NCBI GenBank assembly: GCA_903918195.1 | Contig: CAIXDS010000071.1 | Span: 1 to 24,000, forward strand | Direction of reading: 5' to 3' | DNA length: 24,000 nt | Source: an uncultured Acetobacteraceae bacterium | GTDB lineage: Bacteria; Pseudomonadota; Alphaproteobacteria; Acetobacterales; Acetobacteraceae | Shown: positions 1 through 24,000 of the stretch, in pieces | Numbering within the stretch: position 1 is the stretch's first letter | Layout of the letters: each line of letters starts with the position of its first letter | The notes under the pieces: model-generated | The model's input: the letters and a program-made list of their open reading frames with translations, nothing else | Databases searched by the model: none | What the model was told of the DNA's origin: nothing | Made by a program: the position numbers and the translations under genes

Positions 1-107
1 GCAGAAAGTGTTGCGCCATGATGACCCCGCCGAGCGAACCAACTCGGCGTCCTTCCTGGCACAGGCAGGGGAATAGTACAACCCATTAATTTCGTTGACA
101 AGATTAG

Positions 108-677
108 GTGGGTGGCGGCTGCTACATAAGGCCGCGATTCTACAATGAAAACGTCTCGGCCAACCACCTCGATGTCGGCGTGGCAACGGGCTACTACCCG
201 GCGCATTGTCGCTTTCCGGCGACGCCGGTCCGCCTCGGCCTGATGGACCTCAATGAGCACTGCCTGCGACATGCCGCACAGCGCACGGCGCGCTACAAGC
301 CGCTGATCCTGCGCCGCAACGTGCTTGAGCCGATCTCCTTCGACGGATCCCGGTTTGATTCTGTGGCGCTGCTCTACCTCCTGCATTGCTTGCCGGGGGC
401 CATGAAGCGCAAGGCAAGCATCTTTGACCACCTGCGGCCGCTCATGAACGACGGCGCGGTGCTGCTCGGTGCGACGATCGTGCAGGGATCGGCACCGCGC
501 AACCGGGCGGCCAGAAGGCTGATGGCGCTCTACAACGCCCGCGGCATCTTTTCGAACACGGAGGACACCGCCGAGGCGTTGGAGGCGTCCCTGGCAGCGC
601 GCTTCGAACTCTGGCACGTCGAGGTCCAAGGGTGCGTTGCGCTTTTCCGTGCCGTGTCCAGGACGGCATGCCGATAA
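108..677 (+). CDS. Class I SAM-dependent methyltransferase, probably a 5'-truncated remnant
   Basis: ORF 108-677 (189 aa). SAM-binding motif I 'HLDVGVATGYY', acidic loop 'LGLMDLN', 'FDSVALLYLLHCLP' and 'LMNDGAVLLGATI' fit the class I Rossmann methyltransferase layout. Only about 20 aa precede motif I. Three in-frame stops (87-89, 96-98, 105-107) lie immediately upstream, so the usual N-terminal segment seems to be missing. The GTG 108 start is nominal. Confidence 0.6.
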   Translation: MGGGCYIRPRFYNENVSANHLDVGVATGYYPAHCRFPATPVRLGLMDLNEHCLRHAAQRTARYKPLILRRNVLEPISFDGSRFDSVALLYLLHCLPGAMKRKASIFDHLRPLMNDGAVLLGATIVQGSAPRNRAARRLMALYNARGIFSNTEDTAEALEASLAARFELWHVEVQGCVALFRAVSRTACR

Positions 678-932
678 CAGGTTGGCTAAGTATTAGATTC
701 GAAAACGATTAAATGCCTGCGGCCAAGCCAACGGAAAGTTCTTCCGCAGCGGCAGGATGCCTTGCTGGCCGCCAAGGGTTTGGTACCGTTCCGGCAGGGC
801 AGAGTTATAGCCAATGGCTATTGCGCTGAGTACCTGCAGCGCGGCAGCCGAAGACTCCCCACGCTATTACGCAACACATAGTAGTCGTTATTTCTCCGTG
901 TCTTCTCGTGTTCGCAAACCTCAACGACTTGC

Positions 933-999
933 CCGAGAAGTGAAAGTTCTCGGACGGAATGAATATTCTCGGACAAAATGGGAATTTCCGGACGGAATG
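933..999. repeat. Inverted repeat plus three 19-bp-phased direct repeats upstream of the integrase gene (candidate recombinase or regulator binding sites)
   Basis: 'ccgagaa' 933-939 is the reverse complement of 'ttctcgg' 947-953. 'ttctcggacggaatg' 947-961, 'ttctcggacaaaatg' 966-980 and 'tttccggacggaatg' 985-999 recur with an exact 19-bp period. The array ends about 80 bp upstream of the preferred integrase start. Confidence 0.5.
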
Positions 1000-1078
1000 C
1001 GAGCGGCCGGCGATGCTACGGCGGTTTGGCACGCCGGCGGCCGGCGCCCGAGCGGGCAGGGCAGCAGGGGGGGGAGAC

Positions 1079-2050
1079 ATGGACGACATCGTGCCCGCCG
1101 CGGCGGGCAGCATCCCGGTGGCGTTGGGGCAGGAAGCGGACACCGCGTGCGACTATGCCGCTGCCAGCCGTGCCGCTTCCACCCGGCTGATCTACGACGC
1201 TGACTGGCAACGGTTTCAAACCTGGTGCGCTGCGCGCGGCGAGCCGCCGCTCCCCGCCGATCCGGTGACGGTGGCGCGGTTCTGCGCCGGCGAGGCCGAA
1301 GCCGGCCGCGCGCCGTCCACCATCACCCGCCGGCTGGCCGCCATCGGTTGGGCGCACAAGCTCGCCGGGCTCAAGCCGCCGCAGCACGCCGACGGCGGCG
1401 GGGCGATCGCCGAAGTCATGGCCGGCATCCGGCGGTCGCGCGCCGCGCCGCCGGCGCAAAAGGCCGCGGCCGATGCCGATGTGCTGCGCGACATGCTGCG
1501 CGCCTGCTCCGGTGAGAAACTGCGCGTCGTGCGGGCGCGCGCGGTGCTTGCCATCGGGTTCGCCGGTGCGTTCCGGCGCTCGGAACTGGTCGCTCTCCGT
1601 GTCGAGGATATCCGCCGGGATGGAGAAGGCATCCGGGTGGTGATCCGGCGATCCAAAGCAGATCAGGAAGGCGAGGGGGCGACGGTGGCCATTCCGCACG
1701 GCGACCGTCTGCGTCCGGTGGCCGCGCTCGATGCCTGGCTGGCGGCCGGCCGGGTGGCGGAGGGCTTCGTGTTCCGCCGGATCGGCCGGGCCGGTCAGGT
1801 GACGGACGGCCCGATGAGCGACCGCGCCGTCGCCCGGCTGGTCCAGGCCGCCGCCAAGGGCGCCGGTTACGACCCGGCGCTGTTCGGCGGGCATTCGCTG
1901 CGGGCTGGCTTCATCACCAGCGCGGCGCGGACGGGCGCCAGCATCTTCAAAATCCAGGAGATCTCGCGCCATCGCAGCCTGCAGGTGCTCGCTGGTTACG
2001 TGCGCGACACCCAAATCTATCGCGATCACGCGGGGAGCGGGTTCCTGTAG
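1079..2050 (+). CDS. Tyrosine recombinase / phage-type integrase (Cre/XerD-like layout)
   Basis: ORF 959-2050. Catalytic signature: 'GAFRRSELVAL' (Arg I), 'GGHSLRAGFITSAA' (His-x-x-Arg), 'SRHRS' and 'LAGYVRD' (Tyr nucleophile). The N-terminal core-binding region is 'TRLIYDADWQRFQTWCAARG...TITRRLAAIGWAHK'. Start placed at ATG 1079 after a G-rich tract; ATG 959 or 1013 remain possible. Confidence 0.9.
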   Translation: MDDIVPAAAGSIPVALGQEADTACDYAAASRAASTRLIYDADWQRFQTWCAARGEPPLPADPVTVARFCAGEAEAGRAPSTITRRLAAIGWAHKLAGLKPPQHADGGGAIAEVMAGIRRSRAAPPAQKAAADADVLRDMLRACSGEKLRVVRARAVLAIGFAGAFRRSELVALRVEDIRRDGEGIRVVIRRSKADQEGEGATVAIPHGDRLRPVAALDAWLAAGRVAEGFVFRRIGRAGQVTDGPMSDRAVARLVQAAAKGAGYDPALFGGHSLRAGFITSAARTGASIFKIQEISRHRSLQVLAGYVRDTQIYRDHAGSGFL

Positions 2051-2159
2051 TCGCTCGGAGCCATCGGCGGTCGTGCTCGCTTTCATTACCGAATTCTGCT
2101 CAGATTGGATGATCGCAGGCTGGTGCTCGTGTTTACATTAACTGCTTCCATGCTTACGA

Positions 2160-3107
2160 TCACTGCTTGGTGCTCGATATTATGGCCGGAACTTGTGCCG
2201 CGTTTTGTAGACGGGACAGTTCCGCCTGCGTTTCTGCCAGGGCATTTGCCTCTGAGCGCGCCACTTCCTCGGCGTTCACGAGGACGAGTTGCTTGCGCAG
2301 CGGAGGAACACAGCCATCATCCAAGTCGAGACCTAGCCGGGTCTTCACGTAATAGCCGAAGCACGTCCGTACGTTCATCTCCATCAAACCGTTGCTCATG
2401 CGGTGCTCAGCTTCCAATGCGCGCTTGGCCGATTCTTCCAAGGCTGGATTGGCTGCCAGGCGGAGGGTCATAATCGTGTGCCAGCCACGGTCAGCGTTGG
2501 AGTCAACGTCGCAGTCGCGTTCCCCTGTGACGCCGGTTATTCGTGACACGACGAAGTCCCGAAAATCATGGTGGGTCGCGCAGTAGGCCCTGACGTGCCA
2601 GCGGTCGCCATCGTCGGCGAATGCATGTGGGGCTATCCATCGGACTGTCGGTTGGGGGTGGGAGAATGACTGATAGGTAACCTCGATAAGCCTCCGTTCG
2701 CGCACGGCCGCGAGCAAGCCCTGCAGAACGACGTCGTCCAGCTTCCTATCCGTACGTGGCACCGCCCGCTCAGCGGTCACGCCAGCGGCCCAAGGCGGCC
2801 TATCGGCACCTTGCTGTCGTTTCTCGGTTCTTTCGAGATCGGCCAGCACATCCATTGCGGACGGCAGGTGAAGGACAGGCCGGAAGCCCGTCCCACGGAG
2901 ATAGGTTTTCCGGCTTCGGTCATAGACTGCGTTGTCCGGCGCAAGCTCGACGTAGCGCGCCAGGTCCACCGAGGCCTGCGGGATCGATATCCCGAAGTGC
3001 CTCACTAGGTCCGACCGGTTCACCCGGCCGGCCCAGAACAGGCACGCGTCTAGGAAAGAAAGCCTCCTTCCCACCCCCCAACGCAGACCGACTCCATCAT
3101 CCGACAT
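2160..3107 (-). CDS. WYL-domain transcriptional regulator, CapW/BrxR-like (wHTH-WYL-C-terminal extension)
   Basis: ORF 2160-3179 trimmed to ATG 3107, which has AGGGGAG (complement of 3114-3120) 6 nt upstream. wHTH: 'RLSFLDACLFWAGRVNRSDLVRHFGISIPQASVDLARY'. WYL domain: 'IEVTYQSFSHPQPTVRWIAPHAFADDGDRWHVRAYCATHHDFRDFVVSRI'. Divergent from the Ubl operon. Confidence 0.85.
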   Translation of the reverse strand: MSDDGVGLRWGVGRRLSFLDACLFWAGRVNRSDLVRHFGISIPQASVDLARYVELAPDNAVYDRSRKTYLRGTGFRPVLHLPSAMDVLADLERTEKRQQGADRPPWAAGVTAERAVPRTDRKLDDVVLQGLLAAVRERRLIEVTYQSFSHPQPTVRWIAPHAFADDGDRWHVRAYCATHHDFRDFVVSRITGVTGERDCDVDSNADRGWHTIMTLRLAANPALEESAKRALEAEHRMSNGLMEMNVRTCFGYYVKTRLGLDLDDGCVPPLRKQLVLVNAEEVARSEANALAETQAELSRLQNAAQVPAIISSTKQ

Positions 3108-3140
3108 GTGCAACTCCCCTGCCCGCGAATCTTGCGTCGG

Positions 3141-3178
3141 TGAGTATTGAAAGTCTATGAATCTAGAAACTAGACTCA
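3141..3178. promoter_or_regulatory. AT-rich nested palindromes overlapping a sigma70-like promoter in the divergent WYL/Ubl intergenic region (candidate WYL operator)
   Basis: TCTAG (3162-3166)-aaa-CTAGA (3170-3174); AGTCTA 3152-3157 pairs with TAGACT 3171-3176; TGAGT 3141-3145 pairs with ACTCA 3174-3178. A possible -35 TTGAAA (3147-3152) and -10 TAGACT (3171-3176) have an 18-nt spacer and point toward 3269. This is the only AT-rich patch in the 161-bp intergenic region. Confidence 0.45.
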
Positions 3179-3268
3179 TCGGTCAGATGGGTGCATACTC
3201 CCCCGTGTCGCGAGTCGTGGTGCCCTTGGTGGGCTGCGGCGGTGCGGACATTGGAACGGAGAGCGCAG

Positions 3269-4357
3269 ATGGACTTCGCAGATGGACACCATGATGACGC
3301 GATAAGCAGGATCGTCATCGACGGGCAGGAGCATACGGTGCATCGGCACCGGATGTTGGTGGCTGAGATATTGGCTCTGGTCGGTCGGTCCCCGGAGGAA
3401 TGGGAACTGGATGCAGAGCTTGCTGGTGGAGACCACGTTACTCTCGGCGGCGATGACGAGGTGAAGTTGCGTGAGGGCGGTATCGTCCGGTTCCACACGC
3501 GCCGCCGGCACCATCATCATCATGGGGATCATTGCGAACTCACCGTCGTCGTGAACAGTGAGCCGATCGTTTTGGATGTGCGCCGTTCGACGCTCCTTTC
3601 TGCCGTGGTCACCGAGGTTCTGGAAAAGGCGAAGCCGACGGGCAGGCCCGACGACCAATGGGAGATGAAGACCGAGGCCGGACAAGTGCTTGATCAGGCG
3701 CTGTCGCTTGAAGCCGCCCATGTGGAGTGCGGGGCAACGCTCTACCTTTCCCTGAAGGCTGGTGCCGCCGGCGAGGCGATGACCGAGCTTCTGGTTGATC
3801 CAGAGGTATCACGGGCGAAATTCTACGAAGAGGTGCGGGATTACCAGCGGGTGCAGGACGCTATGATCCGCCGTGGCCAATGGCTGATCACCGCCGAATA
3901 TCCAGAGGTTTTCGTCGTGTTTGGTGCCCCAAACAGCAATTATCCCACCTGGGCTTTCGGCGCGGTCCTGGACTTCACAAACTACGACCTGTGGCCCGCG
4001 TCAGTGAATCTGGTGAACCCCTTCACGAAGGTGCCCTATCGGGCGGCCGAGATGCCGGCGCCAGCCTGGCTTCAGCGCGTGAACATGAGCACCAACATTC
4101 CTGGCGAGACGCCTACCAACGTCATGTCCGTGGACAGGCTAATGCAGGCTCAGCGGCCGGAAGAAGTTCCCTTCCTGTGTCTGCCTGGCGTGCGGGAGTA
4201 TCACGCGCATCCTGCCCACACCGGAGATAGTTGGTTGCTTCGCCGGACATCTGGGGAAGGCAAGCTGTACAGGCTGCTGGATGTCTTATTTCAATATGGT
4301 TCTGCGCCGATTTGTGGTCTGCATGTGCAGCCCGCCATGAACATCGTCCCGCGGTGA
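3269..4357 (+). CDS. Tandem ubiquitin-like (two beta-grasp repeats) fused in frame to an E2/UBC-like domain (BilA-BilB-like fusion)
   Basis: ORF 3191-4357; start set at ATG 3269 (GGAGAG 5 nt upstream). Repeat 1 is 'ISRIVIDGQEHTV...VKLREGGIVRFHT'; then a His-rich linker; repeat 2 is 'ELTVVVNSEPIVLDV...WEMKTEAGQVLDQ...GATLYLSLKAGAAG', ending in Gly168. The E2-like part is 'YPEVFVVFGAPNSNYPTWAFGAVLDFTNYDLWPASVNLVNPFT' with a candidate catalytic Cys304 in 'EEVPFLCLPGV' (codon 4178-4180). 362 aa. Confidence 0.8.
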   Translation: MDFADGHHDDAISRIVIDGQEHTVHRHRMLVAEILALVGRSPEEWELDAELAGGDHVTLGGDDEVKLREGGIVRFHTRRRHHHHHGDHCELTVVVNSEPIVLDVRRSTLLSAVVTEVLEKAKPTGRPDDQWEMKTEAGQVLDQALSLEAAHVECGATLYLSLKAGAAGEAMTELLVDPEVSRAKFYEEVRDYQRVQDAMIRRGQWLITAEYPEVFVVFGAPNSNYPTWAFGAVLDFTNYDLWPASVNLVNPFTKVPYRAAEMPAPAWLQRVNMSTNIPGETPTNVMSVDRLMQAQRPEEVPFLCLPGVREYHAHPAHTGDSWLLRRTSGEGKLYRLLDVLFQYGSAPICGLHVQPAMNIVPR

Positions 4358-4908
4358 CACTTCTGCACCGGTTGTTCGGCGGGAAAGACCCTTTGGGCGA
4401 TGTGCCACGGACCGGGCTCGAATCCGTGGACCGAGTCTTACTGCCCCAATCCTGCGCCGATGCAACGCAGGATCACCTGCGCGCGGCCGGCCGAATGGGT
4501 AACGAGGGATTGGCTGTCTGGTCAGGGGTCCAGGAAGGATCGACGTTCCGCGTGCTGACTGTAACCGCACCACGCCAGCGGGCAGTGAAGAGCGGACAAG
4601 GCGTGTGCGTGGTGCTGGACGGAGACGCTCTACACGGCCTCAACGTCTCGCTGCACAAGGCCGGCGAAAGGCTGTTCGCGCAAGTCCATTCCCATCCCGG
4701 CCGTGCTTATCATTCACCGATGGATGACCAATACGCCGTGGTCACGGCCGCGGGTGGGCTATCGATCGTAGTTCCCGACTTTGCCGTTCGGCCGTTTTCT
4801 GTCGGGGATTGTGCGATCTACCGCCTGACCCGCTCCGGCAAATGGACCGTGATGCCGAAACGGCGGGCGGAGGCGCTTATCTACGTCGTCAAGGACCAGA
4901 CTCCATGA
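4354..4908 (+). CDS. JAB/MPN (JAMM) metallopeptidase, BilC-like deconjugating/processing enzyme
   Basis: ORF 4231-4908; start at GTG 4354 overlapping the upstream TGA (GTGA 4354-4357). The JAMM motif H-x-H-x7-S-x2-D is 'HSHPGRAYHSPMD' at 4687-4725, with an upstream Glu in 'GNEGLAVWSG'. 184 aa. Confidence 0.85.
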   Translation: MTLLHRLFGGKDPLGDVPRTGLESVDRVLLPQSCADATQDHLRAAGRMGNEGLAVWSGVQEGSTFRVLTVTAPRQRAVKSGQGVCVVLDGDALHGLNVSLHKAGERLFAQVHSHPGRAYHSPMDDQYAVVTAAGGLSIVVPDFAVRPFSVGDCAIYRLTRSGKWTVMPKRRAEALIYVVKDQTP

Positions 4909-6434
4909 ACGTCGCCAGCTTCTTCGACCGGAGCGCGACTGCGGTTGCGCAGGTGCTGGGCGAATGCGATTCTGACCGGCTGAGGCTGAAGCTGTCGGGA
5001 TTGGCCGTGGCGCTCGCCTTTGACAGCAAGGCGGTGCGGGCTTCTGAGGGCGTGGCGACGCTGGAATTGGCGACCGACCTACTGGCGCGTTTCTACCCTG
5101 GACTTGGCCTTATCCCATTGGATGACGATCCAGCGACAGTCGCAATGGTAAGCAAATTGGGCGAAGCGGCGGGTGCAATACATCCGGGAATCGAATTGAA
5201 ACCCGAGATGTGTACGGTGTGTTGCTGCCTGATCGTCGGCAGCCGCGTTCCGGCTCTAGGCGTTCCCACCATATTCATCGGTTCGCACGGCTGGAACGCG
5301 ATACTGGACCCAAGCCAGCCAGTCGGAAGCCTGGACACGCTCAACCCGTTCGGCGCCGCGGCCGCGGCATGCGTCGGCGTCGCCAACGCTTTTCGCTTTG
5401 CCTTTGCGGATCTGCTGCCAGACACCCGACCGGATCGAGCCCTCGAATTCGATGTTCTCCATCATCGGCTTGGGCGCTGCTCGGTCGGCCCGGCATTGCC
5501 GGACCGAGTCGATATCGACGGCACCCACCTTGTCGGCCTGGGTGCCATTGGCCGCGCGGCGGCATGGTCGCTTTCCCATGCTCCGGCGCTGCGCGGCCGT
5601 CTCGACGGGGTTGATCACGAGGCGATCGAGGATTCTAATCTACAACGATATGTGGGGGCGACGCAGGCCGATGCTGCCGCTGGCGTGTTGAAGTGCCAAT
5701 CCGTGATGGCGATGTTTCGCGGCTCCGGCGTGCAGGTCGTGGAGCACCCGCTCACATGGGGCCAGTATCTGCGGTCCCGGGCTGATTGCCGTCTTGATCG
5801 GGTGGCCGTCGCGCTGGACACGCCGGACGACCGGATCTCCCTTCAAGCGGCGCTACCCCGCCGGATTCTGAACGCTTGGACGCAGCCGGGTGATCTGGGT
5901 GTCTCCCGTCATGGTTTCACCTCCGGCCCGTGCCTCGCCTGTCTTTACCTGCCAGAGCGTGAGGTGCCGAGCCTCTCCCACCTTGTGGCGGATGCTATTC
6001 GCTTGCCCGAGTTGGAAGTTCGCGGCCTGCTGCATGCCGGCTTTCGAGTAGACGCCGCGTTCTTGGGGCGGGTCGCGCTCGCAGCAGAGGTGCCGCTGGA
6101 AGCTTTGCTACCCTTTGATGGCCTGCCTCTACGCTCGTTCTACACGAAGGCGGTATGCGGCACGACCTGGTTCGGTACCGGCGCCGGCGGCGACCGGGGT
6201 GCAATGGCGGTGCCGATGGCATTCCAGTCCGCGCTCGCCGGTGTTCTGCTCGCCGTCGAAATCGTCGCCGACGCCGTGATGTTGCGCACAACGGCGATGG
6301 CACCGCTCACAAAAATCAATTTACTCAAGCCGCTCGGAAGCCGTTTGGTGGAACCGGCCGCAAAACATAAGTCTGGCCAGTGCATCTGCCAGGACGACAC
6401 ATATCGTGCGGCCTATCAGCGGAAGTATGCCTAA
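4905..6434 (+). CDS. E1-like ThiF/MoeB-family adenylating enzyme with an inactive N-terminal lobe and an active C-terminal lobe (BilD-like)
   Basis: ORF 4809-6434; ATG 4905 overlaps the JAB stop (ATGA 4905-4908). The Rossmann motif 'LVGLGAIGRAAAW' (GLGAIG 5535-5552), 'DHEAIEDSNLQRY' and 'ALDTPDDR' lie in the C-terminal half. Cys pairs 'CLACLY' and 'GQCICQ' look like a zinc site. A helical insertion 'LSHLVADAIRLPELEVRGLLH...FYTKAVCGTTWF' carries a candidate catalytic Cys. The N-terminal ~220 aa lack a nucleotide motif. 509 aa. Confidence 0.85.
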   Translation: MNVASFFDRSATAVAQVLGECDSDRLRLKLSGLAVALAFDSKAVRASEGVATLELATDLLARFYPGLGLIPLDDDPATVAMVSKLGEAAGAIHPGIELKPEMCTVCCCLIVGSRVPALGVPTIFIGSHGWNAILDPSQPVGSLDTLNPFGAAAAACVGVANAFRFAFADLLPDTRPDRALEFDVLHHRLGRCSVGPALPDRVDIDGTHLVGLGAIGRAAAWSLSHAPALRGRLDGVDHEAIEDSNLQRYVGATQADAAAGVLKCQSVMAMFRGSGVQVVEHPLTWGQYLRSRADCRLDRVAVALDTPDDRISLQAALPRRILNAWTQPGDLGVSRHGFTSGPCLACLYLPEREVPSLSHLVADAIRLPELEVRGLLHAGFRVDAAFLGRVALAAEVPLEALLPFDGLPLRSFYTKAVCGTTWFGTGAGGDRGAMAVPMAFQSALAGVLLAVEIVADAVMLRTTAMAPLTKINLLKPLGSRLVEPAAKHKSGQCICQDDTYRAAYQRKYA

Positions 6435-6489
6435 TCTGAATTCCAGTTGCGTGTCGCTTTACGCGCCTTAGGGTAGGAGAAAACCAAGG

Positions 6490-7026
6490 TTGGCCAACCC
6501 GCTGCTCTCAGAGGAGGAAGCCGAAAGGTATTTTCAGCGGCATGAAATGCTATTGGAGTTTTCCCGACTTTTTGACTATGGCGAGGCGAGCGACCGCGCC
6601 GTTGCAATAGTCGGCCCGGCATTTCTTGATACGCTGTTGAGCGAAGCCCTTGTCGAATTCATGATTGAAAATAGGACTGAGGTAAACAAACTGCTCCAAC
6701 CGGATGGGCCACTTGGTACATATGGAAGCCGAGTGACTGCCTGTTATTGCCTTGGACTGACCGGAAAAATTGTCACCAGTGACCTGAGACTTGTTGGCAA
6801 GATCAGGAACCGCTTTGCACACGACATCCGCGCGGACTTTTCCGATTCGAAGATCAGCCAGTGGTGCCGGGCACTCCGCTGGCACAAAGAATTCTTCGCA
6901 GTGCCACCGCCCGATGCAACCGACAGGGACTTGTTCCAAGTTGGAGTCAACCAGCTCGTCTCGCATTTGACCGCCATTCCCGGTGTGGCGCGCCTCAGCA
7001 AGCGCTCTGAGGTCCTCCACACATAG
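6490..7026 (+). CDS. HEPN-superfamily protein, MtlR-like (candidate RNase effector)
   Basis: ORF 6490-7026 (TTG start; AGGAGA about 9 nt upstream; start uncertain). 'GPLGTYGSRVTACYCLGLTGKIVTSDLRLVGKIRNRFAHD' carries the HEPN R-x4-H motif 'RNRFAH' (6805-6822) in the MtlR-type context. Sampled 60-nt blocks are about 47-53% GC, against about 70% in the adjacent E1 gene. 55-bp gap after E1 with no terminator seen. Confidence 0.7.
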   Translation: MANPLLSEEEAERYFQRHEMLLEFSRLFDYGEASDRAVAIVGPAFLDTLLSEALVEFMIENRTEVNKLLQPDGPLGTYGSRVTACYCLGLTGKIVTSDLRLVGKIRNRFAHDIRADFSDSKISQWCRALRWHKEFFAVPPPDATDRDLFQVGVNQLVSHLTAIPGVARLSKRSEVLHT

Positions 7027-7363
7027 TCGGGGTAGCTTGAGCCCGGACGCCGTGCGCCAGATCCTGGGGTCACCACACGATTTTCTCAAAATCGCACGCT
7101 AAGCCGAAAGTCCTTTGGTTTTAGGGTATTGCGCAAACGATCGTGGCTCATACTGGATTCTAGGGTGGTGGAGATCCAAGTGTTTTCAGTGCGTTGTAGA
7201 CGCTTGCACCTGCCAGATGGTCACCTTGCGGCTACCCCGAGCGCCGTGGAGACGCAAACCAACCGGAAAACTGATGCTGCGTTGCCCGCAACCCTACGCT
7301 AACAAATTGATTTTACGGATATTACTACCGCCCCGAAACCCAGGATGAGCCACGCCTTCTGCA

Positions 7364-7397
7364 CCGTCCCCGCTATCCTCGCCCGTCCCCGCTATCC
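7364..7397. repeat. Two 15-bp direct repeats with 19-bp spacing upstream of a small ORF (candidate operator/promoter element)
   Basis: 'ccgtccccgctatcc' occurs at 7364-7378 and again at 7383-7397, 60-95 nt upstream of ATG 7459. Confidence 0.4.
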
Positions 7398-7458
7398 ACA
7401 TGGGGCGCTCCGATGGCTGTGGCCGCACATTGCGAGCGGCAGCCAGAAGGAAACCGCC

Positions 7459-7722
7459 ATGAGCCGAGTCCGCCCGACCGGGGTCCGGATCACCCTGTCG
7501 GGAACCGACCCGGTCGCCATCGAAGCGGCCGCCGACGAACTCAAGCATCGGTTCGCCGCCCGCTTCGCGGTGACCGGACGGCGCTGCTCCCCCGTGTCCG
7601 GAAAGGCGGCCAGGGGAGATCTAACGGTTTGGGGCACACTGCTGGTGGACGTTGCCATTGACCTGGACGCCTCGGTCATGGACCTGCTCGATCGCCTTTA
7701 CGCCGGGCAAGCCGGCGCATGA
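7459..7722 (+). CDS. Small hypothetical protein (87 aa), faint S10/NusE-like pattern
   Basis: Internal ATG 7459 of ORF 7345-7722 with GAAGGA 7 nt upstream. Third-codon positions are mostly G/C, as in confident genes here. No recognisable catalytic motif. Confidence 0.4.
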   Translation: MSRVRPTGVRITLSGTDPVAIEAAADELKHRFAARFAVTGRRCSPVSGKAARGDLTVWGTLLVDVAIDLDASVMDLLDRLYAGQAGA

Positions 7723-8081
7723 GCCTGCCTAAATCTTCAGCATTCCGTGCAACGCGCAGAAATTCAAAGAAGAATTTGTCTAACGCGCCATTTCCCCTCG
7801 AAGTTATCAACAGCTTTGGGGGATATATCCGGTCCAGCGTGGCAGCAGATCATCGCGGTGCGGAGCGGGAGGGGCGCGACGGCGCGCCGGACGCGCCAGT
7901 GCGACACCACGCCAGAGGGACTGGTTGCGTTTCCGTGAGCCTGTATGGCATTCCGGACCACCCCGAAACCTGCCGCACGGCCACCAGCGACGACTGTGAT
8001 CCGCCAGGGTCCGCTTCCGTGGTTCTTCGCAGAACGAAAATCATCGCGGACGCCGCCGGCCAGGATCGATCCGAGCAGTAG
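7719..8081 (+). CDS. Hypothetical protein (120 aa), doubtful
   Basis: ATG 7719 overlaps the stop of the previous ORF (ATGA 7719-7722). The 5' third is AT-rich with atypical codons. An antisense ORF (7764-8099) has similar coding statistics. No motif recognised. Confidence 0.2.
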   Translation: MSLPKSSAFRATRRNSKKNLSNAPFPLEVINSFGGYIRSSVAADHRGAEREGRDGAPDAPVRHHARGTGCVSVSLYGIPDHPETCRTATSDDCDPPGSASVVLRRTKIIADAAGQDRSEQ

Positions 8082-8288
8082 CGGCGAGGCGACCTGCATG
8101 GTCGTTCCGGAATCCTCTGTGGGTCACGAAGATGGTTTCCATACTGGGAGCTTCTGCGACTTCAAGCAGGTGGCCACGTCAGGATCTGTCGTCGTTACGT
8201 GCTATCTGCTTGGGTAAGCCAGACAAGACAGGGAGACAAGCTGAGCCATGAAGCCGATTCCCGCCTCGAAGTCGTGTGTTGCTCGCCC

Positions 8289-8906
8289 ATGACGAACCTT
8301 TGCCCGCGTAGCGGGCACGTCGTGCTGCTCGGCGACTCGGTTTTCGACAATGGTGCCTACGTCGCAGACGGGTTCGATGTCGCGACGCAACTGCACCAAG
8401 CGCTGTCGCCAGCTTGGCGGGCCACGCTGGTTGCTCGGGACGGGGCTGTTGCCGGCGATCTTCCAAACCAAGTCGCACAGCTGCCGGCTGATGCCAGCCA
8501 TCTACTGGTGAGCGTCGGGGGCAACGATGCGCTGGGACACCTGGGCGTGCTCGATGAGCCGGTCGGCTCGGTGGCCGAGGCCCTCGAACGGCTCGCCAGC
8601 ATTCGTGACGCCTTCCGCGCCGATTACCTCGACGCCGTCACCGCCGTGCTGGCTCTCGGCCTGCCGACCTGGCTTTGCACCATTTACGAACCACGTTTTC
8701 CGGAACCAGCGATGCAGCGCGCTGCCATCGTCGCGCTGTCCATCTTCAACGACATCATCACGCGCGCCACGGCAATGCACGGGGTGGACCTGCTCGATTT
8801 GCGGGTGCTGTTCAACGAGGACGGGGACTACGCGAACGCGATCGAGCCCTCTGCCCATGGTGGCGAAAAGATCGCTCGGTCCATCGTGCGCGTGCTGCTG
8901 GCCTGA
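8289..8906 (+). CDS. SGNH/GDSL-family hydrolase
   Basis: ORF 8199-8906 trimmed to ATG 8289. Block I is 'VVLLGDSVFDNG', block III is 'LLVSVGGNDAL', and the C-terminal block V-like segment is 'AIEPSAHGGEKIA'. 205 aa. Confidence 0.8.
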   Translation: MTNLCPRSGHVVLLGDSVFDNGAYVADGFDVATQLHQALSPAWRATLVARDGAVAGDLPNQVAQLPADASHLLVSVGGNDALGHLGVLDEPVGSVAEALERLASIRDAFRADYLDAVTAVLALGLPTWLCTIYEPRFPEPAMQRAAIVALSIFNDIITRATAMHGVDLLDLRVLFNEDGDYANAIEPSAHGGEKIARSIVRVLLA

Positions 8907-9008
8907 CCACGCGCATCTATCGGTGGCGGTGATGTGCTATGGTTGCCCGGGGCCGACGCCGCCTGCCTTGCCCGGCTGGTGTCGCGGCGCAAATGACATG
9001 CACATCGT

Positions 9009-9440
9009 TCATTCCTCACCCGGCAACGGTACGTGCCGAACGCTCCGGTAATGGTCATCAGGCAGGATCGTTTCCCCGTGTGCCACGATGCCAAAGCAGT
9101 CTGTGATGAGGCGGACGAACCCCGGCTGGTGCAACTGCCTGTCGGCCCGGATGACGAAGCGCCGTGCCACGGAATCATAGAGAACACGGCCACGTGGCCA
9201 TTCCTCGTATTCGGACCAGACTGGAGCCGTTGGAATTCCATCTCCGCGGAGTGCACGCGCGCCACGGCGGGCCAGCCGCGACCAGTGCTCAAGATGGCCC
9301 GTGTCCACGGTCAGCATGTCGCCATAGGCCTCGGCCCGTTCCAGCGGGACGGCCAGTGCGATGACGGTCGATTTTCCGCCCTCCTCGACCACCCAGAACG
9401 GGCCGACCATCCCGCCTCCGTCTGGTTTCGCCCCGTTCAT
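9009..9440 (-). CDS. Hypothetical protein (143 aa) translationally coupled to the DUF2779 gene
   Basis: ORF 9009-9503 trimmed to ATG 9440, which overlaps the upstream stop (ATGA on the minus strand, 9440-9437). G/C-rich third positions. Conserved-looking segments are 'GPFWVVEE', 'SEYEEWPRGRVLYD' and 'RFVIRADRQL'. Family not recognised. Confidence 0.65.
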   Translation of the reverse strand: MNGAKPDGGGMVGPFWVVEEGGKSTVIALAVPLERAEAYGDMLTVDTGHLEHWSRLARRGARALRGDGIPTAPVWSEYEEWPRGRVLYDSVARRFVIRADRQLHQPGFVRLITDCFGIVAHGETILPDDHYRSVRHVPLPGEE

Positions 9441-10921
9441 TGCTGCGCCAGCTTTGCCAGAGCGCGGTGCACCTCGACCATGGCAAGCGTATCGCGCTGG
9501 CAATAGGCGCGCAGCGCGGCCTGCAACCGATCGGCTTCCTCGGGAACCGCGAGAACGCCGGAGGCTAACTGCAGGAACGCCGCCGCCGCCGCGAGTCCAT
9601 CGGCGATGCCGTCGAGATCGTCGTAACCAAAGCCGGGGCGGAGGGCGGGAGCAACGGATTTGATCGAGTTGCTGAAGCCGAACTCAGGAAGGTAGACGGT
9701 ACCGCGCACGATCGGCAGCAGGTCCAGCAGCCGGGCGATGATCGCGGCGATCCCCGAGCACAGATCGGAGAACCGCGCCGCCAGTTCCTTCAGCTGCGTC
9801 TGTTCATAGGCCGAATAGACGATGATCGGCCCATCGAAGGCCCCGAGTGCCTCGATCAGCGTTTCGGCGAATCGGCGCCGCGGATCTTCGCTGCCATCGG
9901 CGAGGAACTCCCGGTGATGCAGGGCACCGTCGTCGGCGATCGCGTGCAATGACCATTGAAAGGGAAGAGTCTGGTAGGGTCGCGTCCCTTCGTAGAGCGG
10001 GATGGGTGGCATCATCGCCTCGAAGTCCAGGTAGCAGGCGGGAGGGCCGTAGCCCGGCAGCAGGCGTGCCAGATCGGGAGCGATGTAGGGCCGCCCGCTT
10101 GCGGTCGCATCGCGGATGATGGCTTGCTTTCCCGTCAGCGGGAAATCCGCCGGGATTGCTGAAATGGCATCGATGCCGCGCGCCTGGAGCTCGCTCGCGC
10201 GGGCATGCGACAGACGGGGGAGATAGGCGATCCAGTCGGCCGGCTTGTGTGCCGTGCACCGGTCCCAGTACTCGCACTCATAGGGCGCGCGGCACTGGCT
10301 GCCCGGCTCGGCATCCGGAGGCTCGGCCATGCGCAGACATGCCCGCATGGCGGGCAGCGCCGCGGGCAGGTCGCCAAGCCTCTTCGCCACCTCGGCACCG
10401 ATGTCGCTTCGGGCGAAGAACTCCGGCCAACTGATGCCGCCGGCCCCGCGAACATAGGACGTGTTCACATGGAGATGCTCGACGGATGGGATGGGGATGC
10501 CAGCGCCCCTGAGAACGTGGAGCTGAAGAGCAATGTCGTCGACATGATGGTCCTTGACGCTGGCGCTGCTCTTCACTTCCCGTAGTCCCCAGGTCGCGTT
10601 GCCCCGCCGTTCAAGCACGTCCACCCGGATACGGATATCGTCGTGCTCGAACGCGGCCTCGAAGATCGCCGGCACGCCCGTATCGTCCATCAGCGCGGCC
10701 GTGCGGGCGCGGGCTTCGGCATGCTGCCACGGTTCCTGGTCGACGAGCACGCCACCAGGAAACAGCAGGTACGCCTTGCGGCCGATCTGCTGTCCGATGT
10801 CCAGCGGGGATCCCGGCAGTGGTTCCTCGTAATTCGGCGGCTCGTTGACCAGCAGCCAGAGCCGGCGCAGGCATTGCAGACCGGCGATGTAGCGCGACTT
10901 GGTGAGATGCTGACCGGGCAC
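9437..10921 (-). CDS. DUF2779-type protein: N-terminal Cas4/RecB-like PD-(D/E)xK nuclease with a Cys cluster plus a C-terminal RNase H-like exonuclease domain
   Basis: ORF 9437-11089. Family N-terminus 'LTKSRYIAGLQCLRRLW'. Nuclease motif 'IRIRVDVLERR...WGLREVKSS'. Cys cluster 'QC...CRAPYECEYWDRC'. C-terminal 'CYLDFEAMMPPIPLYEGTRPYQTLPFQWSLH'. Start moved to GTG 10921 because the 56 upstream codons have clearly lower GC3; ATG 11089 remains possible. Confidence 0.85.
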   Translation of the reverse strand: MPGQHLTKSRYIAGLQCLRRLWLLVNEPPNYEEPLPGSPLDIGQQIGRKAYLLFPGGVLVDQEPWQHAEARARTAALMDDTGVPAIFEAAFEHDDIRIRVDVLERRGNATWGLREVKSSASVKDHHVDDIALQLHVLRGAGIPIPSVEHLHVNTSYVRGAGGISWPEFFARSDIGAEVAKRLGDLPAALPAMRACLRMAEPPDAEPGSQCRAPYECEYWDRCTAHKPADWIAYLPRLSHARASELQARGIDAISAIPADFPLTGKQAIIRDATASGRPYIAPDLARLLPGYGPPACYLDFEAMMPPIPLYEGTRPYQTLPFQWSLHAIADDGALHHREFLADGSEDPRRRFAETLIEALGAFDGPIIVYSAYEQTQLKELAARFSDLCSGIAAIIARLLDLLPIVRGTVYLPEFGFSNSIKSVAPALRPGFGYDDLDGIADGLAAAAAFLQLASGVLAVPEEADRLQAALRAYCQRDTLAMVEVHRALAKLAQQ

Positions 10922-11193
10922 TGATTGCGTCCGAGGTGGATGCAGAATCCTCCACGCCCCGATTGTTGTCGGCAACCGGAAATCGTCGCGCCTGGATGTG
11001 ACCACGTCCGCTTCTGTCGTGGCGGTGGCGTATTCTTTCGGAACGCCGCAGTGACAGGAGGCCACCGAACCGGCTATGACACGCTCCATGCCATGAGCAC
11101 CTGACCCGAGACCTCTTTGACGCTCAGGAATCAGCCCGCACTCGGACTCTGTCCGGACGGTCTGGTCCGCGTGTGTTCATCGAGGAGGTCCCC

Positions 11194-11517
11194 GTGTTCC
11201 AGGTCCAGGTTCCCGTTGTCATCGTTCCGTCCACCGAGGCCCGCGCGGCGCTCGGCGTTCAGCTTCGCCCGGCCGGGCTGGCGGCCTGGTGTGAGCTGGC
11301 CCGCCGTGGCCGGGGCCTCGAGATGGCGCATTTCCAGATCGTCCATTCGGGTGTGACGCTGGCTGTCTGCTCACGCCTGCGCAGCAATGGGTTCATCGAA
11401 ATCGGCCTTGGTCTCGGCGACCCGAGGCAGGCGGCCCGCGTCATTCCCGAGGCGCAGCTTCGTCGGGCCGAGGCCCGCGTCAGGACCCGCGCCGGTCAGC
11501 CGCCGCACCGTCGGTGA
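11194..11517 (+). CDS. Hypothetical protein (107 aa)
   Basis: ORF 11173-11517; GTG 11194 has GAGGAGG 5 nt upstream. High GC3 throughout. Followed by a stem-loop terminator. No family recognised. Confidence 0.45.
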   Translation: MFQVQVPVVIVPSTEARAALGVQLRPAGLAAWCELARRGRGLEMAHFQIVHSGVTLAVCSRLRSNGFIEIGLGLGDPRQAARVIPEAQLRRAEARVRTRAGQPPHRR

Positions 11518-11525
11518 CCGATCCC

Positions 11526-11551
11526 GGGGGCGGCAACGTCCGCCCCCGTTT
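11526..11551 (+). terminator. Stem-loop, probable intrinsic terminator of the 107-aa gene
   Basis: GGGGGCGG (11526-11533), loop caacgt, CCGCCCCC (11540-11547), then 'gttt'. It starts 9 nt after the stop codon. The U-tract is short. Confidence 0.5.
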
Positions 11552-11815
11552 CCCGTCAGCACGCCATCCGAAAGCTGTGATCGATGTCGCAATTGACAGC
11601 CGCCGCCGGCGCGGCCTATCCGTCCGGTTCCGTAAGCACCTGTCTGCCCACCCGAGCCACCCTGTCCGCCATCCCGCCGGCCCTCGGTCGCGCGGGCATT
11701 TTGCGTTCAGCGATGACCAACGCAGCGGCGAAGGCCGACCTGCGCGTTCCTGCACGACTAGGTTTGACGCACGACAGGCGCATCTCTCCCACGCGTGCGG
11801 TCAGGAAAAACTGAC

Positions 11816-13939
11816 ATGACCATTTCCGAGTATATGGAAATCGAGCACGCCGCGCCGGCGCGGTCGGTCAACAGCGGGCGGTGCCTGGCGCTCCGCTGCG
11901 CCCGCAATGTCTGCGCCGCGGCCTCCCGCCGCTCTCCAGAGGCCCGGGCGGTTGCCGACTGGCTCGCCGAACATGCCGAGGCACTCGGCCTGCCCGATGC
12001 GGCGCCGCCGGAGGAGAGCATGCCCGTCGGCACGCAGCGCCGCCGCGGCGTCTCGGCCGAGGTCTGGGACTGGGTCGGGCAGACGCTGGAGGATGCCTGG
12101 AACAGTGAGGCCGCCGCGGCGAACACGGCGGCCGAACGCTGGGCCAACGCCATCGCCGCCAGGCTCGCGCTTGATCCGGCGGAAGCGTCGGTCTTCTCCC
12201 TGGCGCTGCATTACCGGCTGGACCAGCGGGTCGAAAACCTGTTCGACGCGGTCAGCCAGTCCCGCGGCGGCCGGTCACAGCTCCACCGCGATGTGGCGCT
12301 GATCGGGCTGCTGCTCGGGGAAGCCGAGGCCGGGATCGAGGCGCGCCTGATGCCTGAAGCTCCGCTGCTGGCCAGCGGCCTGCTGCATCTCGACCGGGAC
12401 GGCGACCTGATGGTCCTGCACCAACTCGTCTGCCTCATCCGGCGGAACACCCCCCCGGGCGCCGATCTGTACGACCACCTGCTCGGCAAGGCGGCGGGCG
12501 ATCCGCTGCCTTGGGAGGCGTTCGCACATCTCGGCCGCGAGGCGGAGGTCGCGGCCGAGGTGCTGCGGGCGACGCTTGCCGCGCGGGAGAGCGGCGTCAA
12601 CATCCTGCTTTACGGGCCGCCGGGCACCGGGAAGACCTCATTCGCCGCCACCCTGGCCGCCCATGTCGGCGCCCGGCTGCGGCCGGTGACGGAAGCCAGC
12701 GAAAGCGGTTGGGAACCCCGGCGGCACGAGCGCCTGGCCGGGCTGCTGTTGGCCCAGCGCCTGGCGGCACCGGGGGAGACGCTGCTGTTGTTCGACGAGG
12801 CCGAGGACCTCTTCGTCGCCCGCACCTATCGGGACGGCGACTTGGTGGCGAGTTCGCGCGTCTTCATGCATCGCCTTCTCGAACGCATGACATTGCCGGT
12901 GATCTGGACCGCGAACGACATCGGCGCGCTCGGCCCGGCGGTGCTGCGGCGGATGACGATGTGCCTGGAGCTGAAGGTGCCGAACGTGGTGACGCGGACC
13001 CGGCTCTGGCGCCAGATGGCGACGGCGGAAGGTGTCGCGTTGCCGGAGGCCGACGCCGCCCGCCTCGCCCGGCTGGTTCCGGCCGCCCCCGCCGTCGCTT
13101 CCGCCGCGCTGCGGGCGACGCGCCTCGCCGGCGGCGGGGCGGAGACGGCCAGGCTGATCATCGAGGGCGTGGCGCGCGCGGTGCAGGGCGGTGGCCTTCC
13201 GCTGCCGGAGCCGGAGCACGATGCCGATTACGACCCCGCGCTGGTGAACGCGGATTGCGACCTCGCGTCCCTGACCGCCGGTCTGGTGCGGCAACGTGCG
13301 CCGCGCGCGGTTTCGTTCCTGCTGGCGGGACCGCCGGGCACGGGCAAGAGCGTCTGGGTGCGGCACCTCGCGGCGCGGATGGGGATGCAGGTGCTCCAGA
13401 AGCGTGCCTCCGACCTGCTCAATTCGTTCCTCGGCGGCACCGAGCGGAACATCGCCGACGCCTTCGCCGAGGCGCGGGACACCGGCGCCTTCCTGGTGTT
13501 CGACGAGGCCGACAGCCTGCTGCTCGACCGCGCCGACGCGGTGCGCAGCTGGGAGATCAGCCAGGTCAACGAGATGCTCACCTGGATGGAGCAGCATCCG
13601 TTGCCGTTCGCCTGCACGACCAACCTCCCGGCCCGCCTCGACCGCGCCAGCCTGCGCCGCTTCCTGGTCAAGGTCAGCTTCGACTGGCTGACGCAGGCCC
13701 AGGCGCGGCTGGCCTTCCGGCGGTTCTTCGGCATGGCGCCGCCCGCGGGACTCGACGGCCTGCTGACACTGACGCCCGCGGATTTCGCGCTGGTCCGGCG
13801 GCGCGCCGCGGTGACCGGCGCCACGGCGAACCAGGCGGCGCTGCTGCGTCTGCTGGCCGCCGAGTGCGAGGGCCGGGTCGGCGGGCGGCTGCAGGTCGGG
13901 TTCGCGGCCAGGGCGGCGGGTGATTGCGATGCCGCATAG
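11816..13939 (+). CDS. Tandem classical AAA+ ATPase (two AAA modules, Cdc48/VAT-like arrangement) with an unassigned ~250-aa N-terminal region
   Basis: ORF 11795-13939; ATG 11816 (AGGA about 9 nt upstream). AAA1: Walker A 'GPPGTGKT' 12614-12637, Walker B 'LLLFDEAEDL', 'WTANDIGALGPAVLRRM'. AAA2: Walker A 'GPPGTGKS' 13328-13351, pore-loop-like 'NSFLGGTE' (FLG 13427-13435), Walker B 'FLVFDEADSL', second region of homology 'TTNLPARLDRASLRRF'. 707 aa. Confidence 0.85.
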   Translation: MTISEYMEIEHAAPARSVNSGRCLALRCARNVCAAASRRSPEARAVADWLAEHAEALGLPDAAPPEESMPVGTQRRRGVSAEVWDWVGQTLEDAWNSEAAAANTAAERWANAIAARLALDPAEASVFSLALHYRLDQRVENLFDAVSQSRGGRSQLHRDVALIGLLLGEAEAGIEARLMPEAPLLASGLLHLDRDGDLMVLHQLVCLIRRNTPPGADLYDHLLGKAAGDPLPWEAFAHLGREAEVAAEVLRATLAARESGVNILLYGPPGTGKTSFAATLAAHVGARLRPVTEASESGWEPRRHERLAGLLLAQRLAAPGETLLLFDEAEDLFVARTYRDGDLVASSRVFMHRLLERMTLPVIWTANDIGALGPAVLRRMTMCLELKVPNVVTRTRLWRQMATAEGVALPEADAARLARLVPAAPAVASAALRATRLAGGGAETARLIIEGVARAVQGGGLPLPEPEHDADYDPALVNADCDLASLTAGLVRQRAPRAVSFLLAGPPGTGKSVWVRHLAARMGMQVLQKRASDLLNSFLGGTERNIADAFAEARDTGAFLVFDEADSLLLDRADAVRSWEISQVNEMLTWMEQHPLPFACTTNLPARLDRASLRRFLVKVSFDWLTQAQARLAFRRFFGMAPPAGLDGLLTLTPADFALVRRRAAVTGATANQAALLRLLAAECEGRVGGRLQVGFAARAAGDCDAA

Positions 13940-13958
13940 AAGAAGGCAGCATGCCGCC

Positions 13959-15005
13959 ATGAGGTATGGACCAGCAGAACGTCTGCTGCGCCTCGCCCGC
14001 TCTCTGGCGGCGACCCGCACCGGGCTGACGCTCGACGAAATGGCCGCCGAGCTTGAAGTCACGCGGCGGACGGCCGAGCGGCTGCGCGATGCCCTGATGG
14101 CCATGTTCCCGGAAATGGACAGCCAGGATGGCGACGACCGCACACGGCGCTGGCGGCTGCCGGGCAGCACCCTGATCGGGGTGCTGGAACCCCGCGCCGA
14201 GACCGTGGCCGCGGTCGAAACCGCCGCGCGCGAGTGCGAGCAACGCGGCGAAGCCGACCGCGCGGCGCTGCTGCGCGATGCCGCGACCACGCTGCGGGCG
14301 GTGATGCGGCCGGATGCCCTGCGCCGCACCGAGACGGGCATCGCCGCGCTGATGGAGGCCGAGGGCATCGCGATGCGACCGGGACCGCGGCCGGTGCTGG
14401 CTGCCGGGGTCCTGCCGACGTTGCGCCGGGCGATTCTGGGCATGCAGCCCGTCGTGGTCCGCTACGCGGGGCGCGATGCGGAGGAACCGGCGACGCGCAT
14501 CTTGTGTCCGTACGGCATTCTCTACGGCGGGCGCGGCTGGCTGGTCGCGCATGTCGAGAACCTACCGGAGATGCGGCTGTGGCGGTTGGATCGGATCGTT
14601 TCGGCCGATCGGCTCGAACGTTGCTTTCTGCGACGGGAAGATTTTTCGCTAGCGGCCTATGCGGCGCGGTCCTTCGGGGTGTTTCAGGAGGAGCCGATCG
14701 ACGTGGTGCTGCGGTTTGAACCGGAGGCGGCGGAGGACGCGGCATCCTGGACGTTTCATCCGTCACAATTTATCGTGCGGGAAGCGGATGGTTCTCTGAC
14801 CGTGCGGTTCCGGGCGGGCGGGGTGCAGGAGATGTGCTGGCATCTGTTTGCGTGGGGGACGGCGGTGACGGTGGTGGGGCCAGAATCGCTACAGGATACG
14901 ATCGCAGTTCTTGCGCGGGCTCTCGCCCAACACCACGCGAGGATCAGGGCTTGCGTTGACATATCAAACAAATCTGATGGCGGAAGGCACGATCATGCCA
15001 GATGA
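13959..15005 (+). CDS. HTH-WYL-WCX transcriptional regulator (YafY/PafBC-like)
   Basis: ORF 13920-15005; ATG 13959 lies 19 nt after the AAA+ stop. HTH: 'RLLRLARSLAATRTGLTLDEMAAELEVTRRTAERLRDAL'. WYL: 'VVVRYAGRDAEEPATRILCPYGILYGGRGWLVAHVENLPEMRLWRLDRI'. WCX-like: 'SLTVRFRAGGVQEMCWHLFAWGTAVTVVGPESL'. 348 aa. Confidence 0.85.
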   Translation: MRYGPAERLLRLARSLAATRTGLTLDEMAAELEVTRRTAERLRDALMAMFPEMDSQDGDDRTRRWRLPGSTLIGVLEPRAETVAAVETAARECEQRGEADRAALLRDAATTLRAVMRPDALRRTETGIAALMEAEGIAMRPGPRPVLAAGVLPTLRRAILGMQPVVVRYAGRDAEEPATRILCPYGILYGGRGWLVAHVENLPEMRLWRLDRIVSADRLERCFLRREDFSLAAYAARSFGVFQEEPIDVVLRFEPEAAEDAASWTFHPSQFIVREADGSLTVRFRAGGVQEMCWHLFAWGTAVTVVGPESLQDTIAVLARALAQHHARIRACVDISNKSDGGRHDHAR

Positions 15006-16314
15006 GGCCCAGATACGAGACTTCTTTGCGAGGGTACGCGGCATTGCCGAGGCGACGCGACTGGCGGGATCAGCGATCGCCCGCGCAGTTGCTCCGCGTT
15101 TCTGCCCTGTTGCGCTGTTTTATCCGAACGAAACTGACCTGAGTCGCGTGCTCGCATTCCTGATTGATCCGACCGCCAATCACGGGCAGGGAACGATGTT
15201 TCTGCGTCTCTTTCTTGATGTCGTTGGGTTGCCTGAATGCGACGATCGGGAGGACGGGATTGACGTTTCGACAGAATATGTTTTGAGTCCCAGTTTGCGT
15301 CGCGCCGATATCGCTGTCAGTTATACCCGTCTGGATAGGCAACGAATTCATTTGCTGATCGAAAATAAGCCGTGGGCTGGCGATGGTGTAGATCAGCTTT
15401 CTGATTATTCGAAATACCTGAAAACTAAATATCAGTCTACGCCATGGGCAATTGTTTATATTCCATCGACGGAGCGCGACCCTGGCGCGCACTCCGTCGA
15501 TGAGAACTGCTTCCAAACCCTTATCGCGAATCGTAGTTTATTTATCTTACCGTATGTGTCGAAGCAAAGAGAGAGATCGATTCAGGAATGGCTCAAACGC
15601 TGTGAAGCAACCTGCGAGGCTGAGGAGCCTCGGCGTTTTATTGGTGCCTTCAGGCGCTATCTTGCAGAGAATGTTCCAGATACTGGAGTTGTTCAGATGA
15701 GCGATGCCGAACGGTCGGTTGCGCAGATTTTGCTGAAGTTCTTGCAGGAACGCGACGAAGATATAAATATCGCACTGGAGGTACCAAAGGCGCTCGCCAG
15801 CCTTCGGAATGATCTGGCCAAGAAGATTGGGGATCGGATCACGGAGGGGATAAGAAGCAGGTTGCAGGGTGGTGACTGGCAGATCGAATCGAACTTTACG
15901 ACCGAGCAGTGGGCCGGCTTGGGCATTTACCGTTCTCGTTGGCCAAAGGGAATGACAAAGAAAAATCAAGAAAGTCAGTGTTTCGTTGGTATCGAGTTTC
16001 ATGGCAGCTTTAAACAGGCCCACTACGGTGTGGCGGGGCACAGAGATATGCTTGGGGAGCTCAGGGGACCTATCAGGGAGGCTGCGAGCGAGTATTTGCG
16101 GCTCGCCGGGGACCGGGATTGGTGGCCAGCCATATTAAATTTCGAACAGCCATTGGCCGATTGGCTATCGGATGAGTTCCTGCACTTCGCCCGACGCGTA
16201 CTGCGCGACGAGGAAGAGTCGTCGGCTGTTGTCAACAATTTGGTTACATGTATTGTTGAGGTTGCCAAGAAAGTCGACGAAGTGGTCACCAGGATGCAGC
16301 CCGATAAGGCGTGA
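14995..16314 (+). CDS. PD-(D/E)xK nuclease superfamily protein (PDDEXK_4-like N-terminal domain, unassigned C-terminal half)
   Basis: ORF 14911-16314; ATG 14995 has GGAAGG 7 nt upstream and overlaps the WYL gene end by 11 nt. 'ETDLSRVLAFLIDPTANHGQGTMFLRLFL' is followed by the nuclease core 'RRADIAVSY...RIHLLIENKPWAGDGVDQLSDY' (Asp codon 15307-15309, E-N-K 15361-15369). Sampled blocks are about 47-52% GC. 439 aa. Confidence 0.75.
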   Translation: MPDEAQIRDFFARVRGIAEATRLAGSAIARAVAPRFCPVALFYPNETDLSRVLAFLIDPTANHGQGTMFLRLFLDVVGLPECDDREDGIDVSTEYVLSPSLRRADIAVSYTRLDRQRIHLLIENKPWAGDGVDQLSDYSKYLKTKYQSTPWAIVYIPSTERDPGAHSVDENCFQTLIANRSLFILPYVSKQRERSIQEWLKRCEATCEAEEPRRFIGAFRRYLAENVPDTGVVQMSDAERSVAQILLKFLQERDEDINIALEVPKALASLRNDLAKKIGDRITEGIRSRLQGGDWQIESNFTTEQWAGLGIYRSRWPKGMTKKNQESQCFVGIEFHGSFKQAHYGVAGHRDMLGELRGPIREAASEYLRLAGDRDWWPAILNFEQPLADWLSDEFLHFARRVLRDEEESSAVVNNLVTCIVEVAKKVDEVVTRMQPDKA

Positions 16315-16336
16315 GCGCTCAGGACGACGGGCGGAT

Positions 16337-19300
16337 CTATTCCGGATCAACCCGCACCATCCGCCCCGACGTCATGAACACCACCAGCCCCCTGGCGGCA
16401 CCAGTGGCGCGGAGATAGGTGCGAACCTGCGCGGCGTACCCGGCGATCGCCGCCGCGTCAGGCGCCACATCGCTCTTCCAGTCGATCACCATTTCCGGCG
16501 CACCGCCGGCCGACAAGGCCACGGCGTCGGCAATGCCGAGAACCACTTCCTCACCGGCGTCGCCGGCCGCAGCGGCGCAGACGTTGAATTCCGGCACCAG
16601 CGAGGCGCGAACGGCGTTGACATCCGGCAAGGCCAGGGTGCGGAGCACGGACGCTGCGAGTTCGGCCGGATCGGCGTCGTCCACCGGCTCGGGACAGGTG
16701 GCCGCGAGTTCGGCGGCACGCACGCGCAGTGCGGCCTCGGTGTCGCCGGTCTCGCCCGTCAGCACCTCCTCCATCAGCTTGTGCAGCACCAGGCCACGCC
16801 CACGCCCGCCCTGGGGCAACGGCGGCGGTTCCGGCTGGTCCGCGGCGTCCAGCACCACCGGCTCCGGGTCCGCCTCGCCGCTTTCCGCCCGGCTCGGCGT
16901 CACCCGCACCAGGCGGGTGGCGCGGGCGGTGATCAGCCCGGCCTCGGTCGTGAAGGTGGCCGCGTCCTGGCCGTTCGCCTCCTCCGTGTGCACCGGCAGA
17001 ACCGAGGGCGGCAGCCCCGCCTGGTCGAACGCCGGCAGCGTCCGGACCTCAAGCGGCACTGCGGCGCTCCAGGCGGAGTCCGAGAGCTTCGCTGCAAACC
17101 GCGGCAACAGCAGCAGGTCGCGCGCCCGCGTCGCCGCCACGTACCACAGGCGCTGGCGTTCCAGGCCCATCTGCGCGGTCTCGTCCGCCAGCGCCGCCGC
17201 GCAGCCGGGCGGGTCCACGCCCAGGATGCGGGCATGCAGCAGCCCGGTGGCGCGATCGAGCACCGGGGGGCGCGGACCGAACACGCCGCCTGATGTGTTC
17301 ACCGGGATCACCACCGCCCATTCCAGCCCTTTGGCTGCATGCATGGTGATCAGCGAGACCGCCTCCTGCTCGGCGTCCGGCCGCGCTTCCTGTGTTCGGG
17401 TCTCTTCCTGCCATTGCGTGCGTATCGCCCGTGCGAAGGCGCCGAGGCCGCGAGTCTCCCAGCCGCGGGCCATCTCCAGGAAGGCATCGACGTTTGCCAG
17501 CGCCCGTTCGGCACCGCGGCCGAAGCGCTGGCGCAGTACCGGGCGGACCCGCATTTCCTCGACCGCCTGCGCCAGCAGGACATAGGGCGTGGTGGCGCGC
17601 GCGCGGCGGGCCAGGCCCTGCAAAATCTCCAGTGTTTCCCTCAGCACCGGCTCGGCGACGTTGACGATGGGCAACCATAGGTTCAGCCGCGCCGGCCTTC
17701 CATCGGCGGCGGGCGGCACCGCTTCCAGCGCGTCGAGCAGCGCTTCCTCCGTCATGCCCACCAGCGGCCCTCGCAACAGCGCGCCGAGCGCCAGCGTGTC
17801 GCGCGCATCCGCGAGTGCCCCGGCCAGCGCGATCAGGTCCTGCACTTCCTGGCGGCGGAAGAACCCTTTTCCCGCCTGCGTCGCCACCGGCAGGAAGCGG
17901 TCCTCAAGAGCGCGCTCGTAGCGCCAGAGATCGGTACCGGTCGGGGCCAGCAGGGCGATGTCGCCGGCCCGGCAGGGGCGCGTCGTTCCGTCCGATCCGC
18001 GCACGGCGAAGGCGCCGATCAGGCGGCGGCAGGTTTCCGCCACTTGGTCCGCCTCGGCGTCGCGCAGCGAAGCGGCGTTTGTCTCGGCAGCTTCAATGTC
18101 CAACGCACAGACGCTGGCGCGCTCGTCGAGCGCCGCCGCGGTGCTGAACAGCGGCGCAAAGCCCGGCTGGCCCGGCGCGCCGAGGGGAGCGGCGAAGCGT
18201 TCGTTCACCCATTCCAGAATCGGCTCCACCGAGCGGAAGTTGCACCCGATCGCCAGCACATTGTCAGGCGCGCCGGCGCGCAGCGCGTCGCGCGCGCGAA
18301 CGTAGGTCGCGACATCGGCGCCACGGAAACGATAGATCGCCTGCTTGGGGTCGCCGACCAGGAACAGCGCCCCGTCGCGCAGCCGCCAGTCGGTCCAGGG
18401 CGCGTCCGTGTGACCGGCCGGCGCGTCGCCGCAGAGCCGCCACAGGATTTCGGCCTGCACCGGGTCGGTGTCCTGGAACTCGTCGACCAGCACGTGGCGG
18501 AACCGGCCGGCCAGCGCGGCGCGCACGGCAGGGTTTCCGGCCAGCAGGTCGCGGGCGCCGTGCAGCAGATCGTCGAAATCGAGCAGCCCGGCGGCGCGCT
18601 TGGTTTCTTGGAAGCGGTCAACGATTGCTTGCAGGTCCGGCGCGAGCCGGGCCAGCAGCGTGCCTGCCGCGGCAGCCCGCAACTCGGCGTGGCCGGTTTT
18701 GCAGGCGGCGTAGAGAGCTGTGGCCTCGTCGTTCAGACGATCGGCCTCAGCCTTGCTGCCTCGGCCGCCCAGCGTCGTCTGCCAGGCGCCTTTCTTGCGA
18801 TAGGCTGCGAACGCACCCGCTGCCGTGCTGCAGGCCTGAGGGACCGGCAGGTACAGCAGCGCGAGAAGCCGCGCGATGTCGCCGGCAGCACCGTCCGGCA
18901 GCCCGGTCAGCAAATCCTCGAGCCCCTCGGCAACTTCCTTGATGAGAGGCTCGCAGATCGGCACGCCATCAACGAAGACCTGCAACGCTGCCACCGCTTG
19001 CCGCAGCGCCGCACAGGCCCCCTCCAGGTCCGGCGCAGGCGGCAGAGTCGCGCCCCGATGCTGGCGCAGCATCTGCGCGAAGCCGGCGATCAGCTCCTCG
19101 GGTTTTCCTTCGTCGAGCAGGAACAACGCCGCCAGCGCATCGTCGCCGGCGGTATCGCTTGCCAGCCGTTCGCGCAGCACCTCCTGCACGGTCTCGTCGA
19201 ACAGCAACGCCGCCTCGCCGGCATCGGCCACGGTGGCACCGGGGTCGGTCCGCGCCTCCACCGGCCAGGGAGTCAGCAACATGCGGCAGAAGCCGTGGAT

Positions 19301-19663
19301 GGTTGTGCAGGCGAGCGCATCGATCCGCGACGCGGCCTGCATCAGCGCCGCGTGTTGCGCCGCGGTCAGCCCCTTTGGCAGCGCCGCTGCCAGATCACGC
19401 GGCACCTCGTTGCGGCAGAGCGCCATCACGAAGCGCTCCACTCGCTCACGCAACTCGCTCGCCGAGGCTTCGGTGAAGCTGATCGCGGCGATGCTCTCGG
19501 GCGCTCGCCCGGCCGCGAGCAGCAAGGCGATGCGCCCGGCCAGCACCGAGGTCTTTCCCGATCCGGCTCCGGCCTCGACAAGCAGCGTGGCATCAAGATC
19601 GGTGAGCGCCCGCAGCCGGCTGGCGGCGTCCGATCGTGCGAGAGTGGCAACGCTTGACATCAC
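16337..19663 (-). CDS. AddA-like UvrD/Rep-family helicase with a C-terminal RecB-type nuclease
   Basis: 1108-aa ORF. Walker A 'EAGAGSGKTSVL', motif II 'VLVDEFQDTDPVQ', motif III 'LFLVGDPKQAIYRFRGA', 'CNFRS', 'ITMHAAKGLEW' and 'LWYVAATRARDLLLL'. C-terminal nuclease 'GIADAVAL...EMVIDWKSD...YAAQVRTYL'. Start is GTG 19663 or ATG 19660, both overlapping the upstream stop (19660-19662). Confidence 0.9.
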   Translation of the reverse strand: MMSSVATLARSDAASRLRALTDLDATLLVEAGAGSGKTSVLAGRIALLLAAGRAPESIAAISFTEASASELRERVERFVMALCRNEVPRDLAAALPKGLTAAQHAALMQAASRIDALACTTIHGFCRMLLTPWPVEARTDPGATVADAGEAALLFDETVQEVLRERLASDTAGDDALAALFLLDEGKPEELIAGFAQMLRQHRGATLPPAPDLEGACAALRQAVAALQVFVDGVPICEPLIKEVAEGLEDLLTGLPDGAAGDIARLLALLYLPVPQACSTAAGAFAAYRKKGAWQTTLGGRGSKAEADRLNDEATALYAACKTGHAELRAAAAGTLLARLAPDLQAIVDRFQETKRAAGLLDFDDLLHGARDLLAGNPAVRAALAGRFRHVLVDEFQDTDPVQAEILWRLCGDAPAGHTDAPWTDWRLRDGALFLVGDPKQAIYRFRGADVATYVRARDALRAGAPDNVLAIGCNFRSVEPILEWVNERFAAPLGAPGQPGFAPLFSTAAALDERASVCALDIEAAETNAASLRDAEADQVAETCRRLIGAFAVRGSDGTTRPCRAGDIALLAPTGTDLWRYERALEDRFLPVATQAGKGFFRRQEVQDLIALAGALADARDTLALGALLRGPLVGMTEEALLDALEAVPPAADGRPARLNLWLPIVNVAEPVLRETLEILQGLARRARATTPYVLLAQAVEEMRVRPVLRQRFGRGAERALANVDAFLEMARGWETRGLGAFARAIRTQWQEETRTQEARPDAEQEAVSLITMHAAKGLEWAVVIPVNTSGGVFGPRPPVLDRATGLLHARILGVDPPGCAAALADETAQMGLERQRLWYVAATRARDLLLLPRFAAKLSDSAWSAAVPLEVRTLPAFDQAGLPPSVLPVHTEEANGQDAATFTTEAGLITARATRLVRVTPSRAESGEADPEPVVLDAADQPEPPPLPQGGRGRGLVLHKLMEEVLTGETGDTEAALRVRAAELAATCPEPVDDADPAELAASVLRTLALPDVNAVRASLVPEFNVCAAAAGDAGEEVVLGIADAVALSAGGAPEMVIDWKSDVAPDAAAIAGYAAQVRTYLRATGAARGLVVFMTSGRMVRVDPE

Positions 19664-22305
19664 GCGGCCTCCCAGATCTCGGCCGCCGGACCGAGCAGGA
19701 CGGCGGCAGCTTCGCGCTTGCGCTCGAAAACACTGCCTTGTTGGGACGGCAAAGCGAAGGCCAAGTCGTCGTAATCGCCTCCGGTGTCAGGCCCGGGCAC
19801 AGCCAGCCCGGCCTGCAGGGCCGCCAGGCTGTGGTTTAGCGCGCTCACCAGCGTGGCGAGCGCTCCGTCGGGATCGGGGAGGGGATAGTACGGTGTCTCA
19901 GATCGCGGATACAGAAGCGCGGCCTCGACCTCCGTTTCCGTCCCAAGCAGCGCGCGCACCGCGGCAATATACAGGCATCGCTGCAGCTCCCCGCCGCCGG
20001 CCAGCACGCGGCCGGCGATGTCGCGCGGCGGGTTGCCGGTCTTGAAATCCACCACCCGCGCTTTGCTGCGGTTGCCGGCGAGATCGAGCCGATCGATCTG
20101 TCCCGTGAGGGCAAGCGACGTCCCGGGGATTTGCACCGGCTGCGCCGCATCCCAGGGCATCGCGCCCTCCGGCGGCTCATCGACGTTGAACGGCACTTCG
20201 GGCCAGGTGGTCTGGCCGTCCAGGGCGCGAAGCGGATGAGAGAGCGCATCGGTTGCGAGCGCGGCGGCCTGGTCGAGTGTCCGCCGCCAAAGCAACGGTG
20301 GCGGCAGAGGCATGCTCGCCTGCCAGCGCAGGCCGATCCGGCCGGCTTCGCCGGCGACCGCAGCGGCGATCTGCTTCGGCTCGTCGCCGGCCGCGTCTTC
20401 CGCTGTCGCCAGCACGCGGAGAGAAGCGGCGATGATCTCATGCGTGAGCGTGCCGAAGGTGAGGGGATCGAGGCGGAACGGCTCGGCCTCTTCGTCGGGC
20501 GCCCGCAGGCCGAGCGCATACTGCCAGACGAAGCCGAGCGGATTGCGCAACAGCTTCTTCAGCGAGGTCGCGGAGTGGTGCCGCGCCAGCACGCGTTGCA
20601 CGGCCGGGTGCCCTGCACGGACCAGACCGTCATGCGGCGTGATGCCTGGGGAGAGCCAGTCGCGCCATACAGCGTCGGCTGCCTGCGCCCGCGGCTTCCT
20701 GGCGAACTCGGCCGGGCGCGCCATCAGCCGGTCAGCCTCGCTCATGGCATGCGAAGGCACGGCGGCGCGGCGCAGGAAACGCGCGCCGGCATCGGGCAGT
20801 AGCGGCGAGCGGCCGAGCAGGCGGCCGGTGGCATCACGGCGGCTGCACGACAGCACCAGTTCGCGCGCCGTTCCGCCGCAGATGCTGGCGAAGTCGCGCC
20901 GGTCGGCCTCGGCGACCGGCAGCACGTCGAGCACGGCGGCGGGGACCAGGCTGGTAGGCAGCAGCGGGTCCTCCCGGCTCTGCCGCGGCCAGGACTGTGC
21001 GTTCAGGCCCAGCAAGCGCACAAACGGACGCGGTGCGGCGGCCAGTTCGGCGGCCGGCCCCCAGATGATGCTGCAGGCCGGATCGGCGGGATCGGTCACA
21101 CGCAGGGAAGAAAGCGACCGTTCGATCGCCGCGGCACTTTCGCGGTCGAGGGCGCGGCGCCACAGCGTGCGGGCGAGGCCGCACAGGATTGTTTCGCCGG
21201 CTTCGGCAGCCGCCTCCGGCCTACGATGCAGCAGCTCGACAACCGGCATCAGCACGGCGGCCACCGCCGCGCCATCCTCGCCGGCGTCGTCGCAGACAAT
21301 CTGCCAGCGGGCCGGGGTTCCGAGCGGCGCACCCTCTGGGAGCACGCGCCGCCAGGTTTCCGGCAGGGCGTGCAGCGCTCCGCCGGCCGGCGCGGCCAGC
21401 GCGACAAGGCGGCGCAGTCGTGCCTGCGACAGGCCCCGCAGCAGGATGTCGGCCAGCGCGGCGGCGGTCTGGCCCTCGCGCGTGAACAAGGCCGGCCGGC
21501 CATGGGCGAAATGCAGCTGCAGGTTGGCGTCGGCCACCGCCGCCTCGACGATGTCGTCGAAGGCGGCCGGCGAGGCGGCAACGATGGCTATCTCCTCGGC
21601 GCGCGCCGCACCGCTGGCAAGCAGGGCGCGTGCCCAGCGCAGGGCCTCGATCACCTCGTGCCGCGCGGTCGCGCAGCTCACAACTGTTGGCGTTGCTGCG
21701 GTGCTGGTGGTCCGGCGGATGGCGACTTCCGTTCCGTCCAGCCAGGCCGGCACCTCGCGCGCCCCGGCGTGCCACGAGACTGGCACATGCGATCCGAGCT
21801 CCAGCAGAAGACCCTGCCAGACCGGCTCCAGCGCCGTCATGCCGTGCACCTCAACCGGGCCGGTGACAACAGGCGCATGGGCGAGCCGCCCCCGTGCCGC
21901 CGCCGCGAGTTCGGCCGGGCGCAGCATGCCGGGCGGGAGGCGCTTCAGCACGTCGGCCTCAAGCGTCGCCAGCGTGGCGAAGCGCGGATGCTCCGCCGCG
22001 CGCGCCTGGAGGTCGATGCAGGCGCGCCAGGCCTTGCCGAGGGTGGACGCGAGCGCGAGTTGCAGACCCGGCAGGTCGCCGATTGGCGCAAGATCCCCAA
22101 GCGGTGCCGCGGCGGGATCCTGCAGCACCTCGCCGAGCGCCGCGGCGAGCGCCTCCGCATCGATCGCGCGCAGAAAGCCGCCAGCCAGCCGAGCCGCCAG
22201 CCCTGGCATGCTCATCACCTGCACGCCATGCTGGCCAGCGCGGGCGGCCTGGAGCCGCGCCTGATCGGCGGCGAGGCGGCCATAGGTTACGATGGTACAG
22301 CGCAT
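19660..22305 (-). CDS. AddB-like PD-(D/E)xK nuclease subunit (no P-loop, no Fe-S cysteine cluster)
   Basis: ORF 19660-22344; start placed at ATG 22305 (GGAGA about 9 nt upstream), alternatives 22338/22344. C-terminal RecB nuclease motif 'GQIDRLDLAGNRSKARVVDFKTG...ELQRCLYIAAV'. Long helicase-like but Walker-less N-terminal body. Immediately upstream of, and overlapping, the AddA-like gene. Confidence 0.8.
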   Translation of the reverse strand: MRCTIVTYGRLAADQARLQAARAGQHGVQVMSMPGLAARLAGGFLRAIDAEALAAALGEVLQDPAAAPLGDLAPIGDLPGLQLALASTLGKAWRACIDLQARAAEHPRFATLATLEADVLKRLPPGMLRPAELAAAARGRLAHAPVVTGPVEVHGMTALEPVWQGLLLELGSHVPVSWHAGAREVPAWLDGTEVAIRRTTSTAATPTVVSCATARHEVIEALRWARALLASGAARAEEIAIVAASPAAFDDIVEAAVADANLQLHFAHGRPALFTREGQTAAALADILLRGLSQARLRRLVALAAPAGGALHALPETWRRVLPEGAPLGTPARWQIVCDDAGEDGAAVAAVLMPVVELLHRRPEAAAEAGETILCGLARTLWRRALDRESAAAIERSLSSLRVTDPADPACSIIWGPAAELAAAPRPFVRLLGLNAQSWPRQSREDPLLPTSLVPAAVLDVLPVAEADRRDFASICGGTARELVLSCSRRDATGRLLGRSPLLPDAGARFLRRAAVPSHAMSEADRLMARPAEFARKPRAQAADAVWRDWLSPGITPHDGLVRAGHPAVQRVLARHHSATSLKKLLRNPLGFVWQYALGLRAPDEEAEPFRLDPLTFGTLTHEIIAASLRVLATAEDAAGDEPKQIAAAVAGEAGRIGLRWQASMPLPPPLLWRRTLDQAAALATDALSHPLRALDGQTTWPEVPFNVDEPPEGAMPWDAAQPVQIPGTSLALTGQIDRLDLAGNRSKARVVDFKTGNPPRDIAGRVLAGGGELQRCLYIAAVRALLGTETEVEAALLYPRSETPYYPLPDPDGALATLVSALNHSLAALQAGLAVPGPDTGGDYDDLAFALPSQQGSVFERKREAAAVLLGPAAEIWEAA

Positions 22306-22396
22306 TATTTCGGGTCTCCGAGGTGCGACGGCGCTCATTCCCACGATTTCTTAGCATGATCCGGCATCCGAACCGCTGCAGCCGGCATCGATATTC

Positions 22397-23584
22397 TCAC
22401 GCCGCGCTGAAGCGCTTTCGCTTAACCCAGACGAAGCCGTCACCCTTTGACAGGATGGCAACATCGATCGGTCCTCCCACGGTTTCTTTCTCACCGGCGC
22501 ACGCGTGCGCCCGGAAGGCGGTCAGGCTGACGAGAGCTTCCGCCATCTCGGCCAGGTCATGCCGCGGCAGCGCCGCAACGGCTTGCATGAAGGGGCCGGA
22601 GTGTTGCTTCGAAATTTCCTCCTGCAGGCTCGTCTCGAACCTTTCGACAGCGTCCGGGGCGTCGCCGCCAGTTGCCTTCTTATGCGGCTTGGATACCTTG
22701 AGGCTGTCCGCCATGAGCGCCGGCAGACTGTCGGCCAGGTCGGGGTGGATTCCCCGGATGATCATGTCGATCGTCTCGCGCTGCGCGAAAGGAATGATCA
22801 TCGCCGTGTCGTCATGCGTGATCCGGGCATGGTCAACCAGGTGCAGCTTGAGGCGACCCTTCACGACCGGGCCGACGCGGCAGAAGAGCAGGCCAGGAAA
22901 AGGCTCCGCCTCGCCCATGCCGGCGATGACCAGCCCAGAGAACGGACCGGGAAAGTTGGCGCGCGAGAGACACAGCCGAAGCGTCGTGCGCAGGCCGTCA
23001 CTGATGTCCCCCGGCATTACGTCCGGGCCGAAGACGGCGTGTTCCGCCTCGTCCAGAGCGGCGCCGTAATCGGCGATCACCGCGTCCGGGAAGCCGCTGT
23101 CGACGCGTTCCAGCAGCGGATATTTTTCCCAGATCGCATGATCCTCGGCGATAAGACGCCGCAGAACGTCGTGCGGGTCGCCGTTGTTGCGGCCGCGATG
23201 CTCGCCCAGCTTTTCCTTCCAGGGCTGGGCGTAGAGCCCATCCCACAGATCGCGTGCGAGGCTGGCGAAGCGTGCTAGTTGCAGCGCCTCCGGGAACATC
23301 GCCGTCGATCTTTCGATGATGGCTGCGAAATCCGCGAGGTATTCCGGCAGCGTGTCGTAGTGCCGGGCGCCGAGGTGCCGGTGGTAGCCGGCGACAATCG
23401 TTTCCCACGGCACGTCCATCAGATCGGCCGAGCCGAACGTCATGATGCCGACGGGCGCTGAGGGCGCCAGTTGCAGAAGCTTTTCGGCGTTGTGGTATAT
23501 TTTCTCACCCTCGCCGAGGGTGACCGCGCTATCCGCCGCCAGGGCGATCCCGCGCGTGTTCATCACTGCAACCTCACAGGTCAT
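22397..23584 (-). CDS. Proteasome-beta/HslV-like Ntn (T1 family) threonine peptidase homologue with a large internal insertion
   Basis: ORF 22397-23599; second ATG 23584 has AAGGA 6 nt upstream and gives N-terminus Met-Thr. 'MTCEVAVMNTRGIALAADSAVTLGEGEKIYHNAEKLLQL' parallels E. coli HslV '[38 protein letters not shown]' (from memory). This places Thr1, Asp17 and Lys34 (expected 33). Later beta-fold segments are 'SGLVIAGMGEAEPFPGLLF' and 'ETVGGPIDVAILSKGDGFVWV'. 395 aa, against about 180-240 aa for HslV/20S beta. Confidence 0.7.
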   Translation of the reverse strand: MTCEVAVMNTRGIALAADSAVTLGEGEKIYHNAEKLLQLAPSAPVGIMTFGSADLMDVPWETIVAGYHRHLGARHYDTLPEYLADFAAIIERSTAMFPEALQLARFASLARDLWDGLYAQPWKEKLGEHRGRNNGDPHDVLRRLIAEDHAIWEKYPLLERVDSGFPDAVIADYGAALDEAEHAVFGPDVMPGDISDGLRTTLRLCLSRANFPGPFSGLVIAGMGEAEPFPGLLFCRVGPVVKGRLKLHLVDHARITHDDTAMIIPFAQRETIDMIIRGIHPDLADSLPALMADSLKVSKPHKKATGGDAPDAVERFETSLQEEISKQHSGPFMQAVAALPRHDLAEMAEALVSLTAFRAHACAGEKETVGGPIDVAILSKGDGFVWVKRKRFSAA

Positions 23585-24000
23585 CGCAGGTCCTTTCATG
23601 GCGGCCGCGCGGACACGGGATCAGGAAGAATGATCACGAAAAAGAACATATTACCCCGACACGTCAAATCCGGACGCGCTAAAAGAAGACGTTCTTAATA
23701 CGCGACCACCAGTTAGAGGAGGCGGATATCGTCGTGATCTGCGCGAACTCATCAAGGGCAGTCTCATTTCGGGTACGCTTGAACGGTCACAAAGCTCGGT
23801 CGTGCATGGAGCGAAAGAGGGGAGCTTCGCAGCGTTATGGGCTGGCGGGCATCAATCTCTCGCCCTCCAGCCTCCATGAAGAAAAATCTCTATACTTGCT
23901 AAACCAAAGACGAATTGTCCAAAAGATTGATAACACAGCAATGCTAGATTATTTTGTTTGAGGTGGCAGGATAGGTATGCTTGGCACCCGCCTCGTACAG

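Follow-up and report, generated by a model that had tools for sequence, protein, structure and literature searches.

We analysed a 24,000-nt stretch of DNA from an uncultured Acetobacteraceae bacterium (hereafter, the window) and confirmed the presence of five open reading frames (ORFs) at the positions listed in Table 1. The three central genes are linked by true start/stop overlaps (GTGA at 4354–4357 between bilAB and bilC; ATGA at 4905–4908 between bilC and bilD), and matches to solved Bil proteins were far beyond chance (E-values of 1e-39 to 1e-123 for BilB, BilC and BilD). Profile HMM searches, put forward as a check in the preliminary description of the locus, matched Pfam Multi_ubiq, Metal_CEHH, PF14459 and ThiF, together with the PADLOC BilC and BilD models. 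Profile matches, solved structures and catalytic residues thus bear out the Bil-type operon of ubiquitin-like protein (Ubl), E2, JAB peptidase and E1 that had been read from the DNA alone; the gene order Ubl-E2-DUB-E1 was kept in every related Type II Bil locus with scorable genes. We found no CD-NTase gene among the main ORFs scanned in the window and no sulfur-transfer or cofactor biosynthesis gene among the ORFs scanned, in agreement with the preliminary description as regards CD-NTase and sulfur-transfer partners.

Table 1 Features of the locus (positions in the window).
Feature	Position	Strand	Evidence
Tyrosine recombinase/integrase flanking the cassette (context)	959–2050	+	Pfam Phage_integrase, 6.5e-14
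CapW, wHTH-WYL-WCX transcriptional repressor, divergent from bilAB	2160–3107	-	PDB and Pfam matches
Mobile cassette (CapW, bilAB, bilC, bilD, HEPN)	2192–7027	.	Collinearity with L001 and L090
Candidate bil promoter and candidate CapW operator	3147–3179	+	Sigma-70-like match, imperfect palindrome
bilAB, BilA (two-beta-grasp Ubl) fused to BilB (E2), 362 aa	3269–4357	+	Pfam and PDB matches, AF2 model
Ubl tail K163-A-G-A-A-G168 and linker E169-L174; predicted BilC cut after Gly168 (codon 3770–3772)	3755–3790	+	
E2 active site C304, E310, H312, H317 (CEHH motif)	4178–4219	+	Conservation, alignment to E. aridi BilB
bilC, JAMM/JAB deubiquitinase-type peptidase; E51, H112, H114, D124	4354–4908	+	PDB and PADLOC matches
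bilD, E1; inactive and active adenylation domains, CYS insertion with C418	4905–6434	+	PDB and Pfam matches
Spacer bilD-HEPN, 55 nt; Shine-Dalgarno TAGGAG (6474–6479)	6435–6489	+	
MtlR-like HEPN protein, 178 aa, predicted RNase	6490–7026	+	Motif, AF2 fold, weak MtlR models

The bilAB product carried the Pfam domains Multi_ubiq, DUF2604 and Metal_CEHH (2.4e-44), the last being a label for the E2 domain that crystal structures have superseded. Residues 10–168 matched BilA (8u38; 5.2e-14) and residues 175–355 matched the E2 BilB (8tyz_C; 8.9e-39), while the AF2 model placed the two beta-grasp domains at 13–79 and 88–162 and the E2 at 175–350; the PADLOC Bil models gave no match to this gene. Two Ubl repeats followed by an E2 with Cys304, as originally proposed, are therefore supported. 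Cys304 is the invariant 'PFLC' cysteine and aligns with the catalytic C138 of Ensifer aridi BilB; among the homologues C304, H312 and H317 were invariant and E310 invariant or nearly so, with spacing identical to that of E. aridi C138/E144/H146/H151. At the junction, G165 and G168 were invariant among fused homologues, the Ubl tail aligned with the end of BilA encoded as a separate protein (...AGVAG in 8u38), and residues 164–174 were modelled with pLDDT below 50. E. aridi BilC cuts BilA after Gly97 (Chambers et al., bioRxiv 10.1101/2023.09.26.559546), and experiments on Type I Bub have established that BubCD cuts the BubAB precursor (Ye et al., bioRxiv 10.1101/2024.11.21.623953). Given these precedents, the flexible linker and the match of the tail to the ends of free BilA, the BilAB junction is predicted to be cleavable. 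The full architecture recurred in ~23 database clusters, BilA and BilB were fused in 14 of 160 related Type II Bil loci, and the BilD tree indicated several separate origins; the fusion is genuine and recurrent, and the departure from the four-gene layout noted earlier stands.

BilC matched the solved BilC DUB (PDB 8tyx_B; 3.3e-43) and the PADLOC BilC model (1.5e-15) and contained the JAMM motif 'HSHPGRAYHSPMD', in keeping with its first assignment. At the positions equivalent to its E51 and D124, E. aridi BilC has E33 and D106, the mutation of which abolishes cleavage (Chambers et al., bioRxiv 10.1101/2023.09.26.559546). Similarly, residues 2–508 of BilD matched residues 2–506 of the E1 BilD (PDB 8tyz_A; 4.6e-123), i.e. 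over the full length, with additional matches to Pfam PF14459 and ThiF and to the PADLOC BilD model (7e-11). The region named 'Prok-E2_C' by Pfam (PF14459; residues 38–168, 1.2e-26) is the inactive adenylation domain (IAD) of the E1, the label having been superseded by crystal structures (Chambers et al., bioRxiv 10.1101/2023.09.26.559546). The active adenylation domain contained 'GLGAIG', and CLAC and CIC cysteine clusters were also present; C418 (codon 6156–6158) aligns with the catalytic C417 of E. aridi E1 and is the predicted catalytic cysteine, so that the E1 with cysteine pairs and a cysteine-bearing insertion was correctly recognised.

On sequence grounds, the locus is assigned to Type II BilABCD, formerly the 'CEHH/6C' family, characterised in E. 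aridi TW10 by Chambers et al. (bioRxiv 10.1101/2023.09.26.559546; PDB 8TYX, 8TYZ, 8TZ0). The two operons have four activities in common, arranged alike (Ubl, CEHH-type E2, JAMM DUB and E1 with IAD, AAD and CYS), all E. aridi catalytic residues are conserved, and the Ubl matched at 2e-10 in addition to the E1, E2 and DUB matches above. The E. aridi Ubl is one beta-grasp domain, whereas that of the window has two (Ubl2 makes up <1% of the Type II Bil Ubls that have been catalogued), is translated together with the E2 as a single chain, and belongs to a locus with a HEPN gene 3' of bilD. The regulator also differs: those recorded for Bil are CapH+CapP, found in 15% of operons (Chambers et al., bioRxiv 10.1101/2023.09.26.559546), and CapK+CapS. 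Type I Bub (BubAB/BubCD; Ye et al., bioRxiv 10.1101/2024.11.21.623953) likewise has a Ubl-E2 precursor, cut by the operon's own JAMM peptidase to expose the Ubl C-terminal glycine, as predicted here, and is often associated with CapW (8% of operons). However, the E1 and E2 of Bub have no catalytic cysteine and act via serine oxyesters, whereas C304 and C418 are invariant cysteines; the Bub peptidase is fused to the E1, whereas BilC is separate; and the DUF6527 protease BubE has no counterpart in the window. The Ubl-E2 fusion is thus taken as convergent and not as a mark of Bub. A two-beta-grasp, ISG15-like Ubl is also combined with E2, JAB and E1 in Type I BilABCD of Collimonas sp. OK412 (Millman 2022; Hor et al., bioRxiv 10.1101/2023.09.04.556158). 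That operon is a distinct sequence family, the PADLOC Bil models matching only BilC and BilD of the window, and its Ubl, unlike the fused one, already terminates in the glycine and so requires no processing.

The window was collinear with locus L001 (an Acetobacteraceae MAG) only over 2192–7025 (89.6% identity) and with L090 over 2192–7027 (90.0% identity); L001 and L090 were 98.5% identical over the cassette and diverged ~35 bp past the HEPN stop codon. Outside 2192–7027 both diverged from the window, the left border being visible in L001 only, where the final ~10 codons of capW fall outside the common block. The genes flanking the cassette differed, namely a tyrosine integrase (window), a Type I R-M system (L001) and a resolvase (L090), and the GC content of the cassette was 0.54–0.63 compared with ~0.72 for host genes; the integrase gene itself was host-like (GC 0.72), and no homologue of it was found in L001. 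The shared block with divergent surroundings indicates a discrete, horizontally moved cassette.

The divergent gene encodes a protein whose residues 10–302 matched CapW (PDB 9c5g; 9.6e-53), with further matches to CapW 7tb5/7tb6 (~1e-47), BrxR 7t8k (1.9e-30) and Pfam WYL (1.5e-13), confirming the CapW/BrxR-like WYL regulator first suggested. The CapW/BrxR repressors of CBASS and BREX (PDB 9C5G, 7TB5, 7TB6, 7T8K), which it matches over the full length, are likewise placed divergently upstream of a defence operon; this CapW, in contrast, accompanies a Type II Bil operon, a pairing of which we found no mention in the texts consulted. In the neighbourhood survey, CapW lay upstream in 9 of 119 scorable related Bil loci. 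According to the literature, CapW represses until it binds ssDNA. The 161-nt CapW-bilAB intergenic region contained a candidate promoter with a weak match to the consensus (-35 TTGAAA at 3147, -10 TAGACT at 3171–3176), overlapped by an imperfect palindrome, ATGAATCTAGAAACTAGACTCAT, at 3157–3179, in which 9 of 10 arm positions match and of which L001 and L090 retain only part. Two sigma-70-like matches were obtained on the plus strand (only the 3147 site is intergenic) against 1.5 expected from shuffles; because this is no excess, the site is suggestive only as a promoter or operator. A TTGACC-N17-CATATAGTTT element with a related CTAGTTT core was common to four alphaproteobacterial CapW-Bil loci.

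The fifth gene starts with TTG after a spacer in which a simple scan detected neither a terminator-like site nor a promoter match, as the preliminary description had stated for the terminator. Its product was confirmed as HEPN through the fold of the AF2 model (pLDDT 91.2), best matched by MtlR (6kcr/3brj) and YggD (3c8g) and next by HepS (9oij), and through an RNxFAH motif (Rx4H; R106-N107-x-F109-A110-H111, encoded at 6805–6822) invariant across 46 homologues; matches to Pfam MtlR (3.3e-5) and NCBIfam MltR (3.6e-6) were both below cut-offs. The invariant motif and the confident fold suggest an MtlR-like HEPN RNase that is metal-independent and catalytically competent. Its family is large and highly conserved, with at least 454 clusters at 58–92% identity (5,497 representative clusters at E ≤ 1e-3), and homologues 70–83% identical occupy unrelated contexts, occurring alone on plasmids or ICEs, at 3' ends of R-M operons, or with AbiEii. 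Similarity to these homologues was limited to the coding region, GC content (0.544) was below that of the bil genes, and unrelated defence genes hold the same position 3' of bilD in other Bil loci. In the neighbourhood survey only 2 of 101 scorable loci, both ~90% identical relatives, had this HEPN gene after bilD; it was absent from the next-closest fused relatives (L002–L004 and L092). Taken together, these results argue for a promiscuous add-on: most likely, an accessory gene for a predicted RNase that was captured recently and is transcribed with the operon, rather than a Bil component. The earlier reading of a Bil operon with a fifth gene therefore holds for physical position only, the gene being limited to one cassette lineage (~90% identity) and its family being promiscuous. 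A free-standing HEPN RNase without an antitoxin would need some means of staying inactive; no holding mechanism or antitoxin partner was identified in the window.

We consider it unlikely that the HEPN protein is instead a true fifth Bil component, either an effector RNase toggled by Ubl conjugation or a co-sensor of a phage tail-tip protein. The gene shares the strand of bilD with its own Shine-Dalgarno sequence and no intervening terminator, lies inside a mobile block found in three independent genomic contexts that ends exactly at the HEPN stop codon, as would also be expected of an integrated fifth gene, and follows a spacer that is conserved in L001 and not found 5' of HEPN genes elsewhere, i.e. 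cassette-specific and not imported with a promoter. Furthermore, HepS, the standalone HEPN abortive-infection protein of the Gifsy-1 prophage, binds the lambda J tail tip (Sargen et al., Nature 2026, PMC13043305; PDB 9OIJ, 9OIK), and in Type I Bil the Ubl is attached to the central tail fibre; if the HEPN protein senses a Bil-modified tail-tip protein, two layers of defence would depend on a single phage protein. HepS, MtlR/YggD (PDB 6KCR, 3BRJ, 3C8G) and the window protein are all small (~180–190 aa), single-domain HEPN proteins, and HepS and the window protein both keep an Rx4-6H motif and lack an antitoxin partner. However, the HepS match was weak (E 0.04–0.1, TM 0.47–0.48, versus TM 0.5–0.6 for MtlR/YggD) and sequence profile comparison detected no relation; the gene was missing in 99 of 101 Type II Bil loci with room for it; the three cassettes (~90–98% identical) represent one recent lineage, not independent co-occurrence; and close homologues reside elsewhere.

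An anti-phage role itself could be questioned, the operon serving protein modification in a DNA-damage or general stress response: DNA damage is a signal for CapW-type regulators, the Bub and CapK/CapS authors suggest that such operons may serve broader stress responses, and we found no demonstration in the texts consulted of an anti-phage activity or target for Type II Bil. This appears rather improbable, given that this mobile cassette lies next to integrase, R-M or resolvase genes, that other Type II Bil loci adjoin Thoeris, AbiE, OLD-nuclease and R-M genes, and that the homologous Type I Bil protects against phages. As for the last gene, it is very unlikely to encode a non-catalytic MtlR-like regulator binding protein or RNA, since R106, N107 and H111 are invariant, Anantharaman et al. 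predict motif-keeping MtlR-family members to be active RNases, and no HEPN locus examined shows the mannitol/PTS context of E. coli MtlR; this holds even though the best sequence and fold matches, the former below curated cut-offs, are E. coli and Vibrio MtlR and YggD, homologues are annotated 'MltR family transcriptional regulator', and some of the MtlR family are thought in the literature to be non-catalytic. Finally, an assembly or frameshift artefact behind the fusion, or a ThiS/MoaD-type sulfur-carrier pathway (weak E1 matches to NCBIfam MoeB/ThiF, E ~2e-3, far below cut-offs), is refuted by the recurrence of the fused ORF with a conserved junction in independent loci, the end-to-end BilD match with IAD and CYS domains, the Ubl and catalytic-cysteine E2 matches, the JAMM peptidase and the lack of sulfur-transfer or cofactor biosynthesis genes among the ORFs scanned in the window.

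For the cassette as a Type II Bil system, we infer every mechanistic step as follows. CapW would bind the divergent promoter region and silence the operon; as in its family, release would come with ssDNA arising from DNA damage or phage replication. The three bil genes would form one transcript, probably reading into the HEPN gene in view of the 4-nt overlaps, short gap and lack of a terminator. BilC would cut the BilAB precursor after Gly168, separating the E2 from a two-beta-grasp Ubl whose C-terminal glycine is then exposed. By homology, BilD would adenylate Gly168, form a thioester at C418 and pass the Ubl to C304 of BilB, which would join it to target lysines, most likely, by analogy with Type I Bil, of a phage tail-tip or central-tail-fibre protein. 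The HEPN protein would be expressed with the cassette, probably as a separate abortive-infection-type effector outside the conjugation chemistry.

Region 2192–7027 is thus likely a horizontally acquired defence cassette with a Type II BilABCD conjugation system at its core. Its layout is uncommon, with BilA and BilB as one precursor, CapW upstream and a predicted HEPN RNase gene added at the end; judged by its sequence, the 4.8-kb cassette is of a mobile anti-phage kind already characterised, and because Type II BilABCD is known structurally and biochemically, the locus is less novel than the first reading implied.

We found that the window system is a member of the already characterised Type II Bil family with an uncommon layout: BilA and BilB come as a single precursor, CapW is the regulator, and a HEPN gene has been captured. 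All five open reading frames named in the preliminary description were present at the positions it assigned to them, and the 4-nt start/stop overlaps that it reported at both bil junctions (GTGA at bilAB/bilC, ATGA at bilC/bilD) are real. A consensus scan between bilD and the HEPN gene found no terminator-like site, in agreement with that description; the gap between these two genes is 55 nt, the divergent capW–bilAB intergenic region is 161 nt, and the HEPN start codon has TAGGAG upstream at 6474–6479. Both the observation and the interpretation of the locus hold.

Genes and reading frames in the window, with database matches for those outside the cassette
Feature	Coordinates	Strand	Type or match
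WYL gene (capW)	2160–3107	−	ORF
bilAB, 362 aa	3269–4357	+	ORF
bilC, 184 aa	4354–4908	+	ORF
bilD, 509 aa	4905–6434	+	ORF
HEPN gene, 178 aa, TTG start	6490–7026	+	ORF
GDSL-like hydrolase	8199–8906		Pfam matches sub-threshold
Unannotated 164-aa ORF	9009–9503	−	
DUF2779 protein resembling RecB/Cas4 nucleases	9437–11089	−	
Double-AAA ATPase	within 11795–16314		PADLOC IetA matches, 6e-27
WYL-WCX regulator	13920–15005		PDB 8tp8/9pfq, ~5e-71
PD-(D/E)XK protein	within 11795–16314		PADLOC candidate PDC-S26, 8.5e-23

BilD aligned end to end with the E1 (BilD) of the Ensifer aridi Type II system (8tyz_A, 4.6e-123; residues 2–508 to 2–506), with C418 aligned to the catalytic C417. Residues 175–355 of BilAB matched the E2 (BilB) (8tyz_C, 8.9e-39) and residues 10–168 matched BilA Ubls (8u38, 5.2e-14; 8tyx_A, 2e-10), while BilC matched the DUB (BilC) (8tyx_B, 3.3e-43). 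In the BilB part, C304, H312 and H317 are invariant and E310 nearly so, with the spacing of E. aridi C138/E144/H146/H151; together with Ubl G168, the JAMM residues of BilC (E51, H112, H114, D124) and BilD C418, the set of catalytic residues is complete. These matches to solved Bil structures show that the earlier reading of bilAB as Ubl repeats joined to an E2-like domain, Cys304 included, was right.

Profile searches, which had been proposed as a check, returned Multi_ubiq and DUF2604 for the Ubl part, PF14455 ‘Metal_CEHH’ for the C-terminal domain of BilAB (2.4e-44), and PF14459 ‘Prok-E2_C’ at the N-terminus of BilD (1.2e-26) plus ThiF. The labels Metal_CEHH and Prok-E2_C seem to contradict the preliminary description, a conflict settled by comparison with solved structures: the CEHH proteins proved to be E2s that have diverged, C138 being the catalytic residue, PF14459 is the inactive adenylation domain of E1, and ‘CEHH/6C’ operons have been renamed Type II BilABCD (Chambers et al., 10.1101/2023.09.26.559546). 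PADLOC gave no match for bilAB and moderate matches for BilC and BilD, which we attribute to Bil models that appear to represent Type I; the PDB sequence search resolved this. With an E1, a CEHH-type E2, a Ubl and a JAMM peptidase encoded on one strand in the order Ubl-E2-DUB-E1, the locus, judged by sequence, qualifies as Type II BilABCD (CEHH/6C). By homology, its E1 and E2 would attach the Ubl to lysines of a target, with processing by the DUB and a putative role in phage defence.

Other ubiquitin-like systems were weighed against this assignment. A Bub (Type I) system is recognised by Ser catalytic residues in E1 and E2, a JAMM–E1 fusion and the DUF6527 protease BubE; it was ruled out by the invariant Cys304 and Cys418, the separate BilC, and the lack of a DUF6527 match among the scanned window ORFs. 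Type II CBASS Cap2/Cap3, which combines a CD-NTase with the E1–E2 fusion Cap2, was likewise ruled out; Pfam and PADLOC scans of the window ORFs found no CD-NTase, as the first description had remarked, and the PADLOC E1–E2 model reached just 0.0051 over 48 residues. A sulfur-carrier reading of the E1 was rejected, its NCBIfam MoeB matches being sub-threshold.

BilA and BilB are separate in E. aridi Type II Bil, whereas in the window they form one polypeptide encoded by a single ORF; published accounts of Bil operons in the literature consulted describe separate Ubl and E2 proteins. The fusion is not an artefact: the same 360–400-aa Ubl2-E2 architecture occurs in ~23 database clusters, other fused forms exist (Ubl1-E2, ~300 aa; Ubl3-E2, 448 aa), and 14/160 fetched Type II Bil loci (about 9%) carry a fused BilA–BilB. 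When BilD sequences were arranged by neighbour joining, the Ubl2-E2 loci clustered as one group and the remaining fused loci were scattered among unfused ones, indicating repeated fusion with several origins.

At the junction (SLKAGAAG168 followed by EAMTELLVDPEV), G165 and G168 are invariant. In the alignment G168 falls opposite the terminal Gly of free-standing BilA, and instead of a stop codon the E2 follows, starting ~6 residues on. The AlphaFold model of BilAB has beta-grasp domains at 13–79 and 88–162 and a low-confidence linker at 164–174, followed by the E2. E1 adenylation requires a free glycine carboxylate, and BilC would therefore have to cleave the BilAB precursor. Such a cleavage is well precedented by analogy, in that E. 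aridi BilC cuts a BilA–GFP fusion after Gly97 (Chambers et al., 10.1101/2023.09.26.559546), and DUB-dependent precursor activation has parallels in Bub and in eukaryotic ubiquitin-fusion precursors. Type II Bil operons also occur in a Ubl-E2 precursor form, in which the DUB would become obligatory for activation.

The two beta-grasp domains of BilAB are separated by a His-rich linker, RRRHHHHHGDH (window 3464–3502, BilAB residues 66–78), whose His run is kept throughout the Ubl2-E2 fused clade; because filament formation by Ubl3 proteins has been reported to be Ca2+-dependent, this linker may bind metal. An 11-nt direct repeat, CGCAGATGGAC, spans the bilAB start codon (window 3264–3287, two copies 13 nt apart), and its second copy makes an out-of-frame ATG at 3282.

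The regulator gene had been described as a WYL type related to CapW and BrxR, and its product gave a full-length match to solved CapW (9c5g, 9.6e-53 over residues 10–302; 7tb5 and 7tb6, ~1e-47) and a match to BrxR (7t8k, 1.9e-30), identifying it as a CapW/BrxR regulator of wHTH-WYL-WCX architecture. At the level of the family, CapW/BrxR proteins repress adjoining immune operons until ssDNA is bound; repression of the window operon by CapW, relieved by ssDNA or DNA damage, would follow this known family property. Between capW and bilAB there is a single sigma-70-like match (−35 at 3147, −10 at 3171–3176), and an imperfect palindrome, ATGAATCTAGAAACTAGACTCAT, overlaps the candidate −10, with 9/10 arm positions matching in the window and a weaker form in L001 and L090, two loci related to the window cassette. 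We consider this promoter and palindrome suggestive, not decisive, as a candidate CapW operator. A related block, TTGACC-N17-CATATAGTTT (CTTGACCCGTC, ~17 nt, ACAACCCATATAGTTT), is common to the CapW–bil intergenic regions of four other fetched loci (L038, L042, L053 and L063) and may represent a promoter plus operator under CapW control that is conserved among the Type II Bil loci of Alphaproteobacteria. The proposed survey of WYL co-occurrence placed CapW upstream of the bil operon in 9/119 scorable Type II Bil loci, fused and unfused alike. CapW is thereby added to the regulators seen with Bil, which in the literature consulted are CapH+CapP and CapK+CapS.

Sequence common to the window, L001 (from an Acetobacteraceae MAG) and L090 extends over 2192–7025/7027 alone, at ~90% identity; L001 and L090 are 98.5% identical to each other over the cassette and diverge ~35 bp past the HEPN stop. 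The flanks carry a tyrosine integrase in the window, a Type I R-M system in L001 and a serine resolvase in L090. Because the common block is bounded and its flanks differ, we conclude that the five genes travel as a tightly delimited cassette. No terminal direct or inverted repeats of >=8 nt were found at the cassette borders, and no tRNA gene was found in the window, whose host-like genes have a GC content of ~0.72. The last ~10 codons of capW (window 2160–2191) lie outside the block common with L001, with the recombination junction inside the capW 3' end; the C-terminal tail of CapW is therefore encoded by context-specific DNA. That the HEPN gene belongs to the unit, in physical and transcriptional terms at the least, finds its strongest support in this travel as a cassette. 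The three copies represent one recent lineage, and are therefore not independent evidence of functional coupling.

The HEPN protein matched MtlR/MltR models below their cut-offs. Its AlphaFold model (pLDDT 91.2) had MtlR/YggD as best Foldseek matches (prob 1.00, TM 0.5–0.64), a profile of the HEPN alignment found 3brj (MtlR) in the PDB at 2.6e-5, and the HEPN Rx4H RNase motif, R106-N107-x-F109-A110-H111, is invariant in 46 homologues. The modelled all-alpha fold and the Rx4-6H motif place the protein in the MtlR-like family of the HEPN superfamily. MtlR-family members retaining the motif are predicted to be active RNases (Anantharaman et al.), and we likewise predict that this protein is an RNase.

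Co-occurrence of HEPN with Bil was surveyed by HEPN HMM and tblastn. The HEPN gene followed bilD in just 2/101 scorable loci, namely L001 and L090, whose cassettes are ~90% identical to that of the window; it was absent from the next-closest fused relatives. The HEPN family comprises at least 454 clusters, and with a cut-off of E<=1e-3 the number of representative clusters is 5,497. The 120 best clusters, those listed, share 58–92% identity, come from different phyla and include Planctomycetaceae and Thermoanaerobaculia MAGs. Homologues stand alone on plasmids or ICEs with ParA, RPA, TraG or ArdC, beside integrases or transposases, and after an AbiEii-like gene; in two cases the gene closes an R-M-type operon, with stop and start codons that overlap. 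Curated plasmid and phage collections contained only distant relatives (25–34% identity). DNA similarity between the window HEPN gene and copies in other contexts is confined to the coding region, and with a GC content of 0.544 the window gene is poorer in G+C than the bil genes (0.60–0.63). Among the 101 loci, no gene recurred as a fifth member after bilD: the largest cluster comprised just 3 loci, and the neighbours were heterogeneous defence genes. Taken together, several of these lines argue against the HEPN gene as a Bil component.

Homologues with 73–83% identity to the window HEPN were found after HsdS with a 4-nt overlap (L172, 2750–3277), after an N6-methyltransferase and a 484-aa gene (L089, 6001–6558), and after a DUF2442/AbiEii-like gene (L086, 6001–6570); these three loci point to a general ‘3'-end accessory’ habit of the family in defence-type operons. 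Unrelated defence genes also lie directly 3' of bilD, within ~50 bp, in five loci (L033, L045, L030, L049 and L071), encoding ThsB-TIR, AbiEii, an OLD-family nuclease, HsdM and a PHP-SMC (SMC-like) ATPase, and therefore Bil operons typically sit head-to-tail in defence islands.

A functional partnership, in which the HEPN protein would act as a HepS-like sensor-nuclease for the same tail-tip/central-tail-fibre protein that Bil modifies, or would have its activity gated by Ubl conjugation, appears very improbable to us. The idea arises because HepS, an anticodon nuclease, senses the lambda J tail-tip protein (HepS study, PMC13043305) and Type I Bil conjugates its Ubl to the central tail fibre. 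HepS gave a weak fold match to the HEPN protein (E 0.04–0.1, TM 0.47–0.48) and was not found by sequence, nor when the HEPN alignment was run as a profile against the PDB, where MtlR alone matched. The literature searched contained no functional data on this HEPN family. If such cooperation were true, non-lethal tagging of progeny virions would be coupled to a back-up abortive-infection RNase under one CapW switch, and the cassette would be the first example in bacteria of a ubiquitin-like system linked to an effector of its own.

Elsewhere in the window, 11795–16314 may contain a second defence module; around its PD-(D/E)XK gene the GC content is locally low (GC 0.53, GC3 0.57). The genes at 8199–11089 stand between the Bil cassette and this second WYL module, and window 7027–8198 contained short ORFs only, with no family match.

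The core system is already understood, and the value of the window locus is therefore comparative. The cassette, compact, naturally delimited, 4.8 kb long and ready to clone, suits asking whether Type II Bil acts in phage defence, whether precursor processing controls its activity, and whether a HEPN RNase cooperates with tagging. Furthermore, the HEPN family, which is large, conserved to an unusual degree and attached to R-M, AbiE and Bil operons, may merit its own study.

Follow-up and report, generated by a model that had tools for sequence, protein, structure and literature searches.

A stretch of 24,000 nucleotides from an uncultured Acetobacteraceae bacterium (contig CAIXDS010000071.1, referred to here as the window) harbours genes for a ubiquitin-like (Ubl) conjugation cascade, a tandem AAA+ ATPase and a proteasome-like threonine peptidase, which raises the question of whether these genes encode one pathway or simply lie near one another. 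An earlier note on this DNA posed, as a bare hypothesis, that the three tiers cooperate, and allowed that an accretion of unrelated defence modules would explain the layout equally well. Its account of the parts is borne out: a Ubl-E2, an E1 and a JAB protein of Bil type, a double-ring classical AAA+ protein with an unfoldase-type pore loop and a T1 threonine-peptidase homologue are all present, in three separate transcription units on both strands that are interleaved with nucleases (Table 1). As to how these parts are related, the reading that we favour, at a probability of roughly 0.7, is that two independent modules lie side by side, a CapW-controlled Bil operon (module A, 2160-6434) and the regulon of a DriD-like activator (module B, 9437-23676), both probably induced by single-stranded DNA (ssDNA).

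Table 1. Features of the window discussed in the text, with their principal matches
Feature	Position	Strand	Matches and remarks
Tyrosine recombinase (integrase), flanks Bil module	959..2050	+	Pfam Phage_integrase 6.5e-14
CapW/BrxR-family wHTH-WYL regulator	2160..3179	-	PDB CapW 9c5g, BrxR 7t8k; Pfam WYL
BilA-BilB in-frame fusion	3269..4357	+	Pfam Multi_ubiq, DUF2604, Metal_CEHH; PDB 8u38, 8tyz_C
Two beta-grasp Ubl domains of BilA part	about 3293-3772	+	end in ...AAG
CEHH-type E2 part (BilB) of fusion	about 3779-4357	+	
BilC, JAB/JAMM deubiquitinase	4402..4908	+	PDB 8tyx_B; PADLOC BilC
BilD, multidomain E1	4905..6434	+	PDB 8tyz_A; Pfam Prok-E2_C + ThiF
DUF2779 (RecB/Cas4-like) nuclease, divergent from ATPase operon	9437..11089	-	Pfam DUF2779 5.5e-33
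Small conserved ORF o114, upstream of ATPase	11173..11517	+	
DriD-type box, variant CGACTAGGTTTGACG	11755..11769	+	ends 47 nt ahead of ATPase ATG
Tandem (type II) AAA+ ATPase: helical N-domain, D1, classical AAA D2	11816..13939	+	
DriD-like wHTH-WYL-WCX transcription factor	13920..15005	+	PDB DriD 8tp8/9pfq; Pfam WYL + WCX
PD-(D/E)XK nuclease (PDDEXK_4)	14977..16314	+	Pfam 3.1e-15; PADLOC PDC-S26 8.5e-23
AddA-like UvrD-family helicase	16337..19663	-	Pfam UvrD-helicase 2e-50
AddB-like PD-(D/E)XK nuclease subunit	19660..22344	-	Pfam PDDEXK_1 1.3e-20
Proteasome-fold N-terminal-Thr peptidase homologue, two large helical insertions	22397..23584	-	
DriD-type box CGTCCGGATTTGACG (- strand reading)	23662..23676	-	about 85 nt before peptidase ATG, then TAATAT

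A Type II Bil operon with its own regulator

To judge from the homology of their products, the genes at 3269-6434 make up a complete Type II BilABCD operon of the ubiquitination-like kind, a self-contained cascade that belongs to a previously described type of anti-phage system. In comparisons with PDB sequences, residues 35-194 of the first product match the BilA Ubl 8u38 at 5.5e-14, and the Ubl ends in ...KAGAAG194, aligning with the C-terminus of the M. brachiatum Ubl (8u38). Its E2 portion matches BilB (8tyz_C) at 1e-38 and Metal_CEHH at 2.8e-44, with the stretch ...FLCLPGVREYHAHPAH... falling on the catalytic Cys/His region of 8tyz_C, and there is no stop codon between the Ubl and E2 parts. 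BilC, whose start codon was placed by alignment to E. aridi BilC, retains the HSHPG motif and matches 8tyx_B at 5.9e-43 and PADLOC BilC at 2e-15, whilst BilD, with an ATG that overlaps the BilC stop, matches 8tyz_A over its full length at 5.7e-123 (residues 34-540 on 2-506). The Pfam label 'Prok-E2_C' (PF14459) on this protein is historical, as the domain belongs to E1 (Chambers et al.). The gene order of Ubl, CEHH/E2, DUB and E1 is the published Type II order, with the Ubl here fused to the E2, and the G+C content of the Bil region is 0.60-0.64 as against 0.68-0.74. By analogy with the Ensifer aridi system, the Ubl would be produced as a Ubl2-E2 fusion and trimmed by BilC after Gly194, after which BilD would adenylate it, form a thioester with it and hand it to the CEHH E2 for conjugation; both Ubl conjugation and anti-phage activity are predicted here from homology.

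This operon has its own regulator, predicted to be a CapW-type repressor, encoded by a gene divergent from Bil. The protein matches CapW (9c5g) at 1.1e-52 over residues 34-326, BrxR (7t8k) at 2e-30 and Pfam WYL at 1.5e-13. The 89-nt spacer between the two (3180-3268) contains a palindrome at 3201-3220 and has no DriD-type box. The flanking integrase gives weak XerC/D-like NCBIfam matches that fall far under the cut-off.

A DriD-like regulator and its probable shared operator

The gene that follows the ATPase, its start overlapping the ATPase stop, encodes a protein matching Caulobacter crescentus DriD (8tp8_A, 9pfq) at 5e-71, with residues 12-336 aligned on 19-341, and only distantly PafC (5e-7); like DriD it has a wHTH, a 3-helix bundle, a WYL and a WCX domain. 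Of the 58 loci with enough sequence, 30 have such a gene downstream of the ATPase. The published DriD box is ATACGAC-N7-GTCGTAT, with the relaxed form CGNC-N7-GNCG present in 68 of 69 alphaproteobacterial driD promoters, and DriD binds near -35; in Caulobacter it controls repair genes, and AddAB generates the ssDNA signal.

A palindrome of this geometry precedes both the ATPase and the peptidase genes. The only exact CGTC-N7-GACG site within the window is that ahead of the peptidase gene; the site ahead of the ATPase is a two-mismatch variant, placed where about 26 ATPase genes have a CGTCC-N5-TGACG box. Across 2.22 Mb, 49 copies of this oriented 15-bp box were counted: about 26 immediately precede ATPase genes (38-73% identity to that of the window), nine immediately precede peptidase genes with three more further upstream (9-12 in all), and one stands ahead of an o76-PDDEXK4-AddB-AddA operon in locus L001, so that the box is scarce in other places. 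Because orthologous, non-independent promoters are included, these counts exceed the number of separate events. The palindrome CGTC-N7-GACG has a background frequency of 0.039 per kb, which amounts to about 0.007 per upstream region. Promoters bearing the box share a common layout, in which it is followed after about 10 nt by YAT(C). By homology with DriD, ssDNA would bind the WYL domain, and the dimer would then bind the box, which occupies the place of a -35 element, and activate rather than repress transcription. The predicted regulon comprises one unit with the ATPase, the driD-like gene and the PDDEXK_4 nuclease and a second with the T1-like peptidase and the AddB-like and AddA-like proteins; a GDSL hydrolase gene may also belong to it. 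DNA would be the substrate of the helicase-nuclease and of the other nucleases, and proteins that of the ATPase and threonine peptidase.

Walker A and B motifs, a sensor-1 Asn and an Arg pair are present in both AAA modules of the ATPase; the family invariants are GPPGTGKT, DEAED, N367 and RR378-379 in D1 and GPPGxGKS, DEADS, N603 and RR614-615 in D2. D2 belongs to the classical AAA type (PF00004, 2.8e-34) and matches Afg2, NVL, Rix7 and Cdc48 at 1e-20 to 1e-14, and it alone bears an aromatic-hydrophobic-Gly pore loop (FLGG in the window, F/Y-V-G-G in relatives); in D1 no canonical pore loop was found, either in the window or in relatives. The AF2 model (pLDDT 79) aligns in Foldseek with Rix7, Afg2, Cdc48 and p97 across about 530-580 columns, suggesting a D1-D2 body like that of Cdc48, NVL and Afg2. 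Its N-domain is modelled as all-helical with one hairpin; Pfam gave neither CDC48_N nor CDC48_2, and neither Pfam nor the model revealed a Cdc48_N, UBX or ubiquitin-binding fold. Membership of the Cdc48/p97 family was rejected on this helical N-domain and on a TIGR01243 score of 56 bits, where the cut-off is 803. The C-terminus has no HbYX (or GQYL) docking motif in the window, as the earlier note had observed, or in relatives, amongst which it varies (...GDCDAA, ...ARAAG, ...MGTAG), the last conserved residues being VGF, 7-13 residues from the end. Upstream, homologues of o114 were found by tblastn in 16 ATPase loci; family searches with o114 gave no match.

The peptidase gene is the first of its unit, and an SD-like AAAGGA precedes its ATG. 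Its product has no match in Pfam, NCBIfam or PADLOC, and its AF2 model (pLDDT 85.6, pTM 0.82) has a proteasome fold, the top PDB structure matches being Anbu and 20S beta only (probability 1.00, E about 1e-4, TM(target) 0.42-0.54) and the best match in the viral library (BFVD) a phage protein annotated 'proteasome beta'. Amongst 132 family members, the triad is kept at Thr2 in 131 and at Asp18 and Lys35 in all, with the Thr always immediately after the start codon. From this fold and triad the protein is a putative peptidase, probably of the PMI type (candidate PMI-4) of Fuchs, Alva and Lupas (2021), who described 22 new proteasome-homologue families, none with a genomic context or a co-occurring AAA+ protein. 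Its large insertions lie after H1/H2 and between H3/H4, sites at which Fuchs et al. argued that insertions hinder ring and double-ring assembly.

The end of the AddB-like gene overlaps the start of the AddA-like gene. Homologues of the AddB-like protein, 47-48% identical, adjoin the peptidase or the ATPase in L004, L012, L165 and L168. The AddA-like protein was ruled out as the housekeeping addA_alphas (266 bits against an NCBIfam equivalog cut-off of 861), and the AddB-like protein has no addB match in NCBIfam, with a weak TIGR03623 hit of 35 bits only. The PDDEXK_4 gene is low in G+C (0.52) and occupies an identical position in L085, L135, L165 and L001, whilst the DUF2779 block is kept in close relatives and adjoins the ATPase in 6-10 loci and the peptidase in 4-5.

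Pathway, machine, accretion or repair

Could Bil tag proteins that the tandem AAA+ ATPase recognises and unfolds and the T1-like peptidase degrades? All the parts are intact and no more than 21 kb apart, and their three units could be co-expressed, since the CapW-like and DriD-like proteins both belong to ssDNA-sensing WYL families. However, homologues of the Bil E1, JAB and Ubl-E2 occur in none of 140 peptidase-family loci (81+3+56) and none of 83 ATPase-family loci, and ATPase or peptidase homologues lie near none of three Bil operons on rhizobial plasmids. Such partners are also not reported in the published Type II Bil census (Chambers et al.). The regulators, operators and G+C content differ between the modules, and the helical N-domain and C-terminus of the ATPase offer neither a recognisable ubiquitin-binding fold nor an HbYX motif. 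We regard the three-tier pathway as extremely improbable. The opposite extreme, in which every unit, the ATPase and peptidase included, is an unrelated resident of a defence island, would be in keeping with the variable neighbourhoods of both families, the mobile-element genes close by and the heterogeneous G+C content. It is nevertheless very unlikely, as the same oriented box precedes two non-homologous genes at dozens of loci, and the co-occurrence of ATPase and peptidase survives rearrangement and is still seen at protein identities as low as about 45%. The peptidase, DriD-like WYL, AddB/AddA-like and ATPase genes are found together in the window, L001, L004/L012, L168, L170 and L114, in at least four gene orders and three peptidase subclades, and in L168 the T1, WYL, AddB and AddA genes lie within one operon. 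Neither a pathway nor pure accretion fits: the Bil tier is independent, and the ATPase and peptidase are linked.

This link consists of co-regulation and synteny, and we infer any roles of the two proteins and any contact between them. They might form a physical, ssDNA-induced unfoldase-protease machine, an analogue of HslUV, Mpa-20S or Cdc48-20S that would, for example, clear DNA-bound or phage proteins. The common operator, the recurrent synteny, a D2 with a classical translocating pore loop, two ATPase sites that look competent, closest folds in Cdc48, NVL and Afg2 and the strictly conserved peptidase triad are all consistent with this. Against it, the constant partner of the ATPase is the WYL regulator, whereas the peptidase lies within only one of 83 ATPase loci; conversely, the ATPase is present in three of 30 close-clade peptidase loci by strict count, or about six of 31 when split or truncated copies and L114 are included, and the peptidase is solo at most loci, in the clade of 30-35% identity and in the viral copies. 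The siting of the peptidase insertions and the unconserved ATPase C-terminus without HbYX make physical cooperation structurally doubtful, and such a machine is unlikely. As most members of each family have no member of the other nearby, membership of the DriD-like regulon is clade-specific.

It could also be supposed that module B has a housekeeping function, as an SOS-independent DNA-repair regulon composed of a true DriD and AddAB, as the strong DriD homology and the repair genes and AddAB-derived signal of the Caulobacter system would suggest. We doubt this, given that the AddA-like and AddB-like proteins fail the housekeeping models and that the families are rare and patchy, with 197 matches in 185,579 species genomes plus 56 viral contigs, and are carried on prophages (phrog_5990, phrog_10401). 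IS elements, toxin-antitoxin pairs and defence-type genes flank them, and HEPN-like, GmrSD and ARH genes are amongst the neighbours. An anti-phage or anti-mobile-element stress role is favoured over housekeeping repair because of this sporadic distribution, prophage carriage and conflict-type neighbourhood.

Within the two-module reading, a functional hand-off between the modules may occur in this organism, as both probably respond to the same signal. More speculatively, and with low probability, an ssDNA-sensing DriD-type activator of certain Alphaproteobacteria and relatives might induce a Cdc48-like AAA+ unfoldase, a PMI-type homologue and a dedicated AddAB-like pair, with the ATPase and peptidase jointly processing proteins on damaged or invading DNA, such as DNA-protein adducts, phage replication proteins or inhibitors of nucleases. 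If so, an 'orphan' proteasome homologue would for the first time have a functional context and an AAA+ partner, and the arrangement would parallel, by convergence, the PafBC-Mpa-proteasome and Cdc48-proteasome DNA-damage axes. It is worth knowing in itself that the data do not reveal a bacterial ubiquitin-unfoldase-proteasome pathway. One orphan family of proteasome homologues gains a regulator homologous to DriD, an operator and recurrent partners (the tandem classical AAA+ protein and the AddAB-like pair) and so becomes a testable system, and the theme known from DriD and PafBC, of WYL factors that sense ssDNA and govern genes for DNA processing and proteolysis, is extended to a new gene set.

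Relation to known systems

The Bil operon is a minor variant of a known defence family. It shares with Type II BilABCD of Ensifer aridi TW10 (Chambers et al.; 8tyz, 8tyx) four activities in identical order, and every solved subunit is strongly matched along its full length. In contrast to the three rhizobial plasmid operons, which have separate, overlapping Ubl and E2 genes, the window carries a one-frame fusion, and its regulator is a CapW-type WYL protein and not the CapH/CapP that 15% of operons are reported to have (Chambers et al.). The AddB/AddA-like pair resembles AddAB/AdnAB as a two-subunit UvrD-type helicase and PD-(D/E)XK nuclease encoded by overlapping genes; unlike these, it falls far under equivalog cut-offs and lies in an operon behind a proteasome homologue, under a WYL box. 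With Cdc48/p97, NVL/Rix7 and Afg2, to which it is closest in D2 sequence and whole-body fold, the ATPase shares a tandem D1-D2 architecture and the D2 pore loop, but its N-domain is helical rather than a double-psi barrel (plus beta-clam), its D1 is divergent and it lacks HbYX. The peptidase has the hallmarks of PMI-type homologues, namely a proteasome beta-like core with Thr1/Asp17/Lys33, no propeptide, insertions at the same two sites and a broad, patchy distribution that includes phages; unlike what Fuchs et al. found for PMI types, one subclade here has a genomic context and AAA+ co-occurrence.

Like the Caulobacter crescentus DriD regulon, module B uses a palindrome with 4-bp half-sites and a 7-bp AT-rich spacer in the -35 position, followed by a -10-like element. 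Its half-sites are CGTC/GACG instead of CGAC/GTCG, its regulator gene comes second in an operon headed by a tandem AAA+ gene, and its predicted targets are the AAA+ protein, the proteasome homologue and the AddAB-like pair, whereas those of Caulobacter DriD are didA, recA, recJ, bapE and dnaG. The actinobacterial PafBC/Pup-proteasome locus lacks close kinship with this arrangement, in that module B has no Pup, Dop, PafA or 20S alpha/beta pair and its ATPase is not Mpa/ARC; in both, however, an ssDNA-sensing WYL-WCX regulator (by homology here) adjoins genes for an AAA+ unfoldase and a proteasome, a parallel that is one of analogy, not of membership.

Gene content and composition of the window

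The window is G+C-rich and heterogeneous, with a G+C fraction of 0.58-0.66 between 2 and 11 kb and of 0.68-0.74 between 11 and 22 kb, the latter interrupted by a dip to 0.52 at 15-16 kb. Its gene map was built from an ORF listing and family scans; no tRNA genes were found in the window, and scans for consensus promoters and terminators were uninformative. Besides the MtlR-like ORF, the interval 6490-8081 contains two small overlapping ORF pairs (7345-7722 / 7719-8081), for which antisense alternatives exist, and no family matches were obtained for any of these ORFs.

Predicted genes and DriD-type boxes of the window
Feature	Position	Strand
Methyltransferase	108-677	+
Tyrosine integrase	959-2050	+
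WYL regulator	2160-3179	-
Ubl/E2, JAB, E1 operon (three ORFs)	3269-6434	+
MtlR-like	6490-7026	+
GDSL-type hydrolase	about 8249-8906	+
DUF2779 nuclease	9437-11089	-
Small ORF (o114)	11173-11517	+
Box variant before ATPase	11755-11769	+
Tandem AAA+ ATPase	11816-13939	+
WYL-WCX regulator	13920-15005	+
PDDEXK_4 nuclease	about 14977-16314	+
UvrD/AddA-like helicase	16337-19663	-
PDDEXK_1/AddB-like nuclease	19660-22344	-
395-aa protein without family match (peptidase)	22397-23584	-
Box before peptidase	23662-23676	-

The proteasome homologue and the tandem ATPase

By sequence alone, Pfam, NCBIfam, PADLOC and phmmer against the PDB returned nothing for the peptidase, and its identification succeeded only by structure prediction and Foldseek. 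PDB matches of the AF2 model (pLDDT 85.6, pTM 0.82) are confined to Anbu and 20S beta subunits, whilst in a viral library the best match comes from a phage and carries the annotation proteasome beta subunit. Thr2 is present in 131 of 132 relatives (27-100% identity), and Asp18 and Lys35 in every one. Given this model and the conserved triad, the motif-based assignment to the T1 peptidases made in the earlier note stands. The location of the threonine, always directly after the initiator codon across the relatives, indicates that there is no propeptide. Two helical insertions, at approximately residues 60-207 and 269-361, enlarge the protein to 395 aa. Such 'PMI' proteasome homologues have been described by Fuchs, Alva and Lupas (2021), who placed the insertions of PMI-3 and PMI-4 after H1/H2 and between H3/H4, found PMI-4 to be broadly distributed and present in phages, and reported neither genomic context nor a co-occurring AAA+ protein. 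The present family is probably PMI-4. In the protein collection its members number at least 1,948; 197 matches were obtained among 185,579 species genomes and 56 on viral contigs, and the family corresponds to phrog_5990. On these 56 viral or prophage contigs from IMG/VR the relatives share 27-35% identity and often lie close to a contig end; none of the 56 loci contains the ATPase.

Walker A, Walker B, sensor 1 and paired arginines are kept in both AAA modules of the ATPase. The unfoldase-type pore loop previously attributed to it is present in D2, as an aromatic-hydrophobic-Gly loop, but not in D1. The nearest relatives of D2 in sequence are Afg2, NVL, Rix7, Cdc48 and p97, proteins with which the AF2 model (pLDDT 79.4) aligns across both rings. 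Membership of the Cdc48 family is nevertheless ruled out by a helical N-domain and by a TIGR01243 score of 56 bits against a cut-off of 803. The reported absence of an HbYX motif was confirmed, and the C-terminus is also unconserved. The PHROGs counterpart of this family is phrog_10401. An ORF that apparently overlaps the ATPase start (o101, 11514-11819) was rejected as a gene, since it is Arg-rich and tblastn found no counterpart of it in other loci. More likely, the spacer of 298 nt before the ATPase contains a DriD-box promoter and a 5' leader.

Co-occurrence and regulation

The earlier note had raised the possibility that a ubiquitin-like (Ubl) conjugation cascade, the ATPase and the peptidase cooperate as three tiers of one pathway. 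Loci for comparison came from pattern-seeded scans, and their annotation relied mainly on tblastn searches with the window proteins, so that distant Bil-like or AAA+ homologues may be missed. Within this set, Bil genes were found neither in the peptidase loci (81 genomic, 3 metagenomic and 56 viral) nor in 83 ATPase loci, and three Bil plasmid loci contain neither ATPase nor peptidase. The Ubl tier thus stands apart from the ATPase and the peptidase as an independent unit, and the proposed three-tier link was not borne out in the loci examined. Within the same peptidase loci the ATPase occurs only in L001, L004, L012, L010 and L170, and the peptidase is present in one of the 83 ATPase loci (L114). 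A WYL-WCX gene lies directly downstream of the ATPase in 30 of the 58 loci with enough sequence, and close relatives also carry DUF2779 and o114 upstream. Neighbour clustering of 81 loci revealed no universal peptidase neighbour, on which ground an obligate two-gene system was rejected; beyond one clade the peptidase is essentially solo. Recurrent neighbours include an ADP-ribosylglycohydrolase-like gene ~33 nt downstream (L009, L015, L024, L026, L031), a HEPN-like protein with an RNxxxH motif encoded upstream (L001, L005) and a NERD-UvrD helicase; PD-(D/E)XK genes are also found.

In the close clade of the peptidase, genes for the peptidase, WYL-WCX, AddB-like, AddA-like, tandem AAA+, DUF2779 and PDDEXK_4 proteins recur in varying orders, and the arrangements cover three peptidase subclades. 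In the window, ATPase, WYL and PDDEXK_4 genes share one strand and converge with AddA, AddB and peptidase genes on the other. L001 carries AddA, AddB, PDDEXK_4, further ORFs, WYL and ATPase on one strand, divergent from the peptidase; L004 and L012 have AddA, AddB, WYL and ATPase in the same relation to it, and L168 is a single operon of peptidase, WYL, AddB and AddA. The whole set is also found as an IS-damaged copy in L170 (1-20882), where AddA and AddB are fragmented and the peptidase is split (293 + 105 aa), followed by DUF2779, ATPase, DriD-like and GmrSD genes; four box copies occur there, one before a SpoU-like methylase gene. A housekeeping AddAB reading of the pair was rejected on the basis of NCBIfam cut-offs, as the AddA-like protein scores 266 bits against an equivalog cut-off of 861 and the AddB-like protein has no addB match. 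The PDDEXK_4 gene, with a G+C content of 0.52 inside the 0.68-0.74 region, matches the candidate family PDC-S26 of PADLOC and seems to have been inserted or exchanged recently. It occupies the variable end of the ATPase-WYL operon, where other loci have GmrSD or uncharacterised genes.

The WYL-WCX protein is homologous over its full length (5e-71) to Caulobacter DriD. According to published work, DriD is activated by ssDNA bound in its WYL domain and its recognition sequence at the -35 position is ATACGAC-N7-GTCGTAT; 68 of 69 alphaproteobacterial driD promoters have been reported to carry a relaxed box, CGNC-N7-GNCG. The single exact CGTC-N7-GACG site of the window precedes the peptidase start codon by ~85 nt and is followed by TAATAT, and a variant precedes the ATPase start codon by 47 nt. 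In the fetched loci as a whole (2.22 Mb), 49 sites have the oriented form CGTCC-N5-TGACG: ~26 directly upstream of ATPase genes, some encoding proteins only 38-43% identical to that of the window; nine immediately before peptidase genes, with another three at a greater upstream distance from one; one before the o76-PDDEXK4-AddB-AddA operon of L001; and a handful before other genes. Orthologous promoters among them do not count as independent observations. The palindrome background is 0.039 per kb, or ~0.007 per upstream region. Aligned promoters share the layout box, ~10 nt, YAT(C), with unrelated flanks. This signal emerged only from the comparison of orthologous promoters: within the window, exact Caulobacter half-sites (CGAC-N7-GTCG, up to one mismatch) are not enriched (16 against 22.5 expected), nor is the relaxed motif in intergenic DNA (4 of 42), and an excess of N6 spacers falls mostly within coding sequence and is probably a composition effect. 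No such box was found in the Bil promoter. Within 8082-8260, two DriD-type palindromes precede the GDSL-hydrolase gene. One is a perfect Caulobacter-type half-site pair (8090-8104, CGACCTGCATGGTCG); the other (CGTCAGGATCTGTCG, 8177-8191) has CTATCT 10 nt behind it, an arrangement it shares with the ATPase and peptidase promoters. The GDSL gene may belong to the putative regulon.

Regulation and synteny thus tie the predicted ATPase and the proteasome homologue into one putative DriD-like regulon (9437-23676). That the two proteins form a stacked unfoldase-protease complex is a weakened proposal: it is the regulator, not the peptidase, that constantly accompanies the ATPase; the peptidase is mostly solo; its insertions are located at ring interfaces; and a docking motif is absent. 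A role in conflict or defence is favoured by distribution and neighbours, although the regulon may instead serve specialised repair.

The Bil operon and its regulator

The tagging tier itself proved real: every protein has its match among the solved subunits of Type II BilABCD from Ensifer aridi. The E1 matches BilD (5.7e-123) and the DUB BilC (5.9e-43), whilst the first ORF (3269-4357) matches BilA over residues 35-194 (Ubl, 5.5e-14, ending ...KAGAAG) and BilB over residues 201-381 (E2, 1e-38). Chambers et al. demonstrated that the Type II gene order is Ubl, E2, DUB, E1, that 'CEHH' represents a diverged E2 and that Pfam 'Prok-E2_C' forms part of a eukaryote-like multidomain E1. BilC would free the Ubl by cleavage after Gly194. 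A second, different Ubl system, consisting of a multiubiquitin-domain protein and a ThiF-family E1, was observed on a Mesorhizobium plasmid (L172, 628-2694), where it adjoins a RES-Xre toxin-antitoxin pair and is separated by 8 kb from that plasmid's Type II Bil operon.

The divergent WYL regulator belongs to the CapW/BrxR family (9c5g, 1.1e-52), and CapW has been described in the literature as a repressor that senses ssDNA and controls defence operons. The 89-nt spacer between regulator and operon contains a palindrome (3201-3220) that is a possible operator. The CapW-Bil module and the DriD-like regulon are separate systems, both of which probably respond to ssDNA in this organism.

In this Bil operon the Ubl, with two beta-grasp domains, and the CEHH-type E2 share one frame across a stop-free junction (~3770-3800; ...AAG-EA-MTELLVDPEVSRAKF), whereas three operons on rhizobial plasmids encode them as distinct genes that overlap; an internal ATG at 3779 could also permit separate translation of the E2. 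In addition, the accompanying regulator is of the CapW/BrxR type and not CapH/CapP, which is known from some other operons of Type II.

What the first reader, a model, noticed from the sequence alone, without database searches (positions are those of the whole stretch)
3269..4357. Ubl and its E2 are encoded as one polypeptide: the E2 would be the C-terminal extension that must be cut off
The reading frame runs uninterrupted from the second beta-grasp repeat ('...GATLYLSLKAGAAG', Gly168 codon 3770-3772) into the E2-like domain ('EAMTELLVDPEV...'). The internal ATG 3779 has only a GAGG 2 nt upstream, so independent E2 initiation looks unlikely. Conjugation needs a free C-terminal Gly, and Chambers et al. 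2024 showed that the Bil deubiquitinase pre-processes the Ubl to expose it. Here the piece to be removed would be the whole ~194-aa E2. That enforces 1:1 Ubl:E2 synthesis and makes the JAB peptidase an obligatory activator. One base change (TAG to GAG at 3773-3775) would also produce this arrangement, so a recent stop loss or a sequencing error is the main alternative.
Basis: partly seen in the sequence, partly recalled or inferred. Interest (0 to 1): 0.7.

Follow-up and report, generated by a model that had tools for sequence, protein, structure and literature searches.

The report
Fused ubiquitin-like protein and E2 enzyme
A bacterial anti-phage ubiquitination operon makes its ubiquitin-like tag and its E2 enzyme as one protein that almost certainly has to be cut apart by the neighbouring protease; the fusion is real, conserved and arose several times, but the same trick is already known from a sister system.

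Summary
Window 3269-4357 is one uninterrupted 362-codon ORF. It holds two beta-grasp (Ubl) domains (aa 14-79 and 85-168) followed directly by a CEHH-type domain (aa 176-348). That domain is the Type II Bil E2 (BilB). Overlapping start and stop codons (GTGA, ATGA) link the ORF to a JAB peptidase (BilC, 4354-4908) and an E1 (BilD, 4905-6434).

The fusion is neither a sequencing error nor a recent stop loss:
- At least 40 distinct fused proteins exist, at 28-91% identity. The Gly168 equivalent is invariant in all 40.
- dN/dS against the closest relative is about 0.1 in both halves.
- Fused operons fall into four separately supported E1 clades, so the fusion arose at least four times.

Gly168 aligns with the terminal or cleaved Gly of standalone Ubls (E. 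aridi BilA Gly97). The E2 part starts at native length straight after it. Apart from the first four residues, AlphaFold confidence drops below 50 only at residues 167-172.

The best explanation is a BilA-BilB pre-protein that BilC cleaves after Gly168. Cleavage itself is inferred, not shown. Precedents are E. aridi BilC cutting Ubl-GFP and Type I Bub BubAB being cleaved by its JAB domain.

Verdict: a new architectural variant of a known system, of moderate interest.

The parts
2160..3179 (-). Divergently transcribed WYL-domain regulator (CapW/BrxR-like)
   Evidence: Pfam WYL 1.5e-13 and PADLOC WYL 2e-14. 92% identical in L001, and WYL homologues sit upstream of the operon in L040, L041, L045, L057 and L058. 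HTH-WYL regulators are a reported partner of the related Bub operons.
3269..4357 (+). BilA-BilB fusion ORF (362 aa plus stop): two beta-grasp Ubl domains followed by the CEHH-type E2
   Evidence: Conserved as a fusion in at least 40 proteins.
3308..3505 (+). Beta-grasp domain 1 (aa 14-79)
   Evidence: Pfam Multi_ubiq 1.8e-7. aa 10-168 align with domains 2 and 3 of the M. brachiatum three-domain BilA, 8u38, at 5e-14. AF2 models it as a confident beta-grasp.
3497..3532 (+). His-rich inter-domain linker RRRHHHHHGDH (aa 77-88)
   Evidence: Conserved in the fused Acetobacteraceae-type clade. pLDDT dips to 68 in residue block 81-90. Role unknown.
3521..3772 (+). Beta-grasp domain 2 (aa 85-168), ending in LSLKAGAAG
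   Evidence: Pfam DUF2604 4e-17. aa 79-168 align with E. aridi BilA residues 7-97 at 2e-10, placing Gly168 opposite Gly97. Standalone Ubls end in LKAG[VAI][GA]G, then a stop or a tail of 1-14 aa.
3770..3775 (+). Predicted BilC cleavage site, Gly168|Glu169
   Evidence: Gly is invariant in 40/40 fused proteins, and conservation collapses directly after it. pLDDT is below 50 at residues 167-172. The position is homologous to the mapped Gly97|Ala98 cut in E. aridi. Cleavage is inferred, not shown.
3779..3781 (+). Internal ATG (Met171); probably the relic start codon of the once-separate E2 gene
   Evidence: GAGG lies only 2 nt upstream. A Met occurs at this alignment column in 4/40 fused proteins and anywhere in the linker in 12/40. 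L003 and L004 have no start-type codon nearby.
3773..4354 (+). E2 (BilB) moiety, aa 169-362. Catalytic Cys304 is codon 4178-4180 and His317 is codon 4217-4219
   Evidence: Pfam Metal_CEHH 2.4e-44. Matches 8tyz_C BilB at 9e-39, with C304/E310/H312/H317 opposite C138/E144/H146/H151. Foldseek TM 0.89-0.92 to BilB chains.
4354..4908 (+). JAB/JAMM peptidase BilC (184 aa). Its GTG start overlaps the fusion's TGA stop (GTGA)
   Evidence: PADLOC BilC 2e-15. Matches 8tyx_B BilC at 3.3e-43. E51 aligns with E33, the H112-x-H114...S121-x2-D124 motif is intact, and D124 aligns with D106.
4905..6434 (+). E1 BilD (509 aa). Its ATG start overlaps the BilC stop (ATGA)
   Evidence: Full-length match to 8tyz_A BilD at 4.6e-123. 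Cys418 aligns with the catalytic Cys417, and the CxxC and CxC zinc ligands are kept. Pfam Prok-E2_C (actually the inactive adenylation domain) plus ThiF.
6490..7026 (+). 178-aa MtlR-like ORF; possible accessory gene of the cassette
   Evidence: Lies inside the only DNA block shared with L001 (2192-7025, 89.7%), with 89% aa identity there. Absent from the other loci. Pfam MtlR 3e-5, below the cut-off. Role unknown.

Best explanation
Window 2160-6434 is a complete Type II Bil (bacterial ISG15-like) ubiquitination cassette. In it the Ubl (BilA, here two beta-grasp domains) and the E2 (BilB, CEHH type) are translated as one pre-protein. The co-translated JAB metallopeptidase BilC cuts the peptide bond after Gly168 (AAG|EAMTE). 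This releases (i) a di-beta-grasp Ubl with the free C-terminal Gly that the E1 BilD needs for adenylation, and (ii) an E2 with a native-length N-terminus. The usual E1~Ubl to E2~Ubl to target-lysine cascade then follows.

Consequences: Ubl and E2 are made 1:1, and BilC is obligatory for producing any conjugatable Ubl.

Shown here:
- The fusion, its conservation and its recurrence.
- The homology of Gly168 to the reactive Gly.
- Intact catalytic residues in all enzymes.
- A flexible junction.

Inferred: cleavage by BilC, conjugation activity and an anti-phage role.
For: **Identity of the parts**
- Searches match the E. aridi BilA, BilB, BilC and BilD structures at 2e-10, 9e-39, 3e-43 and 5e-123.
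- All catalytic and zinc residues are retained.

**Conservation of the fusion**
- At least 23 clusters of full-length two-beta-grasp fusions at 48-91% identity, plus one-domain (about 300 aa) and 448-aa forms.
- 9 of 81 species-level loci are fused in frame.
- About 8-10 of roughly 180 50%-identity representatives are fused.
- dN/dS against L001 is 0.13, 0.13 and 0.09 for Ubl1, Ubl2 and E2, and 0.04 across the junction.

**Independent origins**
- Four fused groups each have 100/100 bootstrap support on the E1 tree. Two of them nest with unfused sisters.
- All-fused monophyly is 0/100.

**Junction**
- Gly168 is 40/40 invariant, G165 is 39/40, and the residues after the Gly are variable.
- The modal distance from the Gly to the conserved Asp177 is 8 residues. 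Standalone E2s have a modal N-terminal length of 8 before the same Asp, so there is no added linker.
- AF2 pLDDT falls below 50 only at residues 1-4 and 167-172.

**Only Ubl present**
- No other Ubl match was found in the window or, among the best matches kept per locus, outside the fusion ORF in the fused loci. The called genes of L081/L082 include no separate Ubl gene.

**Precedents**
- E. aridi BilC cleaves a Ubl-GFP fusion exactly after Gly97 (PMC10557695).
- Type I Bub BubAB is cleaved by the BubCD JAB domain after Gly229 (PMC11601596).
Against: - No experiment on this protein or on any BilA-BilB fusion was found.
- The window does carry an in-frame ATG at codon 171. ATG, GTG or TTG codons persist near that position in several independent fusions (WIN, L001, L002, L008, L016). 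Some E2 could therefore be made by internal initiation.
- A 1:1 Ubl:E2 ratio is not obviously optimal, because the Ubl is consumed and the E2 is catalytic.
- The tree is neighbour-joining on E1 only and assumes the operon is inherited as a unit.
Confidence: 0.8

Rival explanations
1. Dual expression. The fusion ORF is real, but the working E2 is made mainly by internal initiation at ATG 3779. The full-length product serves only as the Ubl precursor, or is a minor by-product.
For: ATG 3779 sits where the start codon of standalone E2 genes aligns. Start-type codons persist at or near this position in WIN, L001, L002, L008 and L016.
Against: The only SD-like element is GAGG, 2 nt from the ATG. 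Met occurs at that column in 4/40 fused proteins and anywhere in the linker in 12/40; many have A-A-T, A-G-S or A-A-G instead. L003 and L004 have no nearby start-type codon. No promoter-like site lies near the junction. Even if this reading were true, the Ubl would still need the E2 cut off.
Confidence: 0.1
2. Uncleaved fusion. The beta-grasp domains are a permanent N-terminal module of the E2, for example for docking to the E1, for oligomerisation or for target binding. They are never conjugated.
For: Nothing here shows cleavage directly. Ubl domains fused permanently to enzymes are common in eukaryotes (own knowledge). pTM of 0.57 leaves the inter-domain geometry open.
Against: The complete C-terminal recognition motif LxLKAGxxG is as conserved as in free Ubls, and the Gly is 40/40 invariant. 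No other Ubl gene was found in the fused operons examined, yet the E1 adenylation domain, the E1 and E2 catalytic Cys and the JAB active site are all kept. The junction is predicted disordered. The homologous Bub fusion is cleaved.
Confidence: 0.07
3. Artefact or recent accident. A sequencing or assembly error, or a very recent stop-codon loss private to this genome, joined two normally separate genes.
For: In 7 of 80 loci (L005-7, L009-12) the Ubl stop follows the GG directly and the E2 lies in the same frame. There, a single base change could create a fusion.
Against: The same fusion occurs in L001-L004 and in at least 23 protein clusters down to 48% identity. dN/dS is about 0.1 on both sides and 0.04 across the junction, with mostly synonymous differences.
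Confidence: 0.01

Closest known systems
Type II BilABCD (CEHH/'6C' operons), e.g. Ensifer aridi TW10 (Chambers et al.; PMC10557695; PDB 8tyx, 8tyz, 8tz0)
   Same: All four activities are homologous, in the same order Ubl-E2-DUB-E1. The CEHH catalytic motif, the E1 IAD+AAD architecture with its catalytic Cys and zinc site, the JAMM site and a Ubl ending in Gly are all present. BilC pre-processing after the Gly is documented, including removal of a folded GFP.
   Different: In the window, BilA and BilB form one polypeptide, giving a three-gene operon. The Ubl has two beta-grasp domains; this was reported for 1 of 134 Type II Bil Ubls. The piece to be removed is the 194-aa E2 rather than a single residue. 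The papers I could read describe Bil proteins as separate.
Type I Bub BubAB (Citrobacter; '6E.1'/DUF6527 operons; PMC11601596)
   Same: An Ubl(1-3 beta-grasp)-E2 pre-protein that a JAB/JAMM peptidase cleaves directly after a conserved Gly to give an active Ubl and E2. This is the same logic as proposed here.
   Different: It is a different family. The Bub E2 uses Ser/His and oxyester intermediates and has no catalytic Cys. The JAB is fused to the E1 (BubCD). A DUF6527 serine protease (BubE) is present. In the window the E2 has Cys304, the JAB and E1 are separate genes, and no DUF6527 was found among the scanned ORFs.
Eukaryotic ubiquitin precursor fusions (polyubiquitin; Ub-ribosomal protein fusions UBA52 and RPS27A)
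   Same: The Ubl is synthesised with a C-terminal protein extension that a DUB must remove to expose Gly-Gly. This gives stoichiometric co-production of the two products (own knowledge).
   Different: The extension is a ribosomal protein or another ubiquitin, not the pathway's own E2. There is no evolutionary link to this fusion.
CBASS Cap2 (E2-E1 fusion) and Type II Bub BubBD
   Same: These are also bacterial conjugation systems that fuse pathway components.
   Different: They fuse enzyme to enzyme, and the fusion stays intact. No cleavage is needed to create the reactive C-terminus.

Membership tests
Type II Bil (BilABCD, CEHH/6C) | E2 of the CEHH family with the Cys/Glu/His/His motif | tested here: met
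   Pfam Metal_CEHH 2.4e-44. Matches 8tyz_C at 9e-39, with C304/E310/H312/H317 aligned to C138/E144/H146/H151. Foldseek TM 0.89-0.92.
Type II Bil (BilABCD, CEHH/6C) | Multidomain E1 with an inactive and an active adenylation domain, a catalytic Cys in an inserted CYS domain and a Cys4 zinc site | tested here: met
   Full-length alignment to BilD 8tyz_A at 4.6e-123. Cys418 aligns with Cys417, and the CxxC and CxC ligands are kept. Pfam PF14459 plus ThiF.
Type II Bil (BilABCD, CEHH/6C) | JAB/JAMM deubiquitinase with an intact active site | tested here: met
   Matches 8tyx_B BilC at 3.3e-43. E51 aligns with E33, the HxH...S..D motif is present and D124 aligns with D106. PADLOC BilC 2e-15.
Type II Bil (BilABCD, CEHH/6C) | Beta-grasp Ubl whose last domain ends in the reactive Gly | tested here: met
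   aa 79-168 align with BilA 7-97, placing Gly168 opposite Gly97. The motif LKAGxxG is shared with 60+ standalone Ubls.
Type II Bil (BilABCD, CEHH/6C) | Gene order Ubl-E2-DUB-E1 | tested here: met
   The order E2-JAB-E1 is kept in the window and in all 80 related loci; a beta-grasp (Ubl) match lies directly upstream of the E2 in 67 of them.
Type II Bil (BilABCD, CEHH/6C) | Ubl and E2 encoded as separate proteins (as the family is described) | tested here: not met
   A single ORF runs 3269-4357. This concerns architecture, not homology. I file the system as a fused variant of the family.
Type II Bil (BilABCD, CEHH/6C) | Ubl-lysine conjugation and phage defence | not testable with these tools
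   Needs biochemistry and phage assays. The context is a defence-island-like region: integrase, WYL regulators, IetA-like and PDC-S26-like genes.
Type I Bub (BubAB/BubCD/BubE) | Ubl-E2 fusion pre-protein | tested here: met
   The architecture is shared.
Type I Bub (BubAB/BubCD/BubE) | E2 with catalytic Ser/His (no Cys) and a JAB fused to the E1 | tested here: not met
   The E2 has Cys304 in a CEHH motif. The JAB and E1 are separate ORFs homologous to BilC and BilD.
Type I Bub (BubAB/BubCD/BubE) | DUF6527 serine protease BubE in the operon | tested here: not met
   No such Pfam hit among the ORFs scanned across the window.

The most novel reading that the evidence does not exclude
BilA-BilB pre-proteins evolved independently at least four times in Type II Bil. 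In them BilC would act as an obligate on-switch rather than a trimming or deconjugating enzyme. The E2 would be held inactive, with its N-terminal E1-binding face blocked by the attached Ubl, until BilC cuts. The whole ubiquitination cascade would then be licensed, zymogen-style, by one proteolytic event that could itself be the regulated, infection-sensing step.
Probability: 0.2. Interest if true: 0.55.

Novelty: new variant of a known kind. Interest (0 to 1): 0.35.

Why it matters
If BilC cleavage is confirmed, these operons are natural three-gene Type II Bil systems in which the deubiquitinase is strictly required to start the pathway. That separates its activating role from its deconjugating role, which is hard to do in the E. 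aridi model, where only one residue is trimmed.

The fusion arose at least four times in Bil and is universal in Type I Bub. This argues that co-synthesis of Ubl and E2, or protease-gated release, carries a selective advantage in bacterial ubiquitination-based immunity.

There is also a practical point. Surveys that look for a separate small Ubl gene will score such operons as lacking a Ubl. The reported 17% of Type II operons without four proteins may partly be fusions of this kind.

Tried and rejected
1. **Pfam labels at face value.** I rejected this because the E. aridi crystal structures show that CEHH is the E2 and that PF14459 is the E1 inactive adenylation domain.
2. **Sequencing error or private stop loss.** Rejected.
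3. **A single ancient fusion clade.** Rejected. All-fused monophyly is 0/100, and there are four separate groups at 100% support.
4. **tblastn 'query residues matched 85-354' in most loci.** This looked like widespread fusion. Frame-by-frame inspection showed that most are separate, overlapping genes in different frames. Long upstream 'open' stretches such as ...EPEGRGRRR... are the out-of-frame reading of LNLKAGVGG.
5. **Internal promoter or terminator at the junction.** None found.
6. **Literature searches for a described BilA-BilB fusion.** 'BilAB', 'BilA BilB fused' and 'Type II Bil' gave nothing relevant. The final Nature paper and all supplementary tables were not available, so prior mention there cannot be excluded.
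7. **Long CEHH proteins with N-terminal extensions unannotated by Pfam (P0135, P0142, P0149, P0151, P0155).** These were left unclassified.

Full report
**1. The observation**

Window 3269-4357 (+) is a single ORF of 362 codons. An upstream in-frame GTG at 3191 is possible, but homologue N-termini and a GGAG 7 nt before ATG 3269 favour 3269.

- Gly168 is GGC at 3770-3772.
- Glu169 is GAG at 3773-3775.
- Met171 is ATG at 3779-3781.
- The only Shine-Dalgarno-like element is GAGG at 3773-3776, 2 nt upstream of that ATG.

Pfam places Multi_ubiq at aa 14-79, DUF2604 at aa 85-168 and Metal_CEHH at aa 176-348 (E = 2.4e-44, full-length profile).

**2. What the domains are**

Pfam calls the C-terminal domain a 'predicted metal binding domain'. 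It places an 'E2 family C' domain at the N-terminus of the next large protein.

The Corbett-lab work on the Ensifer aridi system resolves this (PMC10557695):
- The CEHH protein adopts an E2 fold with catalytic Cys138 and the adjacent His151.
- PF14459 is the inactive adenylation domain of a eukaryote-like E1.

Direct comparison with the solved chains confirms membership:

| Window protein | PDB match | E-value | Key residues |
|---|---|---|---|
| Fusion aa 175-355 | BilB 8tyz_C | 9e-39 | C304/E310/H312/H317 on C138/E144/H146/H151 |
| Fusion aa 79-168 | BilA residues 7-97 | 2e-10 | Gly168 on the reactive Gly97 |
| Fusion aa 10-168 | Domains 2-3 of the three-domain M. brachiatum BilA, 8u38 | 5e-14 | - |
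| Downstream ORF 4354-4908 | BilC 8tyx_B | 3.3e-43 | E51 = E33; H112/H114/S121/D124 intact |
| Downstream ORF 4905-6434 | BilD 8tyz_A | 4.6e-123, full length | Cys418 = Cys417; both zinc Cys pairs kept |

The three genes are linked by GTGA and ATGA start/stop overlaps. A WYL regulator is transcribed divergently at 2160-3179. The locus is therefore a complete Type II Bil system in which BilA and BilB are fused.

**3. Is the fusion real and conserved?**

A search of 5.8 billion proteins returned at least 23 clusters of full-length two-beta-grasp+CEHH proteins at 48-91% identity. It also returned shorter one-beta-grasp+CEHH forms (about 290-320 aa) and 448-aa forms.

A scan of one genome per species gave 80 loci. 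All have the order E2-JAB-E1, and 67 show a beta-grasp (Ubl) match directly upstream of the E2. Frame-by-frame analysis gave these in-frame, stop-free fusions:
- the window and L001-L004 (Acetobacteraceae MAGs; L001 is 91% identical)
- L008 (Methylorubrum podarium)
- L016 (Adhaeribacter aquaticus)
- L022 (a Dehalococcoidia MAG)
- L023 (Hymenobacter profundi)

All other loci where a Ubl was detected have separate genes. Their Ubl ends in LKAG[VAI][GA]G, followed by a stop or by a tail of 1-14 residues. The E2 gene usually sits in another frame with a short overlap. The nearest standalone E2s, P0040 and P0031, follow 85-86-aa Ubl genes with an 8-nt overlap.

Among representatives at 50% identity, about 8-10 of roughly 180 are confirmed fusions.

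Window versus L001 gives dN/dS of 0.13 (Ubl1), 0.13 (Ubl2), 0.09 (E2) and 0.04 across the junction.

**4. How often did the fusion arise?**

I built a neighbour-joining tree of the E1 proteins from 74 loci with 100 bootstraps. The fused loci fall into four groups, each at 100% support:
- the Acetobacteraceae clade
- L008, nested with unfused Methylobacterium/Beijerinckiaceae loci
- L022, sister to unfused L046
- L016 plus L023

No combination of fused groups was ever monophyletic (0/100). This implies at least four independent fusions, assuming the operon is inherited as a unit.

In seven loci (L005-7, L009-12) the Ubl stop follows the GG directly and the E2 is in the same frame. The unfused sisters of L008 and L022 are out of frame, which implies small indels in those cases.

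**5. Anatomy of the junction**

Across 40 fused proteins:
- Gly168 is invariant, G165 is 39/40, and L158 and L160 are each 39/40.
- Conservation collapses directly after the Gly. In the main clade the next residue is always Asp or Glu (24/24).
- The modal distance from the Gly to the invariant Asp177 is 8 residues (25/40).
- Standalone E2s have a modal 8 residues, including the Met, before the same Asp (35/58).

The fusion is therefore a head-to-tail join with no added linker. A cut after Gly168 yields an E2 with a native-length N-terminus.

AlphaFold2 on a 98-sequence alignment gives mean pLDDT 88.6. Only two segments fall below 50: residues 1-4 and 167-172. pTM of 0.57 indicates no fixed inter-domain geometry. 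Foldseek matches the C-half to BilB (TM 0.89-0.92), and the N-half to diubiquitin/ISG15 and to BilA (TM 0.88).

**6. Internal initiation**

ATG 3779 lies where standalone E2 genes start. ATG, GTG or TTG codons persist nearby in WIN, L001, L002, L008 and L016, probably as relics of the former start codon.

Against a conserved internal start:
- L003 and L004 have no such codon nearby.
- A Met occurs at that column in only 4/40 fused proteins and anywhere in the linker in 12/40.
- The SD spacing in the window is 2 nt.
- No promoter-like site lies near the junction.

Internal initiation cannot be a general feature of the fused clade. It is not excluded as a minor route in this genome.

**7. Mechanism**

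The operon contains no other Ubl. The E1 needs a free C-terminal Gly, and the full recognition motif is conserved. The Ubl must therefore be released.

BilC is the obvious protease. E. aridi BilC cuts a Ubl-GFP fusion exactly after Gly97, so it tolerates a large folded leaving group. In the sister Bub family, the natural Ubl-E2 fusion BubAB is cleaved by the JAB domain of BubCD directly after Gly229.

I therefore hold, at about 0.8, that the product is a BilA-BilB pre-protein cleaved by BilC after Gly168, and that normal E1-E2 conjugation follows. Cleavage, conjugation and defence are inferred.

**8. Comparison with what is known, and novelty**

The system is a member of Type II Bil on every homology criterion. 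It departs from the family as described in having BilA and BilB fused and in having two beta-grasp domains. Two-domain Ubls were reported for 1 of 134 Type II Bil Ubls. Bil proteins are described as 'separate'.

The locus works like Type I Bub BubAB but is not a Bub system. It has a Cys-type CEHH E2, a separate JAB and E1, and no DUF6527.

PolyUbl fused to an E2-like domain was already noted for the 6e operons in 2006.

I found no description of BilA-BilB fusions in the papers I could read. I could not read the final Nature article or any supplementary table.

My verdict is a new architectural variant of a known kind. It is moderately interesting because it recurs and because it makes the activating role of the DUB obligatory. 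The principle itself is already established.

**9. Context**

The window and L001 share DNA only over 2192-7025 (89.7%). This block covers the WYL regulator, the three Bil genes and a 178-aa MtlR-like ORF, which suggests a cassette of about 4.8 kb that moves between contexts.

It sits next to a tyrosine integrase (959-2050) in a defence-island-like region that contains:
- an IetA-like AAA ATPase
- a second WYL-WCX regulator
- a PDC-S26-like nuclease
- an AddAB-like gene pair

Noticed in passing
window 3497-3532 (aa 77-88 of the fusion): A His-rich linker, RRRHHHHHGDH, lies between the two beta-grasp domains. It is conserved as a His-rich stretch throughout the fused Acetobacteraceae-type clade, and AF2 confidence dips there. 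It may be a metal site; related three-domain Ubls form Ca2+-dependent filaments.
   Followed up: no
window 6490-7026 (+): A 178-aa ORF with a weak MtlR-like Pfam hit (3e-5, below the cut-off) lies directly after the E1. It is inside the only DNA block shared with L001 (89% aa identity) and absent from the other related loci. It may be an accessory gene of this cassette.
   Followed up: partly
window 2192-7025 versus L001 4924-9762: DNA similarity to the closest relative (89.7%) is confined to the WYL-Bil-MtlR-like block and the flanks are unrelated. A tyrosine integrase lies at 959-2050. This suggests a mobile cassette of about 4.8 kb.
   Followed up: partly
window 3147-3179: By eye, the palindrome TCTAGAAACTAGA is nested in AGTCTA...TAGACT (3152-3176). 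It overlaps the -10-like hexamer of the single promoter-like site (TTGAAA-18-TAGACT) and abuts the WYL start codon. It is a candidate operator of the WYL regulator. The repeat tool did not report it because the arms are shorter than the seed.
   Followed up: partly
window 11795-16314: A possible second defence module: an IetA-like double-AAA ATPase (11795-13939), a WYL-WCX regulator (13920-15005) and a PDC-S26-like PD-(D/E)XK protein (14911-16314).
   Followed up: no
window 16337-22344 (-) and 9437-11089 (-): An AddA/UvrD-like helicase (1107 aa) with an AddB-like PD-(D/E)XK protein (893 aa), and a 549-aa DUF2779 protein with a faint Cas4-like match.
   Followed up: no
L081 5001-7929; L082 3392-6320: A one-beta-grasp Ubl-E2 fusion (309 aa) sits in a three-gene operon with 4-nt and 1-nt gene overlaps, a divergent MarR-like regulator, and a TraG/T4SS coupling-protein gene close by. 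The fused Bil variant therefore also occurs next to conjugative-element genes.
   Followed up: partly
L005-L007, L009-L012: In these unfused loci the Ubl stop codon follows the terminal GG directly and the E2 ORF opens in the same frame at the very next codon. They are one substitution away from a fusion.
   Followed up: yes
P0135, P0142, P0149, P0151, P0155: These are CEHH proteins of 314-382 aa with 95-135 N-terminal residues that match no Pfam family. They could be divergent Ubl fusions (as in Hymenobacter L023) or mis-called starts in GC-rich DNA.
   Followed up: partly

Follow-up and report, generated by a model that had tools for sequence, protein, structure and literature searches.

A DriD-like WYL regulator paired with a tandem AAA+ ATPase behind candidate DriD boxes, and a variable nuclease slot, in an uncultured Acetobacteraceae bacterium

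[quoted passage not shown] Its binding site has the consensus ATACGAC-N7-GTCGTAT, the recognition-helix residues Arg36, Arg37, Thr38 and Arg43 contact the DNA, and boxes of this type are present in the self-promoters of 68 out of 69 alphaproteobacterial homologs (PMC10853764). DriD, studied in Caulobacter, has hitherto been known as a stand-alone regulator. Related principles have been described for the CapW/BrxR islands and the DdaA regulon of the Moraxellaceae, in which a WYL factor sensing ssDNA or DNA damage ties the expression of variable defence genes in its neighbourhood to that signal (PMC11662680, PMC9122601, PMC12392091), and in the Moraxellaceae one WYL activator controls damage-response genes as well as defence genes (PMC12392091).

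The locus compared here with these systems lies in a stretch of 24,000 nucleotides (the window; contig CAIXDS010000071.1, positions 1 to 24,000) from an uncultured Acetobacteraceae bacterium. The relevant genes and sequence motifs are the following:

11194-11517, forward strand: conserved small ORF of 107 aa upstream of the ATPase gene, previously overlooked
11816-13939, forward strand: tandem AAA+ ATPase gene, 707 aa (same ends in public gene calls)
12614-12637 and 13328-13351: Walker A motifs of the ATPase
12794 and 13502: Walker B motifs of the ATPase (DEAE/DEAD)
13427-13435: FLG pore loop in the second AAA module (D2)
13959-15005, forward strand: WYL (DriD-like) gene, 348 aa (same ends in public gene calls)
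14995-16314, forward strand: PD-(D/E)xK nuclease gene, 439 aa (same ends in public gene calls)
15301 and 15358: RADIAV and IENK motifs of the nuclease

A sequence-only reading of this DNA had described the last three genes as a packed operon. Its open reading frames, start and stop codons and 11-nt overlap between the WYL and nuclease genes were recovered when the sequence was rechecked, and all of its motifs were relocated at the positions given. The 265-bp leader that it took as the 5' end of the unit does not mark that end, as the conserved 107-aa gene stands upstream; searches of Pfam, NCBIfam, PHROGs and PDB with the small protein all came back empty. Pfam assigns two AAA domains to the ATPase, WYL and WCX domains to the regulator and a PDDEXK_4 domain to the nuclease, and the GC content falls from 0.727 in the ATPase gene to 0.679 in the WYL gene and 0.527 in the nuclease gene. 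The analysis supports the setting of the window in a defence island, and a search of the window against Rfam gave zero family matches.

The regulator has the wHTH-WYL-WCX architecture of DriD over its full length (Pfam WYL, E=2.4e-10; WCX, E=2.9e-14), and its residues 1-323 align to residues 5-325 of DriD with E=1.5e-70 (PDB 9pfq, 8tp8). The recognition helices differ at one position, RRTAERLRDA in the window protein and RRTAERMRDA in DriD, and R36, R37, T38 and R43 are invariant in ten ATPase-linked WYL proteins from several phyla as well as in the protein of the window, so that the DNA-contacting residues are identical to those of Caulobacter DriD. By our reading of the alignment, the equivalents of R204 and W206 of DriD are likewise kept and those of Y192 and K202 apparently replaced. 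By sequence comparison the regulator of the window is thus a DriD ortholog-like factor. The view that it is a WYL regulator of a kind common in defence loci was not supported: the match in the structure database identifies a DriD-like protein and not a generic defence regulator. Membership in the CapW/BrxR family was considered and rejected, the PDB matches of the ATPase-linked WYL protein being DriD and PafC; a true CapW homolog is encoded elsewhere in the window and shows no significant similarity to it (BLASTP, E=0.57). The locus resembles the CapW/BrxR and DdaA systems in that a WYL factor is tied to variable neighbouring defence genes, but its regulator comes from the DriD lineage, unlike CapW/BrxR, and is encoded in tight linkage with an AAA+ ATPase, for which the CapW/BrxR and DdaA systems have no gene.

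Three candidate DriD boxes were detected in the window:

11004-11021: candidate DriD box 1, between a divergent DUF2779 gene and the small ORF
11754-11771: candidate DriD box 2, 44 nt 5' of the ATPase start codon (ATG)
Candidate DriD box 3: 60 nt upstream of a convergent three-gene operon (400-aa, AddB-like and AddA-like genes)

These are the matches of at least 17 bits to a weight matrix derived solely from other loci, compared with 0.017 expected, and all of them are promoter-proximal and oriented towards the downstream gene. An initial scan with ACGAC-N7-GTCGT and up to two mismatches had returned 12 sites versus 12.4 expected over the window and had missed GCGTCC...GACGC variants; it was superseded by the published didA site and the weight matrix from other loci. 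Box 2 forms a phylogenetic footprint amid otherwise diverged leaders, and box 1 forms one upstream of the small ORF. The window copy of box 2 is diverged, departing from the didA site at seven positions (17.8 bits). The boxes of relatives are nearly identical to that site. When the independent Caulobacter didA site was used as probe with at most five mismatches, 29 of the 39 WYL-linked loci had a box close to the beginning of the ATPase gene, compared with 5 of the 43 that lack WYL and a background expectation of 4.3%. An operator proposed earlier at 11574-11600 fared less well: the palindrome is present, but it is unconserved in related leaders, which have only TTGAC in common, and the conserved sites are the DriD boxes at other positions. 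What the operon of the window shares with Caulobacter DriD is a pseudo-palindromic cognate box (CGNC-N7-GNCG type). It differs in that the driD-like gene is the third gene, behind the small ORF and the ATPase gene, and in that the box precedes the small ORF or the ATPase gene and is not directly upstream of the driD-like gene itself. In many loci no more than about 15-25 nt separate the box from the estimated start, a spacing that could reflect autorepression instead of activation.

The ATPase family is present in at least 497 species. ORFs of the compared loci were called with a codon-position GC score. Among 70 informative species-level loci, a DriD-like gene stands directly 3' of the ATPase gene in 34, with gaps mostly of 20-90 nt, and 33 are devoid of a WYL gene. 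Carriers of the pairing include many Alpha- and Gammaproteobacteria as well as members of several other phyla, and ATPase and WYL identities co-vary strongly across loci (r=0.935). These data support the conclusion that the two genes form a genuinely conserved, co-evolving pair. In Azospirillum the two genes are divergent, with a box between them. The neighbour of driD in Caulobacter is a small hypothetical gene on the other strand, and no such ATPase gene adjoins it; therefore the pairing is not universal for DriD. A description of the ATPase-DriD pairing, of any other link between DriD and AAA+ proteins or of a WYL-AAA-nuclease system was not found in the searchable literature. Two ORF clusters were noted during the comparison: the one downstream of the Komagataeibacter ATPase gene (c59) is apparently a spurious GC-rich ORF and was discarded, and another (c23) apparently represents a real protein, which has no Pfam match and is missed by tblastn with the WYL protein.

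On this evidence we consider it probable that the locus is a regulon island of a DriD-type, ssDNA-responsive regulator, with the ATPase as its conserved partner and the nuclease as exchangeable cargo. The DriD-like protein would bind boxes 1-3, as the sequences predict. By analogy with DriD in Caulobacter, it would sense an ssDNA signal, for which break resection and phage replication or degradation are possible sources, and the transcription of the small ORF, ATPase, driD-like and nuclease genes would then change, with activation as the Caulobacter precedent. The nuclease gene, presumably acquired horizontally as the last gene of the operon, is probably co-transcribed, so that DNA damage or infection would induce it; the nuclease probably acts alone, as a DNA-cutting defence protein or a toxic effector. 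The variable nuclease slot suggests a simple route by which defence genes gain inducibility by ssDNA, which extends the picture drawn from CapW/BrxR and DdaA to an activator lineage. Moreover, if the ATPase serves as an effector of the DriD regulon, SOS-independent damage responses would include a protein-remodelling arm, with a concrete, testable candidate for it.

The nuclease matches PF14281 (PDDEXK_4) with E=2.7e-15, and PADLOC, a check suggested earlier for this region, returns the candidate family PDC-S26 (E=6.8e-23 over residues 50-400). Its D...ExK site is intact and conserved, with D105, E123 and K125 invariant in nine relatives and E123-N124-K125 kept. It thus resembles PDC-S26 over nearly its whole length including the catalytic residues, and differs in its position as the last gene of an operon with DriD boxes; reports of anti-phage activity of PDC-S26 were not found in the searchable literature. 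A PDDEXK_4 gene directly follows the WYL gene in about six independent loci, in which the nucleases are only 17-46% identical to that of the window and the ATPases 41-71%, so that the trio did not emerge as a conserved three-gene system and should not be annotated as a three-gene defence system. Elsewhere the slot contains PDDEXK_4, HNH_2, REase-ARP, PDC-M15A, AAA_14/DUF4143, AAA_15/21, GmrSD or housekeeping genes, and the slot genes are often lower in GC than the ATPase gene. By this distribution the nuclease is not a fixed partner and appears to be exchangeable cargo, one of many defence-type genes at the operon end. It is unlikely, in our estimation, that the three genes instead form an integrated defence system, in which the ATPase activates, loads or licenses the nuclease, the WYL protein both senses and regulates and the nuclease module is swappable. 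The tight gene packing with its 11-nt overlap and the repeated recruitment of PDDEXK_4, PDC-M15A, HNH_2 and REase-ARP genes 3' of the ATPase gene or of the ATPase-WYL pair would also fit an ATPase-nuclease partnership; two WYL-less loci keep the order small ORF, ATPase gene, nuclease-like gene, and one further locus has the four-gene order of the window. However, many ATPase loci lack a downstream nuclease gene and have dnaX-ybaB (Nevskiaceae), a LolA-like gene or ABC transporter genes in the neighbourhood, the cargo proteins share no common domain able to dock onto the ATPase, and nuclease identity does not follow ATPase identity, one locus combining a nuclease of 27% with an ATPase of 71% identity. 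PDC-S26 is moreover a single-gene candidate in PADLOC, relatives of the nuclease at 45% identity stand alone without the ATPase, and one close relative adjoins the small ORF only, again without the ATPase. The nuclease may therefore have a partner outside the DriD-regulon model.

The description of the ATPase as a tandem classical AAA+ protein with intact Walker A and B motifs was borne out, as PF00004 matches twice and the motifs are invariant in 19 homologs. The aromatic-hydrophobic-glycine pore loop of D2 (FLG, residues 538-540) is likewise conserved, as F/Y-V/L-G in 18 of the 19, and D1 has no such loop. Foldseek ranks Rix7/NVL, Drg1 and Cdc48/p97 highest, and the protein is a type II classical AAA+ ATPase closest in fold to Rix7/NVL, Drg1 and Cdc48. 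With Cdc48/p97, NVL/Rix7, Drg1/AFG2 and Pex1/6 it shares the two AAA modules, the Walker A and B motifs, sensor-1 and the arginines of the second region of homology, and with p97 the restriction of the pore loop to D2. Such type II unfoldases are its best Foldseek and HMM matches, although at a sequence identity of just 17-21%. The N-terminal domain (245 residues; model pLDDT 78.6) is novel: it is built of helices and includes a winged-helix part, and its model has no PDB match at E<1, so that it is not the double-psi barrel of Cdc48, from which the ATPase also differs by its bacterial genomic context related to DNA damage or defence. Hexamer formation and substrate threading may be presumed from family membership. 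Among defence families, IetA/IteA of the Iet (Gao_Iet) system is the best PADLOC/NCBIfam match (E about 1e-24 to 1e-27); the likeness comprises one AAA domain only, NF042959 scores 85.9 bits versus a cutoff of 510, and the locus has no IetS protease gene, so that membership was rejected. The matches to TRIP13 and to the CbbX/SpoVK type, a housekeeping family whose recovery would have spoken against the sequence-only reading, are at domain level and far below cutoffs. A phage origin was also discarded: phrog_10401 matches, but there was just one weak match in INPHARED and one match in IMG/VR.

The regulon-island reading would make the ATPase a double-ring unfoldase of the Cdc48/NVL kind, with a protein substrate probably threaded through the D2 pore. 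We regard it as very doubtful that the ATPase is instead dedicated to regulating DriD and not an effector, resetting or tuning the response by extracting or unfolding DriD or the small protein from ssDNA or the operator, with the cargo genes as unrelated passengers. Such a role is favoured by the strict co-inheritance with DriD across phyla, the short intergenic gaps, the position at the head of a box-controlled operon and the winged-helix sub-domain in the N-terminal domain, but roughly half of the ATPase loci have no DriD-like gene nearby and Caulobacter DriD works without an adjoining ATPase. That a housekeeping chaperone-like ATPase merely adjoins the other genes at an insertion hot spot, with no functional link to the driD-like gene or the nuclease, is highly improbable: the flanks do vary between loci, low-GC genes pile up downstream, and the ATPase gene of Nevskiaceae is found alone, upstream of dnaX(-ybaB) and syntenic with housekeeping genes, but the boxes 5' of the ATPase gene are specific to WYL-linked loci, the three boxes of the window far exceed expectation, ATPase and WYL identities co-vary, and the association persists in other layouts such as the divergent pair of Azospirillum.

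The best guess for the substrate of the ATPase within the regulon island is a DNA-bound or DNA-end-bound protein, because AddAB-like and DUF2779 neighbours recur. A bolder extension, quite unlikely as a whole, is that the unfoldase, under DriD control, belongs to the core effectors of a widespread ssDNA response independent of SOS, that it strips proteins from DNA ends or lesions together with end-processing nucleases of the AddAB-like and DUF2779 kinds, and that the 3' end of the operon is a docking slot that makes acquired nucleases inducible by damage or infection. Candidate targets would be protein-DNA adducts, stalled complexes and phage end-protection or anti-RecBCD proteins, and the ATPase would then represent a bacterial counterpart to the p97-dependent extraction of proteins from chromatin. 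A DUF2779 gene is present in the window and in six other loci. The name AddAB-like was chosen because the AddA model TIGR02784 scores 266 bits versus a cutoff of 860 and the partner has a PDDEXK_1 domain only, so that assignment to the alphaproteobacterial AddAB equivalog was rejected. In two further loci and a Leisingera plasmid, the stretch examined contains only a large PD-(D/E)XK nuclease gene. AddAB-like genes occur in the window, in four other loci and on a Fuscovulum plasmid, where they are preceded by a second DriD box.

The best-supported interpretation of the locus is a DriD-controlled regulon island, the conserved core of which would be formed by the AAA+ unfoldase and DriD, with the nuclease as exchangeable cargo that would be ssDNA-responsive through its position.

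Features of the window
959-2050, tyrosine integrase gene
2160-3179, minus strand, gene of a CapW-family WYL repressor (PDB CapW, E=1e-52)
3191-4357, Multi_ubiq/DUF2604/Metal_CEHH gene of a Bil-like operon
4231-4908, Prok-JAB protein gene of the Bil-like operon
4809-6434, Prok-E2_C+ThiF gene of the Bil-like operon
9437-11089, minus strand, DUF2779/TM0106-type RecB-like nuclease gene
11004-11021, predicted DriD box 1 (weight matrix), flanked by the divergent DUF2779 gene and the small ORF
11194-11517, small ORF (107 aa), GTG start preceded by a GAGGAGG ribosome-binding site
11754-11771, predicted DriD box 2 (weight matrix), upstream of the ATPase gene
11816-13939, ATPase gene (707 aa; Pfam AAA twice, plus a weak winged-helix match at the N-terminus)
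13959-15005, WYL regulator gene (348 aa; Pfam WYL and WCX)
14995-16314, nuclease gene (439 aa; Pfam PDDEXK_4)
16337-23677, minus strand, convergent AddAB-like operon with box 3 upstream, comprising genes for a 400-aa protein without Pfam match (phrog_5990, E=8.5e-71), for an 894-aa AddB-like PD-(D/E)XK protein and for a 1108-aa AddA-like UvrD helicase-nuclease with a score far under the AddA equivalog cutoff
23660-23677, minus strand, predicted DriD box 3 (weight matrix), 60 nt before the operon of the 400-aa, AddB-like and AddA-like genes

The public gene calls contain exactly the products of the ATPase, WYL and nuclease genes, which the sequence-only reading had joined in one operon. The ORF coordinates bear out these genes and their packing, with junctions of 19 nt (ATPase/WYL) and -11 nt (WYL/nuclease), and the Walker motifs, the FLG pore loop (13427-13435) and the RADIAV...IENK motif were all verified in the sequence, as was the decrease in GC content from 0.73 (ATPase) through 0.68 (WYL) to 0.53 (nuclease). 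A fixed partnership with the nuclease is disfavoured, as the gene following the ATPase-WYL pair is variable, often with a GC content below that of the ATPase gene, and relatives of the nuclease occur without the ATPase. This slot is occupied by PDDEXK_4 in the window and in the relatives' loci L002, L025, L033, L057 and L087, and elsewhere by HNH_2, REase-ARP, PDC-M15A, AAA_14/DUF4143, AAA_15/21, ADP-ribosylglycohydrolase, proteins without Pfam match or plain housekeeping genes. The few close relatives of the window nuclease include one with 45% identity that stands alone and one with 46% identity in the same four-gene order as in the window; the active site (D105, E123-N-K125) is invariant. 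Since the modules are separable, an integrated ATPase-nuclease system is possible but disfavoured; the earlier observation is confirmed and its interpretation partly supported.

The WYL protein was aligned over its full length with the solved structures of Caulobacter DriD (E=1.5e-70), the recognition helix being identical, and is on these sequence grounds classified as a DriD homolog. DriD is an ssDNA-activated activator in an SOS-independent damage response, with target boxes of the type ATACGAC-N7-GTCGTAT, one of which is located in its own promoter (PMC9186387, PMC10853764). There is a precedent for the joint control of damage and defence genes by WYL activators (PMC12392091). The published didA site, a Caulobacter DriD target, served as a probe independent of the window, and matches with at most 5 mismatches near the ATPase start were detected in 29 of 39 WYL-linked loci versus 5 of 43 loci without WYL, with truncated contigs in three of these five cases, at a background expectation of 4.3%. 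In alignments of diverged leaders the box stands out as a footprint (for instance GCGTCCGTTTCTGACGCA in the relative's locus L014) that precedes the ATPase ATG by about 56-62 nt, and another footprint lies before the small ORF; the palindrome at 11574-11600, previously suggested as the operator, is not conserved in the leader alignment. Moreover, a weight matrix built exclusively from other loci scored three sites in the window at 17 bits or more, compared with 0.017 expected. The DriD homolog would bind these boxes and induce the adjoining genes, activation being the presumed direction of regulation. Two weaker DriD-like palindromes, at 8089-8105 (below the 12-bit cut-off) and 8176-8193 (about 12.5 bits), lie just 5' of a GDSL-lipase-like gene (8199-8906) with one mismatch each to ACGAC-N7-GTCGT and may be extra regulon sites or chance matches.

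The AlphaFold model of the ATPase (pLDDT 76.8) and profile searches place the protein among the type II classical AAA+ proteins Rix7/NVL, Drg1/AFG2, Cdc48/p97 and Pex1/6, and the two nucleotide sites and the aromatic pore loop of D2 are maintained throughout the family. For the well-modelled N-terminal 245 residues (pLDDT 78.6) no significant structural relative was found except for the winged-helix sub-domain. Identity with IetA was ruled out (86 bits versus a cutoff of 510). With each species represented by one genome, a scan revealed ATPase relatives in at least 497 species, including Acetobacteraceae and other Alphaproteobacteria, Nevskiaceae, Pseudomonadales, Binatia, Nitrospirales, Latescibacterota and Acidobacteriota. 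Of the 80 top-ranking loci, 10 of which were too short for a call, a DriD-like gene is located directly 3' of the ATPase gene in 34 and elsewhere in the locus in 3, and is absent from 33. Across loci, the identities of ATPase and WYL proteins to those of the window are correlated (r=0.935); no published description of the pairing was found in the literature searched. Two paralogous ATPase copies are present in L067, in the order ATPase-WYL-ATPase, and in L080. In Nevskiaceae the ATPase gene stands alone upstream of dnaX. The Nevskiaceae/Panacagrimonas loci L046, L051, L053, L061, L062 and L077 lack a WYL gene and a DriD box and have dnaX and ybaB in synteny downstream, which suggests a lineage with a core-gene-like ATPase; a TsaD-family (PF00814) gene lies upstream in the related loci L043 and L062.

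AddA-like and/or large PD-(D/E)XK (AddB-like) genes recur near the ATPase-WYL pair in the window, in L010, L078, L028, L031, L036 and L045 and on Rhodobacterales plasmids, and the genes that separate the pair from the AddA-like gene differ, namely PDC-S26 (the PADLOC candidate matched by the nuclease) in the window, GmrSD in L010 and a metallophosphoesterase in L078. The convergent operon of the window seems to encode a paralogous end-processing machine linked to DriD, not the housekeeping AddAB. The association of the ATPase with end-processing nucleases suggests DNA-bound proteins as its targets, a role that, like every biochemical role in the island, is a predicted one. The RecB/Cas4-like DUF2779 protein recurs with the pair in seven loci in varied positions and orientations, including an Azospirillum locus with divergent WYL and ATPase genes and a box between them. 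The DUF2779 ORF of the window exceeds its homologs in length by about 50 codons, and its true start therefore probably lies near 10939, which would place box 1 in the divergent promoter region. The Fuscovulum blasticum plasmid pRsa (L092, NZ_CP020471.1 58875-75903) carries on one strand genes for ATPase, WYL, ADP-ribosylglycohydrolase, HEPN, PD-(D/E)XK (848 aa), UvrD helicase, two hypothetical proteins and a helicase-related protein, with one DriD box before the ATPase and one before the glycohydrolase gene. The order ATPase-WYL-ADP-ribosylglycohydrolase-PD-(D/E)XK is found within the available sequence of a Leisingera plasmid (L091). Both plasmid loci may represent an enlarged version of the system, and their hosts are cultured and tractable; further cultured carriers are Acidiphilium rubrum ATCC 35905 and Roseomonas.

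The small ORF, overlooked in the sequence-only reading, is conserved ahead of the ATPase gene in the closest relatives, in loci of the Acetobacteraceae type, and its family, which lacks any known domain, comprises about 111 representative clusters. In L094 (5001-6721) a homolog directly precedes a gene closely related to that of the window nuclease, without an intervening ATPase or WYL gene, and in L098 one adjoins a Uma2 nuclease; the small protein may act as a partner of the cargo nucleases or regulate them. Upstream of the small ORF (11040-11193), blocks are kept across relatives, one being ATGAGCACCTGACC and a second the short inverted repeat CGGAC-TCT-GTCCG (about 11143-11155), neither with an Rfam match.

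The second WYL protein of the window, the CapW homolog, has no significant sequence similarity to the DriD-like protein. Its gene is divergent from the Bil-like ubiquitin-like operon, and the GC content of 959-6434 is about 0.60 versus about 0.72 further downstream. With this region, the window contains a second defence module under WYL regulation, independent of the first.

Follow-up and report, generated by a model that had tools for sequence, protein, structure and literature searches.

The 24,000-nt stretch of DNA that was analysed as a whole, referred to here as the window, carries three neighbouring minus-strand genes that encode a predicted proteasome-like Ntn hydrolase, an AddB-like protein and an AddA-like protein (Table 1). 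The position and strand that an earlier note had assigned to each gene are borne out by the ORF analysis, and the NCBI/ENA annotation agrees, with products of 395, 881 and 1107 aa. The peptidase gene starts at a Met codon (MTCEVAVMN) whose position is kept across homologues. The start of the AddB-like gene is also backed by homologues, and its product is 100% identical to the database protein P0121. The gap of approximately 90 bp that had been noticed between the peptidase and AddB-like genes measures 91 nt and contains no terminator-like site, so read-through transcription across it is possible. The overlap described between the AddB-like stop codon (19660–19662) and the AddA-like start exists for both the GTG and the ATG start codons.

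Table 1. Features of the peptidase–AddBA locus and its flanks in the window
Feature	Position	Strand	Description
Double AAA+ ATPase (AAA-AAA) gene	11795–13939	+	714 aa; phrog_10401 match, 3.8e-67
HTH-WYL-WCX regulator gene (PafBC/CapW/BrxR type)	13920–15005	+	WYL, 2.5e-10; WCX, 9.9e-15
Low-GC PDDEXK_4 nuclease gene	14911–16314	+	Similar to PADLOC candidate PDC-S26; converges on the AddA-like gene
AddA-like gene	16337–19663	-	1107–1108 aa; start GTG 19663 or ATG 19660
AddB-like gene	19660–22305	-	881 aa; ORF 19660–22344
Spacer, peptidase stop codon to AddB-like start	22306–22396	-	91 nt
Proteasome-beta/Anbu-like Ntn hydrolase gene (predicted)	22397–23584	-	395 aa; ORF spans 22397–23599
Region upstream of the peptidase gene	23585–24000	-	AT-richer, GC 0.51; presumed peptidase promoter region

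The base composition of the locus is mosaic. GC content reaches 0.71–0.72 in the AddA-like and AddB-like genes and 0.64 in the peptidase gene. The low-GC flanks reported earlier were found on both sides, as the PDDEXK_4 nuclease gene (0.53) and the region upstream of the peptidase gene, in which the sole promoter-like consensus match lies on the strand opposite to the peptidase gene. Near the locus, no tRNA, Rfam match, convincing repeat or operator was found. Near-identical strains retain the trio of peptidase, AddB-like and AddA-like genes.

The AddA-like protein contains all of the SF1 helicase motifs and the RecB nuclease that had been attributed to it. Every motif was located, including Walker A (AGAGSGKT at residue 30), TIHGFC, DEFQD, GDPKQAIYRFR, HAAKGLE, YVAATRA and the nuclease motif VIDWKS...QVRTY. 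The protein matches the Pfam families UvrD-helicase (2e-50) and UvrD_C, and B. subtilis AddA (3u44_A, 1e-30) is its closest match in the PDB. The AddB-like protein carries a C-terminal nuclease domain (PDDEXK_1, 1.3e-20; motif VVDFKT...QRCLY). No Walker A motif is present in its sequence and, since the nuclease domain has one Cys only (C777), it does not contain a four-Cys Fe-S cluster. Its earlier description as a nuclease-bearing protein of 881 aa without a P-loop or Fe-S cysteines is therefore accurate. The sole PDB match of the AddB-like family profile is B. subtilis AddB (3u44_B), which is co-linear but weak (E = 0.095).

Is this gene pair the ordinary addAB operon of the host, preceded by an unrelated gene? 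The adjacent B-then-A genes with a stop/start overlap resemble those of AddAB (Bacillus subtilis type), RecBCD and AdnAB, and the order and coupled translation are those of canonical addBA. Furthermore, AddA is the closest solved relative of the AddA-like protein, and the pair shares with AddAB an SF1A motor and a RecB nuclease in the A subunit and a C-terminal RecB nuclease with no active motor in the B subunit. Nevertheless, a housekeeping identity is highly improbable. The AddA-like protein scores only 266.4 bits against TIGR02784 (addA_alphas), far below the cutoff of 860.75, and none of the NCBIfam AddB models is matched by the AddB-like protein, which resembles AddB only marginally, differs from it in its length of 881 aa and, unlike Firmicute-type AddB, has neither Walker A nor Fe-S cysteines. 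Neither trxA nor a nucleotidyltransferase gene accompanies the pair, in agreement with the reported absence of a housekeeping addBA neighbourhood. The setting is instead an integrase-bearing defence island. Relatives of the pair are plasmid-borne, and the genera of those plasmids have chromosomal addAB.

The AddBA-like pair is a conserved two-gene accessory cassette that is borne by plasmids and islands. It occurs on 61 plasmids of Alphaproteobacteria, 40 of which are conjugative, and this distribution, together with the family scores given above, confirms the accessory status that had been suspected. We collected 82 AddB-seeded loci, consisting of 80 metagenome loci and two plasmid loci. AddB and AddA are adjacent and in the same order in every locus that is long enough and in both plasmids. 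The recurrent neighbours of the cassette are a WYL gene, HmaA (1592 bits), ZacA/ZacB and SngA/B/C. Unlike AddAB, the cassette rides plasmids and defence islands, where it is found between the Hma, Azaca and Shango defence systems, usually with a WYL regulator. The window also encodes an integrase, two WYL genes, a multiubiquitin/JAB/E2-E1 system, the PDC-S26-like nuclease and DUF2779, and the proposed defence context of the locus is upheld by these genes and by the surroundings of its relatives. Given its position between Hma, Azaca and Shango and beside WYL genes, the AddBA cassette is plausibly a new defence or counter-counter-defence module that originates from a classic repair enzyme.

Alternatively, the cassette may serve the mobile element that carries it through break repair, recombination, plasmid/ICE establishment or recovery from restriction/CRISPR cuts, rather than act against phages, and the peptidase gene would then be unrelated cargo. 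AddAB-type enzymes are canonical recombination-repair enzymes, and the conjugative nature of 40 of the 61 carrier plasmids is consistent with such a role. In addition, PADLOC v2 has no model that the AddB-like protein matches, the AddA-like protein matches only its generic UvrD-domain models (GajB, DRT helicase), and no GajA is present. However, the cassette is located amid HmaA, ZacA/B, SngA-C and WYL regulators, not transfer or replication modules, and we consider service to the mobile element improbable.

WYL is the gene class that is most consistently linked to AddBA-type cassettes and adjoins AddBA in 37 AddB-seeded loci. As with BrxR, CapW, DriD and PafBC, the cassette has a gene for an HTH-WYL-WCX protein beside it, either divergent or in the same operon. 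The window departs from the BrxR/CapW-type arrangement, in that its WYL-WCX gene follows the AAA-AAA gene and lies approximately 1.3 kb from the AddA-like gene on the opposite strand. Published WYL-domain regulators of this kind are described as sensing ssDNA.

The peptidase cannot be identified at the sequence level by any match in Pfam, NCBIfam or PADLOC, and PDB searches with phmmer and the family profile returned nothing relevant. Its predicted structure is informative. An AF2 model built from 147 sequences (pLDDT 92.7, pTM 0.90) supersedes an earlier model from 30 sequences, which had a pLDDT of 74, was poor at the conserved termini and produced weak proteasome matches. In a Foldseek search of the PDB with the new model, all of the top 50 matches are proteasome beta/alpha subunits or Anbu (E down to 8e-5, probability ~1.0, TM up to 0.54 on target), and the top matches in BFVD are phage proteasome/HslV-like proteins. 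Local hhalign matches to HslV and the T. acidophilum beta subunit were obtained at the C-terminus (E = 2.8e-5) and the N-terminus (E = 0.067), and the first 24 residues are in register with HslV. Across 147 diverse homologues, M1, T2 and K35 do not vary and D18 is at least 90% conserved, which provides a triad of Thr1, Asp17 and Lys34 in mature numbering, with Lys34 equivalent to Lys33. The Met-Thr start would let methionine aminopeptidase expose Thr1, as in HslV. The claim that the gene encodes an Ntn-peptidase homologue gains support from the fold, the Foldseek matches and the conserved Thr/Asp/Lys residues, and the model identifies the 395-aa product as a true homologue of proteasome-type Ntn hydrolases.

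In the model, extra helices at residues ~99–207 and 309–361 form two large helical insertions that flank the beta core. With these insertions, the modelled peptidase agrees with the description of PMI-type proteasome homologues by Fuchs, Alva and Lupas 2021 (reference members HDY66466.1 and OGZ26396.1). It would share the proteasome-beta fold, Thr1 after Met removal, the absence of a propeptide, Asp17 and the Lys33-equivalent with PMI-3/PMI-4, Anbu and HslV. As in PMI-3/PMI-4, the model has one long helical insertion after H1/H2 and another between H3 and H4. PMI-type insertions may prevent ring formation (Fuchs et al. 2021). A profile search of 1.8 billion representatives assigned 5,785 clusters at 50% identity to the peptidase family. 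No bridge to named families exists among the best 150 matches listed; the peptidase matches phrog_5990 at 8e-71. Like the PMI-type homologues, the family occurs widely across bacteria, archaea and phages, including prophages, and has no conserved context as a whole. For the new proteasome homologues, no genomic context was reported and no AAA+ partner was found (Fuchs et al. 2021), in line with the earlier view that a coupling of this peptidase to AddAB is undescribed. Beyond that study, we found nothing specific in the literature on AddAB-like accessory cassettes or on proteasome homologues in defence, and an accessory AddAB-like cassette that is widespread on alphaproteobacterial plasmids and islands has apparently not been described so far.

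Does the peptidase travel with the AddBA cassette? For most of both families, it does not. None of the 82 AddB-seeded loci has the peptidase, and AddBA occurs in only one of 80 peptidase-seeded genome loci and in none of 80 peptidase-seeded viral loci. Neither of these two sets contains a conserved neighbour of the peptidase, and the 137 neighbours in the genome loci represent 200 different Pfam families, none with more than two occurrences. In the nearest AddBA relatives (L085–L088; 89% identity in AddB and 84% in AddA), the AddB and AddA ORFs are intact, and of the peptidase gene, only ~140 nt from the 3' end persist upstream of AddB, in a frameshifted form. The spacer and this 3' remnant are approximately 75% conserved.

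The alphaproteobacterial subclade of the peptidase, defined by at least 48% identity, behaves differently from the family as a whole. An AddBA-type pair lies within 10 kb of the peptidase gene in 8 of the 12 subclade loci with enough flank to be counted, a small sample selected by the length of available sequence. These eight pairings display five arrangements and three AddBA lineages, and the identities are incongruent with the peptidase tree. The one-strand order peptidase-WYL-AddB-AddA, in which a WYL gene separates the peptidase gene from AddB, occurs with two unrelated AddB lineages (L082; L167 and L168). Retention of the AddBA pairing despite partner swapping is a classic signature of functional linkage and counts against autonomous modules. 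However, subclade peptidases also occur without an AddBA companion (L172, L002 and L255). The co-occurrence within the subclade is real, and a facultative functional link is therefore possible. The protease-coupled three-gene module of the earlier note stands as a recurrent pairing in the peptidase subclade but is not supported as a fixed unit, and the refuting condition set by that note, a lack of co-occurrence of the two gene types elsewhere, applies to most of both families.

We propose, with somewhat better than even confidence, that two autonomous modules are neighbours within a defence island that is under WYL control and forms part of an integrase-bearing alphaproteobacterial element. 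Since either module can be found intact where the other is missing, the peptidase would accompany AddBA facultatively rather than form a subunit of it. The first module would be an accessory AddAB-type helicase-nuclease that consists of the translationally coupled AddB-like and AddA-like proteins. By analogy with AddAB/RecBCD, the enzyme would load on free double-stranded DNA ends, where the single SF1A motor of AddA would separate the strands and each subunit would contribute one RecB-type nuclease site, so that both strands are cut and linear foreign DNA is destroyed. The ssDNA that AddBA would generate belongs to a known ligand class of WYL regulators and could induce the island. The second module would be a proteasome-type Thr1 peptidase with 'multiple insertions' that acts on its own. 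Its gene upstream of AddB is probably co-transcribed with the cassette, and the junction of this gene with AddB is ancestral to this sub-branch.

The same genes can be read, more doubtfully, as a multi-gene system in which the peptidase, the WYL-WCX regulator and the AddBA-type helicase-nuclease operate together and are in many cases joined by the double AAA+ ATPase and the PDDEXK_4 nuclease. End processing by AddBA would yield ssDNA, which would be sensed by the WYL regulator. The Thr1 peptidase, perhaps with substrates supplied by the AAA+ ATPase, would then degrade host targets, a regulator or an inhibitor of AddAB/RecBCD made by a phage. Such a system is favoured by the subclade pairings across three lineages, by the trio kept in near-identical strains and by the AAA-AAA gene, which accompanies the peptidase subclade in six loci (the window, L006, L081, L082 as a remnant, L165 and L169), is confined to peptidase-seeded loci with none in the 80 AddB-seeded metagenome loci, and immediately precedes the peptidase gene in L006 and, as the remnant, in L082. 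However, AddBA remains intact after peptidase loss in L085–L088, no AddB-seeded locus contains the peptidase, lone subclade peptidases occur, gene order and strand vary between loci, and the peptidase family at large lacks a partner. The idea that the AAA+ ATPase docks via an HbYX motif was also rejected because its C-terminus does not contain this motif.

In the actinobacterial proteasome/PafBC/AdnAB circuit, the components are encoded by dispersed chromosomal housekeeping genes that are linked by regulation. A multi-gene system would parallel this circuit of PafBC, the Pup-proteasome and AdnAB, or CapH/CapP. The proteasome-type peptidase, AAA+ ATPase, WYL-WCX regulator and AddAB-class enzyme all have counterparts in the actinobacterial circuit, as an analogy only. 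Unlike that circuit, the genes here are island cargo and include neither Pup/Dop/PafA nor an alpha subunit.

In contrast to the report of Fuchs et al. 2021, the alphaproteobacterial subclade has a recurrent WYL/AddBA-type/AAA-AAA neighbourhood, the first for a family of proteasome homologues. We tentatively suggest that, in this one lineage, a PMI-type homologue may be a working partner of WYL-regulated AddAB-like enzymes, often with a Cdc48-like double AAA+ ATPase, and may couple DNA-end sensing or processing to targeted proteolysis as a defence. If this partnership is true, it would be the first time that any of the 'new' proteasome homologues is assigned a functional context and an AAA+ partner, and a functional peptidase–AddBA link would join DNA-end surveillance to proteolysis in bacterial immunity. 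If the link is not functional, the locus represents a clean case of cassette shuffling in a defence island, with a datable loss of the peptidase gene.

Two further neighbours of the locus were considered. The idea that the peptidase is connected with the ubiquitin-like system of the window was rejected because E1, E2 and JAB are all missing from the commonest families seen in the 137 neighbours of its homologues. The PDDEXK_4 family of the low-GC nuclease recurs beside AddBA and the peptidase gene in two other loci, L165 and L253.

The gene layout that the earlier note had read from this DNA, namely three minus-strand genes with a gap of about 90 bp and an AddB stop overlapping the AddA start, was confirmed by ORF calling and homologue alignments (see table). 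The alignments place the true start of the peptidase gene at 23584, with the N-terminus MTCEVAVMN kept in 30, later 147 sequences, and that of the AddB-like gene at 22305, which yields an 881-aa product identical to database protein P0121. The 91-nt spacer between these genes (22306-22396) contains no terminator-like hairpin, and the AddB-like stop codon (19660-19662) is overlapped by both candidate AddA-like starts. The public annotation of the 53.7-kb contig agrees, with products of 395, 881 and 1107 aa. Judged from the sequence, the peptidase is probably co-transcribed with the AddB-like and AddA-like pair (AddBA) in the window. Motif inspection, with which Pfam concurs, also found the earlier helicase and nuclease motif assignments to be correct. 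The AddA-like protein contains Walker A (AGAGSGKT), TIHGFC, DEFQD, GDPKQAIYRFR, HAAKGLE and YVAATRA in addition to the RecB nuclease motif VIDWKS...QVRTY. The AddB-like protein lacks Walker A and contains the nuclease motif VVDFKT...QRCLY, with a single cysteine in the nuclease domain.

Features of the window and of homologous loci (L-numbers)
Feature	Locus	Coordinates	Strand	Remark
Small methyltransferase gene	window	108-677		precedes integrase
Tyrosine integrase	window	959-2050		GC 0.72; near left end
WYL regulator	window	2160-3179	minus	divergent from ubiquitin-like conjugation system; one of two WYL genes in the window
Multi_ubiq+DUF2604+Metal_CEHH	window	3191-4357		bacterial ubiquitin-like conjugation system
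Prok-JAB	window	4231-4908		same system
Prok-E2_C+ThiF	window	4809-6434		same system (E2/E1)
DUF2779 (RecB/Cas4-like) protein	window	9437-11089
Double AAA+ ATPase, WYL-WCX, PDDEXK_4 nuclease	window	11795-16314	plus	gene ends overlap
AddA-like ORF	window	16337-19663	minus	ORF calling
AddB-like ORF	window	19660-22344	minus	ORF calling
Peptidase ORF	window	22397-23599	minus	ORF calling; first of three consecutive ORFs
Short DUF2779-like ORFs	L091; L092; L154	5569-5844; 206-505; 145-444
Plasmid defense island examples (L093-L164)	e.g. L159; L149; L164	5361-8861; 16135-17352; 17211-19064
Frameshifted peptidase remnant (last ~45 codons)	L088	7274-7500		upstream of intact AddB/AddA
Peptidase homologue	L170	9935-11047		74-75% identity; N-terminal ~25 residues, with Thr1 and Asp17, missing
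Glycohydrolase, PP2C and PAD_porph enzymes flanking peptidase	L253; L169	6414-7331, 10189-10962; 8713-9732
Peptidase/AddBA directly adjacent	window
Peptidase, WYL, AddBA	L082, L167/168			same strand
Peptidase/AddBA divergent	L165, L169, L253
Peptidase/AddBA convergent	L171
Peptidase/AddBA dispersed	L081

What kind of protein does the upstream gene encode? It was recognized by none of the curated sequence libraries searched, and an initial AF2 model built on 30 sequences was weak. The AF2 model from 147 diverse homologues reached a pLDDT of 92.7 and a pTM of 0.90, and its best 50 Foldseek matches in the PDB are all proteasome subunits or Anbu (E down to 8e-5, probability ~1.0). The top viral-structure matches are phage proteasome/HslV-like proteins. 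Across the 147 sequences, M1, T2 and K35 never vary and D18 is found in at least 90%; T2, D18 and K35 are the counterparts of Thr1, Asp17 and Lys33/34 in the proteasome triad. In profile alignments, the N-terminus is in register with that of E. coli HslV, and 'GGPIDVAILSKGDGF' pairs with 'GGMIDVAVITRKDGY' of the T. acidophilum beta subunit (E=2.8e-5), both reference sequences having been verified against the PDB. The fold matches and the conserved catalytic-triad positions uphold the earlier assignment as an Ntn-peptidase homologue, and the model and alignments identify the gene product as a predicted proteasome-type Ntn hydrolase. In the AF2 model, the beta core is broken by two helical insertions, the first adding extra helices across residues ~99-207 after the first helix pair and the second (~309-361) lying between the last two core helices. 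This layout, compared by description only, fits PMI-3/PMI-4, the 'proteasome homologs with multiple insertions' defined by Fuchs, Alva and Lupas (2021); PMI-4 members abound in bacteria, Euryarchaeota and phages. On the published description, the peptidase is likely a member of the PMI-3/PMI-4 subfamily.

The peptidase family is large, comprising 5,785 clusters at 50% identity. A scan covering one genome for each species confirmed at least 474 relatives, and members occur on at least 232 IMG/VR viral contigs; the full-length PHROG of the family is phrog_5990. No neighbor family recurs across 80 peptidase-seeded genome loci, in which 137 immediate neighbors represent 200 Pfam families, each seen at most twice, and likewise none recurs in 80 viral loci. 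This lack of conserved context agrees with Fuchs et al. (2021), whose paper says explicitly that neither a genomic context nor an AAA+ partner was found for the new proteasome homologues. The wider peptidase family is a stand-alone gene. ADP_ribosyl_GH occurs twice among its neighbors.

The AddA-like protein reaches 266 bits with the alphaproteobacterial AddA equivalog (cutoff, 860.75), and the AddB-like protein matches no AddB model. The nearest solved relative of the former is B. subtilis AddA (1e-30), and the sole PDB match of a 38-sequence AddB-like profile is B. subtilis AddB, which is co-linear and weak (E=0.095). AddB-like genes are carried by 61 plasmids (40 conjugative) of Rhizobium, Bradyrhizobium, Mesorhizobium, Agrobacterium, Sulfitobacter and other hosts. 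An AddA-like gene directly follows AddB wherever the contig permits in 80 AddB-seeded metagenome loci (43-89% identity). A divergent WYL regulator is a recurrent neighbor of AddBA (37 loci), as are HmaA (1592 bits to the PADLOC model) and ZacA/ZacB of Azaca, and a Sulfitobacter plasmid with AddBA has a complete Shango SngA/B/C nearby. PADLOC has no model for the AddB-like protein and gives only generic UvrD matches for the AddA-like protein. Because of the sub-cutoff scores, plasmid carriage, defense neighbors and mosaic base composition across the window genes, the accessory context proposed earlier is well supported, and with it the reading of AddBA as a conserved accessory cassette in defense islands. 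The neighbors and HMM scores make it improbable that AddBA serves the mobile element's own repair or establishment, and a housekeeping role is highly improbable on the same grounds. In ~23-25 loci, a recurrent plasmid defense island is arranged as HmaA, divergent WYL, AddB, AddA, then Azaca ZacA/ZacB and a helicase.

Does the peptidase belong to this cassette? The protease-nuclease coupling put forward in the earlier note is not supported as an obligate arrangement. The peptidase is absent from all 80 AddB-seeded loci and both plasmid loci examined (0/82), and the AddB plasmids listed include none of the 10 plasmids that carry a peptidase homologue. AddBA is present in one of the 80 peptidase-seeded genome loci (L005) and in none of the 80 viral loci. 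Loci L085-L088, whose AddB and AddA are 89% and 84% identical to those of the window, are homologous to it over AddB, the spacer and no more than the 3'-terminal ~140 nt of the peptidase gene, which is frameshifted; their AddB (882 aa) and AddA (1114 aa) are intact. Since these loci keep the spacer and the 3' remnant, the peptidase/AddB junction is ancestral to the sub-branch, and the peptidase was therefore lost without AddBA loss. The remnant represents a datable gene loss.

Co-occurrence does recur within the subclade, that is, alphaproteobacterial homologues sharing at least 48% identity with the window's peptidase and having enough flanking sequence. In this small sample, selected for long contigs, an AddBA-type pair lies within 10 kb in 8 of 12 loci (with: window, L081, L082, L171, L165/166, L253/254, L167/168 and L169, the same place as L005; without: L170, where the peptidase is N-terminally truncated, L172, L002 and L255). 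The pairs fall into three barely alignable lineages (AddB identity 19-26% between lineages), which peptidase identities do not follow: the window shares 62% peptidase and 24% AddB identity with L165, and 48% and 49% with L169. The trio is kept in near-identical strains. Co-location that persists while partners are swapped is suggestive of a real association; subclade co-occurrence may instead reflect a shared island hotspot. Within the loci compared, the double AAA+ ATPase is confined to six peptidase-seeded ones, the window included. The main alternative, a tentative one, is a genuine multi-gene system whose peptidase, possibly together with the AAA+ ATPase, would have a regulator, a phage inhibitor or host factors as its target. 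We lean slightly toward two autonomous modules, the AddBA-like cassette and the peptidase.

In this two-module arrangement, the cassette, with its single SF1A motor and two RecB nuclease sites, would by analogy work on free DNA ends as AddAB/RecBCD does, degrading linear invader DNA and leaving ssDNA. For WYL regulators, ssDNA sensing has been reported. The peptidase would accompany AddBA facultatively. Every activity in this mechanism is one that we infer. The enzyme classes are already known, and this family of proteasome homologues is very probably one described in 2021, when its function was not known. Apparently new are the accessory AddBA-like cassette with its WYL association, as an element recurring in defense islands, and the subclade-specific neighborhood that joins a PMI-type proteasome homologue, AddBA-type pairs and an AAA+ ATPase.

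The truncated L170 homologue, possibly a pseudogene, has transposase, DUF932 and resolvase genes as neighbors and no AddBA nearby. Subclade peptidase flanks include an ADP-ribosylglycohydrolase fused into the AddB operon, a PP2C phosphatase and a PAD_porph deiminase. The window contains no tRNA gene. Its PDDEXK_4 nuclease matches candidate PDC-S26 and is encoded at a GC of 0.53, far below adjoining genes; in L165, the AAA-WYL-...-PDDEXK_4-AddB-AddA series lies entirely on one strand. DUF2779 genes occur near the peptidase gene in L007, L015, L017 and L081, and a short ORF resembling residues 60-158 of the DUF2779 protein lies immediately upstream of AddB in a 63%-identity AddBA clade. A Rhizobium sullae plasmid also has a multiubiquitin and ThiF pair near AddBA.

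Follow-up and report, generated by a model that had tools for sequence, protein, structure and literature searches.

An insertion-bearing proteasome-β homologue, most likely of the PMI-4 type, beside an AddB/AddA-like pair in an Acetobacteraceae island

Among the described members of the proteasome-β/HslV superfamily, the 20S proteasome's β subunits (PF00227, MEROPS T1) are proteins of ~190-235 aa that carry a propeptide when synthesised and join α rings on assembly. HslV (ClpQ) of bacteria, ~175 aa long, has a pore loop that is very short, and its Thr1 is freed by plain removal of the initiator methionine; it forms a double hexamer and is always encoded together with HslU. Anbu, another bacterial proteasome homologue (~235-250 aa), ends in a coiled-coil helix (H5) and has no known AAA+ partner, and connectase of Methanosarcina, a family restricted to methanogens, illustrates that the fold is capable of specific chemistry: it carries helical insertions that restrict substrate access and can be a specific ligase (PMC7980362, PMC8665760). 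Further proteasome homologues, besides HslV, Anbu, BPH and connectase, have so far been listed without being characterised. They include the PMI proteins (“Proteasome homolog with Multiple Insertions”), catalogued by computer by Fuchs, Alva and Lupas in 2021, of which PMI-4 is the largest of the new families, with members in proteobacteria, firmicutes, actinobacteria, bacteroidetes, PVC, cyanobacteria, euryarchaeota and phages (PMC8665760). The same catalogue reported no genomic context hinting at the function of the new homologues, and its authors argued that insertions in the pore loop and between H3 and H4 should hinder ring and double-ring assembly (PMC8665760). In the literature, we found no paper that characterises a PMI protein or ties proteasome-like proteins to phage defence.

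Here we describe a homologue of these proteins encoded in a window of 24,000 nucleotides, the whole stretch of DNA that was analysed, from an uncultured Acetobacteraceae bacterium. The open reading frame spans 22397..23599(-), and its second ATG (23584) is the start shared by all close homologues (MTCEVAV). A preliminary description of the locus had proposed this ATG on the strength of its ribosome-binding site, and both the homologues and the AAGGA upstream bear it out; with this start, the length of 395 aa given there holds as well. The coding sequence opens Met-Thr and is devoid of a propeptide, and an (M/V/L)-T N-terminus is found in 128 of 130 diverse homologues. The gene and its parts are as follows.

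22397..23584, minus strand: coding sequence of the PMI-type, proteasome-like threonine peptidase homologue (395 aa and a stop codon; start fixed by homologues)
23591..23595, minus strand: Shine-Dalgarno-like AAGGA, 7-11 nt upstream of ATG 23584 with a 6-nt spacer, read from the sequence
23300..23584, minus strand: N-terminal core, residues 1-95 (strands S1-S5, helices H1-H2), from AF2 secondary structure and hhalign
23579..23581, minus strand: Thr2 codon, the predicted catalytic Thr1 after Met removal, invariant in 130 homologues and aligned by hhalign
23531..23533, minus strand: Asp18 codon (mature Asp17), invariant, aligned by hhalign to β-subunit residue 17 (Glu17 in Thermoplasma)
23480..23482, minus strand: Lys35 codon (mature Lys34, Lys33 equivalent), invariant, aligned by hhalign to Lys33 in “GKKLFQI”
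22949..23299, minus strand: insertion 1, residues ~96-212 (~117 aa), five helices after H2 at the “pore-loop” site, from the AF2 model
22691..22948, minus strand: second β-sheet (S6-S9) and helix H3, residues 213-298, with invariant G222 and G224, from AF2, conservation and hhalign
22565..22690, minus strand: insertion 2, residues ~299-340 (~42 aa), a loop and a long helix between H3 and H4, from AF2 and alignments
22400..22564, minus strand: helix H4 and terminal strands S10-S11, residues 341-395, including ETVGGPIDVA..SKGDGFVW, from AF2, conservation and hhalign

The AF2 monomer model (pLDDT 87, pTM 0.83) has the α-β-β-α Ntn sandwich of proteasome β subunits as its predicted fold. A Foldseek search with such a model had been suggested as a check, and it returned proteasome-family structures exclusively: all top 50 PDB matches are 20S β subunits or Anbu (probability 1.0, E 8e-5 to 1e-3), and in BFVD a phage “proteasome beta” protein ranks first, with a TM of 0.64 when normalised by the length of the target. 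Sequence searches, on the other hand, returned little. Pfam gave no match even at E≤10, PF00227 missing this protein as it does many remote proteasome homologues (PMC8665760); NCBIfam and PADLOC v2 were equally without a match, phmmer and profile searches of the PDB yielded nothing significant, and the sole PHROGs match, phrog_5990, is of “unknown function.” The family is labelled “hypothetical protein” everywhere because no standard annotation library recognises it. A profile of the N-terminal part only gave an in-register, sub-threshold PDB match to yeast α3 (E 1.8), which is suggestive but not evidence alone, while full-length hhalign against an archaeal PsmB profile produced a 67% match in the wrong register (S6 on S5) that we discarded as a local artefact. 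Since the insertions caused this shift, hhalign was repeated after both had been cut out, alongside shuffle controls. The resulting alignment to archaeal PsmB is collinear and in register (global probability 88.8%, E 2.8e-7) and pairs D18 with residue 17, K35 with K33 and GGPIDVA with GGMIDVA, whereas the controls (one reversed, eight block-shuffled) stayed at a global probability of ≤1.5%, with E≥0.014 for the shuffled ones. Profile-profile homology to β subunits thus appears only once the insertions are removed. The two hallmark-strand motifs recognised earlier, SGLVIAGMGEAEPFPGLLF and ETVGGPIDVAILSKGDGFVWV, are matched by hhalign to the corresponding archaeal β-subunit strands, and the block of residues 341-395 pairs with SGGMIDVAVITKKDGY of β subunits; taken alone, the C-terminal H4/S10-S11 block reaches ~68% probability in the shuffle controls.

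The preliminary description had placed a single, largely helical insertion at roughly residues 60-230. A large helical insertion is indeed present, but its boundaries were drawn too wide because the canonical helices H1 and H2 (residues 60-95) had been taken in; the insertion proper covers residues ~96-212. In the AF2 model its helices span residues 99-128, 137-152, 165-172, 174-185 and 192-207, mostly with pLDDT >90, and hhalign finds no counterpart in β subunits. Nor is it the only one, as AF2 and hhalign place a second insertion between H3 and H4 (~299-340). This one consists of a stretch of low pLDDT (299-307) and a modelled helix (308-338), and the family varies most here, its alignments having no consensus. 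In 20S and HslV particles, the two sites correspond to the pore-facing surface (after H2) and to the ring-ring interface (H3/H4).

To evaluate the active site, we used a conservation alignment of 130 representatives with 29-61% identity. T2, D18 and K35 are invariant in all 130, as are K28, G222, G224, G383 and W386. In the hhalign alignment Thr2 pairs with Thr1 of archaeal β subunits and M1 with Gly-1, such that the M1|T2 boundary falls on the G-1|T1 cleavage site, and the register of Lys35 is the same in the sub-threshold HMMER alignment to yeast α3. The earlier placement of Thr1, Asp17 and Lys34 as the T1-family triad therefore stands, all three being invariant and in register, and conservation among homologues, which had been proposed as a check on it, points the same way. 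G46 and G51 are ≥90% conserved close to the position of Gly47 (oxyanion hole). For Ser129, Asp166 and Ser169 of 20S β, hhalign revealed no obvious one-to-one equivalents; the Ser169 position aligns with Val369, beside which Glu367 and Thr368 are conserved. As fold search, conserved residues and profile-profile alignment agree, the assignment to the proteasome-β/HslV (Ntn, T1) superfamily is sustained.

Set against the described systems, the protein shares with 20S β subunits the fold, the N-terminal Thr nucleophile, Asp17 and Lys33, and it resembles them recognisably in the GG-x-ID-VA..K-DG terminal strands, but it differs in its length and missing propeptide, in carrying two insertions at assembly and pore surfaces, and in that Ser129, Asp166 and Ser169 are not obviously conserved. 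Like HslV, it is bacterial and similar over the first 40 residues; unlike HslV, it has a 117-aa insertion at the pore loop, and no HslU was found among the window ORFs scanned. Anbu is among the best structural matches and shows the highest sequence identity (11-14%), but the peptidase lacks helix H5, its modelled chain ending 7 residues past S11, and genes of the Anbu operon (ATP-grasp, alpha-E, transglutaminase) were likewise absent from the window ORFs scanned. With connectase it has in common the presence of helical insertions on a proteasome homologue. The closest fit is to PMI-4 (and PMI-3): a proteasome-β core with Thr1/Asp17/Lys33 that is made without a propeptide and is extended by one long insertion after H1/H2 and by another between H3 and H4. 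The family is also large, as described for PMI-4, which has no known function either, and spans many phyla including euryarchaeota, as well as phages. One search gave >1,927 matches, there are 5,890 clusters at 50% identity, and homologues occur in at least 378 species genomes from bacterial phyla, ANME, Methanosarcinales and CPR. The architecture, the very wide distribution and the absent propeptide fit PMI, and this kind of protein is therefore already known: the implication of the preliminary description that it was new does not hold, given the group defined by Fuchs, Alva and Lupas in 2021 (PMC8665760). We placed it by the published description (reference HDY66466.1 / KEGG OC.661505-661513), most likely in PMI-4, a choice over PMI-3 or an unlisted group that we infer from the described features. 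What is new here is the genomic context, which differs from the uninformative one of the PMI report: an AddB/AddA-like and WYL/WCX neighbourhood that recurs within the clade of the window, and a ~63-aa gene downstream of the peptidase in most other lineages.

The relevant neighbours in the window are these.

19660..22344, minus strand: AddB-like PD-(D/E)XK nuclease, 894 aa (Pfam PDDEXK_1, E 1e-20), 52 nt downstream of the peptidase gene
16337..19663, minus strand: AddA/UvrD-like helicase, 1108 aa (Pfam UvrD-helicase, UvrD_C), overlapping the AddB-like gene by 4 nt
13920..15005, plus strand: WYL/WCX regulator (Pfam WYL, WCX)
11795..13939, plus strand: double-AAA+ ATPase (two Pfam AAA domains), part of a small-ORF/AAA/WYL/PDDEXK_4 cassette separate from the peptidase

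In the 52-nt gap between the peptidase and AddB-like genes we saw neither promoter-like nor terminator-like sites. The two are probably co-transcribed, with the peptidase as the first gene of an operon that includes the AddB/AddA-like pair. An AddB-like neighbour of this type recurs beside homologues in five further loci (L001, L082, L083, L084, L090/91): the gene string PMI-(WYL)-AddB-AddA is present in L083 and L090/91, and the same gene set lies close by in L001, L082 and L084. Such peptidase-AddBA strings persist even where the AddB-like proteins share just 23-27% identity. WYL/WCX relatives (38-77% identity, tblastn) were found in L001, L003, L006, L082, L083, L084 and L090, and in other loci WYL/WCX orthologues directly adjoin the peptidase gene. 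An obligatory link to AddBA was considered and rejected, as nine of nine metagenome loci with AddB/AddA-like pairs (42-47% identity) are without peptidase, WYL and AAA; many clade members, for example L088/89, L004 and L009, have neither WYL nor AddBA nearby. The genomic link between the peptidase and AddBA/WYL is facultative. In having a WYL/WCX factor beside a proteasome-family gene and tied to DNA-damage or end-processing genes, the arrangement would resemble the PafBC/proteasome locus of Actinobacteria and BrxR/CapW-type WYL systems. The present locus differs from the actinobacterial one in its host organisms, in the absence of Pup, Dop and Mpa, and in encoding a PMI-type homologue rather than a 20S particle; by gene proximity, a regulatory link between WYL and the peptidase may be suspected.

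The island in the window further contains an integrase, a Ubl/JAB/E2-E1 module, a PDC-S26-like nuclease and two WYL genes. A tie of the peptidase to the Ubl/E1/E2/JAB genes was dismissed, their proximity being treated as an island coincidence because they are absent from the other peptidase loci. PADLOC matched the neighbours with generic or candidate models only (GajB-like UvrD, IetA-like AAA, WYL, PDC-S26) and gave no match to the AddB-like protein. All-against-all clustering of neighbouring ORFs of ≥90 aa in 80 genome loci detected no universal conserved neighbour; the clusters that did recur consisted of generic ABC, SDR or methylase genes, whose distance varied. A small partner gene escaped this analysis because of the 90-aa cut-off and came to light in a dedicated HMM-based search: 48 of 67 distant loci have a gene of 52-80 aa right at the stop codon of the peptidase, and a basic, conserved protein of ~63 aa is encoded directly after the peptidase in most other lineages. 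The HMM-based search found no such gene in the clade of the window. We regard this ~63-aa protein as the best candidate for a substrate, inhibitor or adaptor of the peptidase.

Taken together, we consider it likely that the protein is an Ntn threonine hydrolase of the proteasome-β/HslV superfamily, of the insertion-bearing PMI type, and that it belongs to a mobile conflict or DNA-stress module, in which it is probably active and substrate-restricted. Methionine aminopeptidase would free Thr1, so that the enzyme would be made active, with access and not autoprocessing as the means of control. The insertions may cap or narrow the active site and would probably prevent the classical stacked-ring barrel, leaving a substrate-restricted peptidase or transpeptidase and not a bulk degradation chamber. 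In the window, this enzyme would be expressed in an operon with the AddB/AddA-like helicase-nuclease, within an integrase-bearing defence island that also holds the PafBC/BrxR-type WYL/WCX regulator; in most other lineages it would instead be paired with the ~63-aa basic protein.

Several other readings of these data were weighed. That the motifs are coincidental and homology to proteasome subunits is absent could be argued from the lack of a significant Pfam, NCBIfam or PDB sequence match and from the off-register alignment of the uncut sequence, but Foldseek retrieved proteasome-family proteins exclusively at probability 1.0, the collinear alignment reached a global E of 2.8e-7 against ≥0.014 in shuffled controls, and the catalytic residues are in register with β subunits, by which such a chance resemblance is effectively refuted. 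It is very improbable, too, that we are dealing with a catalytically dead scaffold that, like an α subunit, kept the fold for a structural or regulatory role only. The sole sub-threshold HMMER matches are to an α subunit, and no clear counterparts of Ser129, Asp166 and Ser169 emerge; yet α subunits lack Thr1 and possess an N-terminal extension that is missing here, and Thr2 right after the start, Asp18 and Lys35 do not vary among bacterial, archaeal and phage homologues that share ~30% overall identity. A more serious competitor is a connectase-like enzyme that is not a protease but works as a monomer, either as a transpeptidase or ligase with sequence specificity or as a narrow-specificity amidase, and whose insertions form a substrate-recognition lid. 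The precedent of connectase itself (PMC7980362, PMC8665760), the missing propeptide, the confidently modelled large insertions and the small protein beside most family members, a possible specific substrate, would all suit it. However, the connectase insertion lies between S3 and S4 and its H1/H2 are missing, whereas the peptidase keeps H1/H2 and is expanded elsewhere; connectase is not among the top structural matches in Foldseek, and the small partner is missing from the window's clade. We therefore think this reading unlikely.

A similar weighing applies to an HslVU-like machine, in which rings of the peptidase would dock on the Cdc48-like AAA+ protein of the island (11795-13939) that unfolds and feeds substrates. 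The preliminary description had noted that no HslU-like partner is adjacent, which is literally true, yet this double-ring, classical-clade AAA+ ATPase is encoded 8.5 kb away. Its best PDB relatives, Afg2, NVL, Cdc48 and VAT, are unfoldases, its sequence shows two Walker A/B modules as well as “SFLGG” as the D2 pore loop, AAA+ proteins of the same family lie <10 kb from the peptidase in the window, L001, L082 and L084, and a degraded copy is found directly upstream of the peptidase in L083/L005. On these five co-occurrences a dedicated AAA+ partner was considered, and it was then downgraded: all four close AAA+ homologues examined (67-73% identity) reside in their own cassette (small ORF, AAA, WYL/WCX, PDDEXK_4 or a gene of unknown function) with no peptidase within 10 kb, and the AAA+ lacks an HbYX-type C-terminus. 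Moreover, close members are far more numerous in the AAA+ family than in the peptidase clade, L090/91 carries the PMI-WYL-AddBA string without it, it occurs in none of the 67 distant loci, and the insertions at the pore-loop and H3/H4 sites would be expected to hinder rings and double rings (PMC8665760). An HslVU-like machine is accordingly quite unlikely, and we retain the substrate-restricted enzyme of the PMI type as the preferred reading.

It is tempting to speculate further that PMI homologues act as the proteolytic switch in conflict modules of mobile elements, in most lineages as a two-gene unit whose peptidase processes, or is restrained by, the ~63-aa protein, and that in the clade of the window this partner is replaced by a WYL/WCX sensor and AddAB-type coupling, although we would call this extension doubtful. 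If true, the arrangement would parallel, in bacteria, the PafBC-proteasome DNA-damage axis of Actinobacteria, with a proteasome relative wired straight to detecting or processing DNA that is broken or foreign. The two contexts, the AddB/AddA-like and WYL operon and island on the one hand and the small partner gene on the other, offer testable handles on the role of the enzyme and bear on the possible recruitment of proteasome-type chemistry into prokaryotic conflict and DNA-stress systems. Under the preferred reading of a substrate-restricted PMI enzyme, the gene may be mobile-element cargo within such a conflict or DNA-stress module. Homologues are present in 13 phage or satellite records, Streptococcus phage satellites included, and on plasmids, and one is carried by an integrative element together with a relaxase and recombinases.

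The minus-strand ORF found at 22397..23599 reads 400 aa from its first ATG (23599). Alignment shows that the start MTCEVAV, five codons further on, is common to every close homologue, and an AAGGA stands at proper spacing before ATG 23584; the peptidase therefore comprises 395 aa and begins Met-Thr, as first proposed. Upstream of the gene (23585-24000), GC drops to ~0.59 and the sequence turns AT-rich just before the RBS. This stretch may hold a promoter or operator and mark the border of the island; promoter calling on its minus strand gave no sigma-70-like site.

Scoring 8,000 candidates from a 90%-clustered collection gave more than 1,927 significant matches to the peptidase, all unnamed or "hypothetical" and without Pfam domains. 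At 50% clustering, the family has 5,890 representatives (E≤1e-3), 3,067 of them with E≤1e-30. It is present in at least 378 species genomes (Proteobacteria, Bacillota, Bacteroidota, Planctomycetota, Chloroflexota, CPR, ANME, Methanosarcinales, Methanosaeta), as well as in 13 phage or satellite records and 10 plasmids. Across 130 aligned representatives with 29-61% identity to the window protein, T2, A16, D18, K28, K35, G222, G224, G383, and W386 are invariant, while E4, N9, S19, E367, T368, D374, and S379 are conserved in ≥90%; the start codon is followed by Thr in 128. Invariant T2, D18, and K35 are Thr1, Asp17, and Lys34 in mature numbering, the very catalytic positions put forward in the preliminary description.

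Searches of Pfam, NCBIfam, and PADLOC with the peptidase gave no match even at E≤10, and a PDB sequence search and a full-length profile search returned only noise. A profile of residues 1-95 gave sub-threshold matches (E 1.8), nearly all to one yeast alpha subunit, in an alignment that is in register (AADSAVT on AAERKVT, NKLF on EKLY). A confident AlphaFold2 model built from a 73-sequence alignment (mean pLDDT 87, pTM 0.83) was compared with the PDB by Foldseek, a check that had been suggested: each of the 50 best matches is either a 20S beta subunit or Anbu (probability 1.0, E 8e-5 to 1.4e-3; TM 0.34-0.52, normalised by targets of ~200 residues). Among viral models, the best match is a phage "proteasome beta" protein (TM 0.64). 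The element boundaries in the model are as follows.

Elements of the peptidase in the AlphaFold2 model (residues)
4-9, strand S1
12-18, strand S2
36-40, strand S4
45-52, strand S5
60-71, helix H1
79-92, helix H2
~96-212, insertion 1, five helices
216-265, strands S6-S9
269-298, helix H3
299-338, insertion 2 (loop 299-307 and long helix 308-338)
341-361, helix H4
373-379, strand S10
383-388, strand S11

The large helical insertion anticipated from the sequence thus exists, but the range of ~60-230 originally assigned to it wrongly takes in canonical helices H1 and H2, and it is not the only one: a second insertion, between H3 and H4, had been overlooked and is the family's most variable segment in homologue alignments.

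Profile-profile comparison (hhalign) of the full-length family with archaeal PsmB gave a local match that was off-register and was rejected. In a second run, both model-defined insertions were cut out beforehand, with the removal guided by the model and no catalytic-residue register imposed. The entire core was now collinear (local probability 68%, E 4.8e-5; global probability 88.8%, E 2.8e-7), against global probabilities of ≤1.5% for reversed and eight block-shuffled controls. The M1/T2 boundary falls on the G-1/T1 processing site, D18 on residue 17, and K35 on Lys33, and the strands VIAGMGE..PFPGLLF and GGPIDVAILSKGDGF pair with LLVGGID..PHVFSI and GGMIDVAVITKKDGY of PsmB, respectively. No clear counterparts of Ser129, Asp166, and Ser169 can be seen; Val369 lies opposite Ser169, beside the conserved Glu367 and Thr368. 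Since fold, N-terminal profile, and profile-profile comparison agree, the reading as a proteasome-beta/HslV-like threonine peptidase homologue is supported, and we hold this enzyme class with high confidence.

A 2021 survey by Fuchs, Alva, and Lupas (Bioinformatics, PMC8665760) added 22 groups to the known proteasome homologues. By far the largest of these, PMI-4 ("Proteasome homolog with Multiple Insertions"; 501 sequences at nr90), ranges over all major bacterial phyla, euryarchaeota, and phages; in the survey, no homologue other than beta subunits and HslV has a propeptide. Like PMI-4, the peptidase family has both insertion sites filled, lacks a propeptide, and spans many bacterial phyla, archaea, and phages. 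From these features, we infer that it is most likely PMI-4. It is not PHI, whose members group closely with proteasome subunits in BLAST-level clustering. This kind of protein is therefore already catalogued, from computation only; we found no later literature characterising any PMI protein. The protein class will be no surprise to specialists, while the context findings make the function of these proteasome relatives directly testable.

The window is a mosaic mobile or defence island, with GC between 0.52 and 0.74, and carries the following genes.

Genes of the island
959-2050, tyrosine integrase
2160-3179, minus strand, WYL gene, divergent to the ubiquitin-like (Ubl) module
3191-4357, plus strand, Multi_ubiq + DUF2604 (Ubl) + Metal_CEHH
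4231-4908, plus strand, Prok-JAB (weak, E 2e-4)
4809-6434, plus strand, Prok-E2_C + ThiF/E1 fusion (E2-E1)
9437-11089, DUF2779/Cas4-like PD-(D/E)XK nuclease
11795-13939, double-AAA+ ATPase of the AAA+ cassette
13920-15005, WYL/WCX gene of the AAA+ cassette
14911-16314, PDDEXK_4 gene of the AAA+ cassette, matching PADLOC candidate PDC-S26
23584-22397, peptidase, first of a string convergent to the AAA+ cassette
22344-19660, AddB-like PD-(D/E)XK protein
19663-16337, AddA/UvrD-like helicase

The peptidase and AddB-like genes are separated by 52 nt, in which no promoter-like or terminator-like site was detected, the AddB-like and AddA-like genes share a 4-nt overlap, and GC3 is similar, at 0.79 for the peptidase and 0.82-0.84 for the pair; the simplest reading is a three-gene operon. 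Besides an AAA+ unfoldase and the proteasome homologue, the 24-kb island holds a complete Ubl conjugation module (with WYL, 2160-6434). The other peptidase loci examined lack Ubl genes, and the association is probably a coincidence.

It is tempting to pair the peptidase with the AAA+ ATPase as dedicated, HslVU-like partners, given that the D2 domain is a classical-clade unfoldase module (best solved relatives Afg2, NVL, Cdc48, and VAT) with the pore loop SFLGG. However, no peptidase lies near any of four close AAA+ homologues (67-73% identity), all in a self-contained cassette that recurs independently of the peptidase, and close members are far more numerous in the AAA+ family than in the peptidase clade. 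We therefore consider this pairing improbable and regard the AAA+ as a neighbouring system that shares a WYL-type regulator. Its cassette consists of a small ORF (~100-112 aa), the double-AAA+, WYL/WCX, and PDDEXK_4 (window 11173-16314, L105:9500-14171, L108:9561-14427; L numbers denote compared loci); in L106 and L107, an unknown protein of 200-268 aa stands where WYL and nuclease would be. IetA models match the D2 domain, and the AAA+/WYL/PDDEXK_4 cassette has the look of a separate candidate defence system.

A comparison of 80 genome loci revealed no shared neighbour of ≥90 aa, in agreement with Fuchs et al. (PMC8665760). Within the window's clade (≥ ~45% identity, MTCE N-terminus), the co-directional order PMI-WYL-AddB-AddA occurs in L083 and L090/91; L001, L082 (IS-degraded), and L084/85 have peptidase, WYL, AddB/AddA, and AAA+ in different arrangements, no more than 10 kb away, and WYL adjoins the peptidase in L003 and L006. 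The AddB-like proteins of L084 and L090 are only 23-27% identical to the window's, compared with 63% and 49%, respectively, for the peptidase, so the type of neighbour is kept though its lineage differs. An obligatory link was rejected: L088/89, L092, L004, and L009 lack WYL/AddBA neighbours, and the peptidase was not found in nine metagenome AddB/AddA-like loci.

More distant relatives have a different companion. Short ORFs at the peptidase stop codon, 46 in number, served as seeds for an HMM, which detected a small gene encoding 52-80 aa (median 63) in 48 of the 67 distant loci (L015-L081), in both bacteria and archaea. Most of the family is thus a two-gene unit. Almost all matches (48/49) lie immediately downstream of the peptidase on the same strand, and the seed ORFs start from 37 nt before to 16 nt after its stop. 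The small gene encodes a basic protein that carries the motif [FY]xSxxE[FIV]E+x[FY][FYL]P+ ... G..LA.ESL.KI+..L.

Examples of the small partner gene (HMM)
L027:3454-3645
L053:7062-7253
L041:10566-10748

This gene, which appears to be previously unreported, is a candidate substrate, inhibitor, or adaptor of the peptidase. The HMM finds none in the window or its clade, where it is lost or replaced; phage and plasmid peptidase copies are followed by ORFs of 55-58 aa without a match.

On mobile elements, the homologue is the penultimate gene of Streptococcus phage satellites, after a small transcription regulator (Javan103, L086 9274-10479, and six similar satellites). A Providencia lambdoid phage (L102 5001-6296) carries it between Q antiterminator/Dam methylase and holin/lysis genes, a classical moron site; both positions are typical of accessory cargo. 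It adjoins the lysis cassette of Stenotrophomonas phages in opposite orientation, and in L003 its neighbours are a relaxase, a serine recombinase, and an integrase. These positions and the patchy, phylum-crossing spread are more in keeping with accessory or conflict cargo than with a housekeeping role in proteostasis. A Porphyromonas phage (phage022a_WW2931, L087 6001-7245) carries the homologue within its head-morphogenesis block, between portal/"adaptor"/methyltransferase and neck; neither capsid protein nor prohead protease is annotated in this phage. It is probably a moron, which we favour over a role in virion maturation.

Methionine aminopeptidase accepts Thr in second position, and the initiator Met would be removed, leaving Thr1 as the putative nucleophile, as in HslV. 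The insertions, on the pore-loop and ring-ring surfaces, would limit access and probably also classical barrel assembly, giving a substrate-restricted peptidase or transpeptidase that may serve a mobile-element conflict or DNA-stress module. In the window, it would be co-expressed with the AddAB-type helicase-nuclease, with the WYL/WCX factor probably in control. This biological role is tentative, falling slightly short of an even chance; enzyme class and role combined, weighted towards identity, we consider likely.

Within the close clade, several loci show decay or are riddled with IS elements. L082 has its peptidase broken into 293 + 105 aa, and that of L092 is truncated next to IS21. As for the AAA+, it is split in L001, and in L083/L005 it has shrunk to a frameshifted remnant immediately upstream of the peptidase and behind an rve-type IS. 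P0006, a "protein" of 572 aa, is an artefactual fusion of an AAA remnant with the peptidase. In the window, the PDDEXK_4 gene (14911-16314) has GC 0.53 and GC3 0.57, against GC 0.68-0.73 for its neighbours, and the first 95 nt or so of overlap with the WYL gene belong to its ORF as annotated (overlap 95 nt), which suggests recent insertion or replacement and a true start further in. The DUF2779 gene lies near the peptidase and AAA cassette in three loci (window 9437-11089, L006:102-920, L082:13485-14672). Two proteins are encoded upstream of PMI-WYL-AddB-AddA in L090 (1-8831), one of 1,728 aa (DEAD/Helicase_C/MZB) and one of 1,520 aa that matches NOV_C and Sacsin only weakly; this is another defence-island-like setting.
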